From Planctomycetota bacterium (GTDB lineage: Bacteria > Planctomycetota > UBA8108 > SXIK01): a stretch of 64,000 bases of DNA. Position 1 is the first letter of the stretch, and each line of letters begins with the position of its first letter. A program made the translations under genes and the position numbers. Shown piece after piece: positions 1-64,000 of this stretch. A model generated the notes under the pieces. It saw nothing but the letters and a program-made list of their open reading frames with translations, searched no databases and was not told the DNA's origin. The stretch is taken from contig OZ244999.1 in NCBI GenBank assembly GCA_965223265.1, positions 5,664,001 to 5,728,000 of the forward strand, in the 5' to 3' direction.

Positions 1-1
1 C

Positions 2-3000
2 AGCTGGGTCGAGCTGATCGCGATCGGCGGTGATCTCGACCTAGGTGGTCTGATCCTTCAAAGCCGAGGCAGCGTCGACGCCGAGTTCGTCTTCCCGTCT
101 CAGAACCTTCGGGCAGGAGCGTTGATCGTTGTCGACGAAACGACGGCAGGGTTCGAATTCGAGGCTGACAACCGGCTTTTCGTCTTCACCCCAGACCGCC
201 AGAACGTCGTCGCCAGTGTGTCGCTGGACTCTGGCCATCGCGGTCAGCAGACCGAGGCACTTGCAGACACGAGCCGAATGAGCAGCCGCGATGACGTATT
301 CTCCTGGTTCACGCCGATGACGCCGACTCCCGGCGCTGACAACCAAATCGCGCTGAACGACGACATCGTGATCAATGAAATCATGTATCACCCGAAGCCG
401 ACGATCGCTCAGCCGGAACAGACCGAGGACATCCAGATCATGGACTTTGACGCGACATGGAAGTACGACGCGTCAGGGCAAGATCTTGGCACCGCTTGGC
501 GGGAACCAGAGTTCGACGATTCAGCGTGGCCGAGCGGTCAAGGACTCTTTTTCAACGAGACGGCAACGCTTGCAGCCGAGAAGAACACTGAGATCCCTCT
601 AGGCATCGTCACCTATTACTTTCGCACGACGTTTGAATTCTCAAGTGGCGAGGAACGCCGTCTCGTGCTGCAGAGCCTCCACGACGATGGCATCGTCGTC
701 TATCTGAATGGCGCTGAGATTCATCGTTCGAACATGGCCAACGGTCCCGTGGTGTTCGACACGCTGGCATTCCGGAGTGTTGGGAATGCGCGCCCGAGCG
801 ACTTTGAGGAAGTCTCCGCCGAAAACTTGAGAGACGGCACCAACACTCTGGCCGTTGAGATTCACCAGTCGCGCCTGACGAGCAACGACGTCGTTTTCGG
901 ATTGCGAGTTTTCAAGCGGCGAACGGTTGCAGCTGCAATTCCCTTCAGCGAATCAGATCAAGCTTGGATCGAGCTCTACAACCAAGGCGCCTCCCCAGTC
1001 GATCTCTCAGGCTGGGCCCTCGCCGATGGCATCGACTTCGAGTTCCCTACCAACACGCTGATCGGTGCGGGCGAGCACCTGGTTGTCGCCAACGATCGAG
1101 AGCTCGTTGCAGGACTGCATCCCGGTGCACGTGTCGTCGGCAACTTCACAAGACGTCTCTCTCATCGAAGCGACCATGTCACGCTGCGCGACTCGCGGGG
1201 CAATCTTGCGGATTCAGTGACCTACTTCGATAGCGCGCCATGGCCCGCTGGGGCCGATGCCGGCGGCTCCAGCTTGGAACTGATCGACCCACGCGCCGAC
1301 AACGAGAATCCCGGCGCCTGGGCCGCCAGCGACGAGACGAGTCAAACCGGGTGGCGAGAATACTCATACACTCACACCTCCACCCAAGAAGTTGGACCAA
1401 CACGCTGGCGAGAGTTCATCTTCGGCCTCCTCGATGATGGAGAAATCCTCATCGATGATCTCGAAGCGATCGACACCACCGATGGCTCTCAACTCATCGG
1501 AGGTGGAGATTTTGAATTCGAAGAAGGTCTTGGTCCGTGGCGTGCCGTCGGCAATCACCGCGCCAGCCAGGTGATCGAAGACCCAGACGATCCGACCAAC
1601 CGCGTGCTCCATCTCATCGCAACGGGTGGGACGGAGCACATGAGCAACCACCTGGAGGCGACCCTTCCCACTGGAATTCGGCTCACAAGTGGCCGCATCT
1701 ACGTAGTCACCTTTCGCGCCCGGTGGCTCACCGGTTCGAACCAGCTGAATACGCGTTTCTACTTCAATCGCGCCGCACGCACGACAGCGATTGCGGCACC
1801 GACGAGCGGGGGTACTCCTGGACGCGTCAACTCACAGCACGCCCCCAATGTCGGCCCAACGCTTTCGTCACTCAGCCACTCACCCGGTGTCCCCACTGCC
1901 GGGGAGGCCATCAACGTGAGCGTGGCCGCTCACGACCCCGATGGAGTGGCTCGAGCGACACTGTGGTGGACGACCGCGGAAATGCCGTGGCAAACCGTGG
2001 AGATGCTGCGGCCTGGGTCGTCCGCGGTGTACAACGCCGCGATTCCGTCGCAGCCGCCGGGGACGCTCGTCCAGTTCTACGTCGAAGCGGAAGATACTCT
2101 TGGCGAAGCGTCGTTCGCACCCAGCGGCGGACCAGATTCCCGTGCGCTCGTACGTTTCGACGATGGTCGAGCCGCTGACGACGTGCGGCACAACCTCCGC
2201 CTCCTGATGACGCCAGAAGACACTGACGATCTGCACGAATTCTTGAACGTCATGAGCAACGACCGCATTGGCGCCACGCTCGTCTACGACGAGTCCGAAA
2301 TCTTCTACGACGTAGGCGTCCGCCTCAAGGGAAGTGAACGAGGTCGCCCGGTAAGCGCACGCGTGGGTTTCAACGTGCGCCTTCCGGCAGACCATTTGTT
2401 TCGTGGCGTCCACCGCACCATTGCAATCGATCGCTCCGGCGGCTGGAGATTCGGCGGGCCAAGGGGCCAAGACGAAATCCTCATAAAACACATGATCAAC
2501 CACGCCGGCGGCATCCCTGGGATGTACGACGACATGATTCACGTGATAGCCCCTCAATCGGCCCACGACGGATCCGCGCTCCTATTGATGGCTCGCTACC
2601 GGGATGTCTACTTGGATTCGCAGTGGCCGAACGGCGGCGACGGGACAGCCTTTGAATTTGAACTCATCTACTTTCCAACGAGCGAAGCGAACGGCTTCAA
2701 ACGTCCACAGCCCGACGACGTTCTCGGCACAGATCTTGTCGATCGAGGCGATGACAAAGAAGCCTACCGCTGGAACTTTCTCGCCAAGAACAACACACGG
2801 CGAGACGACTATGCATCGCTCATCCGCTTCCTTCGTGCCCTTGGGCAGCCGCAGTCGGTTGTCGAAGAGACCATTACGGAGTTCGTCGACATCGATTCAT
2901 GGATGCGGACCATCGCAATGATCTCGCTGTGCGGTGTCGGTGATACCTACATGTACGGCCTGGAACACAACGGCATCATTTGGATCCGACCCGAGGACGG

Positions 3001-3832
3001 GCGCGCGCTTTATTTTCCTTGGGATCTCGATTTCGCGTTCGTGCAGTCCGCGACGTCACGCCTTCCCGGTGGCGGGCTGTTTGGTTCTAAAGTCGCCAAC
3101 CGGCCACCATTTCGCCGCATTTTGACCCGACAGGCGCTCGAGATCATCGACACCACGTTCAACCCCGAGTACATGCGCCGCTGGATCGATCACTACGGGG
3201 CATTCGAAGGACGCGACTACGGCCCGATCCTGAGCTACATCGCGGAGCGGGGCGATTTCATCAAGCGTTCAGCACCGGAGGTGCTGGAGTTTTCGATCAA
3301 CACCAACGACGGCGAAGACTTCGTCATCGTCAACGTGGACAGCTTCGACCTCGAAGGCGTCGGCTGGGTCGACATCGACACGATCGCGCGGCAAGGCCCT
3401 GCAGGCGAGCCACTCAACGTCGTTTGGACAACCGACACCGAGTGGAAGATCAACGTAGATCTCCCGGTCGGCGACAACGACTTCGACCTCGTCGCACTCG
3501 ACTCTTCTGGCAACCAGGTCGGCTCAGACGCCATCCGCATCACGCGGCTGCCTGACCCGGAATTCATCCGCGGCGACGCAGACCTCGACACGAGAATCGA
3601 CATGTCGGATGCGATTCTCGTTCTCAACTATCTCTTCACCACGAGTGAGCTCGAGTGCGACGAAGCGGCAGACGCAAACGGCGATGACGACATCGACATC
3701 TCCGATCCGATCTTCGTGCTCAATTTCCTCTACGTGTCGGGAAGCCCGCCGGCTGCGCCCTATCCAGAGGCCGACGTTGACGAAGATCGTGAAGACGCAC
3801 TCGATTGCTTGCGCGGCGTCAACAGACCGTAA
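2..3832 (+). CDS. Lamin-tail domain + CotH kinase + C-terminal dockerin-like protein (5' partial)
   Basis: The frame is open from the window start (SWVELIA...). It has LTD motifs (IVINEIMYHP, WIELYNQG, VDLSGW), CotH motifs (VGVRLKGS, HN...FPWDLD) and a dockerin-like end (FIRGDADLD...DMSDA, DAN...DISDP). Confidence 0.88.
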   Translation, partial: SWVELIAIGGDLDLGGLILQSRGSVDAEFVFPSQNLRAGALIVVDETTAGFEFEADNRLFVFTPDRQNVVASVSLDSGHRGQQTEALADTSRMSSRDDVFSWFTPMTPTPGADNQIALNDDIVINEIMYHPKPTIAQPEQTEDIQIMDFDATWKYDASGQDLGTAWREPEFDDSAWPSGQGLFFNETATLAAEKNTEIPLGIVTYYFRTTFEFSSGEERRLVLQSLHDDGIVVYLNGAEIHRSNMANGPVVFDTLAFRSVGNARPSDFEEVSAENLRDGTNTLAVEIHQSRLTSNDVVFGLRVFKRRTVAAAIPFSESDQAWIELYNQGASPVDLSGWALADGIDFEFPTNTLIGAGEHLVVANDRELVAGLHPGARVVGNFTRRLSHRSDHVTLRDSRGNLADSVTYFDSAPWPAGADAGGSSLELIDPRADNENPGAWAASDETSQTGWREYSYTHTSTQEVGPTRWREFIFGLLDDGEILIDDLEAIDTTDGSQLIGGGDFEFEEGLGPWRAVGNHRASQVIEDPDDPTNRVLHLIATGGTEHMSNHLEATLPTGIRLTSGRIYVVTFRARWLTGSNQLNTRFYFNRAARTTAIAAPTSGGTPGRVNSQHAPNVGPTLSSLSHSPGVPTAGEAINVSVAAHDPDGVARATLWWTTAEMPWQTVEMLRPGSSAVYNAAIPSQPPGTLVQFYVEAEDTLGEASFAPSGGPDSRALVRFDDGRAADDVRHNLRLLMTPEDTDDLHEFLNVMSNDRIGATLVYDESEIFYDVGVRLKGSERGRPVSARVGFNVRLPADHLFRGVHRTIAIDRSGGWRFGGPRGQDEILIKHMINHAGGIPGMYDDMIHVIAPQSAHDGSALLLMARYRDVYLDSQWPNGGDGTAFEFELIYFPTSEANGFKRPQPDDVLGTDLVDRGDDKEAYRWNFLAKNNTRRDDYASLIRFLRALGQPQSVVEETITEFVDIDSWMRTIAMISLCGVGDTYMYGLEHNGIIWIRPEDGRALYFPWDLDFAFVQSATSRLPGGGLFGSKVANRPPFRRILTRQALEIIDTTFNPEYMRRWIDHYGAFEGRDYGPILSYIAERGDFIKRSAPEVLEFSINTNDGEDFVIVNVDSFDLEGVGWVDIDTIARQGPAGEPLNVVWTTDTEWKINVDLPVGDNDFDLVALDSSGNQVGSDAIRITRLPDPEFIRGDADLDTRIDMSDAILVLNYLFTTSELECDEAADANGDDDIDISDPIFVLNFLYVSGSPPAAPYPEADVDEDREDALDCLRGVNRP

Positions 3833-3898
3833 GCAGGTGGTGAGTGGAGCCGAGCCAGTTGATCACACTGACTCGGCATCAAATCGGACGCGACGGTT

Positions 3899-4075
3899 TC
3901 AGCGAGAGCAGGTCAGTTCACGCTCGCGCTCTTTCGAACTCGACGCTTTCTTTTTTCCGCGTTCCGGCTGACCGTACCAGTTTTGATCGCTGCTGATGGG
4001 GTCCGCCGACTTGAAGACCTGCGTTAGGCAGGCAATGCCGATCGGCACGAGAATGAGACAGAGTATGTAAGCCAT
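3899..4075 (-). CDS. Small (58 aa) putative membrane protein, not in the ORF track
   Basis: GAGGA-CACC-ATG start. Translation MAYILCLILVPIGIACLTQVFKSAD...ELTCSR* has a hydrophobic N-terminus and a charged tail. Confidence 0.5.
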   Translation of the reverse strand: MAYILCLILVPIGIACLTQVFKSADPISSDQNWYGQPERGKKKASSSKERERELTCSR

Positions 4076-4433
4076 GGTGTCCTCGTCGCCTCGCGATCGC
4101 GGCCTCAGCGCTGCTGAAGCTGCGTAAAAAGATGGTTTGACGATCCCATCCTCGGACGCAGAGCCGCAGCCTCTTCACTCTCGATCGAGAGACCTGCAGT
4201 TATCGGAGCATGAAGAGTTATCGGCTCTCACAGCTGCTCGTCCCGTAGGTGGCGCGATCGTCCCTCACGCCTGGCCTCACGCGCTCAATGGCGCTGCTCA
4301 GGCTCGTGGCGCGAGCAAGAAAGGAGACGCAGGATGTACGGTTTCCGGATAGTATGGATCGCGTCAACGTCTCAGTCGTGCCGCTTTCAAGCCACACGTC
4401 CCTCAAACAGCCGCTGCTCCAGTGCGCTTCTGT

Positions 4434-5282
4434 ATGCTTCGACGACGTCGAGATCGAAAACGCAGCAACAAGCCCGTCTCTTTCCGGCGGGACACAGGCG
4501 CCGTTAAGACTCTGCTCTTGCTTACGATCTTGGCGGGCTGTCGATCCCAAGAGTCGCGACCAGTCAACACTCTCGAGAGCCTCGGGTTGGTAGCCGAGGT
4601 TGAGGATGACGTCTCCACAGATTCGGCCGACACTGGAAGAGTCACCCGAAAAGCCGACCACGAGGCAGCTGACGACGTGCCGGACAAGCCGCGGGCTTCA
4701 GTGGAGGGCGAAGCCGGGCCAGAGGCAGTGACCTCAACTCCACCGCAGGTGGCTCTGCAACGGGATCCACCGCTTGCCGATCACCAAGTCGAGTCGCTTC
4801 ATGTCGTCCAGTTCACTGCGCCACAACCAGAGAACGGGAAGAGTAGGAAAAAGAGAAAGAATCGCCGCAAACGCTCAGAGGTCACGCTAGCGTGGGATCC
4901 GGTAACGCGCAACGCGAAAGGTGAGAAGCTCACCTCAATCCTTGGATACGAAGTCCGGATCAGAACGGCAACGCATTCGACTCGCAAGCGCGTCAAAGGT
5001 AAGACCCAGATAACCGTCAAGCTTCCCAGCGGCCGCTACCGCGTGTCAGTCGTCGCCGTGGGCGTTCGTGGTCTACGGAGCAAACCTTCTGAGGAGAAAG
5101 TCCTCGTCGTGCCAGAGTCTGGCAAAGCAGCCTTCGTCAAGAAGAAGAGTAAAAAGAGTAAGAAGAAGAAAAGGAAGTCGAACAAGAAGAGAGATTCCCG
5201 CAAATCACACCTCGAGAGTCCGACGAACGCTGCCGAGAAATCCTCGCACGCTGCAGCTTCAGTAGCGCCACGTACCATATAG
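4434..5282 (+). CDS. Putative lipoprotein with fibronectin type III domain and Lys-rich tracts
   Basis: Lipobox LLLLTILAGC; FN3-like VTLAWDPV...GYEVR...YRVSVVAV...SKPS; KKKSKKSKKKKRK tail. Start codon uncertain (4422 GTG or 4434 ATG). Confidence 0.65.
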   Translation: MLRRRRDRKRSNKPVSFRRDTGAVKTLLLLTILAGCRSQESRPVNTLESLGLVAEVEDDVSTDSADTGRVTRKADHEAADDVPDKPRASVEGEAGPEAVTSTPPQVALQRDPPLADHQVESLHVVQFTAPQPENGKSRKKRKNRRKRSEVTLAWDPVTRNAKGEKLTSILGYEVRIRTATHSTRKRVKGKTQITVKLPSGRYRVSVVAVGVRGLRSKPSEEKVLVVPESGKAAFVKKKSKKSKKKKRKSNKKRDSRKSHLESPTNAAEKSSHAAASVAPRTI

Positions 5283-5658
5283 CAGTGCGAGTCGCGCTCC
5301 TTGCTCCCTCGCCGCAAAGCGCTCTCTGGCGCCAGGTCGAGTTGAGTCGTCACTGCAAACTGCCACAACGAGTGCCCTCACGCGTGACCCAAAACGATCA
5401 CGATGATGAGAGCCACCCGCCAGACGAACGACGGCGCGGAGGTCCGAGGGGTGGTTGGTCGGTGCGGTGGAGCGCCACACACGTTAACATCCCGCTTCTG
5501 ACTCCAATCACTGCTCCGACACTACGTAGCCACTAGTCCACAGGTCCTCATCGATATGGCCCCGTTCTTCCTTCGTTCTGCTGTGAGCGCTGCTTGGCCT
5601 CGCTCCAGGATCAAGACAGTACGAGCTTCTAATCTAGAGCAATACGACACCTACCGAA

Positions 5659-7584
5659 ATGCTGCTCCTCGCCGCTAGCCTTGCCGTCCTCGCGGCCGGT
5701 CCCCTGGTCTTCGCCCTCGCGCAAGGGCGGACCGCCCCTCTGCGTCTGATCGACGGGTTCGTCTTTGTCGCCATGCCGGGGCTCATCTTTCTTGGCATCG
5801 TCCCTGAGAGCATGGAGAGTGGAGGATTGTGGACCCTCCTGTTCGTGATCGCAGGCTTCCTGGGCCCGACGCTCGTCGAGAGGCACTTTCGTCGTGCAAG
5901 TCGAACAACACACACGGTGTCCGTCTTGCTAGGAATGCTTGCCCTCTGTTTGCATGCGACACTCGATGGCGCATGGCTGCGAGCGCCCGATCCCGGGCAC
6001 GGCGGTCATTCCCATTTCGCAACAGCGATCGTACTGCATCGCCTGCCGCTCAGCTTGACAGTCTGGTGGCTGGTGAGGCCACAGTACGGAGTGCGGGCAG
6101 CGCTTGTGATTCTCGGGCTCGTGACAGTGGGCACAATCATCGGTTACGCGATTGCCCCGACGGTGACGGCAGGATTCTCGACGCGTGGGCTGGCGTGGTT
6201 TCAAGGTCTCGTCGCCGGGTCGTTGGCACACGCCGTTTTTCATCGCCCCCACAGTGCCAAGAGTGGCGAGAAGAGCTGCTGCGCGCCAGAGGAACCGAGC
6301 TGCTGCTCACAAGAAGAGTCAAGCCCCGCGACAATCTCCGAGTCCCACGACCACGACCACGGGCACGAGCACGCCTCGCGGTCGCACTGCCACGAGCCTG
6401 CAGTCGAAACCGCCGCTTGTCACTCCGACGGCGCAGCCGACGAGGGCCGTCAGAACATGTACGATGGAGTCGGGGCACTCTTGGGAGTCGTTCTCCTTGC
6501 TCTCCTGATGGGCGAAGACGCTGTCGGTCACCACGACCACACCGCCGCCGGCGTCATGGACACGTTTCTATCGTTGGCTCTGAAGAGCGCGCCGGCGCTG
6601 GCGCTGGGTTTTCTCATGGCAGGCCTCATGGGGACGTTCCTGCCGATGTCGTCAGTCAACTGGCTGCGACGCGGTGCCCGTTGGACGCGCGCGGCGCGGG
6701 GTGTCATTCTCGGCCTGCCGGTTCCGATCTGCTCGTGCGGAGTGATTCCACTGTACCGCACGTTGATCCAGCGCGGCGCACCACCGACCGCGGCCATGGC
6801 ATTCCTGATCGCCACGCCGGAGCTCGGCATCGACGCGGTGCTTTTGTCGTTCCCCCTTCTCGGCACGTCGATGACGCTCGTACGTGTCGTGGCGGCAGGC
6901 GCCCTTGCGCTCCTTGTCGGCTGGCTTGTCGGTCGCTTCACTCCGGGACACGCTCCTCCTGAAACCTCTGAGACCCATCAGTCGGTGCGACGCCCGCTCG
7001 CGGTGCGACTGGTCGACAGTCTCAAGCTCGGCTTCGGAGAGGTTGTCGATCACACCGGGCCGTGGATTCTGCTCGGGCTTTTCATCGCGGCGATCGCCGC
7101 GCCCATTCTCGACGATGGGTGGCTCACGCGGCTCCCCCGCGGTCTTGACGTCGCCATCTTCGCTTTTCTGGGTGTTCCCATGTACGTCTGCGCCTCCGGG
7201 GCGACCCCGTTCGTTTCGGTACTCTTAGCGAGCGGCGTGTCGCCGGGCGCAGGTCTCGCCTTTCTCCTCACGGGTCCGGCGACGAACGTCACCACGTTCG
7301 GTGTTCTTGGACAGCTGCACGGTCGCCGCGTCGCGGCCGCATTCAGCGCCGCTATGATTGTACTCTCAGTCGCGGCCGGCTTGATCGTCAATCAGCTGCC
7401 GGGTCTCGCAACCACACAGCTGGCGTCGCACAGCCACCATCACGCGACAACAGTCGAGTGGCTATGCCTCTATTTCGTCGGTGCAGTCTTCGTCTGGTCA
7501 CTTGTGCGTCGCGGCCCCCGGCGTTTCACTGCTGCGATCATGGCGTTCGACGAGAGCCTACCGCCGCCGGTGCCGACGCGGTGA
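5659..7584 (+). CDS. Metal permease (ArsP/DUF318, SO_0444-like) with ZIP-like N-terminal half and His/Cys-rich linker
   Basis: C-half has PICSCGVIP, FLIATPELG, PMYVCASGATP and FLLTGPATN. N-half has LHATLDG and VLHRLP. Linker has SCC/SCC and HDHDHGHEH. Confidence 0.85.
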   Translation: MLLLAASLAVLAAGPLVFALAQGRTAPLRLIDGFVFVAMPGLIFLGIVPESMESGGLWTLLFVIAGFLGPTLVERHFRRASRTTHTVSVLLGMLALCLHATLDGAWLRAPDPGHGGHSHFATAIVLHRLPLSLTVWWLVRPQYGVRAALVILGLVTVGTIIGYAIAPTVTAGFSTRGLAWFQGLVAGSLAHAVFHRPHSAKSGEKSCCAPEEPSCCSQEESSPATISESHDHDHGHEHASRSHCHEPAVETAACHSDGAADEGRQNMYDGVGALLGVVLLALLMGEDAVGHHDHTAAGVMDTFLSLALKSAPALALGFLMAGLMGTFLPMSSVNWLRRGARWTRAARGVILGLPVPICSCGVIPLYRTLIQRGAPPTAAMAFLIATPELGIDAVLLSFPLLGTSMTLVRVVAAGALALLVGWLVGRFTPGHAPPETSETHQSVRRPLAVRLVDSLKLGFGEVVDHTGPWILLGLFIAAIAAPILDDGWLTRLPRGLDVAIFAFLGVPMYVCASGATPFVSVLLASGVSPGAGLAFLLTGPATNVTTFGVLGQLHGRRVAAAFSAAMIVLSVAAGLIVNQLPGLATTQLASHSHHHATTVEWLCLYFVGAVFVWSLVRRGPRRFTAAIMAFDESLPPPVPTR

Positions 7585-8018
7585 GCTTTCGGAAAAACCT
7601 GGACCGATTCGAGCGTTCGAAACTCCATCTCCGTCTCTTCTTTTGCCTCGCGCAAGCGGAAGACCAGTGGACGCTCCCGCAACCCAACGCTCGGAACAAG
7701 AAAACGGTAGAGACCTCGACGAACGGAAGAAGGCAAGTCGGATGCCACAGTGATTGTTTTCTTCACTCTCTTCTCTGATCTCCGCGGCCTCTGCGCCTCC
7801 GCGTTCTCTTCGTTTTCTTCTCCGCGGCGCAGTCCATAAAGCAGAGCGCCATCTCAATCATTCGCCGGGGCAGCCCACATTATCTTGATCGAGCGTCTCT
7901 GCGGTCCGACACGACGAACACGACCGAGAGGCCGTGTCGTGTCGTGTCGTCTCGTCTCGTCACGATGCGCTCCTGAGTCCGTTAGCAGCTGGGCCTGAAA
8001 AGGCTCAGCCCGGACGGG

Positions 8019-9113
8019 TCAATCACCCGCGGCGACTATCCCGACATCATCCAGCGTCTCCGCGCTCAGCACCCGATCGAGCCACGCCTCGAGTTCGGGG
8101 AGACCCGAAGTGGTTTCGACCGCTTCCACGACAGCTCCCGGGAGGGTTCCGAAACGCTGTCCAAGCTGCCGAAGAAGCATCCCGCGCAGAGCGATGAGTT
8201 GTCCTTCTTCTCGGCCTTCTTGCCGGCCCTCTTCTCGGCCTTCTTGCCGGCCCTCTTCTCGGCCTTTGGCCATCATAGCTTCTGCGGCAGTCCTTCCCAT
8301 GGCCACGATCTCCTGCTTGTCAATGGGCCTGCGAGCGGAGGTCTCGATCGTCTTCTGGAACCGAGCAAATTCGCCCTCCTCTCGATAATGATAAACCATC
8401 GCATGGACGTACGAAAGAAGCTCACGCCAGCGGTCATGATCGTCAGCGGAGATCGCCTCCAGCTGTTCAACGACGCGTCTGAGCAAAGGCTCAAACACGC
8501 TCGGCTCCGAGAGGCGCTCCTTCAAAAGACCCAAAACCCAGCCCAAAAACCCGCCGCGACGCGTGAGCGTCGCCGCTGAAGTCGCCGGTAAGTTGACGAA
8601 AAGCGACTCGAACTGCGGGATGAACTCCGCGAAGACCCCACCCGACTCCACCAAATCGACCAATGAACCGACTTTGTCCCACCGCTGGACGCCGGTATAG
8701 AAGACGAGCGGTAGGACCGGGGAGAGCAGGCGCTGACGCGAGCGCGGCTTCCGCCGCTCCTCTCGCTGCTGGAGTCTATAGATCTGTAGCATGTATTCAA
8801 GAAGACGCAGTGGCATGGCGCGATCGGGTTCGGACTGATGTTCAATGAGGATATAGACCAAGATCGATCCGCGCCGCCTGTCGGTTCGCTGCCTACCGAA
8901 CGGCGCACGCAGGACCACGTCCGATGCCGCGTGCCTGTAGTCACCGCCGACGAAGTGGGTCTTGAGCAGCCTCAGCCGAGCAAAGTCGATGTGCTCGACG
9001 ATCTCTTCGCCAGTGATCCTCAACAGGTCGCGAACATTCGCCGGCTGCTCGAGGAGCAGCTTGACGCCGTTCTCTGGGAACTGCCGGACAATCTCCTGAA
9101 ATCTTCTCTTCAC
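8019..9113 (-). CDS. Rpn-family recombination-promoting nuclease / Transposase_31 with DUF4351-like tail
   Basis: SDVVLR, YILIEHQS...MPLRLLEYM and PVLPLVFYTG motifs; REEGRQEG repeats; LLRQLGQRFG...LEAWLDRVLSAETLDD tail. Confidence 0.9.
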   Translation of the reverse strand: MKRRFQEIVRQFPENGVKLLLEQPANVRDLLRITGEEIVEHIDFARLRLLKTHFVGGDYRHAASDVVLRAPFGRQRTDRRRGSILVYILIEHQSEPDRAMPLRLLEYMLQIYRLQQREERRKPRSRQRLLSPVLPLVFYTGVQRWDKVGSLVDLVESGGVFAEFIPQFESLFVNLPATSAATLTRRGGFLGWVLGLLKERLSEPSVFEPLLRRVVEQLEAISADDHDRWRELLSYVHAMVYHYREEGEFARFQKTIETSARRPIDKQEIVAMGRTAAEAMMAKGREEGRQEGREEGRQEGREEGQLIALRGMLLRQLGQRFGTLPGAVVEAVETTSGLPELEAWLDRVLSAETLDDVGIVAAGD

Positions 9114-9332
9114 ACGTCTCCTCCTCGCACTCAGCTGGCGGCGTCATCGACGTCAAAGAGGAAACTTCGCAAAGGAGCTGCCAGGCGTACGAGAAAAACC
9201 GAACTCGTTGATCGCAGGGATGTTCCGACGTTCGTGGTGCGGCGGGTGGCCACAGTACCCCCCAACTGTCCGCTCGGATCCGGACAGTGTGTCAGAAACG
9301 AACGATCATGGTCGACCGCGATCGGCTCTAAC

Positions 9333-9468
9333 GGCCTGCCTGAAAAAGTGCTTCGAACTGAAAACTGGTCGGCGTCCAGATCAGCCGCGGCGAACGGCGA
9401 GGCTCGCCGCGGCTGATCTGGGCGTGAAGCGGCCGGTTTCTCAGCCGAATGACTTTTTCAGGCGGGCT
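9333..9468. mobile_element. MITE-like hairpin element (~136 bp)
   Basis: Terminal IRs GGCCTGCCTGAAAAAGT / ACTTTTTCAGGCGGGCT (15/17 match). Internal perfect 18-bp IR at 9376-9393 / 9404-9421. Confidence 0.7.
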
Positions 9469-9613
9469 GCCAAGGCTAAGGCCAGCGGTAGGTTCGAAAT
9501 GGAAGTTTGGTCGGCTGACCTGCGCCGCACGGCAACCCTTTGAGTTACGATGATCTGAGGATTCTCGAGATTCCTTGTCAGAACTCACTCTCGCCCAGCG
9601 AATAGTGGGTGAG

Positions 9614-12187
9614 ATGCAGGAACTCATGGAACATCACCTCAGAGTGCAAGACCTGATCGAACGCGCCCCCCTCGAGGACCGCGACGCCTTCGACGAGTTG
9701 ATCGTCGGTCTGCTGACGCACCCGGATCCCATCCTGCTTCTGCAGTATCTCGACTCGAAAGGAAAAGGCAGAATGAAACACGAGCGACCGAAACGATCAA
9801 AAGTTGCAGTGGTCGTCGTCGTTGCTGCACTGTTCTTTTGCAGCGTCGCTCTTCGCTCGTTTTGGGCCGCGACCGCCTCGGGAGCCCGGCTCGAGCCTCT
9901 ATCGCTGGCCGAACAGGGGCACCCCCGAGCCGTGATCACAGTAGCGGATGGTGCTTCGCCAGAGGTCTCAGAGACGGCGCATGACCTGTCGGACATCATC
10001 TTCAAGATGTCGGGAGCACGCCTGCCGGTCGTCTCGAAGGCCGGAGAGCAGTCGAGCCTCGCACTCGGCGTACAGGACCAAGATCGATCGCTCCCGCCGC
10101 TAGCGTATCACGTGTTGCGAAACGGCGACGTGCTCTACTTCTCTGGCGGATCAGACCAAGGCGTCGTCAACGGAGTCTATGCTTTTCTCGAACAGCAGCT
10201 CGGTTGTCGGTGGTACACCCCCGACGCGCTGGGCGAGCACATTCCCCGACGCGCAACCATCACGGTCGGCGACGTGACGATGCAGGACTCGCCGGACTTC
10301 AAAAGTTTCGCAGGCTTCGGCAGGCATCCGGACGCCGAAGCGTCAAGGCTGTGGATGCGGCGCAACCGCCTCGAAGGATTTCCGCGCCAGTTTCACAGCC
10401 ACAACTGGTTCAAAATCATCCCGCCTGAGTCTATCGACGAGCACCCAGAGTGGTTCGCTCTCCTGGGCGATGCTCGGAGCACACGCCAGCTCTGCACGAC
10501 GCATCCAGGCGTGCTGAAAATGACCGTCGACAAGGCGCGCCGCTACTTTGATGCGCACCCCGAGGCGCAGAGCTTCTCCCTCAGTCCGAATGACCACAGA
10601 GGATTCTGTCGCTGCGACACTTGCCATACCCTCGACGCGAAACTGGGAATCGATCCCTTTGTCCCCGGCGGCTCTCTTTCGGACCGGCTCGTATATTTCT
10701 TCAACCAGGTCGCCACGCAAGTGGTCAAGACCCATCCAGAGAGACGCCTCGCGTTCTACGCGTACCTCACCTACACCAAGCCCCCCAAGGTCGTGAAGCC
10801 TCACCCAATGTTGCAGCCGTTCTTAGTTCACACGCCGTGGGACTACTGCATGAACCATCCGATCGACGACCCCGATTGCGAGCGCAACCGCTCGTTCGTC
10901 GAAAGCACCCTCGGGTGGCGCAAGCTCAGCTCGGATCTCGGTATGTACGATTACTATGGCCACTGGTCTCTTGGCGGACCGATTGGCATGGTGCACAGGA
11001 TCCGGCGTGATCTTCCCTGGTTGCTTCGCCACGGCGGCGCCGCATTCTACGCCGAGGCTCATTCGCAGTGGTGGACTCAAGGGCTGAATCTCTATCTGCC
11101 GCCAAAGCTCGCCTGGGATATCGATGCTGACGTGGACGCCATCGTCGCTGAGTACTACAATAACATGTTCGGCCCCGCCGCCGCCGCGGTCTTCGCGTAC
11201 GGTCAGATGTTCGAGGACGTGCTGGCGCACGTGCCGAAAGATGCAGAGCGTGACTACCAACAGGCGTTCTTAACTGCCATGACGCCGGAATACCTCGCGC
11301 GGGCAGCGGCTCTGCTCGACCAGGCCCAGAATCGCTTCGAAAACGCCAACCTGGGCCGTGAGGCGGCCAAGATCGCTGCGCGCCTCCGACGCTATCGATA
11401 TGGGCTGCGTATCATTGAGCAGCAGGCCTTGGAGAAACAGGCTCGCCAGGCAGGCCGAATGGCGAAGGTGGTCGGTCACTTGAACGCGCTGATGTCCATC
11501 CTAGATGAAGTCGCTGCCGACCCGGAACTCGAGGGCATGATGGAACTCCACTTCGTGCGGCTGTTCGCTCGGCACGAGCTCATTCGTCTGCCGCCCTACG
11601 ACCGAATCTGGCAGCAGGCTGTCCAGTCGCCGCAACGTCGCGCGGATCTTCGTCGCCGGCTCGACGAGAATCACACGCGCGACGTGGCGCGAGCGCTCGG
11701 GTACTGGAACGACTGGTACATCGTGGGACTCTGGACGAACCCCGACGGCGACCCCATGGGGATGCACTACCCGCCCGAAGACAAGGTCGATCTCGACGCC
11801 AAGTATCAGATGAGGGGCGGTGAAGCCGGTTGGCAGCTCCACCGATCCGAAAGTGCGTACGGCATTGTGGACCTACGCGCGCACTTCCAACCTCAGGACT
11901 CAGAGTACACAATGGCGTACGCCTACACGCGCGTGAACACGCGCCGCGACGCCGAAGTGTTTTTAGACGTCATGTGCGACGATGACATCGTCGTGTGGGT
12001 CAATGATCGGCTGGTGTTCGCCGGTGGAGCGGGAAATCACAGCTTCAACCTCCACCTCGGCGTGCGACTCGACCGAGGCGAAAACCGCATTCTCGCCAAA
12101 ATACTCAACCGTCCGCACGCCTTTAACTTTTCCGTCCGGATCGTGACGGAAGACGGACGGCCCCACGATGCGGTGGTGTGGGAGTAG
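9614..12187 (+). CDS. DUF4838-domain secreted/membrane-anchored protein (second start at 9773)
   Basis: GVYAFLEQQLGCRWYTP, HPEWFAL, QLCTTHP, SLSPND...CRCDTC and LAFYAY motifs; C-terminal CDDDIVVWVN...GENRILAK beta domain. RBS+ATG at 9773 precedes a hydrophobic signal. Confidence 0.85.
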   Translation: MQELMEHHLRVQDLIERAPLEDRDAFDELIVGLLTHPDPILLLQYLDSKGKGRMKHERPKRSKVAVVVVVAALFFCSVALRSFWAATASGARLEPLSLAEQGHPRAVITVADGASPEVSETAHDLSDIIFKMSGARLPVVSKAGEQSSLALGVQDQDRSLPPLAYHVLRNGDVLYFSGGSDQGVVNGVYAFLEQQLGCRWYTPDALGEHIPRRATITVGDVTMQDSPDFKSFAGFGRHPDAEASRLWMRRNRLEGFPRQFHSHNWFKIIPPESIDEHPEWFALLGDARSTRQLCTTHPGVLKMTVDKARRYFDAHPEAQSFSLSPNDHRGFCRCDTCHTLDAKLGIDPFVPGGSLSDRLVYFFNQVATQVVKTHPERRLAFYAYLTYTKPPKVVKPHPMLQPFLVHTPWDYCMNHPIDDPDCERNRSFVESTLGWRKLSSDLGMYDYYGHWSLGGPIGMVHRIRRDLPWLLRHGGAAFYAEAHSQWWTQGLNLYLPPKLAWDIDADVDAIVAEYYNNMFGPAAAAVFAYGQMFEDVLAHVPKDAERDYQQAFLTAMTPEYLARAAALLDQAQNRFENANLGREAAKIAARLRRYRYGLRIIEQQALEKQARQAGRMAKVVGHLNALMSILDEVAADPELEGMMELHFVRLFARHELIRLPPYDRIWQQAVQSPQRRADLRRRLDENHTRDVARALGYWNDWYIVGLWTNPDGDPMGMHYPPEDKVDLDAKYQMRGGEAGWQLHRSESAYGIVDLRAHFQPQDSEYTMAYAYTRVNTRRDAEVFLDVMCDDDIVVWVNDRLVFAGGAGNHSFNLHLGVRLDRGENRILAKILNRPHAFNFSVRIVTEDGRPHDAVVWE

Positions 12188-12220
12188 CCGCTACCCATAG
12201 GGGGGTGTTCAGCCCAAGAT

Positions 12221-12329
<109 letters not shown>

Positions 12330-12511
12330 AAGAATCGGGAACGGGAACGAGTACGGGCAGAGAGCCATCCTTTTCACCAATTGCCTGTGAGTCGCTACGA
12401 GCCGCAGGCGCTCGTGATGCTCTCTTGAAGAGTTCCAAGAGATCACCACCGAGCGTCTGCGCTTCGTCGAAGAGTGCGACGCCCGTGACTTGCAGCTGAC
12501 GTCGGCAAGTC

Positions 12512-13486
12512 TCAGCTTTCCCCTGTCTGCGGACAGCTCTCCGGCGGGGTCCAGCAGCCCCATCCCAGCGGTGCGTCGACTGCGAAGTTGCCGGGGCCGC
12601 ACTCGGGGTAGGGAGCAATCGGCGCCAGGCCGGTGGCAAAAAGGAAGTTGAGAACCGAGATGGGATCGGCGATGTCGATCGCGGCATCGCCGTTGACGTT
12701 GAGCGCGACCACACAGCCCGGCGTCTCGCCGTCGGCAAAGAGCCAGTTGAGCGTGCACACAGCGTCTGAGAGGTCGACCTGGCCATCATCGTTACAGTCG
12801 CCGCGCAGGAAGGACGGGTTTTCGACCTCGATCATTGAGACAATATCGAGGCTGATGATCGGATCCTCAGGCGGACCGGCCATGGCCATTTGACGCAGCG
12901 TATGAAAACCGGGACTGAGGGGCCGTAGAAGCACGGAATATCCCCCGAGGGCCCACCAGGCTGGACCTCCGTTTCCGACATCGGAATAGTCCCCAAAGAA
13001 GCAGCCGTTGCCACGGTGCTCCGGCGCAAAAAAGTCACGGTTCGGGCCCTCGTCGACAGACACGGAAAAGGCTGAAACAGAGTCCACAAGTGCCGTCACC
13101 CGGTTCAGGCACGCGGTGTCGCTACAGCTCACACACTGCTGGTGAGCCCGGAACTGCATGACGATGGGAGCGCCGTATGGCACCTTGCATGTGTACTCGA
13201 TCACCACCGCTCCGCCACCTCGTATGGTACCAGGTAAGAAAAAGACGGGTCCCATCTGCTCGACTTTGCATTCGACGTCTTGATTGATGTCCGGGTTGCC
13301 CTCGTCCGGAAGCGCCCTAAACCACTGGAAGTGCTCAAGCGTCCACTCAAACGCGGTCTTGCCGTCGATCACCGTCCCCGACGGATAGATCTCGCTCGCG
13401 GACCCCGTTTCGTCGCCGCGCGCAGACTCCGCGACGCCCACCCCCATAGCAAGGGCCGCCGAGAGAAGAATGTCTCGTGCCTTCAT
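12512..13486 (-). CDS. Nested in-frame secreted protein (324 aa) with signal peptide and dockerin
   Basis: GAAAGGA-ACGTC-ATG at 13486, in frame with the kinase; signal MKARDILLSAALAMGVGVAESARG; then EW..HFQW...NPD...C...GPVFFLPGT...CKVP domain and a dockerin. Confidence 0.65.
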   Translation of the reverse strand: MKARDILLSAALAMGVGVAESARGDETGSASEIYPSGTVIDGKTAFEWTLEHFQWFRALPDEGNPDINQDVECKVEQMGPVFFLPGTIRGGGAVVIEYTCKVPYGAPIVMQFRAHQQCVSCSDTACLNRVTALVDSVSAFSVSVDEGPNRDFFAPEHRGNGCFFGDYSDVGNGGPAWWALGGYSVLLRPLSPGFHTLRQMAMAGPPEDPIISLDIVSMIEVENPSFLRGDCNDDGQVDLSDAVCTLNWLFADGETPGCVVALNVNGDAAIDIADPISVLNFLFATGLAPIAPYPECGPGNFAVDAPLGWGCWTPPESCPQTGES

Positions 13487-15460
13487 GACGTTCCTTTCTG
13501 GGTTCTTTGCCAATTGAAGTTGCACCACCCCCCAAGCTGCTCTCGCGAGCAGTCGGCTGCGCGGGTGGTCGGGGTCGAGCTTGAGTGCGGACTCACAAGC
13601 CTCCGCGAGCTCGACCACTGGAGGTGCGCTCGTCCGGTCACGTGAGAGCAAAATCTGCCGCAACAGCGTGACCACAAGCAGGTGATGCGCGTCGAGACTG
13701 TCCGGATCAGCTCGTCGCGCTTGACGCGCAGCGTCCGCTGCGCCTCGCCAATCTTTCGAGTTCAGAAGCAACATCGCTACCCGACGTTCGTGGACGGCTG
13801 GCGCGACGACTTTCTTCGCCCATCGCACCGCGCCGTCGTGCTCCATCAAGGATTCATAGACGGCGGAGATCCACAGCGCGGTCTCGTCGGGAGTCCGCAC
13901 CGAAACGCTCTCGTGCAGCCTCTCGAAGAGCTTCTCGGCGACGCCGTGCTGGTCGGCGGCGAGATAGGTCTTTCCCAGGAGGAGCTCAGGCTCGAGAGCG
14001 CCCGGGGATCGATGACGCGCTACAGCAAAGTGCTCCGTCGCCTTTGCGAAACTCAACTTAGCGCGCTCGGGCTTCCCGGTTTTCTGCGACAGACCGCGCT
14101 CGAGGTACGCGGCGCCGAGCGCGAGGTGCGCTTCGATGCGAAAACCGACGTAGGGCTCGGCGCGCTCGCCGGCAAAGAGTGTTTCGTAAGCACGGATCGC
14201 TTTGTTCCAGTTGCCGTTGTGGAGAGCAGTGTGCGCGTCGAGCCAAGTATTGAGTTCGTCAACGGCTGCTCCCTTGAGCGCCTCGAGACGCTCGTCCTCA
14301 TCGTCAACATCATCGCCACCTTCGATCTCCATCTGGAGCACGGCGGCGGGAAGGAACGTCGGGTTGATCCCGAGCGCCCGCTCCGCGGCATTCGCCGCGA
14401 GCTCTCGTTCGCCGAGCAGCTGATACGCACGCGCCAGGTGATAGTGCGCATCGATCTCTTCCGGCAGCAACTCGGTGAGAGCTTGCAGGTCCTCGGCAAC
14501 CTCGCGGAGTGGACTCTTCTTACCCTCCGGCGTCGCGAGCTCGAGATCCTTCAGCTGGCGCTTCTGAATTCCCTGCGACCAGACGCGAAACGCCGGACCC
14601 GCCTGCAGGCTGAACTCTCCCACCAACAGCCTCACAACCGCCTCGCGCACCGCGGCGGGGTACTCGGCTAGCTTCTTCTGCGTCTCCGCCAGTTCTTTCT
14701 CAGTCTCGAACCGCGCGCTCCGGTAGGCGAACCAACCGGTCAGTCCACCGAGGAGCGCCAGCAGGAGGATGACGCCCACGGCCAATCGGTGACGACGGAA
14801 AAAGCGCGCGAGCCGCTGGCGCGGTCGCTCCGGCCGCGCTTCGATCGCGTCGCCGCGCACGAACCGCCTGAGATCTTGCCCTAGCGCCTCGGCTGTTCCA
14901 TAGCGATCGCCGGCGTCTTTCCTAAGACACTTGAGCACGACCGTTTCGAGATCCTGAGGGACTCGCGGATTTTCCTTCCGCAGCTCCACGGGATCACGCT
15001 CGATGATCTGTGAGAGCGTGTCGGCGTGGTCCTTGCCGCGAAACGGCGGCCGTCCACAAAGCGCCTCGTACATCGTCGCACCGAGCGAATAGATGTCCGT
15101 TCGGTGATCGACGGGAATCTTTTTCCGCCGCGCCTGCTCCGGACTCATGTAGAGCAGCGTACCGACCACGTCGCCGGAAAGCGTCAGCGACTCTTCACCT
15201 TCGAGGTGAGCGAGACCAAAGTCGAGGATGCGGAGGCGACCGGGGTCGCTCCTCCCGCTCGTCACCTCTCCGCCCGCTCGCGGCCACGTCTCGAGGTCGA
15301 GGATCAGGTTCGACGGCTTGATGTCGCGATGGATGACGCCCTTTGAGTGCGCGTGCTGGAGACCATCCGCGACCTCGGCGAAGGCTTCAGCAATCTTCTC
15401 GAAGTAACCCGGGCGATCCTTCTTTCCAAAGACCGTCGGCGTCTCCGGCTCCGCGTCCCT

Positions 15461-15505
15461 GATCTTCGCGAGGATCTTCGCGAGGATCTTCGCGAGGATC
15501 TTCGC
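15461..15505. repeat. 12-bp tandem repeat GATCTTCGCGAG x3.75 encoding (LAKI)4 in the kinase
   Basis: Directly visible, in frame, and ends about 20 bp from the att core. Confidence 0.95.
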
Positions 15506-15527
15506 CAGCGTCTCGCCGTCGACGTAC

Positions 15528-15536
15528 TCCATGGCG
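15528..15536. repeat. att core (left copy) TCCATGGCG
   Basis: Identical to 29482-29490; joining the outer flanks restores the kinase frame PFYAMEYVDG. Confidence 0.92.
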
Positions 15537-15676
15537 GACGATGGGAGTGACGGACGGGTGAATCACGCCGGATCAAAACCGATTCGTAAACCGTCAACCG
15601 CAGGCACTTAGGACGTTCAGAGCCCCATAACTCGCCCGTCTGCCGTCCCTGTTTACCGGCATTCTGGGGTTTCTGG

Positions 15677-15695
15677 TTGTGCCTTCATTGTGCCT
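15677..15695 (+). promoter_or_regulatory. Putative integrase arm-type sites (left): TTGTGCCT x2, 11-bp period
   Basis: TTGTGCCT at 15677 and 15688; matching tandem pair at the right end. Confidence 0.6.
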
Positions 15696-15718
15696 CGATT
15701 GACCGCCGAAGTAGGAAC

Positions 15719-17158
15719 ATGGACGAACGCTATCGCTACGAAGATGTCATTGGAACGAACTACCGCCTGGGTGCCCTGTTCAAGCCGAACCAGGGGAAGA
15801 AGCCCAAAAGCAAGGTTCACTGGCACAGTCGAATCACACGGAAGAATCCCGCCACGGGCAAGTGGGAGAAGGCAACGCCGTACAAGCAGAGCGGCGGTAG
15901 CACGGATAAGAACGAAGCCAAGAGGAAACTCTGGAAGTGGTGCGTTGAGCAACACCAGCGAGACGAGAATCTCGTCGTTGCCAGAACCTTCGAGGATGCC
16001 GCCGAGGAATGGATTGAGGATTTCAAGAAGCAGGTCGAGCTTGAAAAGACGAGGAAGTCCACCACGCTGACGAACTACCGCTCAACGATCAAGTTGCTGA
16101 ACTCGGCGAAACTCGAAAGGCGGCGGACGACGCTCGGTCAACTCAATCTCTGCGACCTGCGGATGTCGGACATCACCGACTTGCAACGGTCAGATGCTTA
16201 TCTCAAGAGCAGTCGAGGCGAACGGACGCTCTCGTCCAAGCAGCAAATCCTCAAGTGCCTGAAGTCCTTTCTGACTTGGTGTGCAGCAAGGGACGACGGA
16301 CGCTACATCGCCAAGGTTCCCTCGTTCAATGTGCTGCCGGGCGGCAAACCGAGAAAGCGAAAGGCGGTTCGGCTCGAACTCACCGACCTAATGAACTTGT
16401 TCCACCGCATTCAGATGAAGGTGGATTTCGAAGGACTCCCGGTCGAGAACCTCTGGATACTGTGCTTGCTCTTGATTCGTACGCCACTGCGTAAAAACTG
16501 TTGTCTGCGGCTTCGATGGAACCAGCACTCGACCGAAGGTTGGGTGGATTTGCAAAACGGGTGGATAGTCGTTCCCGAGGGTTTCACCAAGAGAGGCGTT
16601 CCCTTCTCTTTCCCCCTTTGCGACGAGCTGTGGAAGATACTCACCCTCGCTTACGAAGACCGTCCGAAGGACGAGTACGTCCTGGCGAATATGCGGACAC
16701 GAAACGATATCCCAAGATCCTGGTACGGGATCTTTCGTGAATGCTTGACCTCCGAGTCCTTGGATACGGCGGACGTGGAGAACTTCCGGTTGCATGATCT
16801 TCGCTCCGTGCTAATCACGCAACTCGACGAAGCCGTAATCGAGGAAGAAGAAGGCGGACGCATCATCCACAAGAGTATCCCCGAGAGCTACAAGCGACTT
16901 CTGGCAGATCACACACCTGGAAGCGATGAGCACGTGGGATACCGCACGCTTGATCACGAGCACAAACTTCGACGCTATATCAATGCGTTGCCCGCTCTCT
17001 TTGACCGAGAAGTCTTACCCGAGTGGTTGGGTGCCGAGATACTGAGAGATGTAAAGGTTGGAGTCGGCTCGACGGAAGAAACGACTGCCTACGACACCTC
17101 GGAGCTGGAGAGCATGAACACTTTTGATGCTCATTTCCCTGTAGAGACGGACACCTAA
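15719..17158 (+). CDS. Tyrosine integrase
   Basis: Catalytic residues R (TPLRKN), K (FTKRG), HxxR (LHDLRS), H (ADH) and Y (VGYR); core-binding TFEDAAEEW...TLTNYR region; AGGA RBS before ATG 15719; adjacent to att. Confidence 0.9.
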   Translation: MDERYRYEDVIGTNYRLGALFKPNQGKKPKSKVHWHSRITRKNPATGKWEKATPYKQSGGSTDKNEAKRKLWKWCVEQHQRDENLVVARTFEDAAEEWIEDFKKQVELEKTRKSTTLTNYRSTIKLLNSAKLERRRTTLGQLNLCDLRMSDITDLQRSDAYLKSSRGERTLSSKQQILKCLKSFLTWCAARDDGRYIAKVPSFNVLPGGKPRKRKAVRLELTDLMNLFHRIQMKVDFEGLPVENLWILCLLLIRTPLRKNCCLRLRWNQHSTEGWVDLQNGWIVVPEGFTKRGVPFSFPLCDELWKILTLAYEDRPKDEYVLANMRTRNDIPRSWYGIFRECLTSESLDTADVENFRLHDLRSVLITQLDEAVIEEEEGGRIIHKSIPESYKRLLADHTPGSDEHVGYRTLDHEHKLRRYINALPALFDREVLPEWLGAEILRDVKVGVGSTEETTAYDTSELESMNTFDAHFPVETDT

Positions 17159-17525
17159 AGCAACTTCCACACCGACACAAAAGTTGCCCGAGCAGACTTG
17201 GTGCCGTTGAAAATCGGTTTCCTCTCCGAAGAAATCTCGAAAAAAGTCAGGTCCGCCTGACGGCCCTCCAACCCGCCTTCACGCTCACCGAGCCCATCTG
17301 CGTGTCGGGGATCGGGCCTGACAGTCTCCTCTCGATCCAGCATCTCGAATCCGTTGGCTACAAGAGGGAATGCGGGCAAGAGATTCGTCCGACTTGTGAC
17401 GTTCTCCCATTTCGGGAACCTTGTCATCAACGTACCCCGATTTGACGGTCTACGTGGGACATCCGAGACTTTAGCGGAACGAGGCTGGCTGCCTCATGTC
17501 AACTTTTGAAACGATGGAGATGCCA

Positions 17526-18089
17526 ATGACTTATCAAGATTTCTACGAAGCTGTTACTAATTCCAAAGAAGGTTGCCGCAACGGATTCAACGTCGTGGAG
17601 CAGATTTGCAAAGTCCACGGACTTCCGAAAGATCAGGTGATCGACTTTCTTCGTGACCGCTATGTGTCGTGCGACTGCGGTGTTCACATGAAACTGAAAC
17701 CCGGCGTCGTGTCTGAGGAGTGGAAGGAGATGCTGTGTCAGGAGGAGTCTGTCCGCAAAGCTTTCCGCCTCGACATGTGGGTTGGCTCCACCAAGTTGGC
17801 AGATATTGCAACTGAGGCAATCAAGGATCTGCTGCCTCGAAACCATCCTGAATGCAGGATCGTTGACGCTACAGCCTCAAACAAGAAACTGAACGTAATC
17901 CTTGAAATACCGGAGACGCTGAGCCCGGAACGAGTTCGTGACCTTCTCGAATCTCACTTTGACCTCTACCGCCAGTGCCCCGAGCATCCTCTATTCAATC
18001 ACTCAGCAATCAGGGTTGACGAGCCGGTGCCATTGCGGTCCACGGCGACCACAGGCCTAATGCGAGCTTGGGTGGAAGAGTCCTACTGA
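17526..18089 (+). CDS. Hypothetical protein with a DUF2695-like CDC motif
   Basis: GGAG RBS; C...VIDFLRDRYVSCDCGV resembles the DUF2695 CDCE motif. Confidence 0.6.
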   Translation: MTYQDFYEAVTNSKEGCRNGFNVVEQICKVHGLPKDQVIDFLRDRYVSCDCGVHMKLKPGVVSEEWKEMLCQEESVRKAFRLDMWVGSTKLADIATEAIKDLLPRNHPECRIVDATASNKKLNVILEIPETLSPERVRDLLESHFDLYRQCPEHPLFNHSAIRVDEPVPLRSTATTGLMRAWVEESY

Positions 18090-19214
18090 GAAAATGAAAA
18101 ACTTTCTCGTTCGACCGTATGCGGCAACAACTCCAGCACGGAGCAACGGCGTCCGGGCGAATCACGTTGCGGGGAGCGGACGAGGAGAGCCAGAACGGCT
18201 CTGGTCGGAGAGTCATTCTTGGCCTGTGCGGTGATCTTCACTGCCTTTGGTAGTTTGGGTCGGGTTGAGCGGTGCGGCGATTCCAGACAAAGGAAACGGC
18301 AAGTTTAGGAAGCTGATCGATAAGTTAGAGAAAGTTGAGATTTCACATTTGATCTCGGGTATTATTACTAAAAAGACTTGCCTGTAAGGTGTCTTTGTCA
18401 AAGAGATGTAGTAGGTGAGACAGACACCGACATTCGGTGAGTAGTCCGGACCAGTGTTTCGACACGGTGAACACCGGACGTGTTCGATGATGATGGAAGG
18501 GAGAAGATGAAGGTTGAGATTCTCCCCCCAGATGTTCATTCAAATAGCATAAATCCCGCCTGACCCCACAGAGCCGTTCTTCGGCGTGCTGCGAGTTCGA
18601 AGATTGCTGGCCGAGGTGCCACAGAATCGACCGAAATCGACCGATTTCGAAAAAGTTGGGCGGAAATCGAAACGAAAGTCGTATTTCAGATGAAGGGCCT
18701 TAGCTCTTCCAGGGTTCCCGTGGAACCCTTTCCCACGGCGGGCGGTTTGCTGCAGGCGTGCATCGGAAAGCACGTGCTCCCAAGAGAAGCCACTGCAAGC
18801 CATACTCTGGGCTCTGTCAGTCCGTATAGCGGACATCGAGCTGTGGGGAGCCAAAGCCGAAAACCTGGAACGGAATCTGACACAGATTCCTACGCTGCCG
18901 AGGCTGCGAAAGTCTCGGGGGGCTTGCTGGGCTGGCAACCAGACTGCCGGACGTAAGCTGCAAGGGGTCGCTTACCGACTGAACCTTGCGTGAGTCTTCG
19001 TCGTGGGCAGAGGACACCAGGGAATTCGGTCTGAACGCAAGTCACTTCGACTTGCCATGGCTCGGGCGATAACCTGTGGAAAGCACGGTAAGGGCTTCCA
19101 CGGGGAAGAGCGGCACGGGGAGGTTGGTAATCGACAGGACAAGCAAAGAGTCCTGCCCCTGATGCCCCCGGTATGCCCTGACTTTGACAAAGGAAACAAT
19201 CAAGGAGAAGTGTT

Positions 19215-19385
19215 ATGCCTAAGAAAGCCAAGTTGATAAAGGTCGTATCGTTCGGATGTGATCCGAAGCTACATTACAAAATCGAAGAGGCGGCCGAGCG
19301 AGAATCTCAGACAATCGCAGCGTTTGCCAGGCGGATCGTCCGGGAATACTTGAACGGCCAGGAAGAGAAGCTGAAAACCGACTGA
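19215..19385 (+). CDS. Ribbon-helix-helix (CopG/Arc-like) protein, 56 aa, not in the ORF track
   Basis: AAGGAG RBS; MPKKAKLIKVVSFGCDPKLHYKIEEAAERESQTIAAFARRIVREYLNGQEEKLKTD fits the strand-helix-helix pattern. Confidence 0.75.
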   Translation: MPKKAKLIKVVSFGCDPKLHYKIEEAAERESQTIAAFARRIVREYLNGQEEKLKTD

Positions 19386-19620
19386 GGATCGATCTTGTTC
19401 CCGAGGGGTGCTGGGCGTCAACGGTCTCCTCGGGACGATTAGAGACCAAGAATAGGCGATCTTCCAGACGGTAAACGTGTTCCACGGCATCGCCGACAAC
19501 ACGGCGTCTCTGTCAGGAGACAAGGGGCCGCCTCATTCTTCAAAGATGGCGATTTGAAAGAATGAAGATTCAGGGTGAGGGGTTCCGTTGGCTCTTCTAT
19601 GCCTGTCGTTGTCCGCTTGA

Positions 19621-20292
19621 ATGGAGAAGAAGATGAAAGGCAGATTTGACGCCGCAGAGGATGCGTACCTGCGTAATAACCATCGCACAATGACCGATGC
19701 CGAGATTGCGTCGGCATTGAGCAGGACTAAGCCGAGCATCGCCGGGAGAAGGCGTGTTCTGGGCCTCAAGGGGAATCGACGAAAACCACGAAAAGCAACC
19801 TACCCCGGAAAAACGGAGGATGAGGCGGGCCGTCGGTTGTGGGAGGAGGCGTGCCGCCGGTCCCGGAACTTTCGTGGAATCGTTTCGACGCTCAGTAAGG
19901 ACGAGGAACTTGCCTACGTGGAAAACTGGATCGACTGGCATTCCGAGGAAATCCAGTTTACGGCGATGGAAGAGGATCTCGTCCATTACTCCATCTTGGC
20001 TCAGCTCCGAATCATTCGGTTGCTGAAGGAAGAACGGGAATCAATCGACTGGGCAACGGCGGAGAGAAAAAAGGGCAACCTCTCGGCGATGCCAGTATCC
20101 CGAATGAGAGAGATCAAAGAACAGTTCGCCATCGTCGCCAAGAATCACGAATCGCTCAATGTCGAAAGACGGCAACGGTTGAAGAATCGGCAAGAGGCTG
20201 GCAGCCGCTTTATCGATATTGTGAAGGCGAGCAAGGAAGCAGGAGCGGAGCCAGCTATGCTCAAATGCTTGAAGTGGAAGCGAATGAAGTAA
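19621..20292 (+). CDS. HTH-containing phage-type protein, possibly terminase small subunit-like
   Basis: N-terminal FDAAEDAYLRNNHRTMTDAEIASALSRT..SI..RRRVLGL HTH; helical C-terminus ending ESLNVERRQRLK. Confidence 0.6.
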   Translation: MEKKMKGRFDAAEDAYLRNNHRTMTDAEIASALSRTKPSIAGRRRVLGLKGNRRKPRKATYPGKTEDEAGRRLWEEACRRSRNFRGIVSTLSKDEELAYVENWIDWHSEEIQFTAMEEDLVHYSILAQLRIIRLLKEERESIDWATAERKKGNLSAMPVSRMREIKEQFAIVAKNHESLNVERRQRLKNRQEAGSRFIDIVKASKEAGAEPAMLKCLKWKRMK

Positions 20293-20427
20293 AAGGGGCG
20301 GTGTGTATTCCGGTGTCTTTTCTCGGGCATGTGCCCGGCCGCCTCAAAAAACTCGTCAGAAAGATGCCGAGGTAACTACTTCTGAGGTCGTACAAGATAT
20401 AGGGGACGATGGCAGTTGGAGGGAAAC

Positions 20428-20667
20428 ATGATAAGTGGGAAAAAGACAGGTGGGCGTTGTGGCACTTGGCTGCCTTACGCCAGAATCGCCGAACTGGAGG
20501 TCGTCGAGGAACGCACCGGCAAGAGCCGGAGTCGCTTGATTGCTCTCTGTGTGGAAAAAGCGATTCGGGAGATTGCCAAGGAAGAGCGTGTCCAGCTCCC
20601 GAGCCAAAAGGGGCTACCGTCTGACAGGCATTCGTATCTGGTTTCTAAGGGATTGGGGTTGGAATGA
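20428..20667 (+). CDS. Second small RHH-like regulator
   Basis: GGAGGG RBS; TWLP..RIAELEVVEERTGKSRSRLIALCVEKAI; ATGA overlap with the next gene. Confidence 0.6.
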   Translation: MISGKKTGGRCGTWLPYARIAELEVVEERTGKSRSRLIALCVEKAIREIAKEERVQLPSQKGLPSDRHSYLVSKGLGLE

Positions 20668-21320
20668 TCGATGAGATGAAAGCGGCGGTAGCCGCATTGA
20701 AGGAAGAGCATCTGAGCGACCTTTGCGTCTTTGCCGTCGATGGTCATGGAACGGACAAGCTCTTTTCTCTGACAGAGTCTCTTTCGAAGATTGATGACTG
20801 GGCGAAAGATGTCCTGCGTTCCGACGAGCCGATTTCGATCTCGCCCCTGCTCGTGTCTGCTCGGCAGTATTACGCCGGTTACAGTCGGTGGGGTCCAACG
20901 AAGCGACTGTCAGCCTCAGTTTCACACCACGGATATGTAAGCTGCTGCTTTCGAGTTCGGCTTCCAGTCCATGACGATGGAAATAGATTGATCGATGAGC
21001 TGGGTCTTTCCTTCGGCATTCTGGACGACAATGGCATTTTCACGGGCGTAATCCAGACTGAACCTCAAACCGAGAAGGATTGGCTTGCTGTTCAAAGCGA
21101 ACTTGCGGAGTTCGCAAAGACCTTCGGCGAGCCCAGAAAACAGTTTCAGCGGGGCGACACAATCCTTCTTCCTGACACCGTGTCTCGGGGAAACGTTGCG
21201 GCGGGAATGCGTAACCGCTCGGTGATCTACGGCCGGGAGGGCGTCCAAAATTCAGTAGACGTGGCGGCCCGAATCTCGTCTCTGACAAAGACGCCGAGTC
21301 GAGTCTTGGTCAGCAAGTGA
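20664..21320 (+). CDS. Hypothetical protein (218 aa)
   Basis: Translationally coupled at both ends (ATGA and GTGA overlaps); no recognisable motif. Confidence 0.7.
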   Translation: MIDEMKAAVAALKEEHLSDLCVFAVDGHGTDKLFSLTESLSKIDDWAKDVLRSDEPISISPLLVSARQYYAGYSRWGPTKRLSASVSHHGYVSCCFRVRLPVHDDGNRLIDELGLSFGILDDNGIFTGVIQTEPQTEKDWLAVQSELAEFAKTFGEPRKQFQRGDTILLPDTVSRGNVAAGMRNRSVIYGREGVQNSVDVAARISSLTKTPSRVLVSK

Positions 21321-21604
21321 TTGCAGAGCATTGCTGGTTCCTGGAACTGACCGACGGCACTCGGTTCCCTTTCCTTACGCAATGGGACGACGGTGCAACA
21401 AATCCTTTGACCTCGGTATCGGGATTCGATCTCGGAGACCATTGGGCGGTTCAAGGGCCGCTGGACAGGGTGGGACCAAGTGGCGGGCCTTTGCTGCCTG
21501 GGATGAACCACCACCCGTTGGCTTCGGGAATCGTAGAGGAGCCCGATTGCTGGGCGGTTCCCAAGGAACACGTGGTGCGGGTCTTTTCAGCACCGATGCT
21601 GTAA
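21317..21604 (+). CDS. Hypothetical protein (95 aa)
   Basis: GTGA overlap with the upstream gene; part of the operon. Confidence 0.6.
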   Translation: MIAEHCWFLELTDGTRFPFLTQWDDGATNPLTSVSGFDLGDHWAVQGPLDRVGPSGGPLLPGMNHHPLASGIVEEPDCWAVPKEHVVRVFSAPML

Positions 21605-21615
21605 GGAGTAGGGCG

Positions 21616-21873
21616 ATGCTCAGAGTCACAACGGCTGCACTGGCTGCAGCAATGCAGGAACAAGAAACATCGGACGACAAGATGCGTCATGTGCTCGCAT
21701 CCAACGTACTCGGAGAAGTCGATGCGGCTGTGTTGGAGTATTGGGATCGCCCTGGACACACGACCGTCCGAGAGGTTGAAGATCCCTTCGCCGTTGCGTC
21801 CGAGATGATTCGATCGATGCGTCGGGTCTTTCCGGACGGCTCGGTCGAAATCGAAGTTGAAATGGGAGAATGA
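21616..21873 (+). CDS. Hypothetical protein (85 aa)
   Basis: TAAGGAG RBS before ATG 21616 (MLRVTTAAL...). Confidence 0.65.
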   Translation: MLRVTTAALAAAMQEQETSDDKMRHVLASNVLGEVDAAVLEYWDRPGHTTVREVEDPFAVASEMIRSMRRVFPDGSVEIEVEMGE

Positions 21874-21874
21874 A

Positions 21875-22144
21875 ATGGCGATTAGATTGACAGTTCCCGA
21901 ACCGAGGGACAATCGAAAGATGACTGACGAAGAGGCCCGCAGGACTGTTGAACAGTCCAATGATGGGGCGGCACCCGGAAACCCCCTTGTCCCGAGCGAG
22001 GCCGAGGTTGATCCAATGGATATCGAGGCCGATTCCGATGGATTCACTCCCGAGGTCTCCGACCAGCCACTCGCACGGAATGTCGTCGAGTTTGAAGTGA
22101 ACGAGGGTTTCGACGGAGACATGCCGATCGGCGTAATCGTGTAA
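21875..22144 (+). CDS. Acidic hypothetical protein (89 aa)
   Basis: GGAG RBS; starts 1 nt after the previous stop; rich in D, E and P. Confidence 0.6.
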   Translation: MAIRLTVPEPRDNRKMTDEEARRTVEQSNDGAAPGNPLVPSEAEVDPMDIEADSDGFTPEVSDQPLARNVVEFEVNEGFDGDMPIGVIV

Positions 22145-22710
22145 ACGAGAAGGGGTCGCCAGGTTCTGCAAAATCCGTCTTCCGTGTCCGGCGGCCCTAC
22201 AGGGATAGGGCGGGGTCCATGTGTCGATCTCTACACGCCATGATCCCGCTCCACGAGATGAAGGCGAGGAACGATTCAGCAACCGGCTCTCGCCCAGGGA
22301 AAGACTCTGTTCTTTCCCTCAAAATACAGATGCCCGTGTCAGGCGGGCTTCACCTCCATGAAGAGACCTCCGAGGTTTCTGCATCAGGAACGCTGTGACT
22401 ACAAATCATGGCGTTCCTTTTTTTGTTCCCCTGTTGGTAGATACCTTGTAGACGTTTGGTAATCATTTGACTTGCAATAGTGGTATATACCTTGCCCTTG
22501 GCAAGCCTACGTAATCCCACCATGCCGGTGGGTCTGCCTGGCACACGAGACGCACGGAATCCGTTAAAGCCTGGCGGGGTCGTTTTCGCCTTCGATCCTT
22601 ATGCCTCCGGGTATGCAATTGTGGCAGTGTCTTTGTCAAAAGAGATTGGTGGCAACCATCTCTTCTTCTTGATAGAGCCTGTTCAGAATAGAAACGCTCA
22701 ATACCAAAAT

Positions 22711-22743
22711 TTGATAACAATGGTCGAGTAGTCAGGTTATCAA
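22711..22743. promoter_or_regulatory. Inverted repeat TTGATAAC-N17-GTTATCAA upstream of the second recombinase
   Basis: Perfect 8-bp IR in an AT-rich stretch about 60 bp before the gene; function is inferred. Confidence 0.45.
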
Positions 22744-22804
22744 CTATGCGTTATTATTTATGTGAATGATGATTCAAACGTAGTAAGACGTTTACCAAGA
22801 GGAG

Positions 22805-23731
22805 ATGTTGATGCTGCCCGCCTTGACTCACAACGATGCCCTCTCCACCGAAACCGACCCCGCTCGTGCTGTGTTTGCCTACTTGTCTTCGTTGAGTCCA
22901 AAGGGTCGCCGCTCGATGTCGTCCCGTCTCAACAAGATTGCGGGGCTCCTGGGCTACTCTGTGGAGTCTTGCCCCTGGCACCGGCTCTCATACGAAACAC
23001 TCTCGATGCTGAGGACTCGACTGACCGAGGACGGCCTGAGTCCGGCTTCCGTGAACACCTGCCTGGCGGCCGCCAAGGGAATCCTGCGGGAGTGTTTCCG
23101 GCTCGGAATGCTTACCGCCGAGGAGTGGCAGCGTGTCCAAATGGTCAAAGGGATCAAGGGGAGTCGGCTTCCTGCCGGTAGAGAGCTTGGTCAAGAGGAA
23201 GTGCGGGCATTACTCAACACCTGCCACCCAAGTCCTCTTGGGATTCGAGACCGAGCCATCATTCAGACGCTTTACAGCACCGGGCTCCGTCGCCAGGAAC
23301 TCGTGAGCGTTCGCCTGGAGAACTTCGGCGGCGACTCCGTCACAGTCGTAGCCAAGGGCAACAAGGAACACCGGGCTTTCCTGTCTGAGTCGGCACGTCA
23401 AGCGGTGCAAGAATGGCTTCAGGTTCGGGGCGAGGAACCTGGCTTCTTGTTCGTGCGAGTCCGCAAGGGCGGCAAGATTGGGGACGTGGACAAAGCCCTC
23501 TCTGACCAAGCCGTTTACGCAATGCTGAAGAAGAGAGGAGAGGCCGCAGGGCTGGAGTCCTTCACCGTTCACGACTTTCGCCGAACGGCGGCCTCCACCT
23601 TGCTCGACAGGGGCGTTGATATCGCCACCGTGTCCAAAGTTCTCAACCACTCATCCGTAACGACTACTGCCCGCTATGACCGGAGAGGCGACCGCAAGAA
23701 AGCCGATGCTGCTCGTCTGTTGAGCCTCTGA
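22805..23731 (+). CDS. XerC/D-like tyrosine recombinase
   Basis: RDRAIIQTLYSTGLRRQE, KGNK and HDFRRT...LNHSSVTTTARYDRR motifs; GAGGAG RBS. Confidence 0.95.
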   Translation: MLMLPALTHNDALSTETDPARAVFAYLSSLSPKGRRSMSSRLNKIAGLLGYSVESCPWHRLSYETLSMLRTRLTEDGLSPASVNTCLAAAKGILRECFRLGMLTAEEWQRVQMVKGIKGSRLPAGRELGQEEVRALLNTCHPSPLGIRDRAIIQTLYSTGLRRQELVSVRLENFGGDSVTVVAKGNKEHRAFLSESARQAVQEWLQVRGEEPGFLFVRVRKGGKIGDVDKALSDQAVYAMLKKRGEAAGLESFTVHDFRRTAASTLLDRGVDIATVSKVLNHSSVTTTARYDRRGDRKKADAARLLSL

Positions 23732-23753
23732 GTCGGGACTGGAAGGAGAACAC

Positions 23754-23975
23754 GTGGAAATCGTGATCGCCATCATCCTGATCGTATTGTTCGCCGCTCG
23801 TGTCTACTCGGAGTTCCGGGTGTCCTGTCGAAAGCAAGATGCCAGACAAGAGTGGATGGAAGCACGACAACGGGTCAGGGAGTCGGCCGAGGACGGCGAA
23901 GCACTCGGATTCTTTCTCGGCTACCACTTGTTCTACACCGCTCCGCAAGAGGACGACGAATGCTCTACCAAGTAG
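23754..23975 (+). CDS. Small single-TM protein
   Basis: AAGGAG RBS with GTG start; MEIVIAIILIVLFAA hydrophobic helix. Confidence 0.7.
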   Translation: MEIVIAIILIVLFAARVYSEFRVSCRKQDARQEWMEARQRVRESAEDGEALGFFLGYHLFYTAPQEDDECSTK

Positions 23976-24190
23976 TTTTTGGTGCCGAGACAATCTACCA
24001 GGGGTTCGGCAAGTACGAGGCGGCCGAAATCTACAACGCAGCCGTAGAGAACGGAGCGTTTCCCGTAACCGCATACTTTGACGGCTGTCCGATTGAGCAC
24101 TTCGACCCGTTCGACGCTTTCCAATACCAAGACCCTTGGGATTTCGGGGACTGGAACCTGGACGACTTCGAAGGATTCGAGTTTTTGTGA
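23960..24190 (+). CDS. Small, very acidic, aromatic-rich protein (76 aa)
   Basis: GAGGA RBS and ATG 23960; 15 D/E versus 1 K and 0 R. Confidence 0.65.
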   Translation: MLYQVVFGAETIYQGFGKYEAAEIYNAAVENGAFPVTAYFDGCPIEHFDPFDAFQYQDPWDFGDWNLDDFEGFEFL

Positions 24191-24375
24191 GCGACTTGGC
24201 GGGCTCCCATCCCTCGTGCTGGGTGGTCAAAGAGAGAGGGGCGGGCATCCTTTTGACCGAGACCACGCCGGAGCGTACCGAGGGGAATTCAGGGGAAGTT
24301 GGCTCGGCATAGAAGAGTTTGTGCTGGCCGAGTAAACTGGCGGTTTGACGATCGCAGAGAAGTGGAGGAGACGCC

Positions 24376-26148
24376 GTGGCCTCGCAGCCTTACGACCTGT
24401 TTATCAGCCACGCCACCGAAGACAAGGCGGGCTTTGTTGAGCCGTTGGTTGCTGCCTTGGACGAGAAGGGGCTCTCGGTCTGGTACGACCGGAAGATCTT
24501 CAAACTCGGCGACAGCATCCGGGGCAAGATTGATGAAGGGCTCGCTGGTACCCGTTTCGGTGTCGTCGTGTTGAGCCAGACGTACGCAGCGAAACAATGG
24601 ACAAAAAACGAGCTGGGTGCGTTGATGGCGAAGGAGACCGATGGCGAGAAGGTCATCCTCCCCATCTGGCACGGCGTCGGAACCGAAGACGTGAAGCGGC
24701 TCTTTCCGACGTTGGCGGACCGCATCGCCGTATCGTCAGGAGAAGGGATTGACGCTTGCGTGGAGGCGATTGTAGACGCTCTCTCTGACGAAGGAACGCC
24801 CGTGAGTCCGACTCAGATCCGCCCCCCCGGAGGCGTCGGGCTTGGTCAGGAGGAAAAGGAAATTCTACTTGCTGCAGTTAGTGGTGAACCCGAAGACGTT
24901 GTGATGGAGTGGAACACAGGCGGGCACAGACTTGAGGCCGGTGGGCGTGACCTCACGCAGAATGCAGACAGGCGAGCCATCGCAAGGTACAGAGCTGCGG
25001 TCCAGCGTCTCGTTTCCCGTGGGCACCTTGACCAGTCAACGGCAAGCGATTGCCTGTACGACATTACGCACCAGGGGTACGAGGCTGCCGACAGGCTTAA
25101 GGCGGAATCCACTGCTTCTGTTGAGCCAACCCAAGTGCAAGAACGCAGAGAAGAGTTAGGTCAAGGGGAGCAAGAGCTTCTTGTCGCCGCTGCAGGCGAT
25201 GACGGCTACGTGCTTTCCGCCGGACACAAGCAAGGACACGACGTGCAGGCGGGCGGGCGAAACTTCACACAGAACGCTAACCCGAGAACCATCGAGAAGT
25301 ACAAGGCGGCGGTTCGGAAGCTTGTCGAGCGTCGGTACCTCGAAGCTCAAGGGCACAAGAACGAGGTGTTTAAGGTATCGCATGAGGGATACGAAGCGGC
25401 GGACAAGATCCGGGGCAATGTTCTTGTTGAACCTGTCGAGCCGCCGGACTGGGCCGAGTCACTGGCAAGGTATCGCCAGGACTTTCCGGATGTGGCGGCA
25501 TTCCTATCCATCTCGAATGCGTTTGGCCGGAACGCCTCTGTCAGCTACGACGAGTTCCGGGAGACGGTCATCAAGAAGAGGTTGAATCTCGGAGACATGT
25601 ACGGATGGCCGTGGTTCGGTCCGCCGCCGGAGGGGATGAATCCCGAATGGCAGCGAAGACGAGGTGTCCGCCTACCGTATTTTGAGAAATACTACTGGGA
25701 TATTCTGGAGTCGGGGCACTTCCTTTTCTGCACCAACACGTTCACGTGGAACGACGACGACACAAGCTCGGTCGGTGTGCGGACAATGCTCTACCATCTT
25801 CTCGTAGACTTGACGTTCGCTGGAAGGGTTGCAGCAGCGTTTGGCGTCTCAGGTTCGGGTGGCGGAGTTGAACTCTCGCTGCACGGTGTCAAAGGGCGGA
25901 GGCTGCATTGTCAGGCAGATCTGCAGACCGTGTTCCCCGAGTGCACGGTTGACAGGTTCACGGCCCCGCTTGACTACGCCTTTTCGTCGAACCCGGATGC
26001 CATTCGAGAAGCAGCTATCGATGTCGTGTACGAACTGCTGACCTACTTCCCTCAGCCTCACGATGGCAGCCGCCTTATCCATCGAAACCAACTGGAGCAG
26101 CCCGCCAGGGACATTCAACAGAAGAATGGTCTCTTGGGAGACACTTGA
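24376..26148 (+). CDS. TIR-domain protein with two ~85-aa winged-helix-like repeats and a C-terminal alpha/beta domain
   Basis: YDLFISHATEDK, VWYD, GDSI..KIDEGL, VVVLS and WTKNEL (catalytic Glu) motifs; repeats at 24841-25098 and 25156-25410; GGAGGAG RBS. Confidence 0.92.
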   Translation: MASQPYDLFISHATEDKAGFVEPLVAALDEKGLSVWYDRKIFKLGDSIRGKIDEGLAGTRFGVVVLSQTYAAKQWTKNELGALMAKETDGEKVILPIWHGVGTEDVKRLFPTLADRIAVSSGEGIDACVEAIVDALSDEGTPVSPTQIRPPGGVGLGQEEKEILLAAVSGEPEDVVMEWNTGGHRLEAGGRDLTQNADRRAIARYRAAVQRLVSRGHLDQSTASDCLYDITHQGYEAADRLKAESTASVEPTQVQERREELGQGEQELLVAAAGDDGYVLSAGHKQGHDVQAGGRNFTQNANPRTIEKYKAAVRKLVERRYLEAQGHKNEVFKVSHEGYEAADKIRGNVLVEPVEPPDWAESLARYRQDFPDVAAFLSISNAFGRNASVSYDEFRETVIKKRLNLGDMYGWPWFGPPPEGMNPEWQRRRGVRLPYFEKYYWDILESGHFLFCTNTFTWNDDDTSSVGVRTMLYHLLVDLTFAGRVAAAFGVSGSGGGVELSLHGVKGRRLHCQADLQTVFPECTVDRFTAPLDYAFSSNPDAIREAAIDVVYELLTYFPQPHDGSRLIHRNQLEQPARDIQQKNGLLGDT

Positions 26149-26351
26149 TTCTGTCTTCCAAATGTCAAGCGTTTGCTGAGTTTCCGTATTGCGTCAGACG
26201 TTTGCCATTCCCGTTACTCGACACTTTCCTTTTTCTTGATAATGCGTTTATGTGTGTACGTTTACGTAGTTTTGCCCTGTTGGTTCGACGGTTTCCATCT
26301 ACATCTCTATTCTGATGAAAAGATGTAGTTTCTAAGTTTCGGAGCGATCTG

Positions 26352-26380
26352 TTGACAGTCGGCTTGTGCCGGTGCATCCT
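26352..26380 (+). promoter_or_regulatory. sigma70-type promoter TTGACA-N17-CATCCT
   Basis: Perfect -35 box and 17-nt spacer, upstream of the AAAGGAG RBS of the 26407 gene. Confidence 0.6.
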
Positions 26381-26406
26381 CCGGAAACTCAGTAAAGGAG
26401 AGCCCG

Positions 26407-26760
26407 ATGCCGAAGTCCTTGGAAGCCAAGATTTCCGACGTGATAGAGGCGAGAGATGCCGTAATCGCCGAAATCGATGCCCAGATAGCGGAACTCCAAG
26501 CCAAGAAGGCCGAGCTTCTGGCCGGCCGGAATGACACTAAGCCTCCGTCAAAGTCAAAAGGGGGCCGTGGACGCCGAGCGAGCGTTAATGATCGGGAGCT
26601 TACCAAACTGGTGAAACAAGGCTGGACAGCCAAGAGGCTGGCGGCACACTTCGGAGTCTCAACGCAGACCATCCAGAACCGAAAGGCGAAGCTGGGACTA
26701 ACGAAGCCGAGGAAACGCAAGAAGAAAGCGAAGAAGAACACGGGGAGAACGAAGAGATGA
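26407..26760 (+). CDS. Small basic coiled-coil + HTH DNA-binding protein
   Basis: N-terminal heptads (IAEIDAQIAELQAKKAELL); HTH WTAKRLAAHFGVSTQTIQNR; Lys-rich tail. Confidence 0.8.
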   Translation: MPKSLEAKISDVIEARDAVIAEIDAQIAELQAKKAELLAGRNDTKPPSKSKGGRGRRASVNDRELTKLVKQGWTAKRLAAHFGVSTQTIQNRKAKLGLTKPRKRKKKAKKNTGRTKR

Positions 26761-26815
26761 CGCACCGTTCTCATTGGATAGGAAGGCTGCCGCAAAGATT
26801 CGCTATGTGAACACT

Positions 26816-28036
26816 ATGGCAAAGAAGAGAACTCGAAAACCTCCGAGGCGAATCCAAAAGCCGAAGCTTGACCCATTCGTGGTGATCGTCGATACGAATA
26901 TGCTTTGGTTCAAGGACAAAGAGCCGCCGGTCAACCCGGAGTTCGACGAGCTGTGGAGCGAGCTCGAGTCGATGGTAAGCCTGGAACTGGTCATTCCAGA
27001 GGTGGTAAGGGGCGAGATTCTCTTTCAGCATACGACCTCTGCCCAGAAAGCCATTGACAAGGCGTTTGGGGAGATCGAGTTGGTATCGAAGATTACTGCG
27101 AAGAAGCAGCATTTTCGTTACCCGAAAGACAGGATTCGAAAACAAATAGAGAAGAAAATCGACGAGTGGATCAAGGGGAAAAAAGCAGCCGTCGCTGCGA
27201 CACCTTATGACGAGATCGATTGGAGTGATTTGTGTCAGCGATCCATATGGAGGCAGCCGCCGTTCACTTTTGACCCGAAGGATTCCAAAACTGAGAAAGG
27301 CTTTCGGGATGCATTGATACTTGAGACGGTGGTAAGTGTTGCACGTGCAGAGAAGAGGAAAGTCAATCTTTCGTTCTTGTGCGGGGATTTCTTGCTCCGT
27401 ACTACCTCCGACAAGCGACTCAAGGACGATGAGCGGTTTTCAAGTTACGAAACAGCCGCCGATTTTGCTTCATTCATCAAGCTTGCCAAAGATGAAACTA
27501 ACCAGAAGTTTGTTCGTGCAATTCTCAATCGAGCTCGAAGGAAGTTCTATGCCGACGGCGAGCCGGACTGCCTTTGGAGAAGAGAGAAACTCGTTGATCG
27601 AATCCGAGATGAGTTTGATTCGTACTTCGAGAAGCCGGAACTCTCGCAGGACTCTTCCTTACCCTTGCTTCGACTGATCCACGGAGACTTGCGAGCGGTT
27701 GGGTCCGGGAGATGGAAACTCGGAAAGCCAGAGTTCATTAGCATCGAAGGAGAGCGAACATATCATTGGAGGTCAGTATTGACGTTCGCTCAGTTGTACG
27801 TGTCAGAGGGAGAGCGAGGAGGCTCGGAATCGTTCTTTCAGGTGCATGAGGCAGAGAAAATTCTTGTCCTTCCGTTTTCCGTATTTTGGAAGGCGGATAT
27901 CAAGGCCGACGGCAGATTCTACAAGATCGATCTTGAGACGATCGAATTGACAGGTAACGAGTACCGCAATCCACTCAAAGAGGACCGGGAAAAGTTCCGT
28001 TCGCTTTGGGATGAGGAGGTGGAGGAGACAGGGTAA
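26816..28036 (+). CDS. PIN-domain protein (DUF4935/PIN_12-like)
   Basis: VIVDTN, VIPEVVRGE, PPF...KGFRDALILE and FLCGD give a full acidic tetrad. Confidence 0.88.
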   Translation: MAKKRTRKPPRRIQKPKLDPFVVIVDTNMLWFKDKEPPVNPEFDELWSELESMVSLELVIPEVVRGEILFQHTTSAQKAIDKAFGEIELVSKITAKKQHFRYPKDRIRKQIEKKIDEWIKGKKAAVAATPYDEIDWSDLCQRSIWRQPPFTFDPKDSKTEKGFRDALILETVVSVARAEKRKVNLSFLCGDFLLRTTSDKRLKDDERFSSYETAADFASFIKLAKDETNQKFVRAILNRARRKFYADGEPDCLWRREKLVDRIRDEFDSYFEKPELSQDSSLPLLRLIHGDLRAVGSGRWKLGKPEFISIEGERTYHWRSVLTFAQLYVSEGERGGSESFFQVHEAEKILVLPFSVFWKADIKADGRFYKIDLETIELTGNEYRNPLKEDREKFRSLWDEEVEETG

Positions 28037-28038
28037 GC

Positions 28039-29370
28039 ATGGCGAGTCGTAGAGCGATAACTGCGTTTCTGGACACGAACGTTCTCCTCCACTATCCGCC
28101 TATCTCGGACGTGAGTTGGACGGACTGGCTCGAATGCGACGAAGTGAAACTTGTTCTCTGCGGCCAGGTTATCGACGAGGTGGATGAAAAGAAAAACCAC
28201 CCGACTCTCTCAAGGCGAGCCAACAGGGTGATTCGGGAGACTCGGCGGCTCCGTCAAGCTGGTGGCACTGTTCGAGACAACGTGACGCTTCACATCCTCG
28301 TGAAACAAGTGTCCAGCGACGATTTGAAAGCTGCGGGGATATCCGATAGCCCGGACGCTCGCATTCGTTATCAGGCGAGGCAGTACATCGATTCAAACCC
28401 TTCAGCGGAAGTGGTCATTGTCAGTGAAGACGGCGGTATGGACGTGCGATGTGACGCCGAAGGGCTCACGTGTGTTCCGCCGGACCTGGAGGCACGTCTT
28501 GAGACTCCCGAATCAGAGCAAGGAAAGAAGATTCGGGCACTTCAGCAAGAAGTTTCCGGACTCAAGCACCGGAGCCCGAAACTCAAGATAGTGTGCGTGT
28601 CAGCAGAAAAGGGGGCTGGAAGGGAGTATCCGGTTCGGTTTCAACTTTCACGCTCGGTGGAGCAGCTCGACCCAGAGTCCGTCGAGAAAGAAAGGCGGTC
28701 CAAGTACAAGCCTATTGCGATTCCAGAGGGTAACGCAGAATCAGCGTTGTCGAGTCTGCAATCAGCCGTTGCCGGTAGGTCTCGGGAACGGGCTGAGGAG
28801 TACAACGAAGAGCTGGAGGAGTACTTTGAGAAAGTAAAGAAGTGGGCAGAACAGACGAACGACGCTCGGGAGTTTTGGGGGCGGTCCTTCTCCTTCGTCA
28901 TGGAAGTCCATAATGAAGGGACGGAGCCAGCCAAGGGCGTTGACATTGACCTGCGACTTCCTCCGCTGGTTTCCTTTGTTCTACACGACGATGAGCATAA
29001 GGGCGTGTTCCCGAGCCTCAGCGAAGAACCGAAGCCACCGAAACCTCCAAAAGCAGATGTCTTCGGCCTGACCGGTTTCCAGCACTCATTGTTGGGAGAA
29101 CCCTTCATGCCGACACTTCCCGATAACCTAATCAAGCCGATTGGATCACCTCAGTCTTGGCTGACAGGTGACAAGGGTAGCGGCTTCGTGGTTCGATTTG
29201 ACATTCCGATGCTGAACCACCATCGGTACGTTACGTTTCCTGAAGTGACCGCCGTCTTCGAGTCTTGGGATGCGGTCGAGTCCTTCGAAGCAAACGTCCT
29301 CATCACGGCCGAGAATATCCCCGAGCGGATCGAGGAGACCATTTCGTTCGTTTTCGACGTGAGCGACTGA
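28039..29370 (+). CDS. PIN-domain protein with coiled coils and a C-terminal beta-rich domain
   Basis: FLDTNVLLH, QVIDEVD, SPDARI and IVSEDGGM motifs; VHNEGTEPAKGVDIDL; GGAGGAG RBS, starting 2 nt after the upstream stop. Confidence 0.88.
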   Translation: MASRRAITAFLDTNVLLHYPPISDVSWTDWLECDEVKLVLCGQVIDEVDEKKNHPTLSRRANRVIRETRRLRQAGGTVRDNVTLHILVKQVSSDDLKAAGISDSPDARIRYQARQYIDSNPSAEVVIVSEDGGMDVRCDAEGLTCVPPDLEARLETPESEQGKKIRALQQEVSGLKHRSPKLKIVCVSAEKGAGREYPVRFQLSRSVEQLDPESVEKERRSKYKPIAIPEGNAESALSSLQSAVAGRSRERAEEYNEELEEYFEKVKKWAEQTNDAREFWGRSFSFVMEVHNEGTEPAKGVDIDLRLPPLVSFVLHDDEHKGVFPSLSEEPKPPKPPKADVFGLTGFQHSLLGEPFMPTLPDNLIKPIGSPQSWLTGDKGSGFVVRFDIPMLNHHRYVTFPEVTAVFESWDAVESFEANVLITAENIPERIEETISFVFDVSD

Positions 29371-29411
29371 TTCGGTTGGCCGGTCCGTAGGAGTGCAGTA
29401 TCCCCAGACGC

Positions 29412-29430
29412 TTGTGCTTCCCTTGTGCTG
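29412..29430 (+). promoter_or_regulatory. Putative integrase arm-type sites (right): TTGTGCT x2, 11-bp period
   Basis: TTGTGC at 29412 and 29423, with the same spacing and orientation as the left pair. Confidence 0.6.
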
Positions 29431-29462
29431 CAGTCCCGGGAAACCCCTTACGCCACAACGGT

Positions 29463-29945
29463 TTAGGGTTGATTTTCCGAGTCCATGGCGTAGAACGGCG
29501 TCTGCTGCGTCACGCCCGTGAAGTAGACCGGAACGACGTTGGGATGGCTCAGCTTGCCGGCGGTCTGCGCTTCGCGCAAAAACCGCGCGCTCGCTCGGGT
29601 GTCCGCCGCGATTCCCGCCGGGAGCACCTTGAGCGCGACGCGCCGGTCCAGCGAGTTCTCCCATGCCTCGTAGACCACCCCCATGCCACCGCGCCCGATC
29701 TGGCGGCGGAGGGTGTAGTCGCCAAGGGTGCCGAGCGGCTCAGGTGAGGCGGCGGCGGCGAAGCAGTCGACGAACCGCTCGAGGCGCTCGAGGATGCTCT
29801 CGCCGTCGATCGGATTCTCGGCCAGCACTTCGACCGGATCGAGGCTCTCCCCCGAGTTGATGCGATCGATGTACTCACCGACCTTTCGGTCGATCTCGGC
29901 GGCAGGGTCGCGCTGAGCATCGCCCGCAGGCTCTCTACCCTTCAT
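29463..29945 (-). pseudogene. N-terminal part (N-lobe) of the interrupted Ser/Thr kinase
   Basis: LGDYTLRRQIGRGGMGVVY, VALKVL, RFLREAQ, HPNVV and PFYAM, then six element-derived codons (DSENQP*). The start overlaps the end of the ECF gene. Confidence 0.92.
29482..29490. repeat. att core (right copy) TCCATGGCG
   Basis: Identical to 15528-15536. Confidence 0.92.
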
Positions 29946-30600
29946 CGTCACCCCCCTCGGTGCTCTCCTCGGTGCTTTCCTCGGTGCCCTCCTGGATGCC
30001 GAAGAGTCGATCCGGAAGGTGGAGGCTCTCGGTCTCACCGAACGTCGCACGCAGTCGGTCGAGTGCGCGAGAGAGGAGTGCGTAGACCGCGCTCTCAGAG
30101 CGCTCCATCTTGGCGGCGATCTCGCGCACCGGCAGGCCGTCGAGGCGGGCGAGTTTCAAGGCCGTCCGCTGGTCATCACTCAGGTTGTTGATGGCCCCCT
30201 CCAGTCGGTCGAAGCGCTCACTGCGGCGCGCGGTCTTGCTGGGGGTCACATCGCTCGCGGCGACCTCACGCGTCAGCCGGATGTCGTCGAGGGACTTTCT
30301 TTGCGACGCACTGCGGATGAGGTGCTCCGCGATGCCGGCAAGCCAGCGGTAGAACGACTCTTCGCCTTGCCAGCGGAACTTTGCGATGGCGACGAAGGCA
30401 CGCGAGACGGATTCCTGGTAGACGTCTTCGGCGTCGAGCGCGGATCGCACACGCTTTCCTAATCTGGACCGAATCTGCCTTAGGAGGCGGTCCTGGTTGC
30501 TCCAGACGAGTTCGTCGAAGGCGGCCCGGTCGCCGTCTCGAGCTCGCGAGGCGAGCTGAGCGGAAGTCTCTTCTTCGTCGTGAGTCATCGTCGTCTTCAT
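29935..30600 (-). CDS. ECF RNA polymerase sigma factor
   Basis: GDRAAFDEL, DAEDVYQE, FYRWLAGIA, TPS linker, and sigma4 LPVREIAAKMERSESAVYALLSRA. Confidence 0.95.
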   Translation of the reverse strand: MKTTMTHDEEETSAQLASRARDGDRAAFDELVWSNQDRLLRQIRSRLGKRVRSALDAEDVYQESVSRAFVAIAKFRWQGEESFYRWLAGIAEHLIRSASQRKSLDDIRLTREVAASDVTPSKTARRSERFDRLEGAINNLSDDQRTALKLARLDGLPVREIAAKMERSESAVYALLSRALDRLRATFGETESLHLPDRLFGIQEGTEESTEESTEGGDDEG

Positions 30601-30907
30601 CTGCCCTGTGAGTTGACGAGACAGGAATCTTCGACGCGAAATCTCGAAAGAATTCCGACGGCCGCGGTGCCATCATGATAACCAAGCGGCGGAGCATGAA
30701 AAACGGCCAGAGCTAGCGCCGGAGTCTTTCACGGTCACCGGCCTCGCCCTCATCGACGCCGAACGTCCAGAGAGCTCGCTCTGCGATTCGATGCAGCCGC
30801 ACACGTCACTCGACCGAAACCGTGCCGCTACCACCGACTCAAAGTGGGCTCGCGCGTACCCTCCACAAGGCCGCTCGCTACCGAGCCGGACGAACTCCCA
30901 CACTGGA

Positions 30908-33900
30908 TCAACGATCTGGCCAAGACTCACGCTCCATGCGGTCGAGGAGTGCCTGCAGCCAGCGGGCGCGCTCCTGCGGCGTCGGCACGACCTCACCGAG
31001 ATCCACGAGCTCAGAGACGCGACGGGCGAACTCTTCAGTCACGCGCTGATCGTCACGTGTCGGGTGGTGGTACTCGGGGTAATGGAGCGCTGAGACATTC
31101 AGGAGCGACTTGAGATGGTGCAGCTCGCTCGGTCGGGTCAACATCTTATCAAGCGCGCGCAGTCGCTCCTCGAGCGGACGCCTCCTGTCCGACGCGATCT
31201 CGAGAATGACACTCTGATAGAGCTCTGGGTCATACTCAGCGAGTTGAGGAAACGGCAGATCGCTCTCTCCGACCTCCAAGAATCGTGCCGCTTCGAAGCG
31301 GCCGAGCTTGCCGTTGTCGTTGACGGTGCGGTAAAGCGCGCCCGCAAACGGTCGTGCAAGATCCGACTCAATGCCCGTATGGATGTCCGGAACCGCAGCA
31401 AACCACCTGGCGGTGACGGACTCTTCCGATCGCGCTCGCTCCGCCACGGTCGGATCGGTGATGTACCAGAGCGTGCGCTCGATCATGAGGTCCGACTCTA
31501 GATAGCTCGCCAGGTGCACGGTAAACGCCAGCGCCGAGACGGTGCGCACGGCAGGACTGGCGTCGGCAAGACCACGCTCGATGAGCGGCTGCGCGCAGCG
31601 CCACGGGATGCGCGTCGAACTGGCGATCGCTTGCGAGCGCACGAGAAAACTGTCGTCGCGCGCGAGCTGTTCGAGTGCGGCGTAGGCCTCGGGGTCGGGA
31701 CGCCAGGTCTCCATGTCCGCGAATGTGTCCCCTTGCAACTGCGTGGGCGTGGGAGCAGGCACGTGTTCGAAGTGGCTGGGGCACTCCCGAGTGCGGTGCG
31801 GTCTTGACGAGGGATGCGTTTGCGTTCGCGTTTGCGTTTGCGTTTGCGTTTGCGTGGGGGTGGGCGTGGGCGTGGGCGTGGGCGTGGGCGTGGGCGACTC
31901 CGACTCTGTCTCCGACTCCGACTCTGTCTCTGTCTCCGACTCCGTCTCCGTCTCTGTCTCCGACTCCGTCTCCGTCTCTGTCTCCGACTCCGACTCTGTC
32001 TCTGTCTCCGACTCCGACTCTGTCTCTGTCTCCGACTCCGACTCTGTCTCTGTCTCCGACTCCGACTCCGACTCTGTCCCATCAGAGATCGGATCAAACC
32101 AAGGCGCCACAATCCTCTGTGGCAGATACCACGCCAGCGCCGCCCGTCCCCATTCGCTGTCGCCGAAGAGACGGCGCGCGGCCTCAACGGTGAGATCGTC
32201 ATCGACCAGCGGCATCGCCAAGGCAACGTCGCGGAGTTCCCCGCTCGCCGCAGCCGTCAAAACACTCTCTCGTTCCTCCGCGCTTGCGTACAGCTCGACG
32301 CGGCGCGCAACCCGCCGTAGGTGGTCGCCGCGGGTCAACTGTTGTGCCAGGTCGAGCATCTCCGACACCTCTCCGGAACCGGCGCGCTCGAGATAGAGCT
32401 CCAGGTGATAGAAACCGCGCTCCGCCTTCCCGTCGGAAATGAGTTGGCAGAGCCCAGCGAGCGCAGCGGCGCGAATTTCCTCTTTGTCCTTATCTCGCGG
32501 CGGATCGACGCGCTCACCGCGCGCCAGTCGCTCGAGTGGCGTGGTGACAACCTCGCGCTGAAAGTCTCGCGTCCACTCCGGCGGCGACGGCGCGTCGGGT
32601 CGTGTGAGCAGCTCCCTCCAAGCCGCATCCGTGAGCCGCGGTTCTGTGGCATTTTGCTCAAACTCTCGGTAGTCGTAGATCGCCCCGCGATAAACCTGCA
32701 GCTCCTCGCTCGGAGCACTCACCATGCTGAGGTCGCGGTAGCCGGTCGATGGGCGGATGACGAAAAGCTCGCGCGCCGGTCCGCTGCCAACCGAGATGCG
32801 AGTGTCCGGCTCTCCCTCGACGCGCACCGTCGCGAACTCGGTCAAAAAGCCCAGCTTGTGCTCATCCCCATAGAGCTCGTCGTGGAACTTGCCCACCGTC
32901 TTCCCATAGACCGCGATGAGGCTGGCCTCGGCGACCGACAGGCGGGCGCGCAGGAGATGCTTCCGCGCGATGACTCCAAGCTTTTCAGCCACGTCACCGA
33001 ACTCCCGCAGTGCCGCAGCGACCCGTCCCAGCTCTGCCTCCGGTGTTCGTTCCTGCTCGCCACGCTGCCGCCCACGACCCACTTCTCCTGCTTGCGAATC
33101 AGCAATCGGTTCCAGCTCAGTCGCGGTCCGCTCGCAGAGGATCGACAGCGCGGCAAAAAAATCGGGGTAGGGCGCGACGCAGCCGATGGGTTTGCGTAGC
33201 GAATGTCCGTAGTAAACCACGACGGTGCGTTTCGACTGCAGCTGGAGCGCGTGCTGCAGGCTCGCCCACGCCGCCATCGTGGTCGCCGTCATCTTCGTCC
33301 GCCATGCACGCGTGCGCGCAAACGGCGGTACGTTCACTGCGGGCGGTTCGAAGAGCGTCGCCAGCACTGCAGTCGCATCGCGGCGCATGCTGGGAAGCCC
33401 GGCGTGCACGAGCGGCGCACCGACGCGTCGTGCGGCTTCGGCATTCTCCGCCAACTCAAACGCACAACGGTTGCCAAGCGCGACGCCAATGTGTAGCGGC
33501 TCGATGCGATGTTGCGCGTGGCCCATGCGCGCTAGGAAGACGGCTTCCCACGAACGCCGCGGCGGCGTCAGGCGGACGCCGCGCCCGAGCTCCGCGAACT
33601 GCTCGAACTCTCGACCGTTCAACAGCTGATCGTTCACTTGAGGCGCCGGAAGCTGTCGCAGTGCCGCGACGAACTGAGGCAACCACGTGTCAAGGCGCGT
33701 CGCCGTAAGCGGCAGCGCTTTGCCGCCCTTCGCGGCCGCAGGCAGTGCTGCAACTGCCTGGATCACGCCGATGTCGTCGGGCGGGCCGGCGAGTGCCGTC
33801 GCCACGGCCTCCAACGCGTGAAACCGCTTTTTCATCATCGGTGAACGATCGGCGGCAAGCGCGAGCAACAGCGCGGCGCGGGAGTCCACGTCGATGTTTA

Positions 33901-34609
33901 GCGCGAAAAGCTGCGAACCGAACCAGCGACTGGAGCGAAAATGGCGCCGAAGTTCTGGGTCATCTGCGTACGGTCCGGCGGGCCGCAGCGCGCCGTAGTC
34001 GAACTCACGCCCAGCACAGAAAAGTTCCGTCTTCGCTATTCTACCGGCGCGAACGCGCAACAGCTCGCGCCGCGCTGTCGCTACTGCAGCATCAGGTAAG
34101 CGAAGCGATTCGAGGTCGGCGCCGTAAAGAGCAAGACCAACACCGAGAAAAGCCTGAAGACGATGGCGCGCGTCGCTCCAATCGCCATCAACCATCATCG
34201 CGCCAACACCACCGAGCAGATCCCGCACGGCCGGCTCGAGGTCGCGTGCCCGCAGCGTTTCACTGAGAACCACGCCGCGCCGCAGCATCAGCAGATAAGT
34301 GTTGAACGCGCTGTCAGTGGTGATGATCGGCGGCAACGCGCGAGGCAGTCGGTAAGGCGTGTGAAGATGCGGGAACCTCTCCGGACCGATCGCAAAGCCA
34401 ACCGCAGCCAGTTGCTGACGCAAACCATCGTCGTGCGGCACGGCATCAATACCGGCGACCTGCTCGAGATCGTACGGCAAGCCAGGATCCGCGACCGCCG
34501 CCGTTTGGACCGTCACCAGAAAGGCAAAGAAAGTTACCACCAAACCGCCTTGCGGCGAAGAGCAAGCCACAGACTCGCGACGGCCTCTGTGCCAATATAG
34601 CTGCGACAT
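30908..34609 (-). CDS. DUF3160-domain protein with low-complexity insert and HEAT-like C-terminus
   Basis: PPIITTDS, DYGALRPAGPY, WRTK..TT.AAWASLQH..QLQSK, CVAPYPDFF and YRGAIYDYREF motifs; N-terminal hydrophobic segment. Confidence 0.8.
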   Translation of the reverse strand: MSQLYWHRGRRESVACSSPQGGLVVTFFAFLVTVQTAAVADPGLPYDLEQVAGIDAVPHDDGLRQQLAAVGFAIGPERFPHLHTPYRLPRALPPIITTDSAFNTYLLMLRRGVVLSETLRARDLEPAVRDLLGGVGAMMVDGDWSDARHRLQAFLGVGLALYGADLESLRLPDAAVATARRELLRVRAGRIAKTELFCAGREFDYGALRPAGPYADDPELRRHFRSSRWFGSQLFALNIDVDSRAALLLALAADRSPMMKKRFHALEAVATALAGPPDDIGVIQAVAALPAAAKGGKALPLTATRLDTWLPQFVAALRQLPAPQVNDQLLNGREFEQFAELGRGVRLTPPRRSWEAVFLARMGHAQHRIEPLHIGVALGNRCAFELAENAEAARRVGAPLVHAGLPSMRRDATAVLATLFEPPAVNVPPFARTRAWRTKMTATTMAAWASLQHALQLQSKRTVVVYYGHSLRKPIGCVAPYPDFFAALSILCERTATELEPIADSQAGEVGRGRQRGEQERTPEAELGRVAAALREFGDVAEKLGVIARKHLLRARLSVAEASLIAVYGKTVGKFHDELYGDEHKLGFLTEFATVRVEGEPDTRISVGSGPARELFVIRPSTGYRDLSMVSAPSEELQVYRGAIYDYREFEQNATEPRLTDAAWRELLTRPDAPSPPEWTRDFQREVVTTPLERLARGERVDPPRDKDKEEIRAAALAGLCQLISDGKAERGFYHLELYLERAGSGEVSEMLDLAQQLTRGDHLRRVARRVELYASAEERESVLTAAASGELRDVALAMPLVDDDLTVEAARRLFGDSEWGRAALAWYLPQRIVAPWFDPISDGTESESESETETESESETETESESETETESESETETETESETETETESETETESESETESESPTPTPTPTPTPTPTQTQTQTQTRTQTHPSSRPHRTRECPSHFEHVPAPTPTQLQGDTFADMETWRPDPEAYAALEQLARDDSFLVRSQAIASSTRIPWRCAQPLIERGLADASPAVRTVSALAFTVHLASYLESDLMIERTLWYITDPTVAERARSEESVTARWFAAVPDIHTGIESDLARPFAGALYRTVNDNGKLGRFEAARFLEVGESDLPFPQLAEYDPELYQSVILEIASDRRRPLEERLRALDKMLTRPSELHHLKSLLNVSALHYPEYHHPTRDDQRVTEEFARRVSELVDLGEVVPTPQERARWLQALLDRMERESWPDR
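31815..32076. repeat. Hexamer-unit tract encoding (ES/ET)n-(PT)n-(QT)n
   Basis: GTTTGC, GTGGGC, GACTCC and GTCTCT units directly visible. Confidence 0.95.
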
Positions 34610-34892
34610 GCTGATATTCTGGCGCCCGCCGGCGCGGTGTCAAACTGGGAGAAGAGAGGTCGGAGCGTTGTGGCAAACAGCTCAGGGATCGTTAGAGGCG
34701 GAGCGCCGTGGGTATGCGAACGGGTGCGCTTGCTTGGCTGTGAAGCTGTAAGTCACAGCCACAACTGCAAGAGAAGGTCGCCCGCAGCGCTCCTTCAAGG
34801 TGGCAGCACCAATGCATTTTTCCCCTTTCCACCTTCGCCCGGTCTCGATAGCATCGCCGGCGTGGATACTACCGAGAAGGAGGCGCAGCGCG

Positions 34893-36266
34893 ATGCCCGA
34901 GAGCGACGATCTACGGAGAGCCCATAGCCATCGACTTCAGAATCGAATTCAGAGTCGGCGCTCGTTTCTGGGTGTCTCGCTCGTCAGCGGTGGGCTTGGC
35001 CTCAGTCTCGCCGATGTATTCCGCCTCCGCGCCGCAGCGGAGGAAAGTCGCGGCGCTTCGGCACCGCAGGATACCGCCGTCATTCAAATCTGGCTTGGCG
35101 GGGGAATCTCGCAGTTCGAGTCATGGGATCCGAAGCCGGACGCACCACGCGGTATTCGCGGTCCCTGGAAGCCGCTCGCGACCAACCTACCGGGTGTTCG
35201 GTTCTGCGAACTCCTACCGCAGCAAGCCCGAATCGCCGACAAGCTCGCGATCATCCGCAGCTGCTATCACACCGACAGCGGTCATGGGCAAGCGACGACA
35301 TTGTGCGTGACCGGCAAGCGCCCCGCGGGACATCCCTCGAACGGATCGATCACCACCAAACTGAAAGGGTCGAACGGATTCGGCGTCCCGGCGTACGTGC
35401 AGCTGAAGGAACCGACGACGGCGAACCCAACGTTCCTCCTCAACTTCAACGCCCACTACCTCGGCGGCGGCTGCGATCCGTTCAACATCGAGGCGGATCC
35501 GGCGGCGCCCAAGTTCCAAGTTCCAAATTTGAAACTCACGTCCGGGTTGACACTCGATCGCTTGGACGCCCGCCACGGGCTGCTCGCGGCATTCGACCGC
35601 TTCAGCCGGTTGACAGAGAGTAGCACAGCCCTTGAGTCGATGGATCACTTCCAGCAGTCGGCGTTTGAACTGCTCACCGCCCCGCGCACCCGCGACGCTT
35701 TCGACCTGACCCGGGAAGACCCCAAGCTGCGCGAACGTTACGGTCTCCATCGCTGGGGACAGAGCGCGCTGCTGGCACGCCGCCTTGTCGAAGCGGGCGT
35801 GACGTTCGTCACCATCAACACCGGGCCAGACTCGATTTACTGGGATATCCATGGCGGTGGCGCCGGAACGGTGACCGACACCATGCAAGACGGCTGCGGA
35901 CGCTTGGACTCGATGGTCTCTACTCTCGTCGAAGACATCCATCAGCGCGGACTCGATCGAAAAGTTCTGCTGCTCGTTTGGGGAGAATTCGGGCGCACAC
36001 CGAAAATCAACGACCGCGTTGGGCGTGACCACTGGCCACAAGTCGCCAGCCTTCTGCTTGCCGGAGGCGGGCTGCGCGTCGGACAGGTCATCGGCTCGTC
36101 AGATGCCATCGGTGGTGTGCCCGCGAGTCGACCGGTGATGCCAGAGGATGTTCTCGCCACCGTTTACCGTCACCTCGGAATTGATCCGCGCACCCACCTC
36201 CACGATCTGGACGGGCGACCGTTCCCAATCCTCGACCGCGGCGAGGTGATCCAGGAACTGCTGTAG
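34893..36266 (+). CDS. DUF1501 protein (Tat-like signal)
   Basis: SRRSFL; GGISQFESWDPKPDAP, LLARRLVEAGV and GEFGRTP..GRDHWP motifs; AAGGAGG RBS. Confidence 0.95.
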   Translation: MPESDDLRRAHSHRLQNRIQSRRSFLGVSLVSGGLGLSLADVFRLRAAAEESRGASAPQDTAVIQIWLGGGISQFESWDPKPDAPRGIRGPWKPLATNLPGVRFCELLPQQARIADKLAIIRSCYHTDSGHGQATTLCVTGKRPAGHPSNGSITTKLKGSNGFGVPAYVQLKEPTTANPTFLLNFNAHYLGGGCDPFNIEADPAAPKFQVPNLKLTSGLTLDRLDARHGLLAAFDRFSRLTESSTALESMDHFQQSAFELLTAPRTRDAFDLTREDPKLRERYGLHRWGQSALLARRLVEAGVTFVTINTGPDSIYWDIHGGGAGTVTDTMQDGCGRLDSMVSTLVEDIHQRGLDRKVLLLVWGEFGRTPKINDRVGRDHWPQVASLLLAGGGLRVGQVIGSSDAIGGVPASRPVMPEDVLATVYRHLGIDPRTHLHDLDGRPFPILDRGEVIQELL

Positions 36267-36396
36267 CAGGGAGCGGCCGATGACCCGAGTGCGTGCGCCA
36301 GGGTCTGGCAAAAGCTCGGACATCCACACACCGACGGCACGTTACGTTGGGGTCAGAGTCAGATGCAGATGCTTAGTGCCGGCACGCACACCTCCG

Positions 36397-36420
36397 GAAC
36401 GGCACACGTGTGCCTGCTAC
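36397..36420 (-). repeat. GTAG-type REP copy (GTAGCAGGCACACGTGTGCCGTTC)
   Basis: Matches the copies at 40268 and 51208; contains a GGCACAC/GTGTGCC dyad. Confidence 0.7.
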
Positions 36421-36436
36421 TTTAGCCGACGCCGAC

Positions 36437-36520
36437 GCCCACGCACTCGCCCACGCACTCGCCCACGCACTCGCCCACGCACTCGCCCACGCACTCGCCC
36501 ACGCACTCGCCCACGCACTC
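36437..36520. repeat. GCCCACGCACTC x7 tandem repeat
   Basis: Directly visible perfect 12-mers. Confidence 0.95.
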
Positions 36521-36706
36521 GCACTCACCCACGGCGCTTGAAGCGCATTCTCTTGCAACAATGGGGTCAGTGTCGAGACGATCTGTGTCTCGGTCTCTCC
36601 CCCGGACCCACCAACAGCGCCCTCCTCGCGCCACCACGCTTCTGTTATGATGCGGGACTGGTTCAAAAGTCTCGCGTCACAGCGCGCCCCACCCGGGAGA
36701 AAAACT

Positions 36707-37555
36707 ATGAAGCGATCGCTCGTCACTCACACCCTATGCTCACTCCTCACCGTCGCCGCGGTGCTGACCGCCTACCACTTGGCTCACGAGACCGAAGCGC
36801 AGGAACGGCCGGATTGGCACGAGGGGCTGCCGCGACAGTTCAACTCCGTTTGGCTCAAGCACGACGACAACCGCCCGAAGCCGGAAAAAATCACCCCGGG
36901 AGCCACTTCCGGTGCGGCGCCCTCCGATGCCATCGCGCTTTTCGACGGCAGCGATCTGTCCGGCTGGGAGAGCACCCGCAAGGATGGCGGGCCAGCCAAG
37001 TGGAAGGTCGAAAACGGCTACATGGAGGTGAACAACACCGGTAGCATTCGCACGAAGGAACACTTTGGGGACTGCCAGCTGCACCTCGAGTACCGCGCGC
37101 CCACGCCGCCGCGCTTACGATCGCAGGGGCGCGGCAACAGCGGCATCATCCTCATGGGTCGCTACGAAGTCCAGGTGCTCGACAACTACGACAACCCAAC
37201 CTACGCGGACGGTTACATCGGCGCGGTCTATGGCGACTTCCCGCCGCTTGTCAACGCTTGCCGTAAGCCCGGCGAGTGGCAAACGTACGATATCGTCTTT
37301 CGCGCTCCGCGCTTCAAGGACGGCAAGGTCTCGGAACCGGCTCGCGTTACCGTTCTCCTCAACGGCATCGTGGTACAGCACAACACTGAGGTCTACGGCT
37401 CCGTGGCGTGGCGGCGCCTGTCAGCCTACGGTGAACCGCACGGCCCTGGCCCTATCATGCTGCAAGACCACGGCGACCAGCAGGCGCCACGCTTCCGCAA
37501 CATCTGGATCCGCAAGCTCGATCTATCGCCCGAGGCGATCGACGACCGAACATAA
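36707..37555 (+). CDS. DUF1080 / 3-keto-disaccharide hydrolase family protein
   Basis: PSDAIALFDGSDL, FGDCQLHLE, GNSG...YEVQVLD, GEWQTYDI and LQDHG...FRNIWI motifs; signal peptide; GGAG RBS. Confidence 0.95.
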   Translation: MKRSLVTHTLCSLLTVAAVLTAYHLAHETEAQERPDWHEGLPRQFNSVWLKHDDNRPKPEKITPGATSGAAPSDAIALFDGSDLSGWESTRKDGGPAKWKVENGYMEVNNTGSIRTKEHFGDCQLHLEYRAPTPPRLRSQGRGNSGIILMGRYEVQVLDNYDNPTYADGYIGAVYGDFPPLVNACRKPGEWQTYDIVFRAPRFKDGKVSEPARVTVLLNGIVVQHNTEVYGSVAWRRLSAYGEPHGPGPIMLQDHGDQQAPRFRNIWIRKLDLSPEAIDDRT

Positions 37556-37870
37556 CCTATGCCGTCGATTTCCCCTCCGGTGGGAAGTAGCGAAACTCAG
37601 GCAGCTCGAGGATGCCCGTCGAACGCAGTCATTCTTCGACGATTTGCGATGTCCGGCAACCGGTTCAGGGCCTGCAAGAAACGACGAGACCTCAGGCGAC
37701 TTTTCAGCGTCACTTTTTTGCAGGTCGTGACGGAATCTTTGCAAGCCACACCACAGATGTGCGACATCAGAGACAACACCTCTGACAAACGCTGACGCCC
37801 TGCGAGAAATGGCGAGCGAAACGGTTTTGTGTCGTCACTCTGTTCGGGCGTTCGCGCGGAGAACCTGCCT

Positions 37871-38416
37871 ATGTCCCGTTCGTCTCAAGCCATCGCGTTC
37901 GGCCTCCTCGCAGGAGCCACCGTTGTCGTCACTCTAGCCCTCTGGATTCGCGGTCAACCTGGTCGCGACGCGCTACGAGCCGAGGAACTCGTCAGCGAGT
38001 TTCACGGCGCAGCGTTGGCGGGAGATTCTGGGCGTGCCGAATCCGCTTACGAAGCTCTCAAGGAACTCGGCGCGGCGGCGGTTCCCCCCAGCGTGATTCT
38101 CCTGGGCGATCAGGATGAGCAAACGCGCGAGCTCGCCACGCAGCTGATCCAAGGACTGATCGAGGAGGTTCGTGAACGGGACCCGAGCGCTTCGGTGCCT
38201 CCTGAAGTCACCGAAGCCATCGGACCACTGGTCGCCACGCTCACGGATGCGCACGCCGGCGTCCGCGGTAAAGCGGTTTCGTCGCTGGGCTGGATCGGAC
38301 CTCCGGCCGCAAGCGCCATCCCTGCGATCGAAAAGATGCTCACCGACCCAGATGGAAAAGTGCGAGAGCGAGCGGAACGAGCGCTCCACCGCATTCGTAC
38401 CGGCGCCCTCGAATGA
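37871..38416 (+). CDS. Membrane-anchored HEAT-repeat protein
   Basis: N-terminal TM helix; LTDAHAGVRGKAVSSLGWIG and LTDPDGKVRERAERAL repeats. Confidence 0.85.
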   Translation: MSRSSQAIAFGLLAGATVVVTLALWIRGQPGRDALRAEELVSEFHGAALAGDSGRAESAYEALKELGAAAVPPSVILLGDQDEQTRELATQLIQGLIEEVRERDPSASVPPEVTEAIGPLVATLTDAHAGVRGKAVSSLGWIGPPAASAIPAIEKMLTDPDGKVRERAERALHRIRTGALE

Positions 38417-38618
38417 AGCGCAGGTTCGATTGTGCTGAGAGAAGCGGCCGGGCCGTGACGAAATCTTGACGCCACGCGAAATTCAGCCGGGCGTTACCGG
38501 AGCGCTGCCGCGGCCTGTGCCATGGCGCCGTCATTTCGTCTTGTCGCACGCGCCGCCATGACGTAAAAGATGGAGCATCGGCGTCGTCTCCATTCGCCCT
38601 CCCTACGCAAGGTGGTCC

Positions 38619-40043
38619 ATGCTCCGGCTTCTCGGTAGTCCCACAAAGACCTGCGACGGAACGAGCCGCCGTGACATCCTCCGAGCCGGAGGCCTGACGC
38701 TCTTCGGTAGCGTCACACTGCCGCGTTTTCTCGAGGCGGCGTCGCTTAGTCCGCAGCGCGGCAAGGGACGCGCCAAGTCGGTGATCTTGCTCAACCTCTT
38801 CGGCGGTCCAAGCCATATCGACATGTTCGACATGAAGCCGGACGCCCCGAGCGAAGTGCGCGGCGAATTCCGGCCGATGCCGACGAATGTTCCCGGATTG
38901 CAGATCTGCGAGCACATGCCGCGCCTGGCGCGCAATATGCACCGCACGACGCTGATCCGCACGTTTTCGCATGGTTACAACAGCCACAACCCCTACGGTG
39001 TCCTCACCGGGTACAACGGCGGCAACGACCGCGAGAACTATTTCTCGAAGCAGACGGATCATCCCAGCATGGGTTCGGTGTGCCAATACGTCGGTATGGG
39101 TCGAGGCGACGTGCCGAGCTACGTCTTTATGCCAGCCTACCCTGGTTACAGTCAGGCGCTACGCCGTGCTGGCCCCTACGGCGGCTACCTCGGTAGCCAG
39201 TACGACCCGGCATTCACTCTCTACGAACCGACCTTCGATCGTGAGTTCGTACAGGAAGATTCCTTCTACGATCCGGTGGCGCCGTACGGCCAACCGGAGT
39301 TACCTTCGCTCGGCGCGCTTCCAAAGCTGACCGTTGATCGATTCGACCGTCGGCGTTCGCTTCTCCAGCAGCTCGACGCTGGCATGCGCGGGCTCAGCGA
39401 ATCGCGCAAGCTGGACCGGTTGGACCATTTCCATCAGCAGGCGCTGACCGTGCTGACGTCGAGCAAGACCCGAGCCGCCTTCAACCTCGATGACGAACCG
39501 GAGTGGATGCGCGAGCTCTACGGCCGTGACCTCTACGGCAACTGTGCGCTGCTCGCGCGGCGTCTGGTCGAAGCGGGCGTCCTGTTCACCGCGATCAACA
39601 CCGAGTCCAAGGGTGCGGGACACTGGGACTCGCACAACAAAAACTTCCACATGCTGGAGACCTACCATCTGCCGATGCTCGACCGCGTCGGCTCAGCGCT
39701 CCTTAGCGACCTCGACGAGCGCGGCCTTCTCGACGACACACTCGTCGTCATCATGGGCGAGATGGGACGGACCCCGCGTGTCAACCGCCGTGCAGGCCGC
39801 GATCATTGGCCGCAGTGCGGCTTTGCGCTGCTCGCCGGCGGCGGCGTCAAGCGCGGCCTCGTCTACGGCAAGAGCGACAAACACGCCGCGTTCCCTGCTG
39901 AAAACCCCGTCTCCGGCGGCGACATCGTGGCGACGATCTACCAGCTTCTCGGCGTCGACCCAACGCTGGCAGTACCCGACTTGCGCGGACGCCCCGTGCA
40001 CATCTCGCACGGCGGGACCCCGGTTTGGGACGTGATCGCCTGA
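38619..40043 (+). CDS. DUF1501 protein
   Basis: SRRDIL; GGPSHIDMFDMKPDAP, WDSH and GEMGRTP..GRDHWP motifs. Confidence 0.95.
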   Translation: MLRLLGSPTKTCDGTSRRDILRAGGLTLFGSVTLPRFLEAASLSPQRGKGRAKSVILLNLFGGPSHIDMFDMKPDAPSEVRGEFRPMPTNVPGLQICEHMPRLARNMHRTTLIRTFSHGYNSHNPYGVLTGYNGGNDRENYFSKQTDHPSMGSVCQYVGMGRGDVPSYVFMPAYPGYSQALRRAGPYGGYLGSQYDPAFTLYEPTFDREFVQEDSFYDPVAPYGQPELPSLGALPKLTVDRFDRRRSLLQQLDAGMRGLSESRKLDRLDHFHQQALTVLTSSKTRAAFNLDDEPEWMRELYGRDLYGNCALLARRLVEAGVLFTAINTESKGAGHWDSHNKNFHMLETYHLPMLDRVGSALLSDLDERGLLDDTLVVIMGEMGRTPRVNRRAGRDHWPQCGFALLAGGGVKRGLVYGKSDKHAAFPAENPVSGGDIVATIYQLLGVDPTLAVPDLRGRPVHISHGGTPVWDVIA

Positions 40044-40267
40044 GCGCGAACCGGCGTCGTCATAGGGGTGGTCGTTTGCGTGGGCGTCTCTTCAGTAGGC
40101 ACGCGCCGTGTGCCGTCCGGTCGCCAAGAGCGCAAGCTCGGATCGGAAGTGGAGACGTGCTCGAGCGCCTGGCGCTTCTCTGTCTGATCTTCGTTTGCTT
40201 CTGTTCAAGAGATGAGAAGAAGAATTGAACGAAAGGAAACGAAGTCAACGAAGGGCGACCGTGCAAA

Positions 40268-40296
40268 GTAGCAGGCACACTCCTGTGTGCCGTCCG
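40268..40296 (+). repeat. GTAG-type REP copy (GTAGCAGGCACACTCCTGTGTGCCGTCCG)
   Basis: 7-bp hairpin GGCACAC-TCCT-GTGTGCC after GTAGCA; a degenerate copy at 40095-40120; a hexamer tract at about 40348-40410 follows. Confidence 0.7.
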
Positions 40297-40458
40297 GACG
40301 TGCCGTGACCTGCGACGGCACATTTTAAAAACTCACAGCCTCTCCCCGTGGGCGTAGGCGTCGGCGTGAGTGTCGGCCGTTCCCGTTCCCGTTCCCGTTT
40401 GCGTGCGGGCTGTCCGCCTCTGACTCCGCCTCCGCCCGCTTGGCCTAGATCACGCCCC

Positions 40459-41829
40459 TCAAGCCAAAAGCTCGCGCACCACCCGCCCGTGCGGCACGAG
40501 CGGATGCGGCCGGTCAACGGCGTCGTAGATGGAGTCGCGGTGGTCGATGCCAAAGAGATGGTAGATCGTCGCAACGATATCTCCTGGCGTCGTCGGGCTC
40601 TCGATCGGCAGTGCGCCAATGCGATCGCTGGCGCCATACACGAAACCAGACCGAATGCCGCCGCCTGCGAGCAGAATCGTGTAGCACGAGTTCCAGTGGT
40701 CGCGCCCGGCGTTTTTGTTGACGCGCGGCGTGCGGCCGAAGTCGCCGAGTACCGCGACCAAGGTCCTCTCAAGCAGACTGCGTTCTTCCAGGTCGCTGAG
40801 AAGCGTACTGAGTGCAGCGTCGAGCTGCGGCAGGAGCGTCGACTTCAGCTTGACGAAGTTCTTCGTATGTGTGTCCCATGTCGCGTTCGCGTCAGGCGCC
40901 CAGGAAACGTTGACGAGTCGCGTGCCGGCCTCGATCAACCGCCGCGCCAAAAGCACACTCTGACCGTAGATGTTGCGGCCGTAGAGCTCTCGCTTCTTCT
41001 CCGGTTCCTCACTCAGACGAAATGCGCGCTGCGCGGCACCGGACGTTAGTAAATCGAACGCGCGTTGCTGGAACTCATCCATCGATTCGAGTGACGGATC
41101 CCAACGCTCGGTGAGGGCGCCTTCTCGAAGGCGAGACGCATCGCCAAGATGTGCCAGCAACCGACGGCGCGCTCGAATCCGTTCCTCGCTGACCCCGTCG
41201 GCAGCCGTCAGGTTTGGCACGCTGAACTCTGGCGCGTTCGGGTCGTTCAAGATCCAAAACGGATCGTAGTGGCGACCGATGAACCCGGCCAAGAAGCCCG
41301 GCTGCAGCGGACCGCGCGCTCCCTCCTTCGTCTTGAACGGGAGCACAACGTACGGCAGCGCCGCACGTATCGGCGGTTGCAACATGCCGAGCACCGCACC
41401 GGGCGGCGGATAGTCGGTCGGCCGCGCACCACCGCCCAGCTCGCCACGATCGTGACCTGTGAGCGCGGCGTAGACCGCGGCGGCATGAGCATTGTTGACA
41501 CTGTGGTGCATCGATCTGACGACCGTGGTTCGATGCATGTGATGCGCGAGTCGCGGCAGGTGCTCGCACACCGGCACTTCTGGCAGCGACGACGGGATCG
41601 ACCGAAACTCGCCGCGAATCTCGCTCGGCGCATCCGGTTTCATGTCCCACGTGTCGTGGTGGCTGGCCCCGCCGTTGAGGAAGATCGTGATGCAGGCATC
41701 CGCGCGCACATTCACGCCACGGCTACGCGCCGACGAGTCGGCAGCAAGCAATCCGGGGAGAGACAAACCGGCGAGTCCTGTCCCCCCGATGCTGAGAACA
41801 TCACGCCTGGAAAGCTTTGGCCGATTCAT
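40459..41829 (-). CDS. DUF1501 protein
   Basis: SRRDVL; GGASHHDTWDMKPDAP, WDTH and GDFGRTP..GRDHW motifs; GAGGTG RBS at ATG 41829. Confidence 0.95.
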   Translation of the reverse strand: MNRPKLSRRDVLSIGGTGLAGLSLPGLLAADSSARSRGVNVRADACITIFLNGGASHHDTWDMKPDAPSEIRGEFRSIPSSLPEVPVCEHLPRLAHHMHRTTVVRSMHHSVNNAHAAAVYAALTGHDRGELGGGARPTDYPPPGAVLGMLQPPIRAALPYVVLPFKTKEGARGPLQPGFLAGFIGRHYDPFWILNDPNAPEFSVPNLTAADGVSEERIRARRRLLAHLGDASRLREGALTERWDPSLESMDEFQQRAFDLLTSGAAQRAFRLSEEPEKKRELYGRNIYGQSVLLARRLIEAGTRLVNVSWAPDANATWDTHTKNFVKLKSTLLPQLDAALSTLLSDLEERSLLERTLVAVLGDFGRTPRVNKNAGRDHWNSCYTILLAGGGIRSGFVYGASDRIGALPIESPTTPGDIVATIYHLFGIDHRDSIYDAVDRPHPLVPHGRVVRELLA

Positions 41830-41970
41830 TCGCACCTCGAAAGGATCCTCACGTTGAACGAGTAGGGGCGAGTGTACGCTGCCCGGAGCCGCACGGCAAT
41901 CGAATCCACCAACCGACGCGCGATCGATGCGGCGCGTCGACAGCCGTCGACGGTACTGCCCCACTCCAAA

Positions 41971-42705
41971 TTACTGTTGTCGCACCAGCAATCGGAGCGT
42001 GGACCAAGCAATCCGCACCACGTCGCGTAGCGGCCGAAAATGTGACACGCCACCGCCGACAACATCGTAAGCACAGTCGATCGGAACGGAGACCAACGAG
42101 ACGCCTCGCCGACCCGCTTGAACAAGGACCTCGAACTCGAACTCGTAGCGGTCACCGCGCAGATGGAGCTGAGAGACTGTGGCGAGGGGATAGGCGCGAA
42201 AGCCGGACTGAGAGTCGCGCAGGCGCACGCCGGCCAGGCATCCCAGGACGCGGTTCGAGAGCGCCAGCCCGACGAGACTCCGCCGCGGCGCGCGAGCGAC
42301 CTGCATATTTCTCTCCCCGACCAGGAGACTCTCTGGATGATCCGCGATCGCACCGAGAAAGCGCGGCAGGTCACTCGGGAAATGTTGACCATCTGCGTCC
42401 AACGTGACGGCGTGTGTGAAACCGGCCGTCTCGAGGTACCGAAACCCGGATCTCAGAGCACTCCCCTTGCCGCGGTTGGTCTCGTGCCTGAGCGTTCGCA
42501 GGTCGGCGGCGAAACGCACGAGTAGTTGAGGCGTCTCGTCGGTCGAACCATCGTCGACGATCAAAATGCTCGCCGAATCGACGTACTCGCGACATCCATC
42601 GATCACCTTCTCCAGCGTCGCAGCGTTGTTAAACGTTGGAATCAACACGCCGACGCGTTGGGAATCGTGAGAGATCGAGCCGGTCACTCCGCGGGTACCA
42701 AACAT
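41971..42705 (-). CDS. Glycosyltransferase family 2 (DPM1-like)
   Basis: IPTFN, IVDDGSTD, NRGKG, TLDADGQH, DSQSGFR and FEFEVL motifs. Confidence 0.95.
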   Translation of the reverse strand: MFGTRGVTGSISHDSQRVGVLIPTFNNAATLEKVIDGCREYVDSASILIVDDGSTDETPQLLVRFAADLRTLRHETNRGKGSALRSGFRYLETAGFTHAVTLDADGQHFPSDLPRFLGAIADHPESLLVGERNMQVARAPRRSLVGLALSNRVLGCLAGVRLRDSQSGFRAYPLATVSQLHLRGDRYEFEFEVLVQAGRRGVSLVSVPIDCAYDVVGGGVSHFRPLRDVVRIAWSTLRLLVRQQ

Positions 42706-42903
42706 GGTCGAACGAACGCAAGGACAACACCACCATGATAGAACAGGAATTCTCGCTACGGAACTACATGAACGTTACCCTGCAAGTTGTTAGCGGGTGG
42801 AATCCGCTCCGGGTCGAAACGAAGTTCCCATTGCGTTCTCCATCCACTATAAGACGATGAGGGCAGATGACACTCACGCTTCACAGAGAGGACGCCTGAC
42901 GAC

Positions 42904-43989
42904 ATGCAAAAAAGGGAACAGCTCCGTCTCAGTAGCCACATGTCACGGCGTACCTGGCTCGGTGCCGCGCTGGCGAGCAGCGCCGTGCCAAGTGGGCTCA
43001 TAGCCGCACGGCTCGGCGCTCAGGGCGAAGCCAACCGCAGCCACCGCAGGCGCGTCGTCTTCGAACACGTCGAAAAGATCTACTCGGACGGGCGCTGGAA
43101 CGGTCGACCGACGATCGTTTTCTGGCGTGGGCGATATCACATCTTCTTTCGCGAGGGCTCGGAACACTCCAGCCAAGATGGACGCATCGCAGTCCTTCGA
43201 TCTGAGGGTCAAGAGCCGCGCGGCTGGACCCGCCACGAAGTCGCCGACGGTCGAGAGAACGAAGCGGAGGCCCATGTGCTAGTGACGCCAGATCGACTCT
43301 TCGTCTATCTTGTCCTGGAAGACCCAACCCGCGGCGGCGGTCAGCCCATCGCGTCCCAAGTGATCTACACCGACGACGGTGACACGTGGAGTCGACCGAC
43401 GCCCGTCTACGAGCCTGAATTCTCGTTCTGGAAACCAGCGACACATGACGGGGTCCACTATGTTGCCTCAGACGTGATGGTCGGAAAGCGGCGTGTCGAG
43501 CTGCTCAAGTCGATTGACGGAGTCGCCTGGAGCCGCGTGTCGACGATTCTGTCAGGTAAGTTCACTGAGACCTCGCTGACATTTCTCGAGGACGAGTCGC
43601 TGCTGGCGGTCACTCGACAGGCGCAGCTATCGCTCGCGAGACCGCCTTACACCAAGTGGAACCACTACCCCGGCGTCGGGCTCGGCGGGCCGGCTGCTGT
43701 GCGCCTTGGAGACACGGTGTTGGTGTCAGGGCGCACTTCACGCCGGCGCTTCCCCGACGATCAACCCGGGTCGTCGCGCACTGGTCTCTTTGCACTCGAT
43801 CGAGCCGACATGACTCTCAAGTGGCAAACGAACCTTGTGACCCAGTGGGGTGGCGACGTCTCGTACCCGGACTTTCACCGCCTCGACGACCGGCGCGCGC
43901 TCATTGCCTGGTACGATGGCGAAGGCTACGAAGAAGGCGTCCCCAAACAGTCTGATCTCTTTCTTGCGACGCTACGAATCGTCGTCTGA
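42904..43989 (+). CDS. Tat-exported BNR/sialidase-like beta-propeller protein
   Basis: SRRTWL signal; Asp-boxes YTDDGDTWS and KSIDGVAWS; FREG..H and GDVSYP motifs. Confidence 0.75.
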   Translation: MQKREQLRLSSHMSRRTWLGAALASSAVPSGLIAARLGAQGEANRSHRRRVVFEHVEKIYSDGRWNGRPTIVFWRGRYHIFFREGSEHSSQDGRIAVLRSEGQEPRGWTRHEVADGRENEAEAHVLVTPDRLFVYLVLEDPTRGGGQPIASQVIYTDDGDTWSRPTPVYEPEFSFWKPATHDGVHYVASDVMVGKRRVELLKSIDGVAWSRVSTILSGKFTETSLTFLEDESLLAVTRQAQLSLARPPYTKWNHYPGVGLGGPAAVRLGDTVLVSGRTSRRRFPDDQPGSSRTGLFALDRADMTLKWQTNLVTQWGGDVSYPDFHRLDDRRALIAWYDGEGYEEGVPKQSDLFLATLRIVV

Positions 43990-44038
43990 ACGGCGCCCGC
44001 CACGACTGTGATTGGCCGACGCTGAAACGTCAGGTACG

Positions 44039-47000
44039 ATGGGGAGCATGTCGAAACCAGCCATGCTGTTCGCCTCATCCCGTGCGATGCTTTGCGCCTT
44101 GACGCTTCTGGCGACGCCGACGCCAGGAATCTTGTCGGCACAAATCGTCGTCAGCGAGATCATGTACCATCCGCCTGACGGCGAGCTTGAGTACATCGAA
44201 CTAACGAACATTGGCGCAGCCGCGGTCGATCTCGGCGGTTGGGCCTTCACCGACGGCGTTCGCTTTACGTTCCCAGCGGCGACTCTCCTACCGGCAAACG
44301 ATCGTCTGGTTGTCTGCCGCGCACGCGACACCTTCCTTGCGGCCTATCCGGACGTCGCGGAGTCGGCCGTGTTCGGCGACTACGACGGAGCCCTCGCCAA
44401 CAGCGGCGAACGCCTCATCTTTTCGGACGCCGTGGGCGCTCCGCAGCAGACGATCACGTACGACGACACTGCGCCTTGGGACGTGCTCGCCGATGGCTTC
44501 GGAGCCGCGCTGGAACGCCTCTGCCTGACGGCGGCTGAAGACGATCCGGCAAATTGGCGCGCGAGCCGGCTCGTGCACCCTGGGACGAACGAAGACCCGG
44601 CGCCAGATACACCGGGCAGCGCGTTCGCGCCGACACCAGCCGCGGGAAACAGCGTCGTTGTGTGCCCGCCACCCGCCGCTCCACCCGGTGGCCTCTTCCT
44701 CAGCGAGATCATGTACCACCCGGTCCGAGAGGATGACTTCGACGACAACCATGAGTTCATCGAGATCGCGAGCGCCGCCGAGCTGGCGGTCGATCTCAGC
44801 GGCTGGCGGCTTGTCGGCCTGCGTTACACGTTTCCTGAAGGCAGCGCCATCGCACCGGGCGAGCTGATCGTTCTCGCGAAGAATCCTGCGCGCCTCCTCG
44901 AGTTAGAAGACTACGACCTCGACCCGAGCGTTGTCTTCGGGCCGTACGCCGGCAGCCTCGACAACGGCGGCGAGCGACTTGCGCTCGTCACCGCGGATGG
45001 CCGCGGCGTCGACGCAGTCCGTTATGATGACGGTTTTCCGTGGCCAGACGCGGCCGACGCGCTCGGCGCTGAAGCCGGCTGGCTCGACGAGGCGCTGCTG
45101 CCGCTCAATGCGCATCAATTCCGCGGCGTGTCTCTCGAGCGAGTGAGCTTCGACGTGGCGGCGAACGAAGTGGCCAACTGGGAGCCAAGCCCTGTCGACG
45201 CTCCTACGCCTGGCCGCATCAACACACGTCTCGGCAGCGAGCTGCGCCCCATCGTCACCTCGATCGATGTCGAGCCGTCGGCAAGCGCGTCCAGCGACAT
45301 CTTCGCTGCTGACGACGTACGCGTAGAGGTAGAATTCGCGCCGCGGGCGCCGATCGCACCGACGCTCGAGTTCTTCGTCGAAGACCTTGAGTCAGACGAC
45401 GAACTCCGCCTCGAGTTGCCGCTCAGCGACAACGGATCGAGCGGCGACCTGGAGGAGAGCGATGGCACGTTCACGGCGCTATTGCCGCCGCAACCTGAGA
45501 ACTCGATCGTTCGCTACCGCGTACGCGGCAGCGTCGAAGGGTTCGACGAACAGGTCCTCTCGCCGCGCCCAAGCGACGCGGCCGCGTGGCACGCCTATTT
45601 TGTCGCTCCGGAGATCGACACGACGACGCGCACCTACCATCTCTTCATCAGTCGTGACTCTTGGGGCAAGCTCAACACCAATCTCAGTTCGAATCGCGTC
45701 AGCGACTGTGACAAGAGCCCAACTTGGAACGCCAGGGAGCCAGCAGTCTTCGTGCACAACGGCCGAGTGATCGACGCTCGCGTACGTTTTCAAGGCAGTC
45801 GCTGGAACCGTACCAGCGGCGAGGTGATCTCCAACTGGCAGCAACCGGGGCCGAGCTCCGGCACTACAGCCGTTCGTAGCTGGCGCCTGGCGTTTCCCCG
45901 TTATCGCCAACTCGAAGGCCGGAGCGTCGTGATCATGAACAAACTCCGGCAGTCCTGCCCGGGTCACAACTCAGTCATCGGCTTCCGCCTTTTTACGCTC
46001 GCCGACATCCCGTCGCCCGAAACAACCTTCGTACGTTTTCACATCAACGGTGGCTACTACCGCTATATGCTCGAGTACGAACGACCCGGCGAAGACATGA
46101 TCCGCCGTTACAACCGTGACCAATCTGCAAAGTATCCAGACAAGCCAAGCGAGAGAGTCGGCCATCTGTTCAAATCCATTGGCTGCAGCTGTGACGAGGG
46201 TCCGTTCGGTTGGGGCGACTGGCGACTCTTGACAGAATTCTGCGGTCACGATGCCGCTGCGCGCTACGCCGCCACCTACGACCGCAAGACGCACGAGTGG
46301 GCAAGCCATGACGAGCTCATCACGCTCATCGAGGACCTCCACACCGCCCGCGCCGAGGGAAACGAGGCGCTCCGGCAATACTTCCTTGACCGATTCGACC
46401 TTGATCGCCTCTTCGATTATGTTGCGATCATGAACTGGTCCGTACCGTTCGACGACATGTTCCAGAATCATTTCATCTACCAGCGATTGAGCGACGGCAG
46501 GTGGATGTTGGCGCCCTGGGACCTCGATCGAAATTACGGCGAGTGGAAATCTCACCTGGCGTCGTTCTTCATGGGCGAGCAGGGCGACCGCGATAACCGT
46601 GGTACGGCGTGGCACCGTCTAAAGGATGGGTTCCTGAAGGGCTTTCGGGATGAGTACACGCAGCATCTCTTGATGCTCAACAATGAACTCCTGAGCCCGA
46701 AAAACATTTTGCCACTCGTCGATGAATTGAGCGCCAGCGTTGATCAGGACGAAGCCAACGCCGCGGCGGCGCGATTGCCGTGCACCTTCGCTGGCCGCGA
46801 TGCGTCGTTTCGCCGTTTTGTCGTGGCTCGGCACGAGCTCATCAACGAGCAACTCGCAGGGGTTCGCGTCGAACCCGGACCCGACCAACTTGTCTTCGTC
46901 GGCGAGGTCGCGAGCTTCGATGCTACAGCGACGACGCCGCCACCGGGCCCGGACGTCGCGTATTCCTGGTCCAACGGCATGGAGGGCACGACACCCGAGT

Positions 47001-47911
47001 TCGCATTCGCCACGCCCGGTCTGGAGGAGATCACTCTGACCGTGACGACTCTCGACATCGATTTCGAGGCGAGTCTGTCGGTGGAGATTCTTCCCAAGCC
47101 GGAGACCGTCTACCGCGCAGACGACGGTCTCGTCACCATCGAGGCAGAGAACGCGTTCATGAACCTGTGTCACGGCTCCGAATTGGTGGCGTGGGAGACC
47201 GCGTCTGACCTCGAAGGTTTCTCCGGCCGTAGCTACATGCACGCCACACAGTTGCGCCGTCAAACTTTTCGGACGAACTACACGCGTGTCGCGCCCGAGC
47301 TGCGTTTCGCGATCGAATTCGACGAACCAGGTGTGTACCACGTGTGGATTCGTGCCTTCACGAACTCCAGTGGGTCGGACTCGCTCCACGTCGGTCTCGA
47401 CGGTAAGGAGCGCGACACGCTCGACGCTACAGATTTTGAACCGGACGAAGTCGCGTTCACTTGGTCAGGCGCCGATATGCGCGGCGATCCACAGGAAATC
47501 ATCGTCGAGACACCGGGCACGCGCGTCGTGTCGCTGTGGGTTCGCGAGAGCAATCTCATTGTCGACAAACTGATCCTGACGCGCGACCGCGACTTCGTGC
47601 CGCAAGGCTTGGGGCCGCGGGAGAGTTTCCGCTTCTCCGCGACCGGTCGGTCCTTCATCCGCGGCGACGCCAATGACGATGGGGACGTCGATATCGCCGA
47701 TGCCATAACGATCTTGATGCATCTCTTTCTCGGCGTTTCAGCGGTTGCCTGTGATGACTGGGGCGACACCGACGATAGCGGCAAGCTCGAGCTCTCCGAT
47801 GCGGTCGGGCTCCTCGAGTTTCTCTTCACGCCAGGACCAGCGCCGGCACTGCCATTTCCCACCCCTGACTTTGACCCCACACCGGACCCCGCGGCGTGTG
47901 GCAACCTGTAG
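44039..47911 (+). CDS. Lamin-tail x2 + CotH kinase + PKD-like + dockerin secreted protein
   Basis: Signal peptide; SEIMYHP twice; RVRFQGS and QNHF...LAPWDLD motifs; FIRGDANDDG.VDIADA dockerin. Start uncertain (44012-44063). Confidence 0.88.
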   Translation: MGSMSKPAMLFASSRAMLCALTLLATPTPGILSAQIVVSEIMYHPPDGELEYIELTNIGAAAVDLGGWAFTDGVRFTFPAATLLPANDRLVVCRARDTFLAAYPDVAESAVFGDYDGALANSGERLIFSDAVGAPQQTITYDDTAPWDVLADGFGAALERLCLTAAEDDPANWRASRLVHPGTNEDPAPDTPGSAFAPTPAAGNSVVVCPPPAAPPGGLFLSEIMYHPVREDDFDDNHEFIEIASAAELAVDLSGWRLVGLRYTFPEGSAIAPGELIVLAKNPARLLELEDYDLDPSVVFGPYAGSLDNGGERLALVTADGRGVDAVRYDDGFPWPDAADALGAEAGWLDEALLPLNAHQFRGVSLERVSFDVAANEVANWEPSPVDAPTPGRINTRLGSELRPIVTSIDVEPSASASSDIFAADDVRVEVEFAPRAPIAPTLEFFVEDLESDDELRLELPLSDNGSSGDLEESDGTFTALLPPQPENSIVRYRVRGSVEGFDEQVLSPRPSDAAAWHAYFVAPEIDTTTRTYHLFISRDSWGKLNTNLSSNRVSDCDKSPTWNAREPAVFVHNGRVIDARVRFQGSRWNRTSGEVISNWQQPGPSSGTTAVRSWRLAFPRYRQLEGRSVVIMNKLRQSCPGHNSVIGFRLFTLADIPSPETTFVRFHINGGYYRYMLEYERPGEDMIRRYNRDQSAKYPDKPSERVGHLFKSIGCSCDEGPFGWGDWRLLTEFCGHDAAARYAATYDRKTHEWASHDELITLIEDLHTARAEGNEALRQYFLDRFDLDRLFDYVAIMNWSVPFDDMFQNHFIYQRLSDGRWMLAPWDLDRNYGEWKSHLASFFMGEQGDRDNRGTAWHRLKDGFLKGFRDEYTQHLLMLNNELLSPKNILPLVDELSASVDQDEANAAAARLPCTFAGRDASFRRFVVARHELINEQLAGVRVEPGPDQLVFVGEVASFDATATTPPPGPDVAYSWSNGMEGTTPEFAFATPGLEEITLTVTTLDIDFEASLSVEILPKPETVYRADDGLVTIEAENAFMNLCHGSELVAWETASDLEGFSGRSYMHATQLRRQTFRTNYTRVAPELRFAIEFDEPGVYHVWIRAFTNSSGSDSLHVGLDGKERDTLDATDFEPDEVAFTWSGADMRGDPQEIIVETPGTRVVSLWVRESNLIVDKLILTRDRDFVPQGLGPRESFRFSATGRSFIRGDANDDGDVDIADAITILMHLFLGVSAVACDDWGDTDDSGKLELSDAVGLLEFLFTPGPAPALPFPTPDFDPTPDPAACGNL

Positions 47912-47993
47912 ACCGCGCCGGCCTCAATTGAAGCGAGATGCGCCGACGGCGATCGGGTAGTTTAGAGCGTCTGGGTGTGAGGACCGCGGGCAG

Positions 47994-50900
47994 ATGGAAG
48001 CGGATCACGGCTGGAGTTTGACCATCAACATGAAGCGCACGACCAAGTTCTCGCGTGGCCGGCTCGACCTGGTCGCGCATCCGTTTACAACGATGATTCT
48101 GTGCGCGCTCAGCTGGTGCGTGGCTGAAGAATGGGCCTGTGCGAGTCCCGACGCAGCGAATAAGACCGCCGCACCGAAGCCGAGCGAAGGATCCACAAAG
48201 GAAGAGTCCGCCGACGACTCGCCGTACGGGTTCGACAAGAGACCACCCTGGACAACCTCGACCGTCGTCGGCAGTCCTGAACCACCGCTGCCGTACGAGC
48301 TCAAGAGGATTTTCCCCAAGCTAAAGTTCGCCAGCCCGATTTTCTACGCTCACGAGCCCGGAACCGACCGCTTAGTGGTGGCCGAACACGACGGCAAGAT
48401 CCACGCCTTCTCGACGAGTGACCCGGACATCGAGAAGGCTGACCTCTTCTTCCAGGGACAGGGTAACCTCTACGCCTTTTCGTTCCACCCGCGTTACAGC
48501 GACAACGGGCAGTTCTTCACGTTCAGCCCAACCGGCCCACCCCAGGAGCCAAAGGAAAAATCCGAGGAGGAGAAAGAACAGCCCGAAGAGAAGCCTGTGG
48601 AAAAGCGCAGCCGGGTATCACGCTGGCGCACCAACCTCGACCACCCGCGCGTCGCGATCCCTGAGGTTGAAGACGTCATCGTCGAGTGGCCTTCGGGAGG
48701 TCACAACGGCGGCGAAGCGATCATCGGTCCAGACGGATATCTCTACGTTGCCACGGGGGACGGGAGCAGTGATTCGGACACGCTCGATTCTGGTCAAGGG
48801 GTCGACGATTTGCTCTCGGTCATCATGCGGCTCGACGTCGAAAACCCTGACCCTGGCAAAGGCTACTCGGTGCCTCCGGACAACCCGTTCGTCGACATGC
48901 CCGATGCGCGGCCGGAGATTTGGGCCTTCGGCTTTCGTAACCCTTACCGCCTCAGTTTCGATGCAAAGACGGGAAGGCTCTACGTCGGCGACGTCGGCCA
49001 AGACCTGTGGGAGATGATCTGGGACGTCCAGCGCGGCGGCAACTACGGCTGGAGCGTTCAGGAAGGCACGCATCTCTTCCACCCCAACCGCGAGCGCGGG
49101 CCGGGGCCGATTCTGCCACCAGTTATTGAGCACCACCATACAGAGTGCCGCTCGATCACCGGCGGCTACGTCTATTACGGTGACAAATTCCCTGAGCTCC
49201 AAGGGGCGTATGTCTACGGCGACTACGAGTACGGCAAGATTTGGGCGCTGCGTTACGACGGCGATAGAGTGACGTGGCGCGCGGAGCTCACCGACACGCC
49301 CTACAAGTTGGCGTCGTTCGCGGTGACGCGCGACGGCGAGATCATCACGGCAGACTATGCCAGCGGCGAGCTCTATTCGCTCGAGCGATCAAGCGCGGAA
49401 AACCTCAGCCAACAGTTTCCGCGACAGCTCAGCGCAACCGGAATCTTCTCGTCGGTGACCGATCAGACGCCGGCGCCTGGGGTCCTCCCCTACTCGGTCA
49501 ACGCTCCCGGCTGGGCCGACGGTGCCCACGCTCAGCGCTTCGTTTGTCTTCCCGACGACTCCACCATCACCTTCAATGATAGTGACGCGCCGACGCCGTG
49601 GGGCTTCAAGGACGGCACGGTCACCGTGCAGACGCTTTCGCTCGACATGAAAGCGGGCGACCCACAGTCACGACGCCATATCGAGACACGCATCATCGTC
49701 AAGCAGCAGGAACACTGGGTCGGTTATACGTATCTTTGGAATGAAGAACAGACCGACGCCGCGCTCGTCGAGGCGCCGGGTACCGAACTGACTCTCACGG
49801 TCAAAGATGCCGCCGTATGCGGTGGCGAACGCCAGCAGATCTGGCGTGTGCCGAGCCGCAACGAGTGCATGTTCTGCCATTCGCGTGCATCCGGTTTTGT
49901 GCTCGGGCTCAACACCCATCAGCTCAACCGCACTCACAACTACGACGGCATCATCGACAACCAACTGCGCGCGCTCGGCCACGCTGGCGTTTTCGGCGGT
50001 CCGCTCGAGAAAAAGCCTGAAGAGTACAAAGCGTTCCCAAACCCGTACGACTCGGCGGCCGATCTTACCGAACGCGCACGTACGTACCTCGCCGTCAACT
50101 GCGGAATCTGTCATGTCACGGCGGGCGGTGGCAACGCCAAGATCGTTCTCAGCTACGGCGCCAAGCCCGAGGACACAAAACTCTTCGGCGACGCACCGCT
50201 TCACGATACGTTCGGCCTGGACGCGACGCAGCTAGTCTCCCCCGGGGCGCCCCACGCTTCAGCCCTGTTTTACCGTATGTCGACGGTCGGTCGCGGCCGC
50301 ATGCCGCGCGTCGGCTCGAGTGTGCCGGACGATCGAGCGTTGGCTTTGCTCGCAGAGTGGATCACGCAGCTCGACGCCAATGGCGCCGCGGCGGCAGCGG
50401 AGAGCAAAACGCCGTCGCTCGAGGAGGCCGAAGCGTCGGCACTCGCGGCACTGCGCAAAGCCGGTGCCACGAGCGGCGGCAGCGGTGCAGATGTAGCGCG
50501 CTCTGCGGTGACCCCAGCTGAGTCAGGCGCGATCAACACGCTTCTCGCATCGGAGCGTGGCGCACTTCTCTTGCAAAGGCACATGGTGGAAGAGCCCGCG
50601 ACTGCTGTTGTGCGCAGCGCCGCCGTTGCCGCGGCGCTGGCGCAGCCGAACCCGAACGTGCGCGACCTCTTTGAACGCTTCGTGCCGCCGAGCCAGCGGC
50701 TCGTGCGGCTCGGTAACGACATCGATCCGCAGTCGATTCTTGATCTCGACGGGGACGCGGCGCGCGGCCGCGCCCTCTTGGACTCCGGCGTCGGTAAGAC
50801 GTGTAAGACCTGTCACCGCGTCGAGGGGGTCGGAGGGCTCGTCGGTCCCGACCTGGCGGAAAGTGCCAGGAAGCCTGAAAACACGCGGGCCGAGCTGCTC

Positions 50901-51176
50901 ACGTCGATCCTACAACCGTCACGCAAGATCGACCCAAAGTACGCAGCGTTCGTCCTGGTCACGCTTCAGGGCGAGGTGGTGACGGGGCTGCTGGAGTCAA
51001 AAACCGACGCTGAAATCGTCCTGCGCGACGCCAAGGGCGAGCAGGTCCGCGTGCCGGCACCCGACGTCGCAGCATTCGACCCGCAGGACACCTCACTCAT
51101 GCCGGATATGCTGCTGCGCGACTGGACGGCTCAGCAGGCGGCAGACTTGCTCGCCTACCTGGCGAGCTTCAAGTAG
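47994..51176 (+). CDS. PQQ-dependent sugar dehydrogenase-like (GSDH) propeller fused to c-type cytochrome domains
   Basis: HNGG..GPDGYLY..GDG, PPDNPF...EIWAFGFRNPYR and GGNYGW motifs; three CxxCH (CMFCH, CGICH, CKTCH); GPDL...SLMP. Confidence 0.9.
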   Translation: MEADHGWSLTINMKRTTKFSRGRLDLVAHPFTTMILCALSWCVAEEWACASPDAANKTAAPKPSEGSTKEESADDSPYGFDKRPPWTTSTVVGSPEPPLPYELKRIFPKLKFASPIFYAHEPGTDRLVVAEHDGKIHAFSTSDPDIEKADLFFQGQGNLYAFSFHPRYSDNGQFFTFSPTGPPQEPKEKSEEEKEQPEEKPVEKRSRVSRWRTNLDHPRVAIPEVEDVIVEWPSGGHNGGEAIIGPDGYLYVATGDGSSDSDTLDSGQGVDDLLSVIMRLDVENPDPGKGYSVPPDNPFVDMPDARPEIWAFGFRNPYRLSFDAKTGRLYVGDVGQDLWEMIWDVQRGGNYGWSVQEGTHLFHPNRERGPGPILPPVIEHHHTECRSITGGYVYYGDKFPELQGAYVYGDYEYGKIWALRYDGDRVTWRAELTDTPYKLASFAVTRDGEIITADYASGELYSLERSSAENLSQQFPRQLSATGIFSSVTDQTPAPGVLPYSVNAPGWADGAHAQRFVCLPDDSTITFNDSDAPTPWGFKDGTVTVQTLSLDMKAGDPQSRRHIETRIIVKQQEHWVGYTYLWNEEQTDAALVEAPGTELTLTVKDAAVCGGERQQIWRVPSRNECMFCHSRASGFVLGLNTHQLNRTHNYDGIIDNQLRALGHAGVFGGPLEKKPEEYKAFPNPYDSAADLTERARTYLAVNCGICHVTAGGGNAKIVLSYGAKPEDTKLFGDAPLHDTFGLDATQLVSPGAPHASALFYRMSTVGRGRMPRVGSSVPDDRALALLAEWITQLDANGAAAAAESKTPSLEEAEASALAALRKAGATSGGSGADVARSAVTPAESGAINTLLASERGALLLQRHMVEEPATAVVRSAAVAAALAQPNPNVRDLFERFVPPSQRLVRLGNDIDPQSILDLDGDAARGRALLDSGVGKTCKTCHRVEGVGGLVGPDLAESARKPENTRAELLTSILQPSRKIDPKYAAFVLVTLQGEVVTGLLESKTDAEIVLRDAKGEQVRVPAPDVAAFDPQDTSLMPDMLLRDWTAQQAADLLAYLASFK

Positions 51177-51693
51177 TAGATTCCTCAAGGTAGAAAGCCG
51201 ATTCGGGGTGCCTGCTACTTTCATGTTCTTCCACCTCGGGCGTTCAGGGCTTGCCCACTGCGGAGAGAGCGAATCGCAGATCTCGCGGCCGAACGCAGAG
51301 TAGGCTTTCACCGATCTGACTTCCTCTGCGCTGTGCAACTCTGCGTCCTCCGCGGTGAGAATCTCTTCTCGGGACAGAGTTCGCGGAGTTTCGCAGAGTT
51401 CCCAATCAAAGAAACTTGCGGCTCTCGAGTAGTTCCTCTGCAGTGCTGACGTCTGAAACAAGACCAGATGGCGCCGAGTGCACGCGTACGGTTTCAGCGG
51501 TGCGAGTCCTTGGCAGTAGCGATGATGGGAAGGGGCCGACGTCGCCCGATAGAGGTCCAGACCGGCGATTCTGCTATAGGGCGCCATTCTTGGCTGTGGA
51601 GCCCGGCAAATTAGGCAACGTTCGCTTTTTCGAGTTGCCGGAGGAGACTCCCTGCGGTTGATCCAAGGCAGGGGAATCTTTCGGGAGGCTCTG

Positions 51694-52461
51694 GTGCGAA
51701 TACCCGTCATTCGAGGCCTGATTGACCGGCGAATCCTGGTCAACTACCGGGTAGAGGCTCGGGCAATCCAACGGTACCTTCCCCCTCCCTTCCGTCCGGC
51801 ATTGGTCAACGGTTGGGCAATCGGTGGAATCTGTCTGATTCGGCTTCGGAAGATTCGACCTCGGTTTGTTCCTGCCTTTGTCGGGCTGGCCTCCGAGAAT
51901 TCTGCGCACCGAATTGCCGTCGAATGGGCAGGTGACGACGGATTTCGCAAAGGGGTCTACATTCCGCGACGTGACACCTCGTCGCGGCTCAATTCCCTGG
52001 TTGGCGGCAGAGTGTTTCCAGGTGTTCACCACCATGCGGCCTTCACGGTGCAGGAGGAGAAGGATTCTTACTCCGTCCATTTGGAAAGCGACGACCGATC
52101 TACGCGGTTACTTGTAGAAGCTCGTGTCGCGGACACTCTGCCGTCTGACTCCGTCTTCAAATCTCTCGAAGAGGCTTCGAGTTTCTTCGAAGGTGGCTCT
52201 CTCGGCTTCTCGCCCAACCCGGATTGCTCTTGTTTTGATGGGCTCGAACTCCGAGCGTTCTCTTGGAGCGTTCAGCCCCTCACCGTTACAAACGTGGCAT
52301 CGAGCTTCTTCGAAGACGAGAGCCTATTCCCGGCAGGAACCGCTCGATTCGACAGCGCTCTCCTAATGCGCGGAATCCCTCACGAATGGCATGCGAGAGC
52401 ACCAATTCGCATCACCACCGACGTTGCGTCTCCGCCAAACCACCCGATTGACACTCCATAG
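51694..52461 (+). CDS. DUF2071-family protein
   Basis: RRILVNYRV...LPPPFRP, GICLIRL, SENSAHRIAVEW, GVYIPRRDTSS and GGRVFPGVHH motifs; GGAGG RBS with GTG start. Confidence 0.8.
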   Translation: MRIPVIRGLIDRRILVNYRVEARAIQRYLPPPFRPALVNGWAIGGICLIRLRKIRPRFVPAFVGLASENSAHRIAVEWAGDDGFRKGVYIPRRDTSSRLNSLVGGRVFPGVHHHAAFTVQEEKDSYSVHLESDDRSTRLLVEARVADTLPSDSVFKSLEEASSFFEGGSLGFSPNPDCSCFDGLELRAFSWSVQPLTVTNVASSFFEDESLFPAGTARFDSALLMRGIPHEWHARAPIRITTDVASPPNHPIDTP

Positions 52462-52614
52462 CACCGTCGCCAGTTCGCGTCACGCGCGACAGAACGCCCT
52501 GAACCCCGTCCAATTACCCTGAGTAAAATGTGTCATTGACACCGCTGAGCAGCGAAAACGACCTTGTTTCGTGATGAGGCGCCTGTGCCACTTGCATAAA
52601 CGTGAAGTGGACAA

Positions 52615-52645
52615 GTACGGATATCTGAGCTCAGGATATCCGTAC
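52615..52645. terminator. Hairpin between convergent genes
   Basis: GTACGGATATC...GATATCCGTAC 11-bp stem; no U-tract. Confidence 0.4.
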
Positions 52646-52707
52646 GCATGATTGTCAGACCCCAAGATCGTTCGTCACACAGTTGCTCTTCCTGGGGCTG
52701 AGAACAC

Positions 52708-53811
52708 TCAGCGCTGCGATTCCGACGCCCCTGCGCCTCGCACAAGTGAACGCGTGCCCGCGTTCTCGTCGCCATCGCACTCCCTCATTCCCCGCAGCAC
52801 ATGCTGGTGCAGCGTGCGCACGACACGCTCCTCGATGGGGCGCCAGACAAACTCTGGTGACAGCAGCCGCTGGTAGCGTGTCAAGAGCGTCACGCGAGTG
52901 CGTTTGCCGCTCAGCGGCGTGAACTCGAACCTGCCGTCGAGCAGGCGGACGTCGCGCTCGAAATGTAGCTGCTGATCGATGACCTCGAAGGCCAGTCGAC
53001 GCCCCGGATTGACCTCGGAGATGCGCTTGGTGAGATGGCCACGCTCATAGACGCAGCGAACGACGCTGCCAGCTTCCATCTTGGTGCCGATCACGTATCG
53101 CGGCCGCGGCAGAGCTAACTTCAGGAGAAATGGCGGCTCGTGCGTCACTTCTTCGTAGAACACCGCTCGCTTCCATGCGGCTTCAGGCTCGACGTCGAAC
53201 ACCGTGCTCGTCGCTACCGTGACGATCGCCTCCGAAGGCGGGAAGAGGCGTTCCACCGCGAGCGTCAGGTAGGGCAGCGTCAAAAAGAAAAACACCGGCA
53301 AAAACACCCGCTGGCTCCACTCACTCCCTTTGAGCCAGACGCGGAGCCCCGCGCCAAGACCCAGGCCGATCGCCGCTGGCGCTAGCAAAATCGCGCCGCC
53401 GACCATAGCGCAAAAAACTCCTCCGATGTTCGCCGAGACGAGCACCAGGAGAATTGCGCCAATGGCGATGAGAAGTGCCATGATCTTGAACCAGATGCGA
53501 ACGCGCGAGAGGTAACCGATCAAGGCGCCGATGCTGATCGGTAGGGCGACGAAAAGCGCCGTTCCCATTGTCTCCGACGCGGCGATCAGCGCATAGCTGA
53601 TGGAACCAGAGACGACCGCAAGGATCAGCCCAGGCATGAGGAGAACCCACACCATGCGGAATCGTTCGGTGGTGTAGGTTGCGGCGTCGGTAGGGTCGAA
53701 TGGCAAACCGCACGTCGAACAGCGGGCACTACCGCGGACGAGTGACTCCTGGCAGCGAAGGCAAAAGATCTTCTGCGTCTCCGGGGAATCGCGGTCGATG
53801 AGTTCGTCCAT
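52708..53811 (-). CDS. Membrane protein with N-terminal Zn-ribbon and C-terminal SRPBCC domain
   Basis: CLRC...CSTC; 5-6 TM helices with EG..C-like GGVFC; RRLAFEV...GRFEF...TRVTLLTRY...LHQHVL. Confidence 0.8.
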   Translation of the reverse strand: MDELIDRDSPETQKIFCLRCQESLVRGSARCSTCGLPFDPTDAATYTTERFRMVWVLLMPGLILAVVSGSISYALIAASETMGTALFVALPISIGALIGYLSRVRIWFKIMALLIAIGAILLVLVSANIGGVFCAMVGGAILLAPAAIGLGLGAGLRVWLKGSEWSQRVFLPVFFFLTLPYLTLAVERLFPPSEAIVTVATSTVFDVEPEAAWKRAVFYEEVTHEPPFLLKLALPRPRYVIGTKMEAGSVVRCVYERGHLTKRISEVNPGRRLAFEVIDQQLHFERDVRLLDGRFEFTPLSGKRTRVTLLTRYQRLLSPEFVWRPIEERVVRTLHQHVLRGMRECDGDENAGTRSLVRGAGASESQR

Positions 53812-53972
53812 TCATCACCCCCAGCTCGACATTCGGGCTCAGCTGAGCGCTTGGGCTCAGTGCGTCCAGCACGGCCACCGGCGAAAGCGTTCTCCACCTC
53901 GTCTGCTGATCGATCATCCGCGCCGCGGCGCTGCCGATTCACACGAAATCTGAAGTCTTCTAGACGACCTGA

Positions 53973-55535
53973 CTATTGCGCCGCGGCATCGACGTCCCGG
54001 CGAGGGAAGATCAGCCCCAGAAGCGCACCAACAAGGACGATGAAAATCATGCCGAAGACTGCGATCAACAGGTCGTTAAAAGGCGACATCGGGATCGAAG
54101 GGTCCTCTGGAACCTTGCCCAGCAAGTCCGGGAGTGCCTTGTACGCCTTTGGAATCGTGAGCCAAGCGATGAACATGGTGCCGAGAATCACCGCCAACAC
54201 GGCCGCTGCGTTGCCTGCACGCCTCGCCACCATACCGAGCAAGAAGATCCCGATCATGCCACCCGTGAAGATTCCGGAGAGAATCCACCAGGCGTCGAGG
54301 GCGCTCTTCGGTTCAGCCCTGACGAAGTAGACCGCCATGGCGGTACCGAGAACGCCGATGATGATCGTCGCGCCATAGAGAACCATCATTGAACGTCCCT
54401 CACCGGCGCTCGGATTGATATAGCGTTTGTAGTGGTCGGTGAGGATGAGGGTTGCCGAAGAATTGAGACTCGTTGAGATCGTGCTCATGGCCGCTGCGAA
54501 GACGGCTGCGATCAGCAGGCCGCGGACACCCGTCGGCAACTCCGTCAGGATAAAGTAGGGGAAGACGCGGTCAGACTTCGCCGCGATCTCAGGAGGCAGC
54601 GGGTTCTGCTGGTAGTAGACGTAGAGCGCAGTGCCAATGAGAAAAAAGACCGCCGACAGCGGCAAGAACGTCAAGCCGCCGATCCATAGACTCTTTCGCG
54701 CCTCGCTGTCTGACTTCGAGGCAACGTAGCGCTGGACATAGTTTTGATCGATGCCAAAGTTGTTCAAGTTGATCGCGATGCCGTAAAGGAGCGTCACCCA
54801 AAACGTCGTCTCGGCAACGTTGGTCAACCCGAGTTCCCACGAGCCGAGAGAGAACTTTCCATCAGTGCTGACGATTCGCGTGAACTCGCTCATCCCACCC
54901 GGCGTGTCGAAGAGCATGAGAGCCAAGCAAATCAACGCGCCGACCATCAAGATGATGCACTGAATGGCATCGGTCCAGATCACAGCAACGATTCCACCGA
55001 TGAACGTGTAGAGCGTCGTGGTCACGCCAAGGACAAGAACTATGTAGAGCCCGTCCACATCGAGAAGCGCCTGCAGCGGCAGCGCCATGAGGTACATGAC
55101 GACGGCGATGCGCACAAGCTGCATGGCGAGGTAGAGCGAGCCGACGTAGAAGCGAGCCCAGGGACCGAAGCGCTTCTCGAGGTGGCTGTACGCTGAGACT
55201 TCCGTGCCGCGGCGATAGTACGGCAAGAAATAGCGCACGGCGATCCAAGTCGCGATCGGGATCGACAGGCTGAAGACGAAAGGATTCCAGTTGCCGCCGA
55301 ACGACTTGCCCGGGTTCGCGAAGAAGCTGATGCTGCTGACGTACGTGGCAAGGATAGAAAATCCGACGACCCAGCCCGGGAGCGAGCGTCCAGCGGCGGT
55401 GAAGCCATCGACCGAGCGGCTCTTACGCCAAAAATAAACGCCTGTTGCCAGCACAACGATGAAGTAGACGGCAACGATCACCGTGTCGACAGTGTTGAGC
55501 TCGGCGGTCTTCGGTGTCGCGTCGGGCGCCTGCAT
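53973..55535 (-). CDS. Sodium:solute symporter (SSS family)
   Basis: AGRSLPGW..GFSILATYVSS, GGIVAVIWTDAIQ, DQNYVQRY and AAAMSTISTSLNS motifs; GAGGA RBS at ATG 55535. Confidence 0.95.
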   Translation of the reverse strand: MQAPDATPKTAELNTVDTVIVAVYFIVVLATGVYFWRKSRSVDGFTAAGRSLPGWVVGFSILATYVSSISFFANPGKSFGGNWNPFVFSLSIPIATWIAVRYFLPYYRRGTEVSAYSHLEKRFGPWARFYVGSLYLAMQLVRIAVVMYLMALPLQALLDVDGLYIVLVLGVTTTLYTFIGGIVAVIWTDAIQCIILMVGALICLALMLFDTPGGMSEFTRIVSTDGKFSLGSWELGLTNVAETTFWVTLLYGIAINLNNFGIDQNYVQRYVASKSDSEARKSLWIGGLTFLPLSAVFFLIGTALYVYYQQNPLPPEIAAKSDRVFPYFILTELPTGVRGLLIAAVFAAAMSTISTSLNSSATLILTDHYKRYINPSAGEGRSMMVLYGATIIIGVLGTAMAVYFVRAEPKSALDAWWILSGIFTGGMIGIFLLGMVARRAGNAAAVLAVILGTMFIAWLTIPKAYKALPDLLGKVPEDPSIPMSPFNDLLIAVFGMIFIVLVGALLGLIFPRRDVDAAAQ

Positions 55536-56089
55536 GCGGTGGGTTCCTCGGCGAGCGAACGATACGATGGGGCGAGGACGCAGCGGACCGCCGTCGCTCG
55601 CTGGCAGCCGCCACGTGAGAAGATGCGCCAGAAGATCTTCACCAGGAAGGCGACTACGATAGGAGATTTGATGAGCGAAAGCAAGGGAGGCGGAAGCTCC
55701 CGGACCGGCGCGCAGGCTGTTGCCGGTTTCAGCAGTCGCTAAGCATCGGCGATGAGCTCGACACGCATGGGTGGCGTCGCCAGCAAAGACACGAGCGCGC
55801 GCACCAACAAGAATCGTCGGTGCACCGCGGCCTCCAGTAGCTGCACGATTCACCTCGACCATACCCTTCCCCCCAGCCGCGACACGATCGCACCGCGTCC
55901 GGAGTGATGTAGCCTCCGCGAGCGCAGCCAAGGGCGCACACAAGAGTGCCGAGAAGAACCAGTGCGAATGGGAACCTGCTCAACCGAACGTTCATGCTCT
56001 TCTCCCAGCCTGAGTTGCGGAAAGACCGACCCAGAGTGAGACGAGCGCGGCGCAGAGCTTATTCAGTGGTGCTCGGATTCAACAGGCTG

Positions 56090-57721
56090 TCAATCCTGAG
56101 CCTGCGGCCGCCGCCTCTCCACCCACGGCTCGGCCTTGCCGCGCGCCGGGTTCTCGCGCGCCCACTCCGGCTCGGGAAACCAGCGCAGGCGGCTGTAGCG
56201 CGGATAGGTCTCGAAGACGTCGCCGCCGTCGCCATCGACGACGCGCGGATCCACGGTAGCGCGCAGGTGGGCGAGCAATCTTTCGCTGAGCTGCTGGCGC
56301 GTCGCCCCGTGCGCCGGATCGTCGGCGAGGTTGTCAATGCAGCCAGGGTCTTTGACGATGTCGTAAAGCTCTTCGGCGGGACGTTTGGCCACCGCGAGCT
56401 CCAGGTACCTCCCAAGAGCAGGATCGTCTGCGTGTTCGATGAGAAACGTCAGCGTCGGGCAGCGGTCAATGTCGTGATAGCCGCCATGCTCTGGACCCAA
56501 CTGCGCGCGTGCGACCACGTCGCCGGGGGCGTACATGCCGGTGCCGAACTTGCGCGGCGCACCGGCCGGCCAGCGCTCAGGGCGAAAGTTGCGAATGTAG
56601 AGATAGCGGCGCGTGCGAATGCAGCGCTGTGGATAGCCGAGCGTGTTGTAGCGCGATGACGAGTGGCGCTCCCGACCAGAAAAAACCGCGTCGCGATCGG
56701 CATCGACGATCCCCTGCCGCGTCGAGGTCAACGTGCCGAGAAAACTCCGCCCTGCGAGCGGATAACGCGTTGGCGGCGCGACTCCAGTCGCAGCATAGAT
56801 CGTCGCGGTGACGTCGATGAGACTGACGAGGTCGTTGACGACGCGTCCGCCGGGGATCTTCGCGCCCCAAGCGATTGCCAGCGGCATGTGGATGCCATAC
56901 TCGTAGACGTTCGCTTTGGCGCGCGGAAACGCCATGCCGTTATCGCTCGTCACGATGATGATGGTGTTTTCCAGTTCGTCCAACTCCACGAGGACATCGA
57001 GCATGCGACCGAGGTGCTCGTCGAACCACTGGATCTCGTAGCAATAGTCGAGGAAGTCGTCGCGCACTTCTGGCGTGTCGGGCAAGAACGAAGGCACTTC
57101 CACGTCGTCCGGATCGAGTCCGTGCTCGCGCCCGATGCCCTTCTTGAAGAAGCGGTGCGGCTCCGAGGCGCCGTACCAGAAGCTGAACGGCTGCCCCTTC
57201 GGGCGTGCAGCGAGGAAGCGCTCAAAATTGGCGGCATAGTCGTTGTCCTTGATGCCCGCCGGAGCCTCAAGGCGCGCGCCCGAAAACTCGATGCCGGCTG
57301 GATTCCGCCGGCGGCCGCTCGCTCGCCAGTTGCCAGGCCCCCACCCCTTGCCCGTGTAGCCAACGAAGTACCCCGCCCGCTCGAGTCGATCCTGAAACCC
57401 CTCGTACTTGGAAGCGAAGGAACTGGCGTGCGTCCCGGCGTGTTCGATCTGCCAAATGTTGCGCCCGGTGAGGAACGCGGCGCGCATCGGACTGCACCCC
57501 GGTGCCGGCGTGAACGCGTTGCGGAAAAGAACACCGCGAGAGGCAACGCGATCAAACGCGGGCGTGCGCACGGCCCCGAAGCCGTATGCCGCTGCATGCG
57601 GGTACGACTGGTCGTCGGAGATGGCGATGAGGACGTTGGGACGCGCGGTTGCGGTCGCCTGCGGTGCGGCGACCGCGCAAAGAAGCGCTAGCGATTGCAG
57701 CGAAAGAGTTCGAAAGGGCAC
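56090..57721 (-). CDS. Sulfatase (Cys-type FGly, heparan N-sulfatase-like)
   Basis: RPNVLIAISDD, CSPMRAAFLTG, GYTGKG, EPHR and TSDNG..FPRAK motifs; signal peptide. Confidence 0.95.
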   Translation of the reverse strand: MPFRTLSLQSLALLCAVAAPQATATARPNVLIAISDDQSYPHAAAYGFGAVRTPAFDRVASRGVLFRNAFTPAPGCSPMRAAFLTGRNIWQIEHAGTHASSFASKYEGFQDRLERAGYFVGYTGKGWGPGNWRASGRRRNPAGIEFSGARLEAPAGIKDNDYAANFERFLAARPKGQPFSFWYGASEPHRFFKKGIGREHGLDPDDVEVPSFLPDTPEVRDDFLDYCYEIQWFDEHLGRMLDVLVELDELENTIIIVTSDNGMAFPRAKANVYEYGIHMPLAIAWGAKIPGGRVVNDLVSLIDVTATIYAATGVAPPTRYPLAGRSFLGTLTSTRQGIVDADRDAVFSGRERHSSSRYNTLGYPQRCIRTRRYLYIRNFRPERWPAGAPRKFGTGMYAPGDVVARAQLGPEHGGYHDIDRCPTLTFLIEHADDPALGRYLELAVAKRPAEELYDIVKDPGCIDNLADDPAHGATRQQLSERLLAHLRATVDPRVVDGDGGDVFETYPRYSRLRWFPEPEWARENPARGKAEPWVERRRPQAQD

Positions 57722-58077
57722 GGCAAAGCCTCAGGAGTAGCTAAGATTGGTTCGGCATGGGGAATCCCGCAGTGGTCATTACATGACGACGCACCGGGAG
57801 GCCGCGGACAAGGAGGTAGATCGTAACTGCACGCCCGGTCGCCGTCGAGTTGGCAAATGGCCTACGCGCATCGACGTCGCATGAAGGAGTCTTCCTTCGA
57901 CGGTTTCTGGAAAGCTGGACCCGCCGTCCCAACTCCCACCGCGCGGCACCAGTGAACGTCCTGGCGAGCGCTCGATGTCACCAGGAGAGGAGGTATGATC
58001 CCCTTTGGAGTGCAACCTCGAAGAGACCGCTGAGGAGGGACGGCATGCGACCATAACAAGATGCGCTTGGGAGTGAC

Positions 58078-60612
58078 ATGCCAGAACACCTGTCGAGACT
58101 AAAACCTGTGCCGCGACTCGCGGCGCTCGGATTCGGCCTTCTCGCCGCTGCCGTGGCGATTTGGATTGCCCGGGGTGTTATCGAAGAACGGATGCTTCTC
58201 CAGCGGCTGACGGCGCGAGACGAAAAGGTGCGGTTAGCGGCCGCAGCGGCGCTCGGAAGCATGAAGTCCAAGGCTGGGGTACAGGCGATTCTTGAGCTGC
58301 CCGAGAGCGCCAGAGAATGGTCCGCTGCTGCAAACGAACACGACGAGAGTAAACTCCAAGACACCGACTCTCTAGCCCACGGCGAACTCGTCAACGAGTG
58401 GCTGGACGTCGTTGAAGCTTATGGCCTGCAGGCGTGGGAGCGGAATCTTGAAATCGCACTGACGCGTCTCGATCACGATCTCAGCCAACCTCGCAATAGC
58501 CCGCCTCACGACCGCGCGGTAACGTTGCTGGGATTCCTATACTTTCGAGATTCGCCCAATGCACTAACTCGTCAGGAAGGCGCCGAGCTGGCCCTCAAGC
58601 ATTGTGCCGGGATGCAGACGGACGACTGCTCTGAATGGCTCTGGTTCGTCAAAGTCAGACATTCTGTGTGGGCTGATGCCCACAAACTCCTGCCCCCTCT
58701 GATAGGCCTCGTCGACGTCGAGGAAGGGCTTCTTCTCGAAGATGCTTCAGCCGCAGCGCGCGCGATCGATCCAGCATCATCCGAGCTCATCGAGGCGCTG
58801 ATCGGAAAACTCTTGAGTGAAAAACAGCGGCACTCTTTGCGCGCCGCAGCAGAGCTACACGACGTCCCCGCGGCCACGGACCGACTTCTCCAGGTCGCAC
58901 AAGGCAACGACCGCAGTCAACAGCTCGCTGCCATTCGCGCGCTCTCCTCTCCGGTAGCGATTCCCGTGCTGGCGGAATTCGCGCAGGGCGAGGAGCCCGA
59001 GTTCCGCCGCCAAGCTCTCGAGGCGCTCGGCCGCGTCAATTCCGAGACGTCGGTCAGCATCGTGGCGACGCACGCACGCGATCGCGACCTCACGATCGCA
59101 GCGACCGCGATCAGGCAGCTGGGTCGATCGCGGACCCGTACCGCCGCACGCATCCTCATCGACTTGGCGCGATCGTCTGACTCGTACATCACGGTCAAAG
59201 CGTTGGAGGCGATGAGCTCCCTGAACGATAACTTTCTCGAGGAGAGGATTGAAGCGGTGCTCGACACTCTCTCCGACTCCACCGAGCCCATCCGGGCCGC
59301 TGCAACGCACGCCTTGTGGAGACTTCTGGAACTCCACTGGGCGCTGAACACGGGCCGATCGGAGACTCCGTCGCGCAGCCAAGTCCCACACGCGCTGCGG
59401 CCCTTTCGTCAGTTCGAGGAAGAGACGAGGGCAGGCGTCACGTGGGCGTTCGCCGCTGGCAGACTCGGCGAGATGCTCTCTGTCGCGCTGCAGGATCCCT
59501 CGCCGCTTGTCCGTCGGCAGACCCTGCGGGCGCTGCGGTCGTTCCCGCGCTTTTTCTCGCCGCCCGGCTATCTCCAGCCTGCGAGCGTCCTCCGAGGCGT
59601 CATTCGCTGCCTCCAGGATACAGATCTCAGCGTTAGCAGGGCGGCTGAGCGTCTTCTCAGACCCGATGACTTGCCTCTTTTCTCAACAGCTCACATCCAT
59701 CGCTTCCAAGATGTTCTGCAGGAGCCCGAGCTCCTCGAGAGCTTTCCTGTGCAGCGCGAGCCCGTCCGCGTGGTACTGGCCGCCGCTGCGTCGCGCGTCG
59801 TCGCCGACGATTTGATCACCTTGGCGCTTGCTGACCCCTCGCCCCTTGTGCGACACACGGCGCTGGACGATCTCTCAGGCGTTGACTCCCTCGCCGAGCC
59901 TGTCTTGAACTCGATTCTTCACGTGTGCCTGACCGATTCGGACGCTCAGGTCAGATGGGCCGCCGCGCACCTCATCGGCCGGCGCCCTGGATACGCGGGA
60001 GACCTTATCGCCGCCTTAGAAGGTACCAAGCGCCAGCGCTGGTCGGGCGCGGCGCTGGCACTCGAATCCGCAGCTCTCGAATCGCACATCGATGCAGCGC
60101 AAGGAGAACGTCTCATTCCGACACTCATTCAGCGCATCAACCACGGCGACAGGGAAACCCGTGAGGCCTGCGCGCCGGTGCTATCGATACTCCGCCCAGA
60201 GGCGATGGTCGATCTCCTCGTGACACAACTCGTTTCAAAGGATTCCCGTGCCGACGAAGAGGAGCTTCGATCTCTGGCGGCGCTCGTCTCTCAGCATCCG
60301 CGCAGCGTCTCCGACGCCCTGCGCATCCTCGAGACCAACTCGGACTCGCCGGCGACCGAGCTTTTCGACCTCGCTGCAGCGTCCAATTGTGGCGAAGCTG
60401 CGGCGACCGAACGATTTCTCCGCGAAATGCTCGCGCTCAAGTTTCCACGGCTGCGGCTGCTCGCCGCGCGGCGACTTCGCAACGCCGGGCTCGCACCGCC
60501 GACCGCCCTCGCCCTTCTCGGCGACGCTCTGCAGCGGGAATCCAGTGCCGAAGTACGCCGCGAGCTCAAAGGGGCTGTAGCTCAAATCACAGAGTCGCTC
60601 GCGGACCCTTGA
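58078..60612 (+). CDS. Membrane-anchored HEAT-repeat protein
   Basis: N-terminal TM helix; multiple D..P.VR..A..AL repeats. Confidence 0.85.
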   Translation: MPEHLSRLKPVPRLAALGFGLLAAAVAIWIARGVIEERMLLQRLTARDEKVRLAAAAALGSMKSKAGVQAILELPESAREWSAAANEHDESKLQDTDSLAHGELVNEWLDVVEAYGLQAWERNLEIALTRLDHDLSQPRNSPPHDRAVTLLGFLYFRDSPNALTRQEGAELALKHCAGMQTDDCSEWLWFVKVRHSVWADAHKLLPPLIGLVDVEEGLLLEDASAAARAIDPASSELIEALIGKLLSEKQRHSLRAAAELHDVPAATDRLLQVAQGNDRSQQLAAIRALSSPVAIPVLAEFAQGEEPEFRRQALEALGRVNSETSVSIVATHARDRDLTIAATAIRQLGRSRTRTAARILIDLARSSDSYITVKALEAMSSLNDNFLEERIEAVLDTLSDSTEPIRAAATHALWRLLELHWALNTGRSETPSRSQVPHALRPFRQFEEETRAGVTWAFAAGRLGEMLSVALQDPSPLVRRQTLRALRSFPRFFSPPGYLQPASVLRGVIRCLQDTDLSVSRAAERLLRPDDLPLFSTAHIHRFQDVLQEPELLESFPVQREPVRVVLAAAASRVVADDLITLALADPSPLVRHTALDDLSGVDSLAEPVLNSILHVCLTDSDAQVRWAAAHLIGRRPGYAGDLIAALEGTKRQRWSGAALALESAALESHIDAAQGERLIPTLIQRINHGDRETREACAPVLSILRPEAMVDLLVTQLVSKDSRADEEELRSLAALVSQHPRSVSDALRILETNSDSPATELFDLAAASNCGEAAATERFLREMLALKFPRLRLLAARRLRNAGLAPPTALALLGDALQRESSAEVRRELKGAVAQITESLADP

Positions 60613-60667
60613 CTTCGCCCCCTCGGGCGCCTCAACTGGCGGGCTTGACTCTCCCAAGGATCACCTC

Positions 60668-62569
60668 ATGAGCTCAAGCCTCGACCTGCGCGCCACCGGC
60701 AAAACGGTGCTGCTCTCTGCGTGCGTCGGCATCGTTGCCGGCCTTGGCGCCATCGTTTTTCAGTTCGCGTGTCAGCTTTGTCTGCACTTCGTGCTCGCTG
60801 GCTTCACCGGTTGGTCGCCGGTGGAGCCGCGCGGCGAAGCGTCGTGGTTTCATGCTGCTGGCGGGACTCCGTCGTTGACGCTGATCGTCCTCGTCATGGC
60901 AGCTGGCGGACTCGTCTCGGGCATCCTCGTCTACACGTTCGCACCCGACGCTGAGGGTCACGGCACCGACGCAGCCATCGAAGCGTTTCACCACAAACGC
61001 GGTGCGATCGCACCACTCACCGCGCTCGTCAAACTCGTCGCCTCAGCCGTCACGATCGGCACGGGCGGCTCCGGGGGGCGCGAAGGACCGATCGCACAGA
61101 TCGGCGCTGGGTTCGGCTCCTTCGTCGGTGCGCGCTTGAAGCTCTCAGCACGTGAGCGCCGCGTACTCATGGCCGCCGGCATGGGTGCAGGCGTCGCGGC
61201 GATCTTTCGCGCCCCACTTGCTGGGGCACTCTTTGCCGCGGAAATCCTCTACCGTGAAGCAGAGTTCGAGTCGGAGGTCATCGTCCCGGCCGCGATCGCA
61301 TCGATTATCTCATACAGCGTCTACGCGCTTTCGCTGCCGGCGCACCTCATGTTCACGCCGCTCTTTGGTGAAGGTCTCGGTTTCGCCCTCGGTTCTCCGT
61401 TCGAACTGTTGCCGCTGACGATTCTCGCGGTCGTGCTGAGCTTGACCGCTGTCGTCTATATCAAGGTCTTCTATGGCACTCATGCGTTGTTCAAAAAGCT
61501 ACCGCTACCACGACACGTTCGGCCCGCGGTCGGTGCTGGACTGGCTGGGCTGTTCGGGATCGGCCTCTACACGCTGATTGGCAATGAAGTCGCACTGTCG
61601 GTACTTTCGAGCGGCTACGGCGCGATCCAGGGTGCACTCGACACGTCTGTAGACATCGGCATCGGTGTTCTCTGTGCCATCGCCTTCGGCAAGATTCTGA
61701 CGACCTCGTTGACGATCGGCTCCGGCGGTTCCGGCGGCGTCTTTGGTCCGTCGATGGTGATCGGCGGCACCCTCGGCGCTGCCGCCGGGCAGACGCTGCA
61801 TGGACTGTGGCCGGCGCTCGTAACGCAGCCGCAGGCTTACACCATTGTCGGCATGGCCGGGTTCTTTTCAGGTTGCGCGCACGCTCCCATCTCGACGCTC
61901 GTCATGGTCTCGGAGATCACCGGCGACTATCGCCTCCTCATTCCTGCCATGTGGGTGTCGACGCTCTGCTTCATCTTGTGCCGACCCTGGACAATCTACG
62001 AGAAGCAGGTGCCGACGCGACTCGAATCGCCGGCGCACCGCGGCGACTTCATCATTGACTTGCTCGAAGGCTTTCGCGTCCGCGAGGTGTTTCGACCGGG
62101 GCGCCCATTCAAACTTATCGGTGAGTCGACACCACTCGAGACGATCCTGAAAGAAATCGCGGCCAGCGGCCAGAGTTACTTCCCGGTGGTCAGGAGTGCG
62201 CCCACGCGACCTTCGGATGGCGGAGAGTCCGACGCTGAAGCCGAAGGCGAACACGACACTGTGTCGTCGTCGGCCGCAGACGAACACATGGTCGGAATCT
62301 TTTCCGCCAATGACGTTCGCGCGTTCATCTACGATGAGTCGATGTGGCGCGTTGCCATCGCCCGTGACATCATGGTCACGGACTTTCTCAGCGTCACGCT
62401 CGACGACGACCTCAATACCGCGCTGCGGCGCTTCACGGCGCGCAATATCGACGAGCTACCGGTGATCGATACGCCGAGTGGTCGCGTGCTCGGCCTCTTG
62501 CGGCGTAAGGACGTCATAGCGTTTTATAACGAGCGCCTTGAAGAGCAGAAACGAAATGTCGACAGCTGA
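60668..62569 (+). CDS. CLC-family Cl-/H+ transporter with CBS domains
   Basis: GHGTD, GREGP (gating Glu), FRAPLAG, GGSGGVFGP and APIS motifs; C-terminal CBS pair. Confidence 0.95.
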   Translation: MSSSLDLRATGKTVLLSACVGIVAGLGAIVFQFACQLCLHFVLAGFTGWSPVEPRGEASWFHAAGGTPSLTLIVLVMAAGGLVSGILVYTFAPDAEGHGTDAAIEAFHHKRGAIAPLTALVKLVASAVTIGTGGSGGREGPIAQIGAGFGSFVGARLKLSARERRVLMAAGMGAGVAAIFRAPLAGALFAAEILYREAEFESEVIVPAAIASIISYSVYALSLPAHLMFTPLFGEGLGFALGSPFELLPLTILAVVLSLTAVVYIKVFYGTHALFKKLPLPRHVRPAVGAGLAGLFGIGLYTLIGNEVALSVLSSGYGAIQGALDTSVDIGIGVLCAIAFGKILTTSLTIGSGGSGGVFGPSMVIGGTLGAAAGQTLHGLWPALVTQPQAYTIVGMAGFFSGCAHAPISTLVMVSEITGDYRLLIPAMWVSTLCFILCRPWTIYEKQVPTRLESPAHRGDFIIDLLEGFRVREVFRPGRPFKLIGESTPLETILKEIAASGQSYFPVVRSAPTRPSDGGESDAEAEGEHDTVSSSAADEHMVGIFSANDVRAFIYDESMWRVAIARDIMVTDFLSVTLDDDLNTALRRFTARNIDELPVIDTPSGRVLGLLRRKDVIAFYNERLEEQKRNVDS

Positions 62570-63476
62570 AGTCCGGCGCCGAGGAAAGCGCGTAGCGGGT
62601 CTGGCGGGTCTCGGAGCCATCACGATCGTAGTGCTGCTCACCCTCAACTGGCACACTCTCGTGACCCATTATCGCCTCCGGCAACTCGACCGCTCCGAAA
62701 CATTCGACGCGGCAAAGGTTTTACTCGACCCTCTCCTGGTGAGCTCGCACCGACAAGACGTCGCGCGAGTCATCGTCGGGGAGATGGGACCGGATCGTCC
62801 GACGTTGACGTTTTGGCTGTTCTACCACTGTGCTGCAGCTACGTCGATGAACGGGGATGATCACGAGGCGCTGCGGCAAATGGGACCGCTCCTTCCGCTA
62901 GTGCGAGAGTTTGGCACTCGCGTGCGCCGTGATGAACAGCTTCTCGCCTCTCTCGCGTATTTCGTACGGTGGTGCGGGCCCGACGCTTGGAAACACATTC
63001 AGAGGCCCGGACGACCTTCCCCCAAGAGGGGACTGGGTGACGTGCTGCTTTCCGCGTTCATCGGGCCTCTCTTCAACTTCGACGAAATGATGACCGAGTT
63101 CCACGCGGAGGAGCCGGAAGGAACGGAGGTGCTGCTTCGCTTCCGCGAGTTGGTCCTTCTTGCCGAAGCATGGATTCTTGGGGTAGAACCGCCGCCCGAG
63201 CTTCCGAATGTCGAGTTTCCAAAGTCGCGAGATGAGAAAAAGCTCCTTCGATTCCTGAGAGCATCGGAAAGTAACTACGCGCTCTTGCAGAATTGGGTTC
63301 AAGAGAACAGGGACTTTTTGCTCTTCGATGAGTCTCTTGGACGATTCGTGATTCAGCGCGGACCTAGAGGTGAGCCCATAGAAGTTCCGCGCTCGAGGAG
63401 AACGGTGACCGTCCCGGAGAAGCCGTGTTTGGACTGGACGGGACCAATTCCTCCGCGCTCCGCCGAGCAATCGTGA
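62556..63476 (+). CDS. Hypothetical single-TM protein
   Basis: RRRGKR followed by the hydrophobic helix VAGLAGLGAITIVVLLTL; overlaps the CLC stop. Confidence 0.7.
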   Translation: MSTAEVRRRGKRVAGLAGLGAITIVVLLTLNWHTLVTHYRLRQLDRSETFDAAKVLLDPLLVSSHRQDVARVIVGEMGPDRPTLTFWLFYHCAAATSMNGDDHEALRQMGPLLPLVREFGTRVRRDEQLLASLAYFVRWCGPDAWKHIQRPGRPSPKRGLGDVLLSAFIGPLFNFDEMMTEFHAEEPEGTEVLLRFRELVLLAEAWILGVEPPPELPNVEFPKSRDEKKLLRFLRASESNYALLQNWVQENRDFLLFDESLGRFVIQRGPRGEPIEVPRSRRTVTVPEKPCLDWTGPIPPRSAEQS

Positions 63477-63549
63477 AGTCCCAAGGAAGTCCGCGGACGA
63501 AGAATGACGCTCGAAGGAACTCCGGCGCTCGAGAGCCTCCGAACGTACG

Positions 63550-63783
63550 GTAGGAATCTTCTCCACCAACGATGTGCGTGCTTTCATCTATGACGAGTCA
63601 ATGTGGCGCATTGCGATCGCTCGTGACATGATGGTCACCGACTTTCTCAGCGTCACGCTCGACGACGACCTCAATACCGCGCTGCGGCGCTTCACGGCGC
63701 GCAATATCGACGAGCTTCCGGTCCTGGAGGCACAAAGCGATCGACGCGCTGCGCAAGTGCTTTGCGGTTCACCTCGCGGGTGA
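63550..63783 (+). pseudogene. Duplicated fragment of the CLC CBS region
   Basis: Aligns to 62291-62463. The 77 bp at 63640-63716 are identical to 62381-62457, then the frame diverges and stops. Confidence 0.85.
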
Positions 63784-64000
63784 TCAGCACTTAGCGACGA
63801 TCTTCCACCATGGCATCGAGGAGTTTCGCGACAGTTGTTTCTCCTTCGGTGTCCCATCGATCGCGAACCTTTACCTGCGCTGGTGGAAGCCGCTCCAACC
63901 CGGCGGGCAACGCGAGCCGGGCGCGCCGGAGTATACCGGCGATCACTTGGACGGCTTTGGCAACAAGGTCACCTGCTATGCCGTCGCCAACCCCGACGAA

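Follow-up and report, generated by a model that had tools for sequence, protein, structure and literature searches.

Within the window examined here, a 64,000-nucleotide stretch of a Planctomycetota bacterium genome (contig OZ244999.1), the gene for a Hanks-type Ser/Thr kinase located directly behind an ECF sigma factor gene is divided into two parts by a low-GC island. The earlier note had described a kinase split at its hinge by a 14-kb integrative element, and this observation is confirmed by our analysis. The features of the locus are as follows.

29935..30600, minus strand: ECF sigma factor gene, the first gene of the operon, whose stop overlaps the kinase start by 11 nt and whose region 2.2 reads DAEDVYQE (Pfam Sigma70_r2, Sigma70_r4_2 and Sigma70_ECF; NCBIfam sigma70-ECF at 81 bits against a cutoff of 42.9; Sig-70_plancto1 below its cutoff).
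29491..29945, minus strand: kinase N-half of host origin, with a conserved N-terminal extension of about 75 aa plus the N-lobe up to the hinge (PFY, then AM inside the core repeat).
29482..29490: core repeat copy TCCATGGCG at the integrase-distal junction.
29463..29481, minus strand: element-encoded tail of the truncated N-half ORF (the D codon is completed here, then SENQP and a stop).
15537..29481: body of the integrative island, 13,945 bp, with a GC content of 0.547, a single copy in the genome, no terminal inverted repeats, and no tRNA or Rfam hit inside.
15677..17158, plus strand: tyrosine integrase reading inward, with a probable start at ATG 15719 as in its relative P0123, 183 nt from the core.
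17496..18089, plus strand: ORF of 197 aa with no family match.
19621..20292, plus strand: ORF of 223 aa with a weak match to a phage D5-like transcriptional regulator family (PHROG_323, E 1.5e-6) and no Pfam match.
20664..21320, plus strand: ORF of 218 aa with no family match.
22386..22418, plus strand: strong terminator-like hairpin (13 pairs plus a T run) that separates an integrase module from a recombinase/defence module, followed by a promoter-like site at 22729-22757 (from a consensus scan only).
22805..23731, plus strand: second tyrosine recombinase, XerC/D-like, in the middle of the island (Pfam Phage_integrase, E 5.9e-35; NCBIfam XerC/XerD/XerA models below their cutoffs; weak paralogues elsewhere in the genome at 32% identity or less).
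24376..26148, plus strand: TIR-domain protein of 590 aa, with an N-terminal TIR and an unknown C-terminal part (Pfam TIR_2, E 4.5e-19; PADLOC PDC-S66, E 1.3e-52, and ThsB-like, E 1.3e-29).
26407..26760, plus strand: small HTH protein of 117 aa (Pfam HTH_23 and HTH_11 below cutoff; PHROG HTH families).
26774..28036, plus strand: PIN_12-domain protein of 420 aa (Pfam, E 2.6e-15).
28039..29370, plus strand: PIN_4-domain protein of 443 aa, a PhoH2-N-like PIN (Pfam, E 5.3e-13; PHROG_2765; weak NCBIfam match).
15528..15536: core repeat copy TCCATGGCG at the integrase-proximal junction, containing the ATG that opens the C-half ORF.
12512..15532, minus strand: kinase C-part ORF of 1006 aa, with the C-lobe (HRD, DFG, SPE), a transmembrane stretch, TPR repeats and a dockerin-like C-terminus, and no stops or frameshifts.
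15461..15508: 12-bp tandem repeat of about 4 units, coding AKILAKILAKILAKI just after the hinge.

The N-lobe ORF (29945->29463) carries GRGGMG, VALK, RFLRE, HPNVV and PFYAM, followed by six foreign codons (DSENQP) and a stop, whereas the C-part ORF starts with MEYVDG and carries HRDIKPSN, DFG and SPE. In Pfam searches, the N piece matches positions 1-66 of the Pkinase profile, and the C piece matches positions 99-259 as well as PK_Tyr_Ser-Thr from position 81. Furthermore, the two pieces abut on the best intact homologue, P0003, on which the N piece aligns at 62% identity from residue 20 to residue 156 (YYAME) and the C piece begins at residue 155 (ME). Virtual excision of 15537-29490 yields a 3480-nt ORF of 1159 aa that has no internal stop and that reads PFYAMEY at residue 150. 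The GC content is 0.636 in the kinase halves, and there is a step in composition at both junctions.

The two copies of the 9-bp direct repeat are 13,954 bp apart, and no identity extends beyond the 9 bp. A 9-nt match at two boundaries that are fixed independently by protein homology has a chance of about 4e-6, although the 9-mer occurs 192 times on both strands of the 9.18-Mb genome. The C piece differs from its relatives in one respect. Its 12-bp tandem repeat adds 8 aa, such that the distance from the hinge to HRD is 67 residues here compared to the modal 59 in 87 of 118 homologues, and 0 of 120 homologues have such a repeat.

The integrase belongs to a rare group. It matches Pfam Phage_integrase at 30.8 bits (E 2.9e-7) and the PHROG_1 integrase family (E 1.7e-27), its Atlas neighbours are tyrosine recombinases, and only 2 relatives were found at E<1e-10 among 1.84 billion representatives. 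The earlier note stated that the integrase has all its catalytic residues, but this claim must be qualified because the residues are read from motifs only. R272, K305, H373 and R376 are invariant in a three-sequence alignment, the second His and the Tyr are inferred, and the Pfam match covers only profile positions 27-145. A sequence search revealed no relative with a solved structure.

The main new result is that the insertion site recurs, as suggested by database fragments from related bacteria. Three proteins are each assigned to a single ENA metagenome contig of 376,241 bp: P0123, which is 82% identical to the integrase described here; P0245, a kinase N-half ending YYAMEWVCQP-stop; and P0024, a 977-aa protein starting MEYVDG. 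The two kinase fragments are therefore broken at the same Met, although the location of the integrase between P0245 and P0024 is inferred only from the shared size of the contig to which each is assigned. The same contig encodes P0014, an intact kinase that is closer to the one studied here (84% identity in the N-lobe, with a shared FGKKD..GYFE signature). Thus, the 82% relative appears to sit in a different paralogue on another organism's contig, where the likely orthologue of this kinase is intact. The 6-codon tail of the truncated N-half ORF resembles tails ending Q[PR]-stop in P0245 and in P0161.

A more distant relative provides evidence at the DNA level. The metagenome contig L026, which encodes an integrase with 38% identity (P0124), carries TACGCCATGGAGTACG about 230 nt upstream of its integrase and in the same orientation. 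This equals 16 nt of the predicted attB of the present element, for which the expectation is about 1e-7 given a pre-specified 16-mer in 420 nt. The L026 flank beyond the core translates to EYGLHSKESVNPLDTRTA-stop, and this tail is found fused to the kinase N-halves P0174 and P0171. Therefore, we read L026 as an attP-like junction and P0174 and P0171 as integrated junctions, with L026 being the only relative whose att region is represented here by DNA.

Broader surveys of protein homologues are consistent with repeated targeting of the hinge. Of 119 short homologues, 103 have a recognisable hinge, and 48 of these carry a non-kinase tail right after the hinge Met (35 LTGQS-type, 5 EYG[VL]-type and 8 other). 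However, this sample of short proteins is biased towards truncated genes. The most common tail type (LTGQS) is seen at the protein level only, and the integrase family has only the two relatives noted above. These insertions may therefore come from an unrelated kind of element, or perhaps are something other than insertions. Among 120 long homologues, 4 start exactly at the hinge Met. On a tree of 216 N-halves, the split state needs 46 changes for 48 split rows, whereas shuffles give a mean of 43.5 and a range of 37-48. Intact alleles also exist, including P0142, with 96% N-lobe identity, and the 85% orthologue of P0174 in G003.

The host genome carries 8 sigma+kinase loci of this family, of which 3 are disrupted, in line with the dispensability of individual copies, and the two besides the present locus are broken by ordinary mutations. 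Four other kinases in this genome have the exact 9-bp core at their hinge and are unoccupied, and there are 5 exact cores among the 45 hinge sites examined. No free attP or empty attB is present in the assembly. Neither the element nor its integrase was found in 58 other genomes of the class or in 400 genomes of the phylum.

Given these findings, we favor with reasonable though not complete confidence the hypothesis that a site-specific mobile element uses the kinase hinge motif as its attB. In this view, the 13.95-kb island entered the gene by tyrosine-integrase recombination between its attP and a 9-bp core (CGCCATGGA in gene orientation) that lies in the codons for the hinge motif YAMEY, and the predicted attB, TACgCCATGGaGTA, is a near-palindrome. 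Integration between the N-lobe and the C-lobe would abolish catalytic activity, while a 160-aa N-fragment is still encoded behind the sigma gene and the C-part ORF begins at the core's ATG. The site would not have been a random choice, because this small integrase family, and apparently several other element lineages, would use as their attachment site a hinge motif that is conserved, multi-copy and individually dispensable. Precise excision would rebuild the 1159-aa gene, and so the insertion is reversible in principle, but nothing shows that the host controls excision. Our analysis establishes the anatomy of the locus, the target motif, its recurrence at the protein level, and the attP-like form of a relative. 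In contrast, it remains an inference that the integrase is active, that the insertion is recent, and that integration represents selfish "safe-harbour" use rather than regulation. It is also possible that the second recombinase inside the island is the active one, and the four unoccupied kinases with the exact core at their hinge count against this reading.

The interpretation offered in the earlier note is only partly supported. Its structural reading is correct, in that an integrase-bearing element with a 9-bp core repeat splits the kinase at its hinge and supplies no replacement end. Of its two alternatives, insertion of a mobile element is supported and a regulated excision switch is not, although "simply a recent insertion" is also too weak a description because the hinge motif looks like a dedicated, recurrent target. 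A switch, in which the island keeps the ECF/kinase module off until a stress or developmental cue (or the element's own timing) triggers excision, as occurs with skin in sigK, a prophage in comK and the nifD element in nifD, would fit some observations. Both kinase halves are open, excision would be scarless, the integrase looks intact, the target is a signalling gene in an operon with its sigma, and a relative exists in attP form. Moreover, hinge splits recur without phylogenetic persistence, which fits frequent reversal. However, no recombination directionality factor was recognised among the Pfam and PHROG matches of the island's ORFs, and the element is absent from the class and phylum genomes searched, whereas known developmental elements are conserved at their locus. 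The element is single-copy, its low GC content and defence cargo are typical of recent mobile DNA, the 82% relative appears to occupy another paralogue, two further paralogous loci are broken by ordinary mutations, and the AKIL repeat expansion is unique to this allele. In addition, the premise that kinase-off means regulon-off is weaker than was assumed, because this sigma keeps the acidic DxxDxxQE motif, which phosphorylation-dependent ECF43 sigmas lack (PMC13147305), and so its dependence on the kinase is not implied. We therefore consider a regulated switch to be unlikely on present evidence.

Similarly doubtful is the possibility that the island integrated once and can no longer excise, perhaps because the integrase or att arms are inactive, leaving the kinase as a young pseudogene that has not yet accumulated stops. 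The in-frame 24-bp repeat expansion, the two paralogous pseudogenes, the weak Pfam match of the integrase that does not cover the Tyr region, and the lack of a free attP or empty attB in the assembly are all compatible with this view. However, 1006 and 154 codons are free of stops or frameshifts, the integrase is full-length and 82% identical to a relative across 479 residues with the R, K and HxxR positions invariant, and the GC content of the element is not ameliorated. Least likely is transposition with a 9-bp target-site duplication or an assembly artefact, even though the flanking repeat is short and identity stops at its edges. No transposase family hit appears in any element ORF in the Pfam, NCBIfam and PHROG searches, there are no terminal inverted repeats, the two halves fit to the residue, and the same core plus 7 more nt of attB lies next to a 38% integrase relative. 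Also, sequencing runs X1 and X2 hold 1.00 of the sampled 31-mers of 11000-20000, which spans the left junction, although these runs may be the source of the assembly.

Several known systems share features with this locus. The gene-intervening elements of spore formers (skin in sigK, SPbeta in spsM, gin in gerE, and yin in yabG) likewise place an integrase-bearing element inside a coding gene without a replacement end, and precise excision rebuilds the ORF (PMC5025042, PMC4191935, PMC5595907, PMC10747680). Those elements excise in a terminally differentiating mother cell under sporulation control, their recombination directionality factors are known, many use serine recombinases, and they are conserved at one locus. 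Here we found no regulation, directionality factor or locus conservation, and the target is a motif shared by a multigene family in which different paralogues are hit. Active lysogeny also involves the reversible interruption of a host gene by a site-specific mobile element whose excision restores function, as with the hlb-converting Phi13 of S. aureus (PMC12519783). The Listeria comK prophage is another such phage regulatory switch. Those are complete prophages whose excision is coupled to infection stages, whereas no phage structural or lysis genes were found among the Pfam and PHROG matches of this island, and any excision of it is predicted from sequence alone. In heterocysts, the nifD, fdxN and hupL elements (with XisA, XisF and XisC) are tyrosine or serine recombinase elements that interrupt functional genes and are flanked by direct repeats of 5-11 bp, but they are developmentally programmed, ancient and vertically inherited. 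The element described here is compositionally foreign and absent from the relatives searched.

Integrative islands that target conserved genes (tRNA/tmRNA genes, rlmH for SCCmec, and prfC for SXT) similarly use a highly conserved host sequence as attB for a site-specific recombinase, such that the element finds a site in many hosts, and they carry accessory or defence cargo. Those islands usually insert at a gene end and preserve function, whereas this one cuts a catalytic domain in the middle and inactivates the gene, and its site is repeated in many paralogues per genome. Finally, in ECF43-type sigma/Hanks-kinase pairs (EcfP/PknT and EcfK/PknS), an ECF sigma gene also lies directly upstream of a transmembrane Hanks kinase, and direct phosphorylation of the sigma is the established logic for that group (PMC13147305, PMC7826278). 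The sigma studied here has DAEDVYQE in sigma2.2 rather than the uncharged QTTA-type motif and matches the planctomycete-specific sigma model best, albeit below its cutoff, and its kinase partner has the conserved N-terminal extension of about 75 aa.

On the minus strand, an ECF sigma gene is followed by a kinase start at 29945 that overlaps it by 11 nt. The kinase ORF encodes a conserved N-terminal extension and an N-lobe (GRGGMG, VALK, RFLRE, HPNVV, PFYAM), and then reads six foreign codons before it stops at 29463. Fourteen kb away, a 1006-aa ORF begins with MEYVDG and carries HRDIKPSN, DFG, and SPE, followed by a membrane stretch, TPR repeats, and a dockerin-like end. No N-lobe is encoded upstream of this C-half, and therefore the insert interrupts a coding gene without replacing the lost part. 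On the intact homologue P0003, the N piece aligns up to residue 156 and the C piece starts at residue 155. The sequence TCCATGGCG is present at both junctions, where identity stops at its edges and the ends are not inverted repeats. Removal of 15537-29490 in silico restores an open 1159-aa ORF with PFYAMEY. The GC content falls from 0.636 in the kinase halves to 0.547 in the insert, and GC3 is 0.59-0.69 in the insert compared with 0.73-0.83. The observation made in an earlier note, that a kinase gene is split at its hinge by a 14-kb integrative element, is thus confirmed. The relevant features are as follows.

29935-30600, minus strand: ECF sigma gene
29945->29463, minus strand: kinase N-half ORF
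29482-29490: copy of TCCATGGCG at the N-side junction
24376-26148, plus strand: TIR protein
22805-23731, plus strand: XerC/D-like recombinase
22386-22418, plus strand: strong terminator-like hairpin
15677-17158 (probable start 15719), plus strand: tyrosine integrase
15528-15536: copy of TCCATGGCG at the C-side junction
15532->12512, minus strand: kinase C-part ORF
15461-15508: 12-bp tandem repeat of about 4 units within the C-part

A third copy of TCCATGGCG at 35848-35856 lies outside any kinase hinge found by a tblastn scan and is probably due to chance, since there are 192 copies in the genome. ARAGORN also calls an 85-nt tRNA-Arg(tcg) at 14809-14893 on the plus strand, opposite to the coding strand of the kinase C-part, but Rfam gives no tRNA there at the gathering score and the call is probably a false positive.

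The genome is a single 9.18-Mb contig of a planctomycete, and the insert is present in a single copy. In addition to the features listed, all of its genes being on the plus strand, the insert encodes three ORFs without a clear family, a small HTH protein, and two PIN-domain proteins. The TIR protein matches the PADLOC candidate system PDC-S66 (E 1.3e-52) and ThsB-like models (E 1.3e-29), whereas the PIN proteins have no PADLOC hit and no complete named system was recognized. No phage structural, conjugation, or transposase families were found, and there is no Rfam hit in the insert. We conclude that this is an integrative, defense-type island. The integrase gene begins 141-183 nt from the core repeat, and its product scores 30.8 bits with Pfam PF00589, just above the gathering cutoff of 27.1, and matches the PHROG_1 integrase family with an E-value of 1.7e-27. 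Residues R272, K305, H373, and R376 are invariant in an alignment of only three sequences, whereas H412 and Y422 are assigned by spacing alone, and the third sequence has Y at the His position. An hhalign comparison with the XerC/D-like protein aligned only the HxxR box, and sequence searches of the PDB gave no hits.

The integrase is very rare. Among 1.84 billion representative proteins, only two reach E<1e-10, namely P0123 (82% identity) and P0124 (38% identity). The integrase was found in no genome other than this one among 59 genomes of the class (E<=1e-6) and 401 genomes of the phylum (E<=1e-10). Searches of a genome-contig collection, IMG/VR, and plasmids likewise gave no relatives, and a search of phages gave one hit at 24.6%. 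P0124 is encoded on L026, a 4096-bp metagenome contig that carries TACGCCATGGAGTACG about 230 nt upstream of the integrase gene, in the same orientation as in the island studied here. Eleven of these 16 nt match the N-side junction and 14 match the C-side junction, and together they equal the predicted empty site of this kinase. The L026 flank is not a kinase, and in the kinase frame it reads EYGLHSKESVNPLDTRTA-stop. Almost the same peptide ends the kinase N-halves P0174 (EYGLHSKDSVNLRNARTA) and P0171 (EFGLHSEESVNPWNTRTA). Therefore, L026 holds the two element arms joined at the core, which is an attP-type junction, whereas P0174 and P0171 are integrated junctions of related elements. The kinase represented by P0174 has an 85% orthologue in another genome (G003) that runs through the hinge intact. 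L026 shows no terminal overlap, such that its circularity is not shown. Beyond the attB-like 16-mer (L026:1-170, minus strand) there are two further copies of a 16-nt motif (GGAATACGNCNTCCAC-like), spaced 79 and 67 nt apart, with the first copy overlapping the core. These are possible integrase-binding repeats in the arm, although no equivalent arm-type repeats were found in the ends of the island.

The predicted attB, TACgCCATGGaGTA, is a near-palindrome, which we infer is what a tyrosine-recombinase core site looks like. A search of the genome-contig collection with the 22-nt predicted empty site returned one hit, at 5773-5794 of a Sumerlaeota MAG contig (JAFGFN010000204.1), where the sequence occurs exactly in an unrelated 692-aa kinase (GMPFYAMEYVEGKSL). 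This shows only that the site is a common kinase coding motif, and that the attB-like sequence is thus available well outside planctomycetes.

A second split kinase accompanies the close relative of this integrase. P0123 is encoded on one ENA contig of 376,241 bp, and proteins encoded on a single contig of exactly 376,241 bp include P0245, a 153-aa N-half ending YYAMEWVCQP-stop, and P0024, a 977-aa protein that starts with MEYVDGQTLAQIL. The foreign tail has six codons and ends QP-stop, as it does here (DSENQP-stop), and another N-half, P0161, is similar (ECGNQR-stop). P0014, on the same contig, is intact and more closely resembles this kinase, with 84% N-lobe identity and the FGKKD..GYFE signature. 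The close relative of this island therefore appears to sit in another paralogue, although adjacency of the integrase to the two kinase halves is inferred.

The hinge appears to be interrupted repeatedly. Of the 119 best short (88-280 aa) homologues of the N-half, 103 have a recognizable hinge, and 48 of these carry a non-kinase tail directly after the hinge Met, of which 35 are of one type (LTGQSPR...), 5 are of the EYG[VL] type, and 8 are of other types. The remaining 55 continue as kinase or are too short to tell. This sample of short proteins is enriched for truncated genes. Of the 120 best long homologues of the C-part, 4 begin exactly at the hinge Met. A FastTree tree was built from 216 N-parts with the tails excluded, after 24 of 240 candidates were dropped for lacking a recognizable hinge or P-loop or for having an N-part outside 110-260 aa, and three rows had no state. 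The split state requires 46 changes for 48 split rows, which is no fewer than for shuffled labels (mean of 43.5, range of 37-48). Because the tips are distant from one another, this result shows many separate gene lineages rather than a rate. The N-lobes closest to the one studied here are an intact one (P0142, 96%) and two that are split by other tail types (P0137, 93%; P0139, 92%). Two nearly identical N-halves, P0204 and P0211 (tree distance 0.10), carry different foreign tails after the hinge (LTGQSLRTFPRS versus ELESRPSYSPLDNGLHPP), and perhaps the same kinase has been hit by two different elements in close relatives.

The 35 N-halves of the most common type come from unrelated metagenome contigs and all end, right after the hinge Met, in LTGQSPR plus 4-7 variable residues and a stop (P0139, P0151, P0154, P0155, P0159, P0160, P0162, P0164, P0168-P0170, P0172, P0180, P0184, P0188, P0191-P0193, P0197, P0201, P0202, P0204, P0207, P0217, P0218, P0222, P0225, P0230, P0233, P0236, P0238, P0242, P0246, P0248, and P0249). 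This looks like the conserved end of a prolific, unidentified element that targets the same codon, and most of the contigs are short, as expected for a repeat that breaks assemblies. A degenerate DNA pattern for this tail was not found in the 59 class genomes or in IMG/VR. It gave one hit in the 401 phylum genomes, which lies inside a normal kinase alphaF helix (LYHMLTGQSPS) and is thus a chance hit. Two IMG/VR kinases found with the N-half alignment are intact. We considered that LTGQSP could be the kinase's own alphaF motif joined to the hinge by deletion, but we judge this to be unlikely because the tails are 11-14 aa long, end in stops, and vary as non-coding DNA would. In the absence of DNA, however, this possibility is not excluded. 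Furthermore, the abundance of this tail contrasts with the rarity of the integrase family, and it may therefore represent a different kind of element. A C-half-only protein, P0015, was not found in the class genomes, and in 22 relatives no other hinge-split kinase was evident from open-frame lengths, without inspection of individual matches.

The interpretation in the earlier note, which offered either a regulated switch linking the ECF regulon to island excision or simply a recent insertion, is partly supported. The evidence in favor of a regulated switch is only permissive, in that both halves are open, the join would be scarless, the integrase looks plausible, and the target is a signaling gene. 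In contrast, neither the island nor its integrase was found in the class and phylum relatives searched, and the closest N-lobe relative, P0142, is intact at the hinge, such that the element is not conserved at the locus. The 82% integrase accompanies a different split paralogue, no Xis/RDF family was recognized among the element ORFs, the composition is foreign, and the cargo is of a defense type. The genome has 8 sigma+kinase loci of this family, two others of which are broken by ordinary mutations. At about 1.214 Mb (1213375-1215314), about 320 bp of the N-lobe is tandemly duplicated, which shifts the frame, and a second frameshift follows after HADTLSQ. At about 5.644 Mb (5642849-5644648, about 20 kb before the window start; database proteins P0214 and P0085-like), a frameshift directly follows DFGLAR, although this could also be a sequencing or single-base assembly error. 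Four other kinases carry the exact core at their hinge and are unoccupied. Moreover, the 12-bp tandem repeat at 15461-15508, which codes AKILAKILAKILAKI in the helix after the hinge, is an in-frame 24-bp expansion that adds 8 aa and is absent from P0142 and from all 120 homologues checked. A 16-aa insertion before DFG was also considered as a sign of decay, but this was rejected because 17 of 118 homologues have longer spacing there. No homologue of the C-part exceeds 55% identity at near-full coverage among 8000 scored candidates. Neither an empty attB nor an attP occurs in the assembly, and an attP-type junction was seen only for the relative on L026. Four sequencing runs of one study contain 0.97-1.00 of the sampled words of 11000-20000, but all are in the form of contigs and they may be the source of the assembly, and no RNA run was found to contain them.

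The assumed consequence that loss of the kinase turns off the regulon is also uncertain. A Hanks kinase gene adjoins the sigma gene here, and the same pairing occurs at 8 loci in the genome. However, in ECF43 sigmas the acidic DxxD of region 2.2 is replaced by uncharged residues with a conserved Thr (QTTA), and phosphorylation supplies the charge (PMC13147305), whereas this sigma reads DAEDVYQE. The truncated N-fragment, with its conserved extension, is still encoded behind the sigma.

Given these findings, the feature is real, and we consider it most likely, though not firmly established, that it is a site-specific mobile defense island whose attachment site is the kinase hinge motif. A regulated switch remains possible but doubtful, as does a fixed, dead insertion, and transposition or an artifact is unlikely. 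The split gene, the flanking core, the foreign composition, the cargo, and, at the protein level, the recurrence of hinge-truncated proteins were observed directly. In contrast, the gene order around the 82% relative and the significance of the near-palindrome are inferred, whereas excision of this island to a circle with an empty attB, and any timing of excision by a host program, are hypothetical. It is also possible to speculate more broadly that the hinge-coding motif (YAMEY) of ECF-sigma-coupled Ser/Thr kinases is the dedicated attachment site of several planctomycetal mobile-element lineages, including the prolific and unidentified one whose end translates to LTGQSPR. Because integration and excision would be scarless, whole families of sigma/kinase signaling modules might be switched off and on at the DNA level, as a phase-variation-like layer on signal transduction exploited by the host, the element, or both. 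The evidence does not rule out this far-reaching proposal, but we regard it as improbable at this time.

Planctomycetes have greatly expanded this gene family, and protein fragments from many metagenomes suggest that the same codon is hit by several kinds of element. If this were confirmed at the DNA level, a new class of attachment site would be defined, consisting of a near-palindromic coding sequence for a conserved protein motif, and a share of the "partial" kinase gene calls in planctomycete assemblies would be explained. In addition, a compact tyrosine integrase with a short, defined target would become available, and it would become testable whether signaling modules are switched by DNA rearrangement outside spore formers and cyanobacteria. 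Full-text searches of the open-access literature accessible to us found no description of kinase-hinge-targeting elements. The interest of the island lies mainly in the recurrent, motif-directed targeting, which at present rests on protein-level evidence and still needs DNA-level confirmation.

Mechanistically, this arrangement would work like the gene-intervening elements of spore formers, the comK and hlb prophages, and the cyanobacterial nifD, fdxN, and hupL elements. However, unlike a regulated intervening element of the skin, SPbeta, or nifD-element type, the island is not conserved at its locus in the related genomes searched. It also differs from tRNA-targeting and gene-end-targeting islands. 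Site-specific islands normally choose tRNA genes or gene ends and leave the target working, whereas this island cuts a catalytic domain in its middle, and its site is a protein-motif coding sequence that is repeated in many paralogues.
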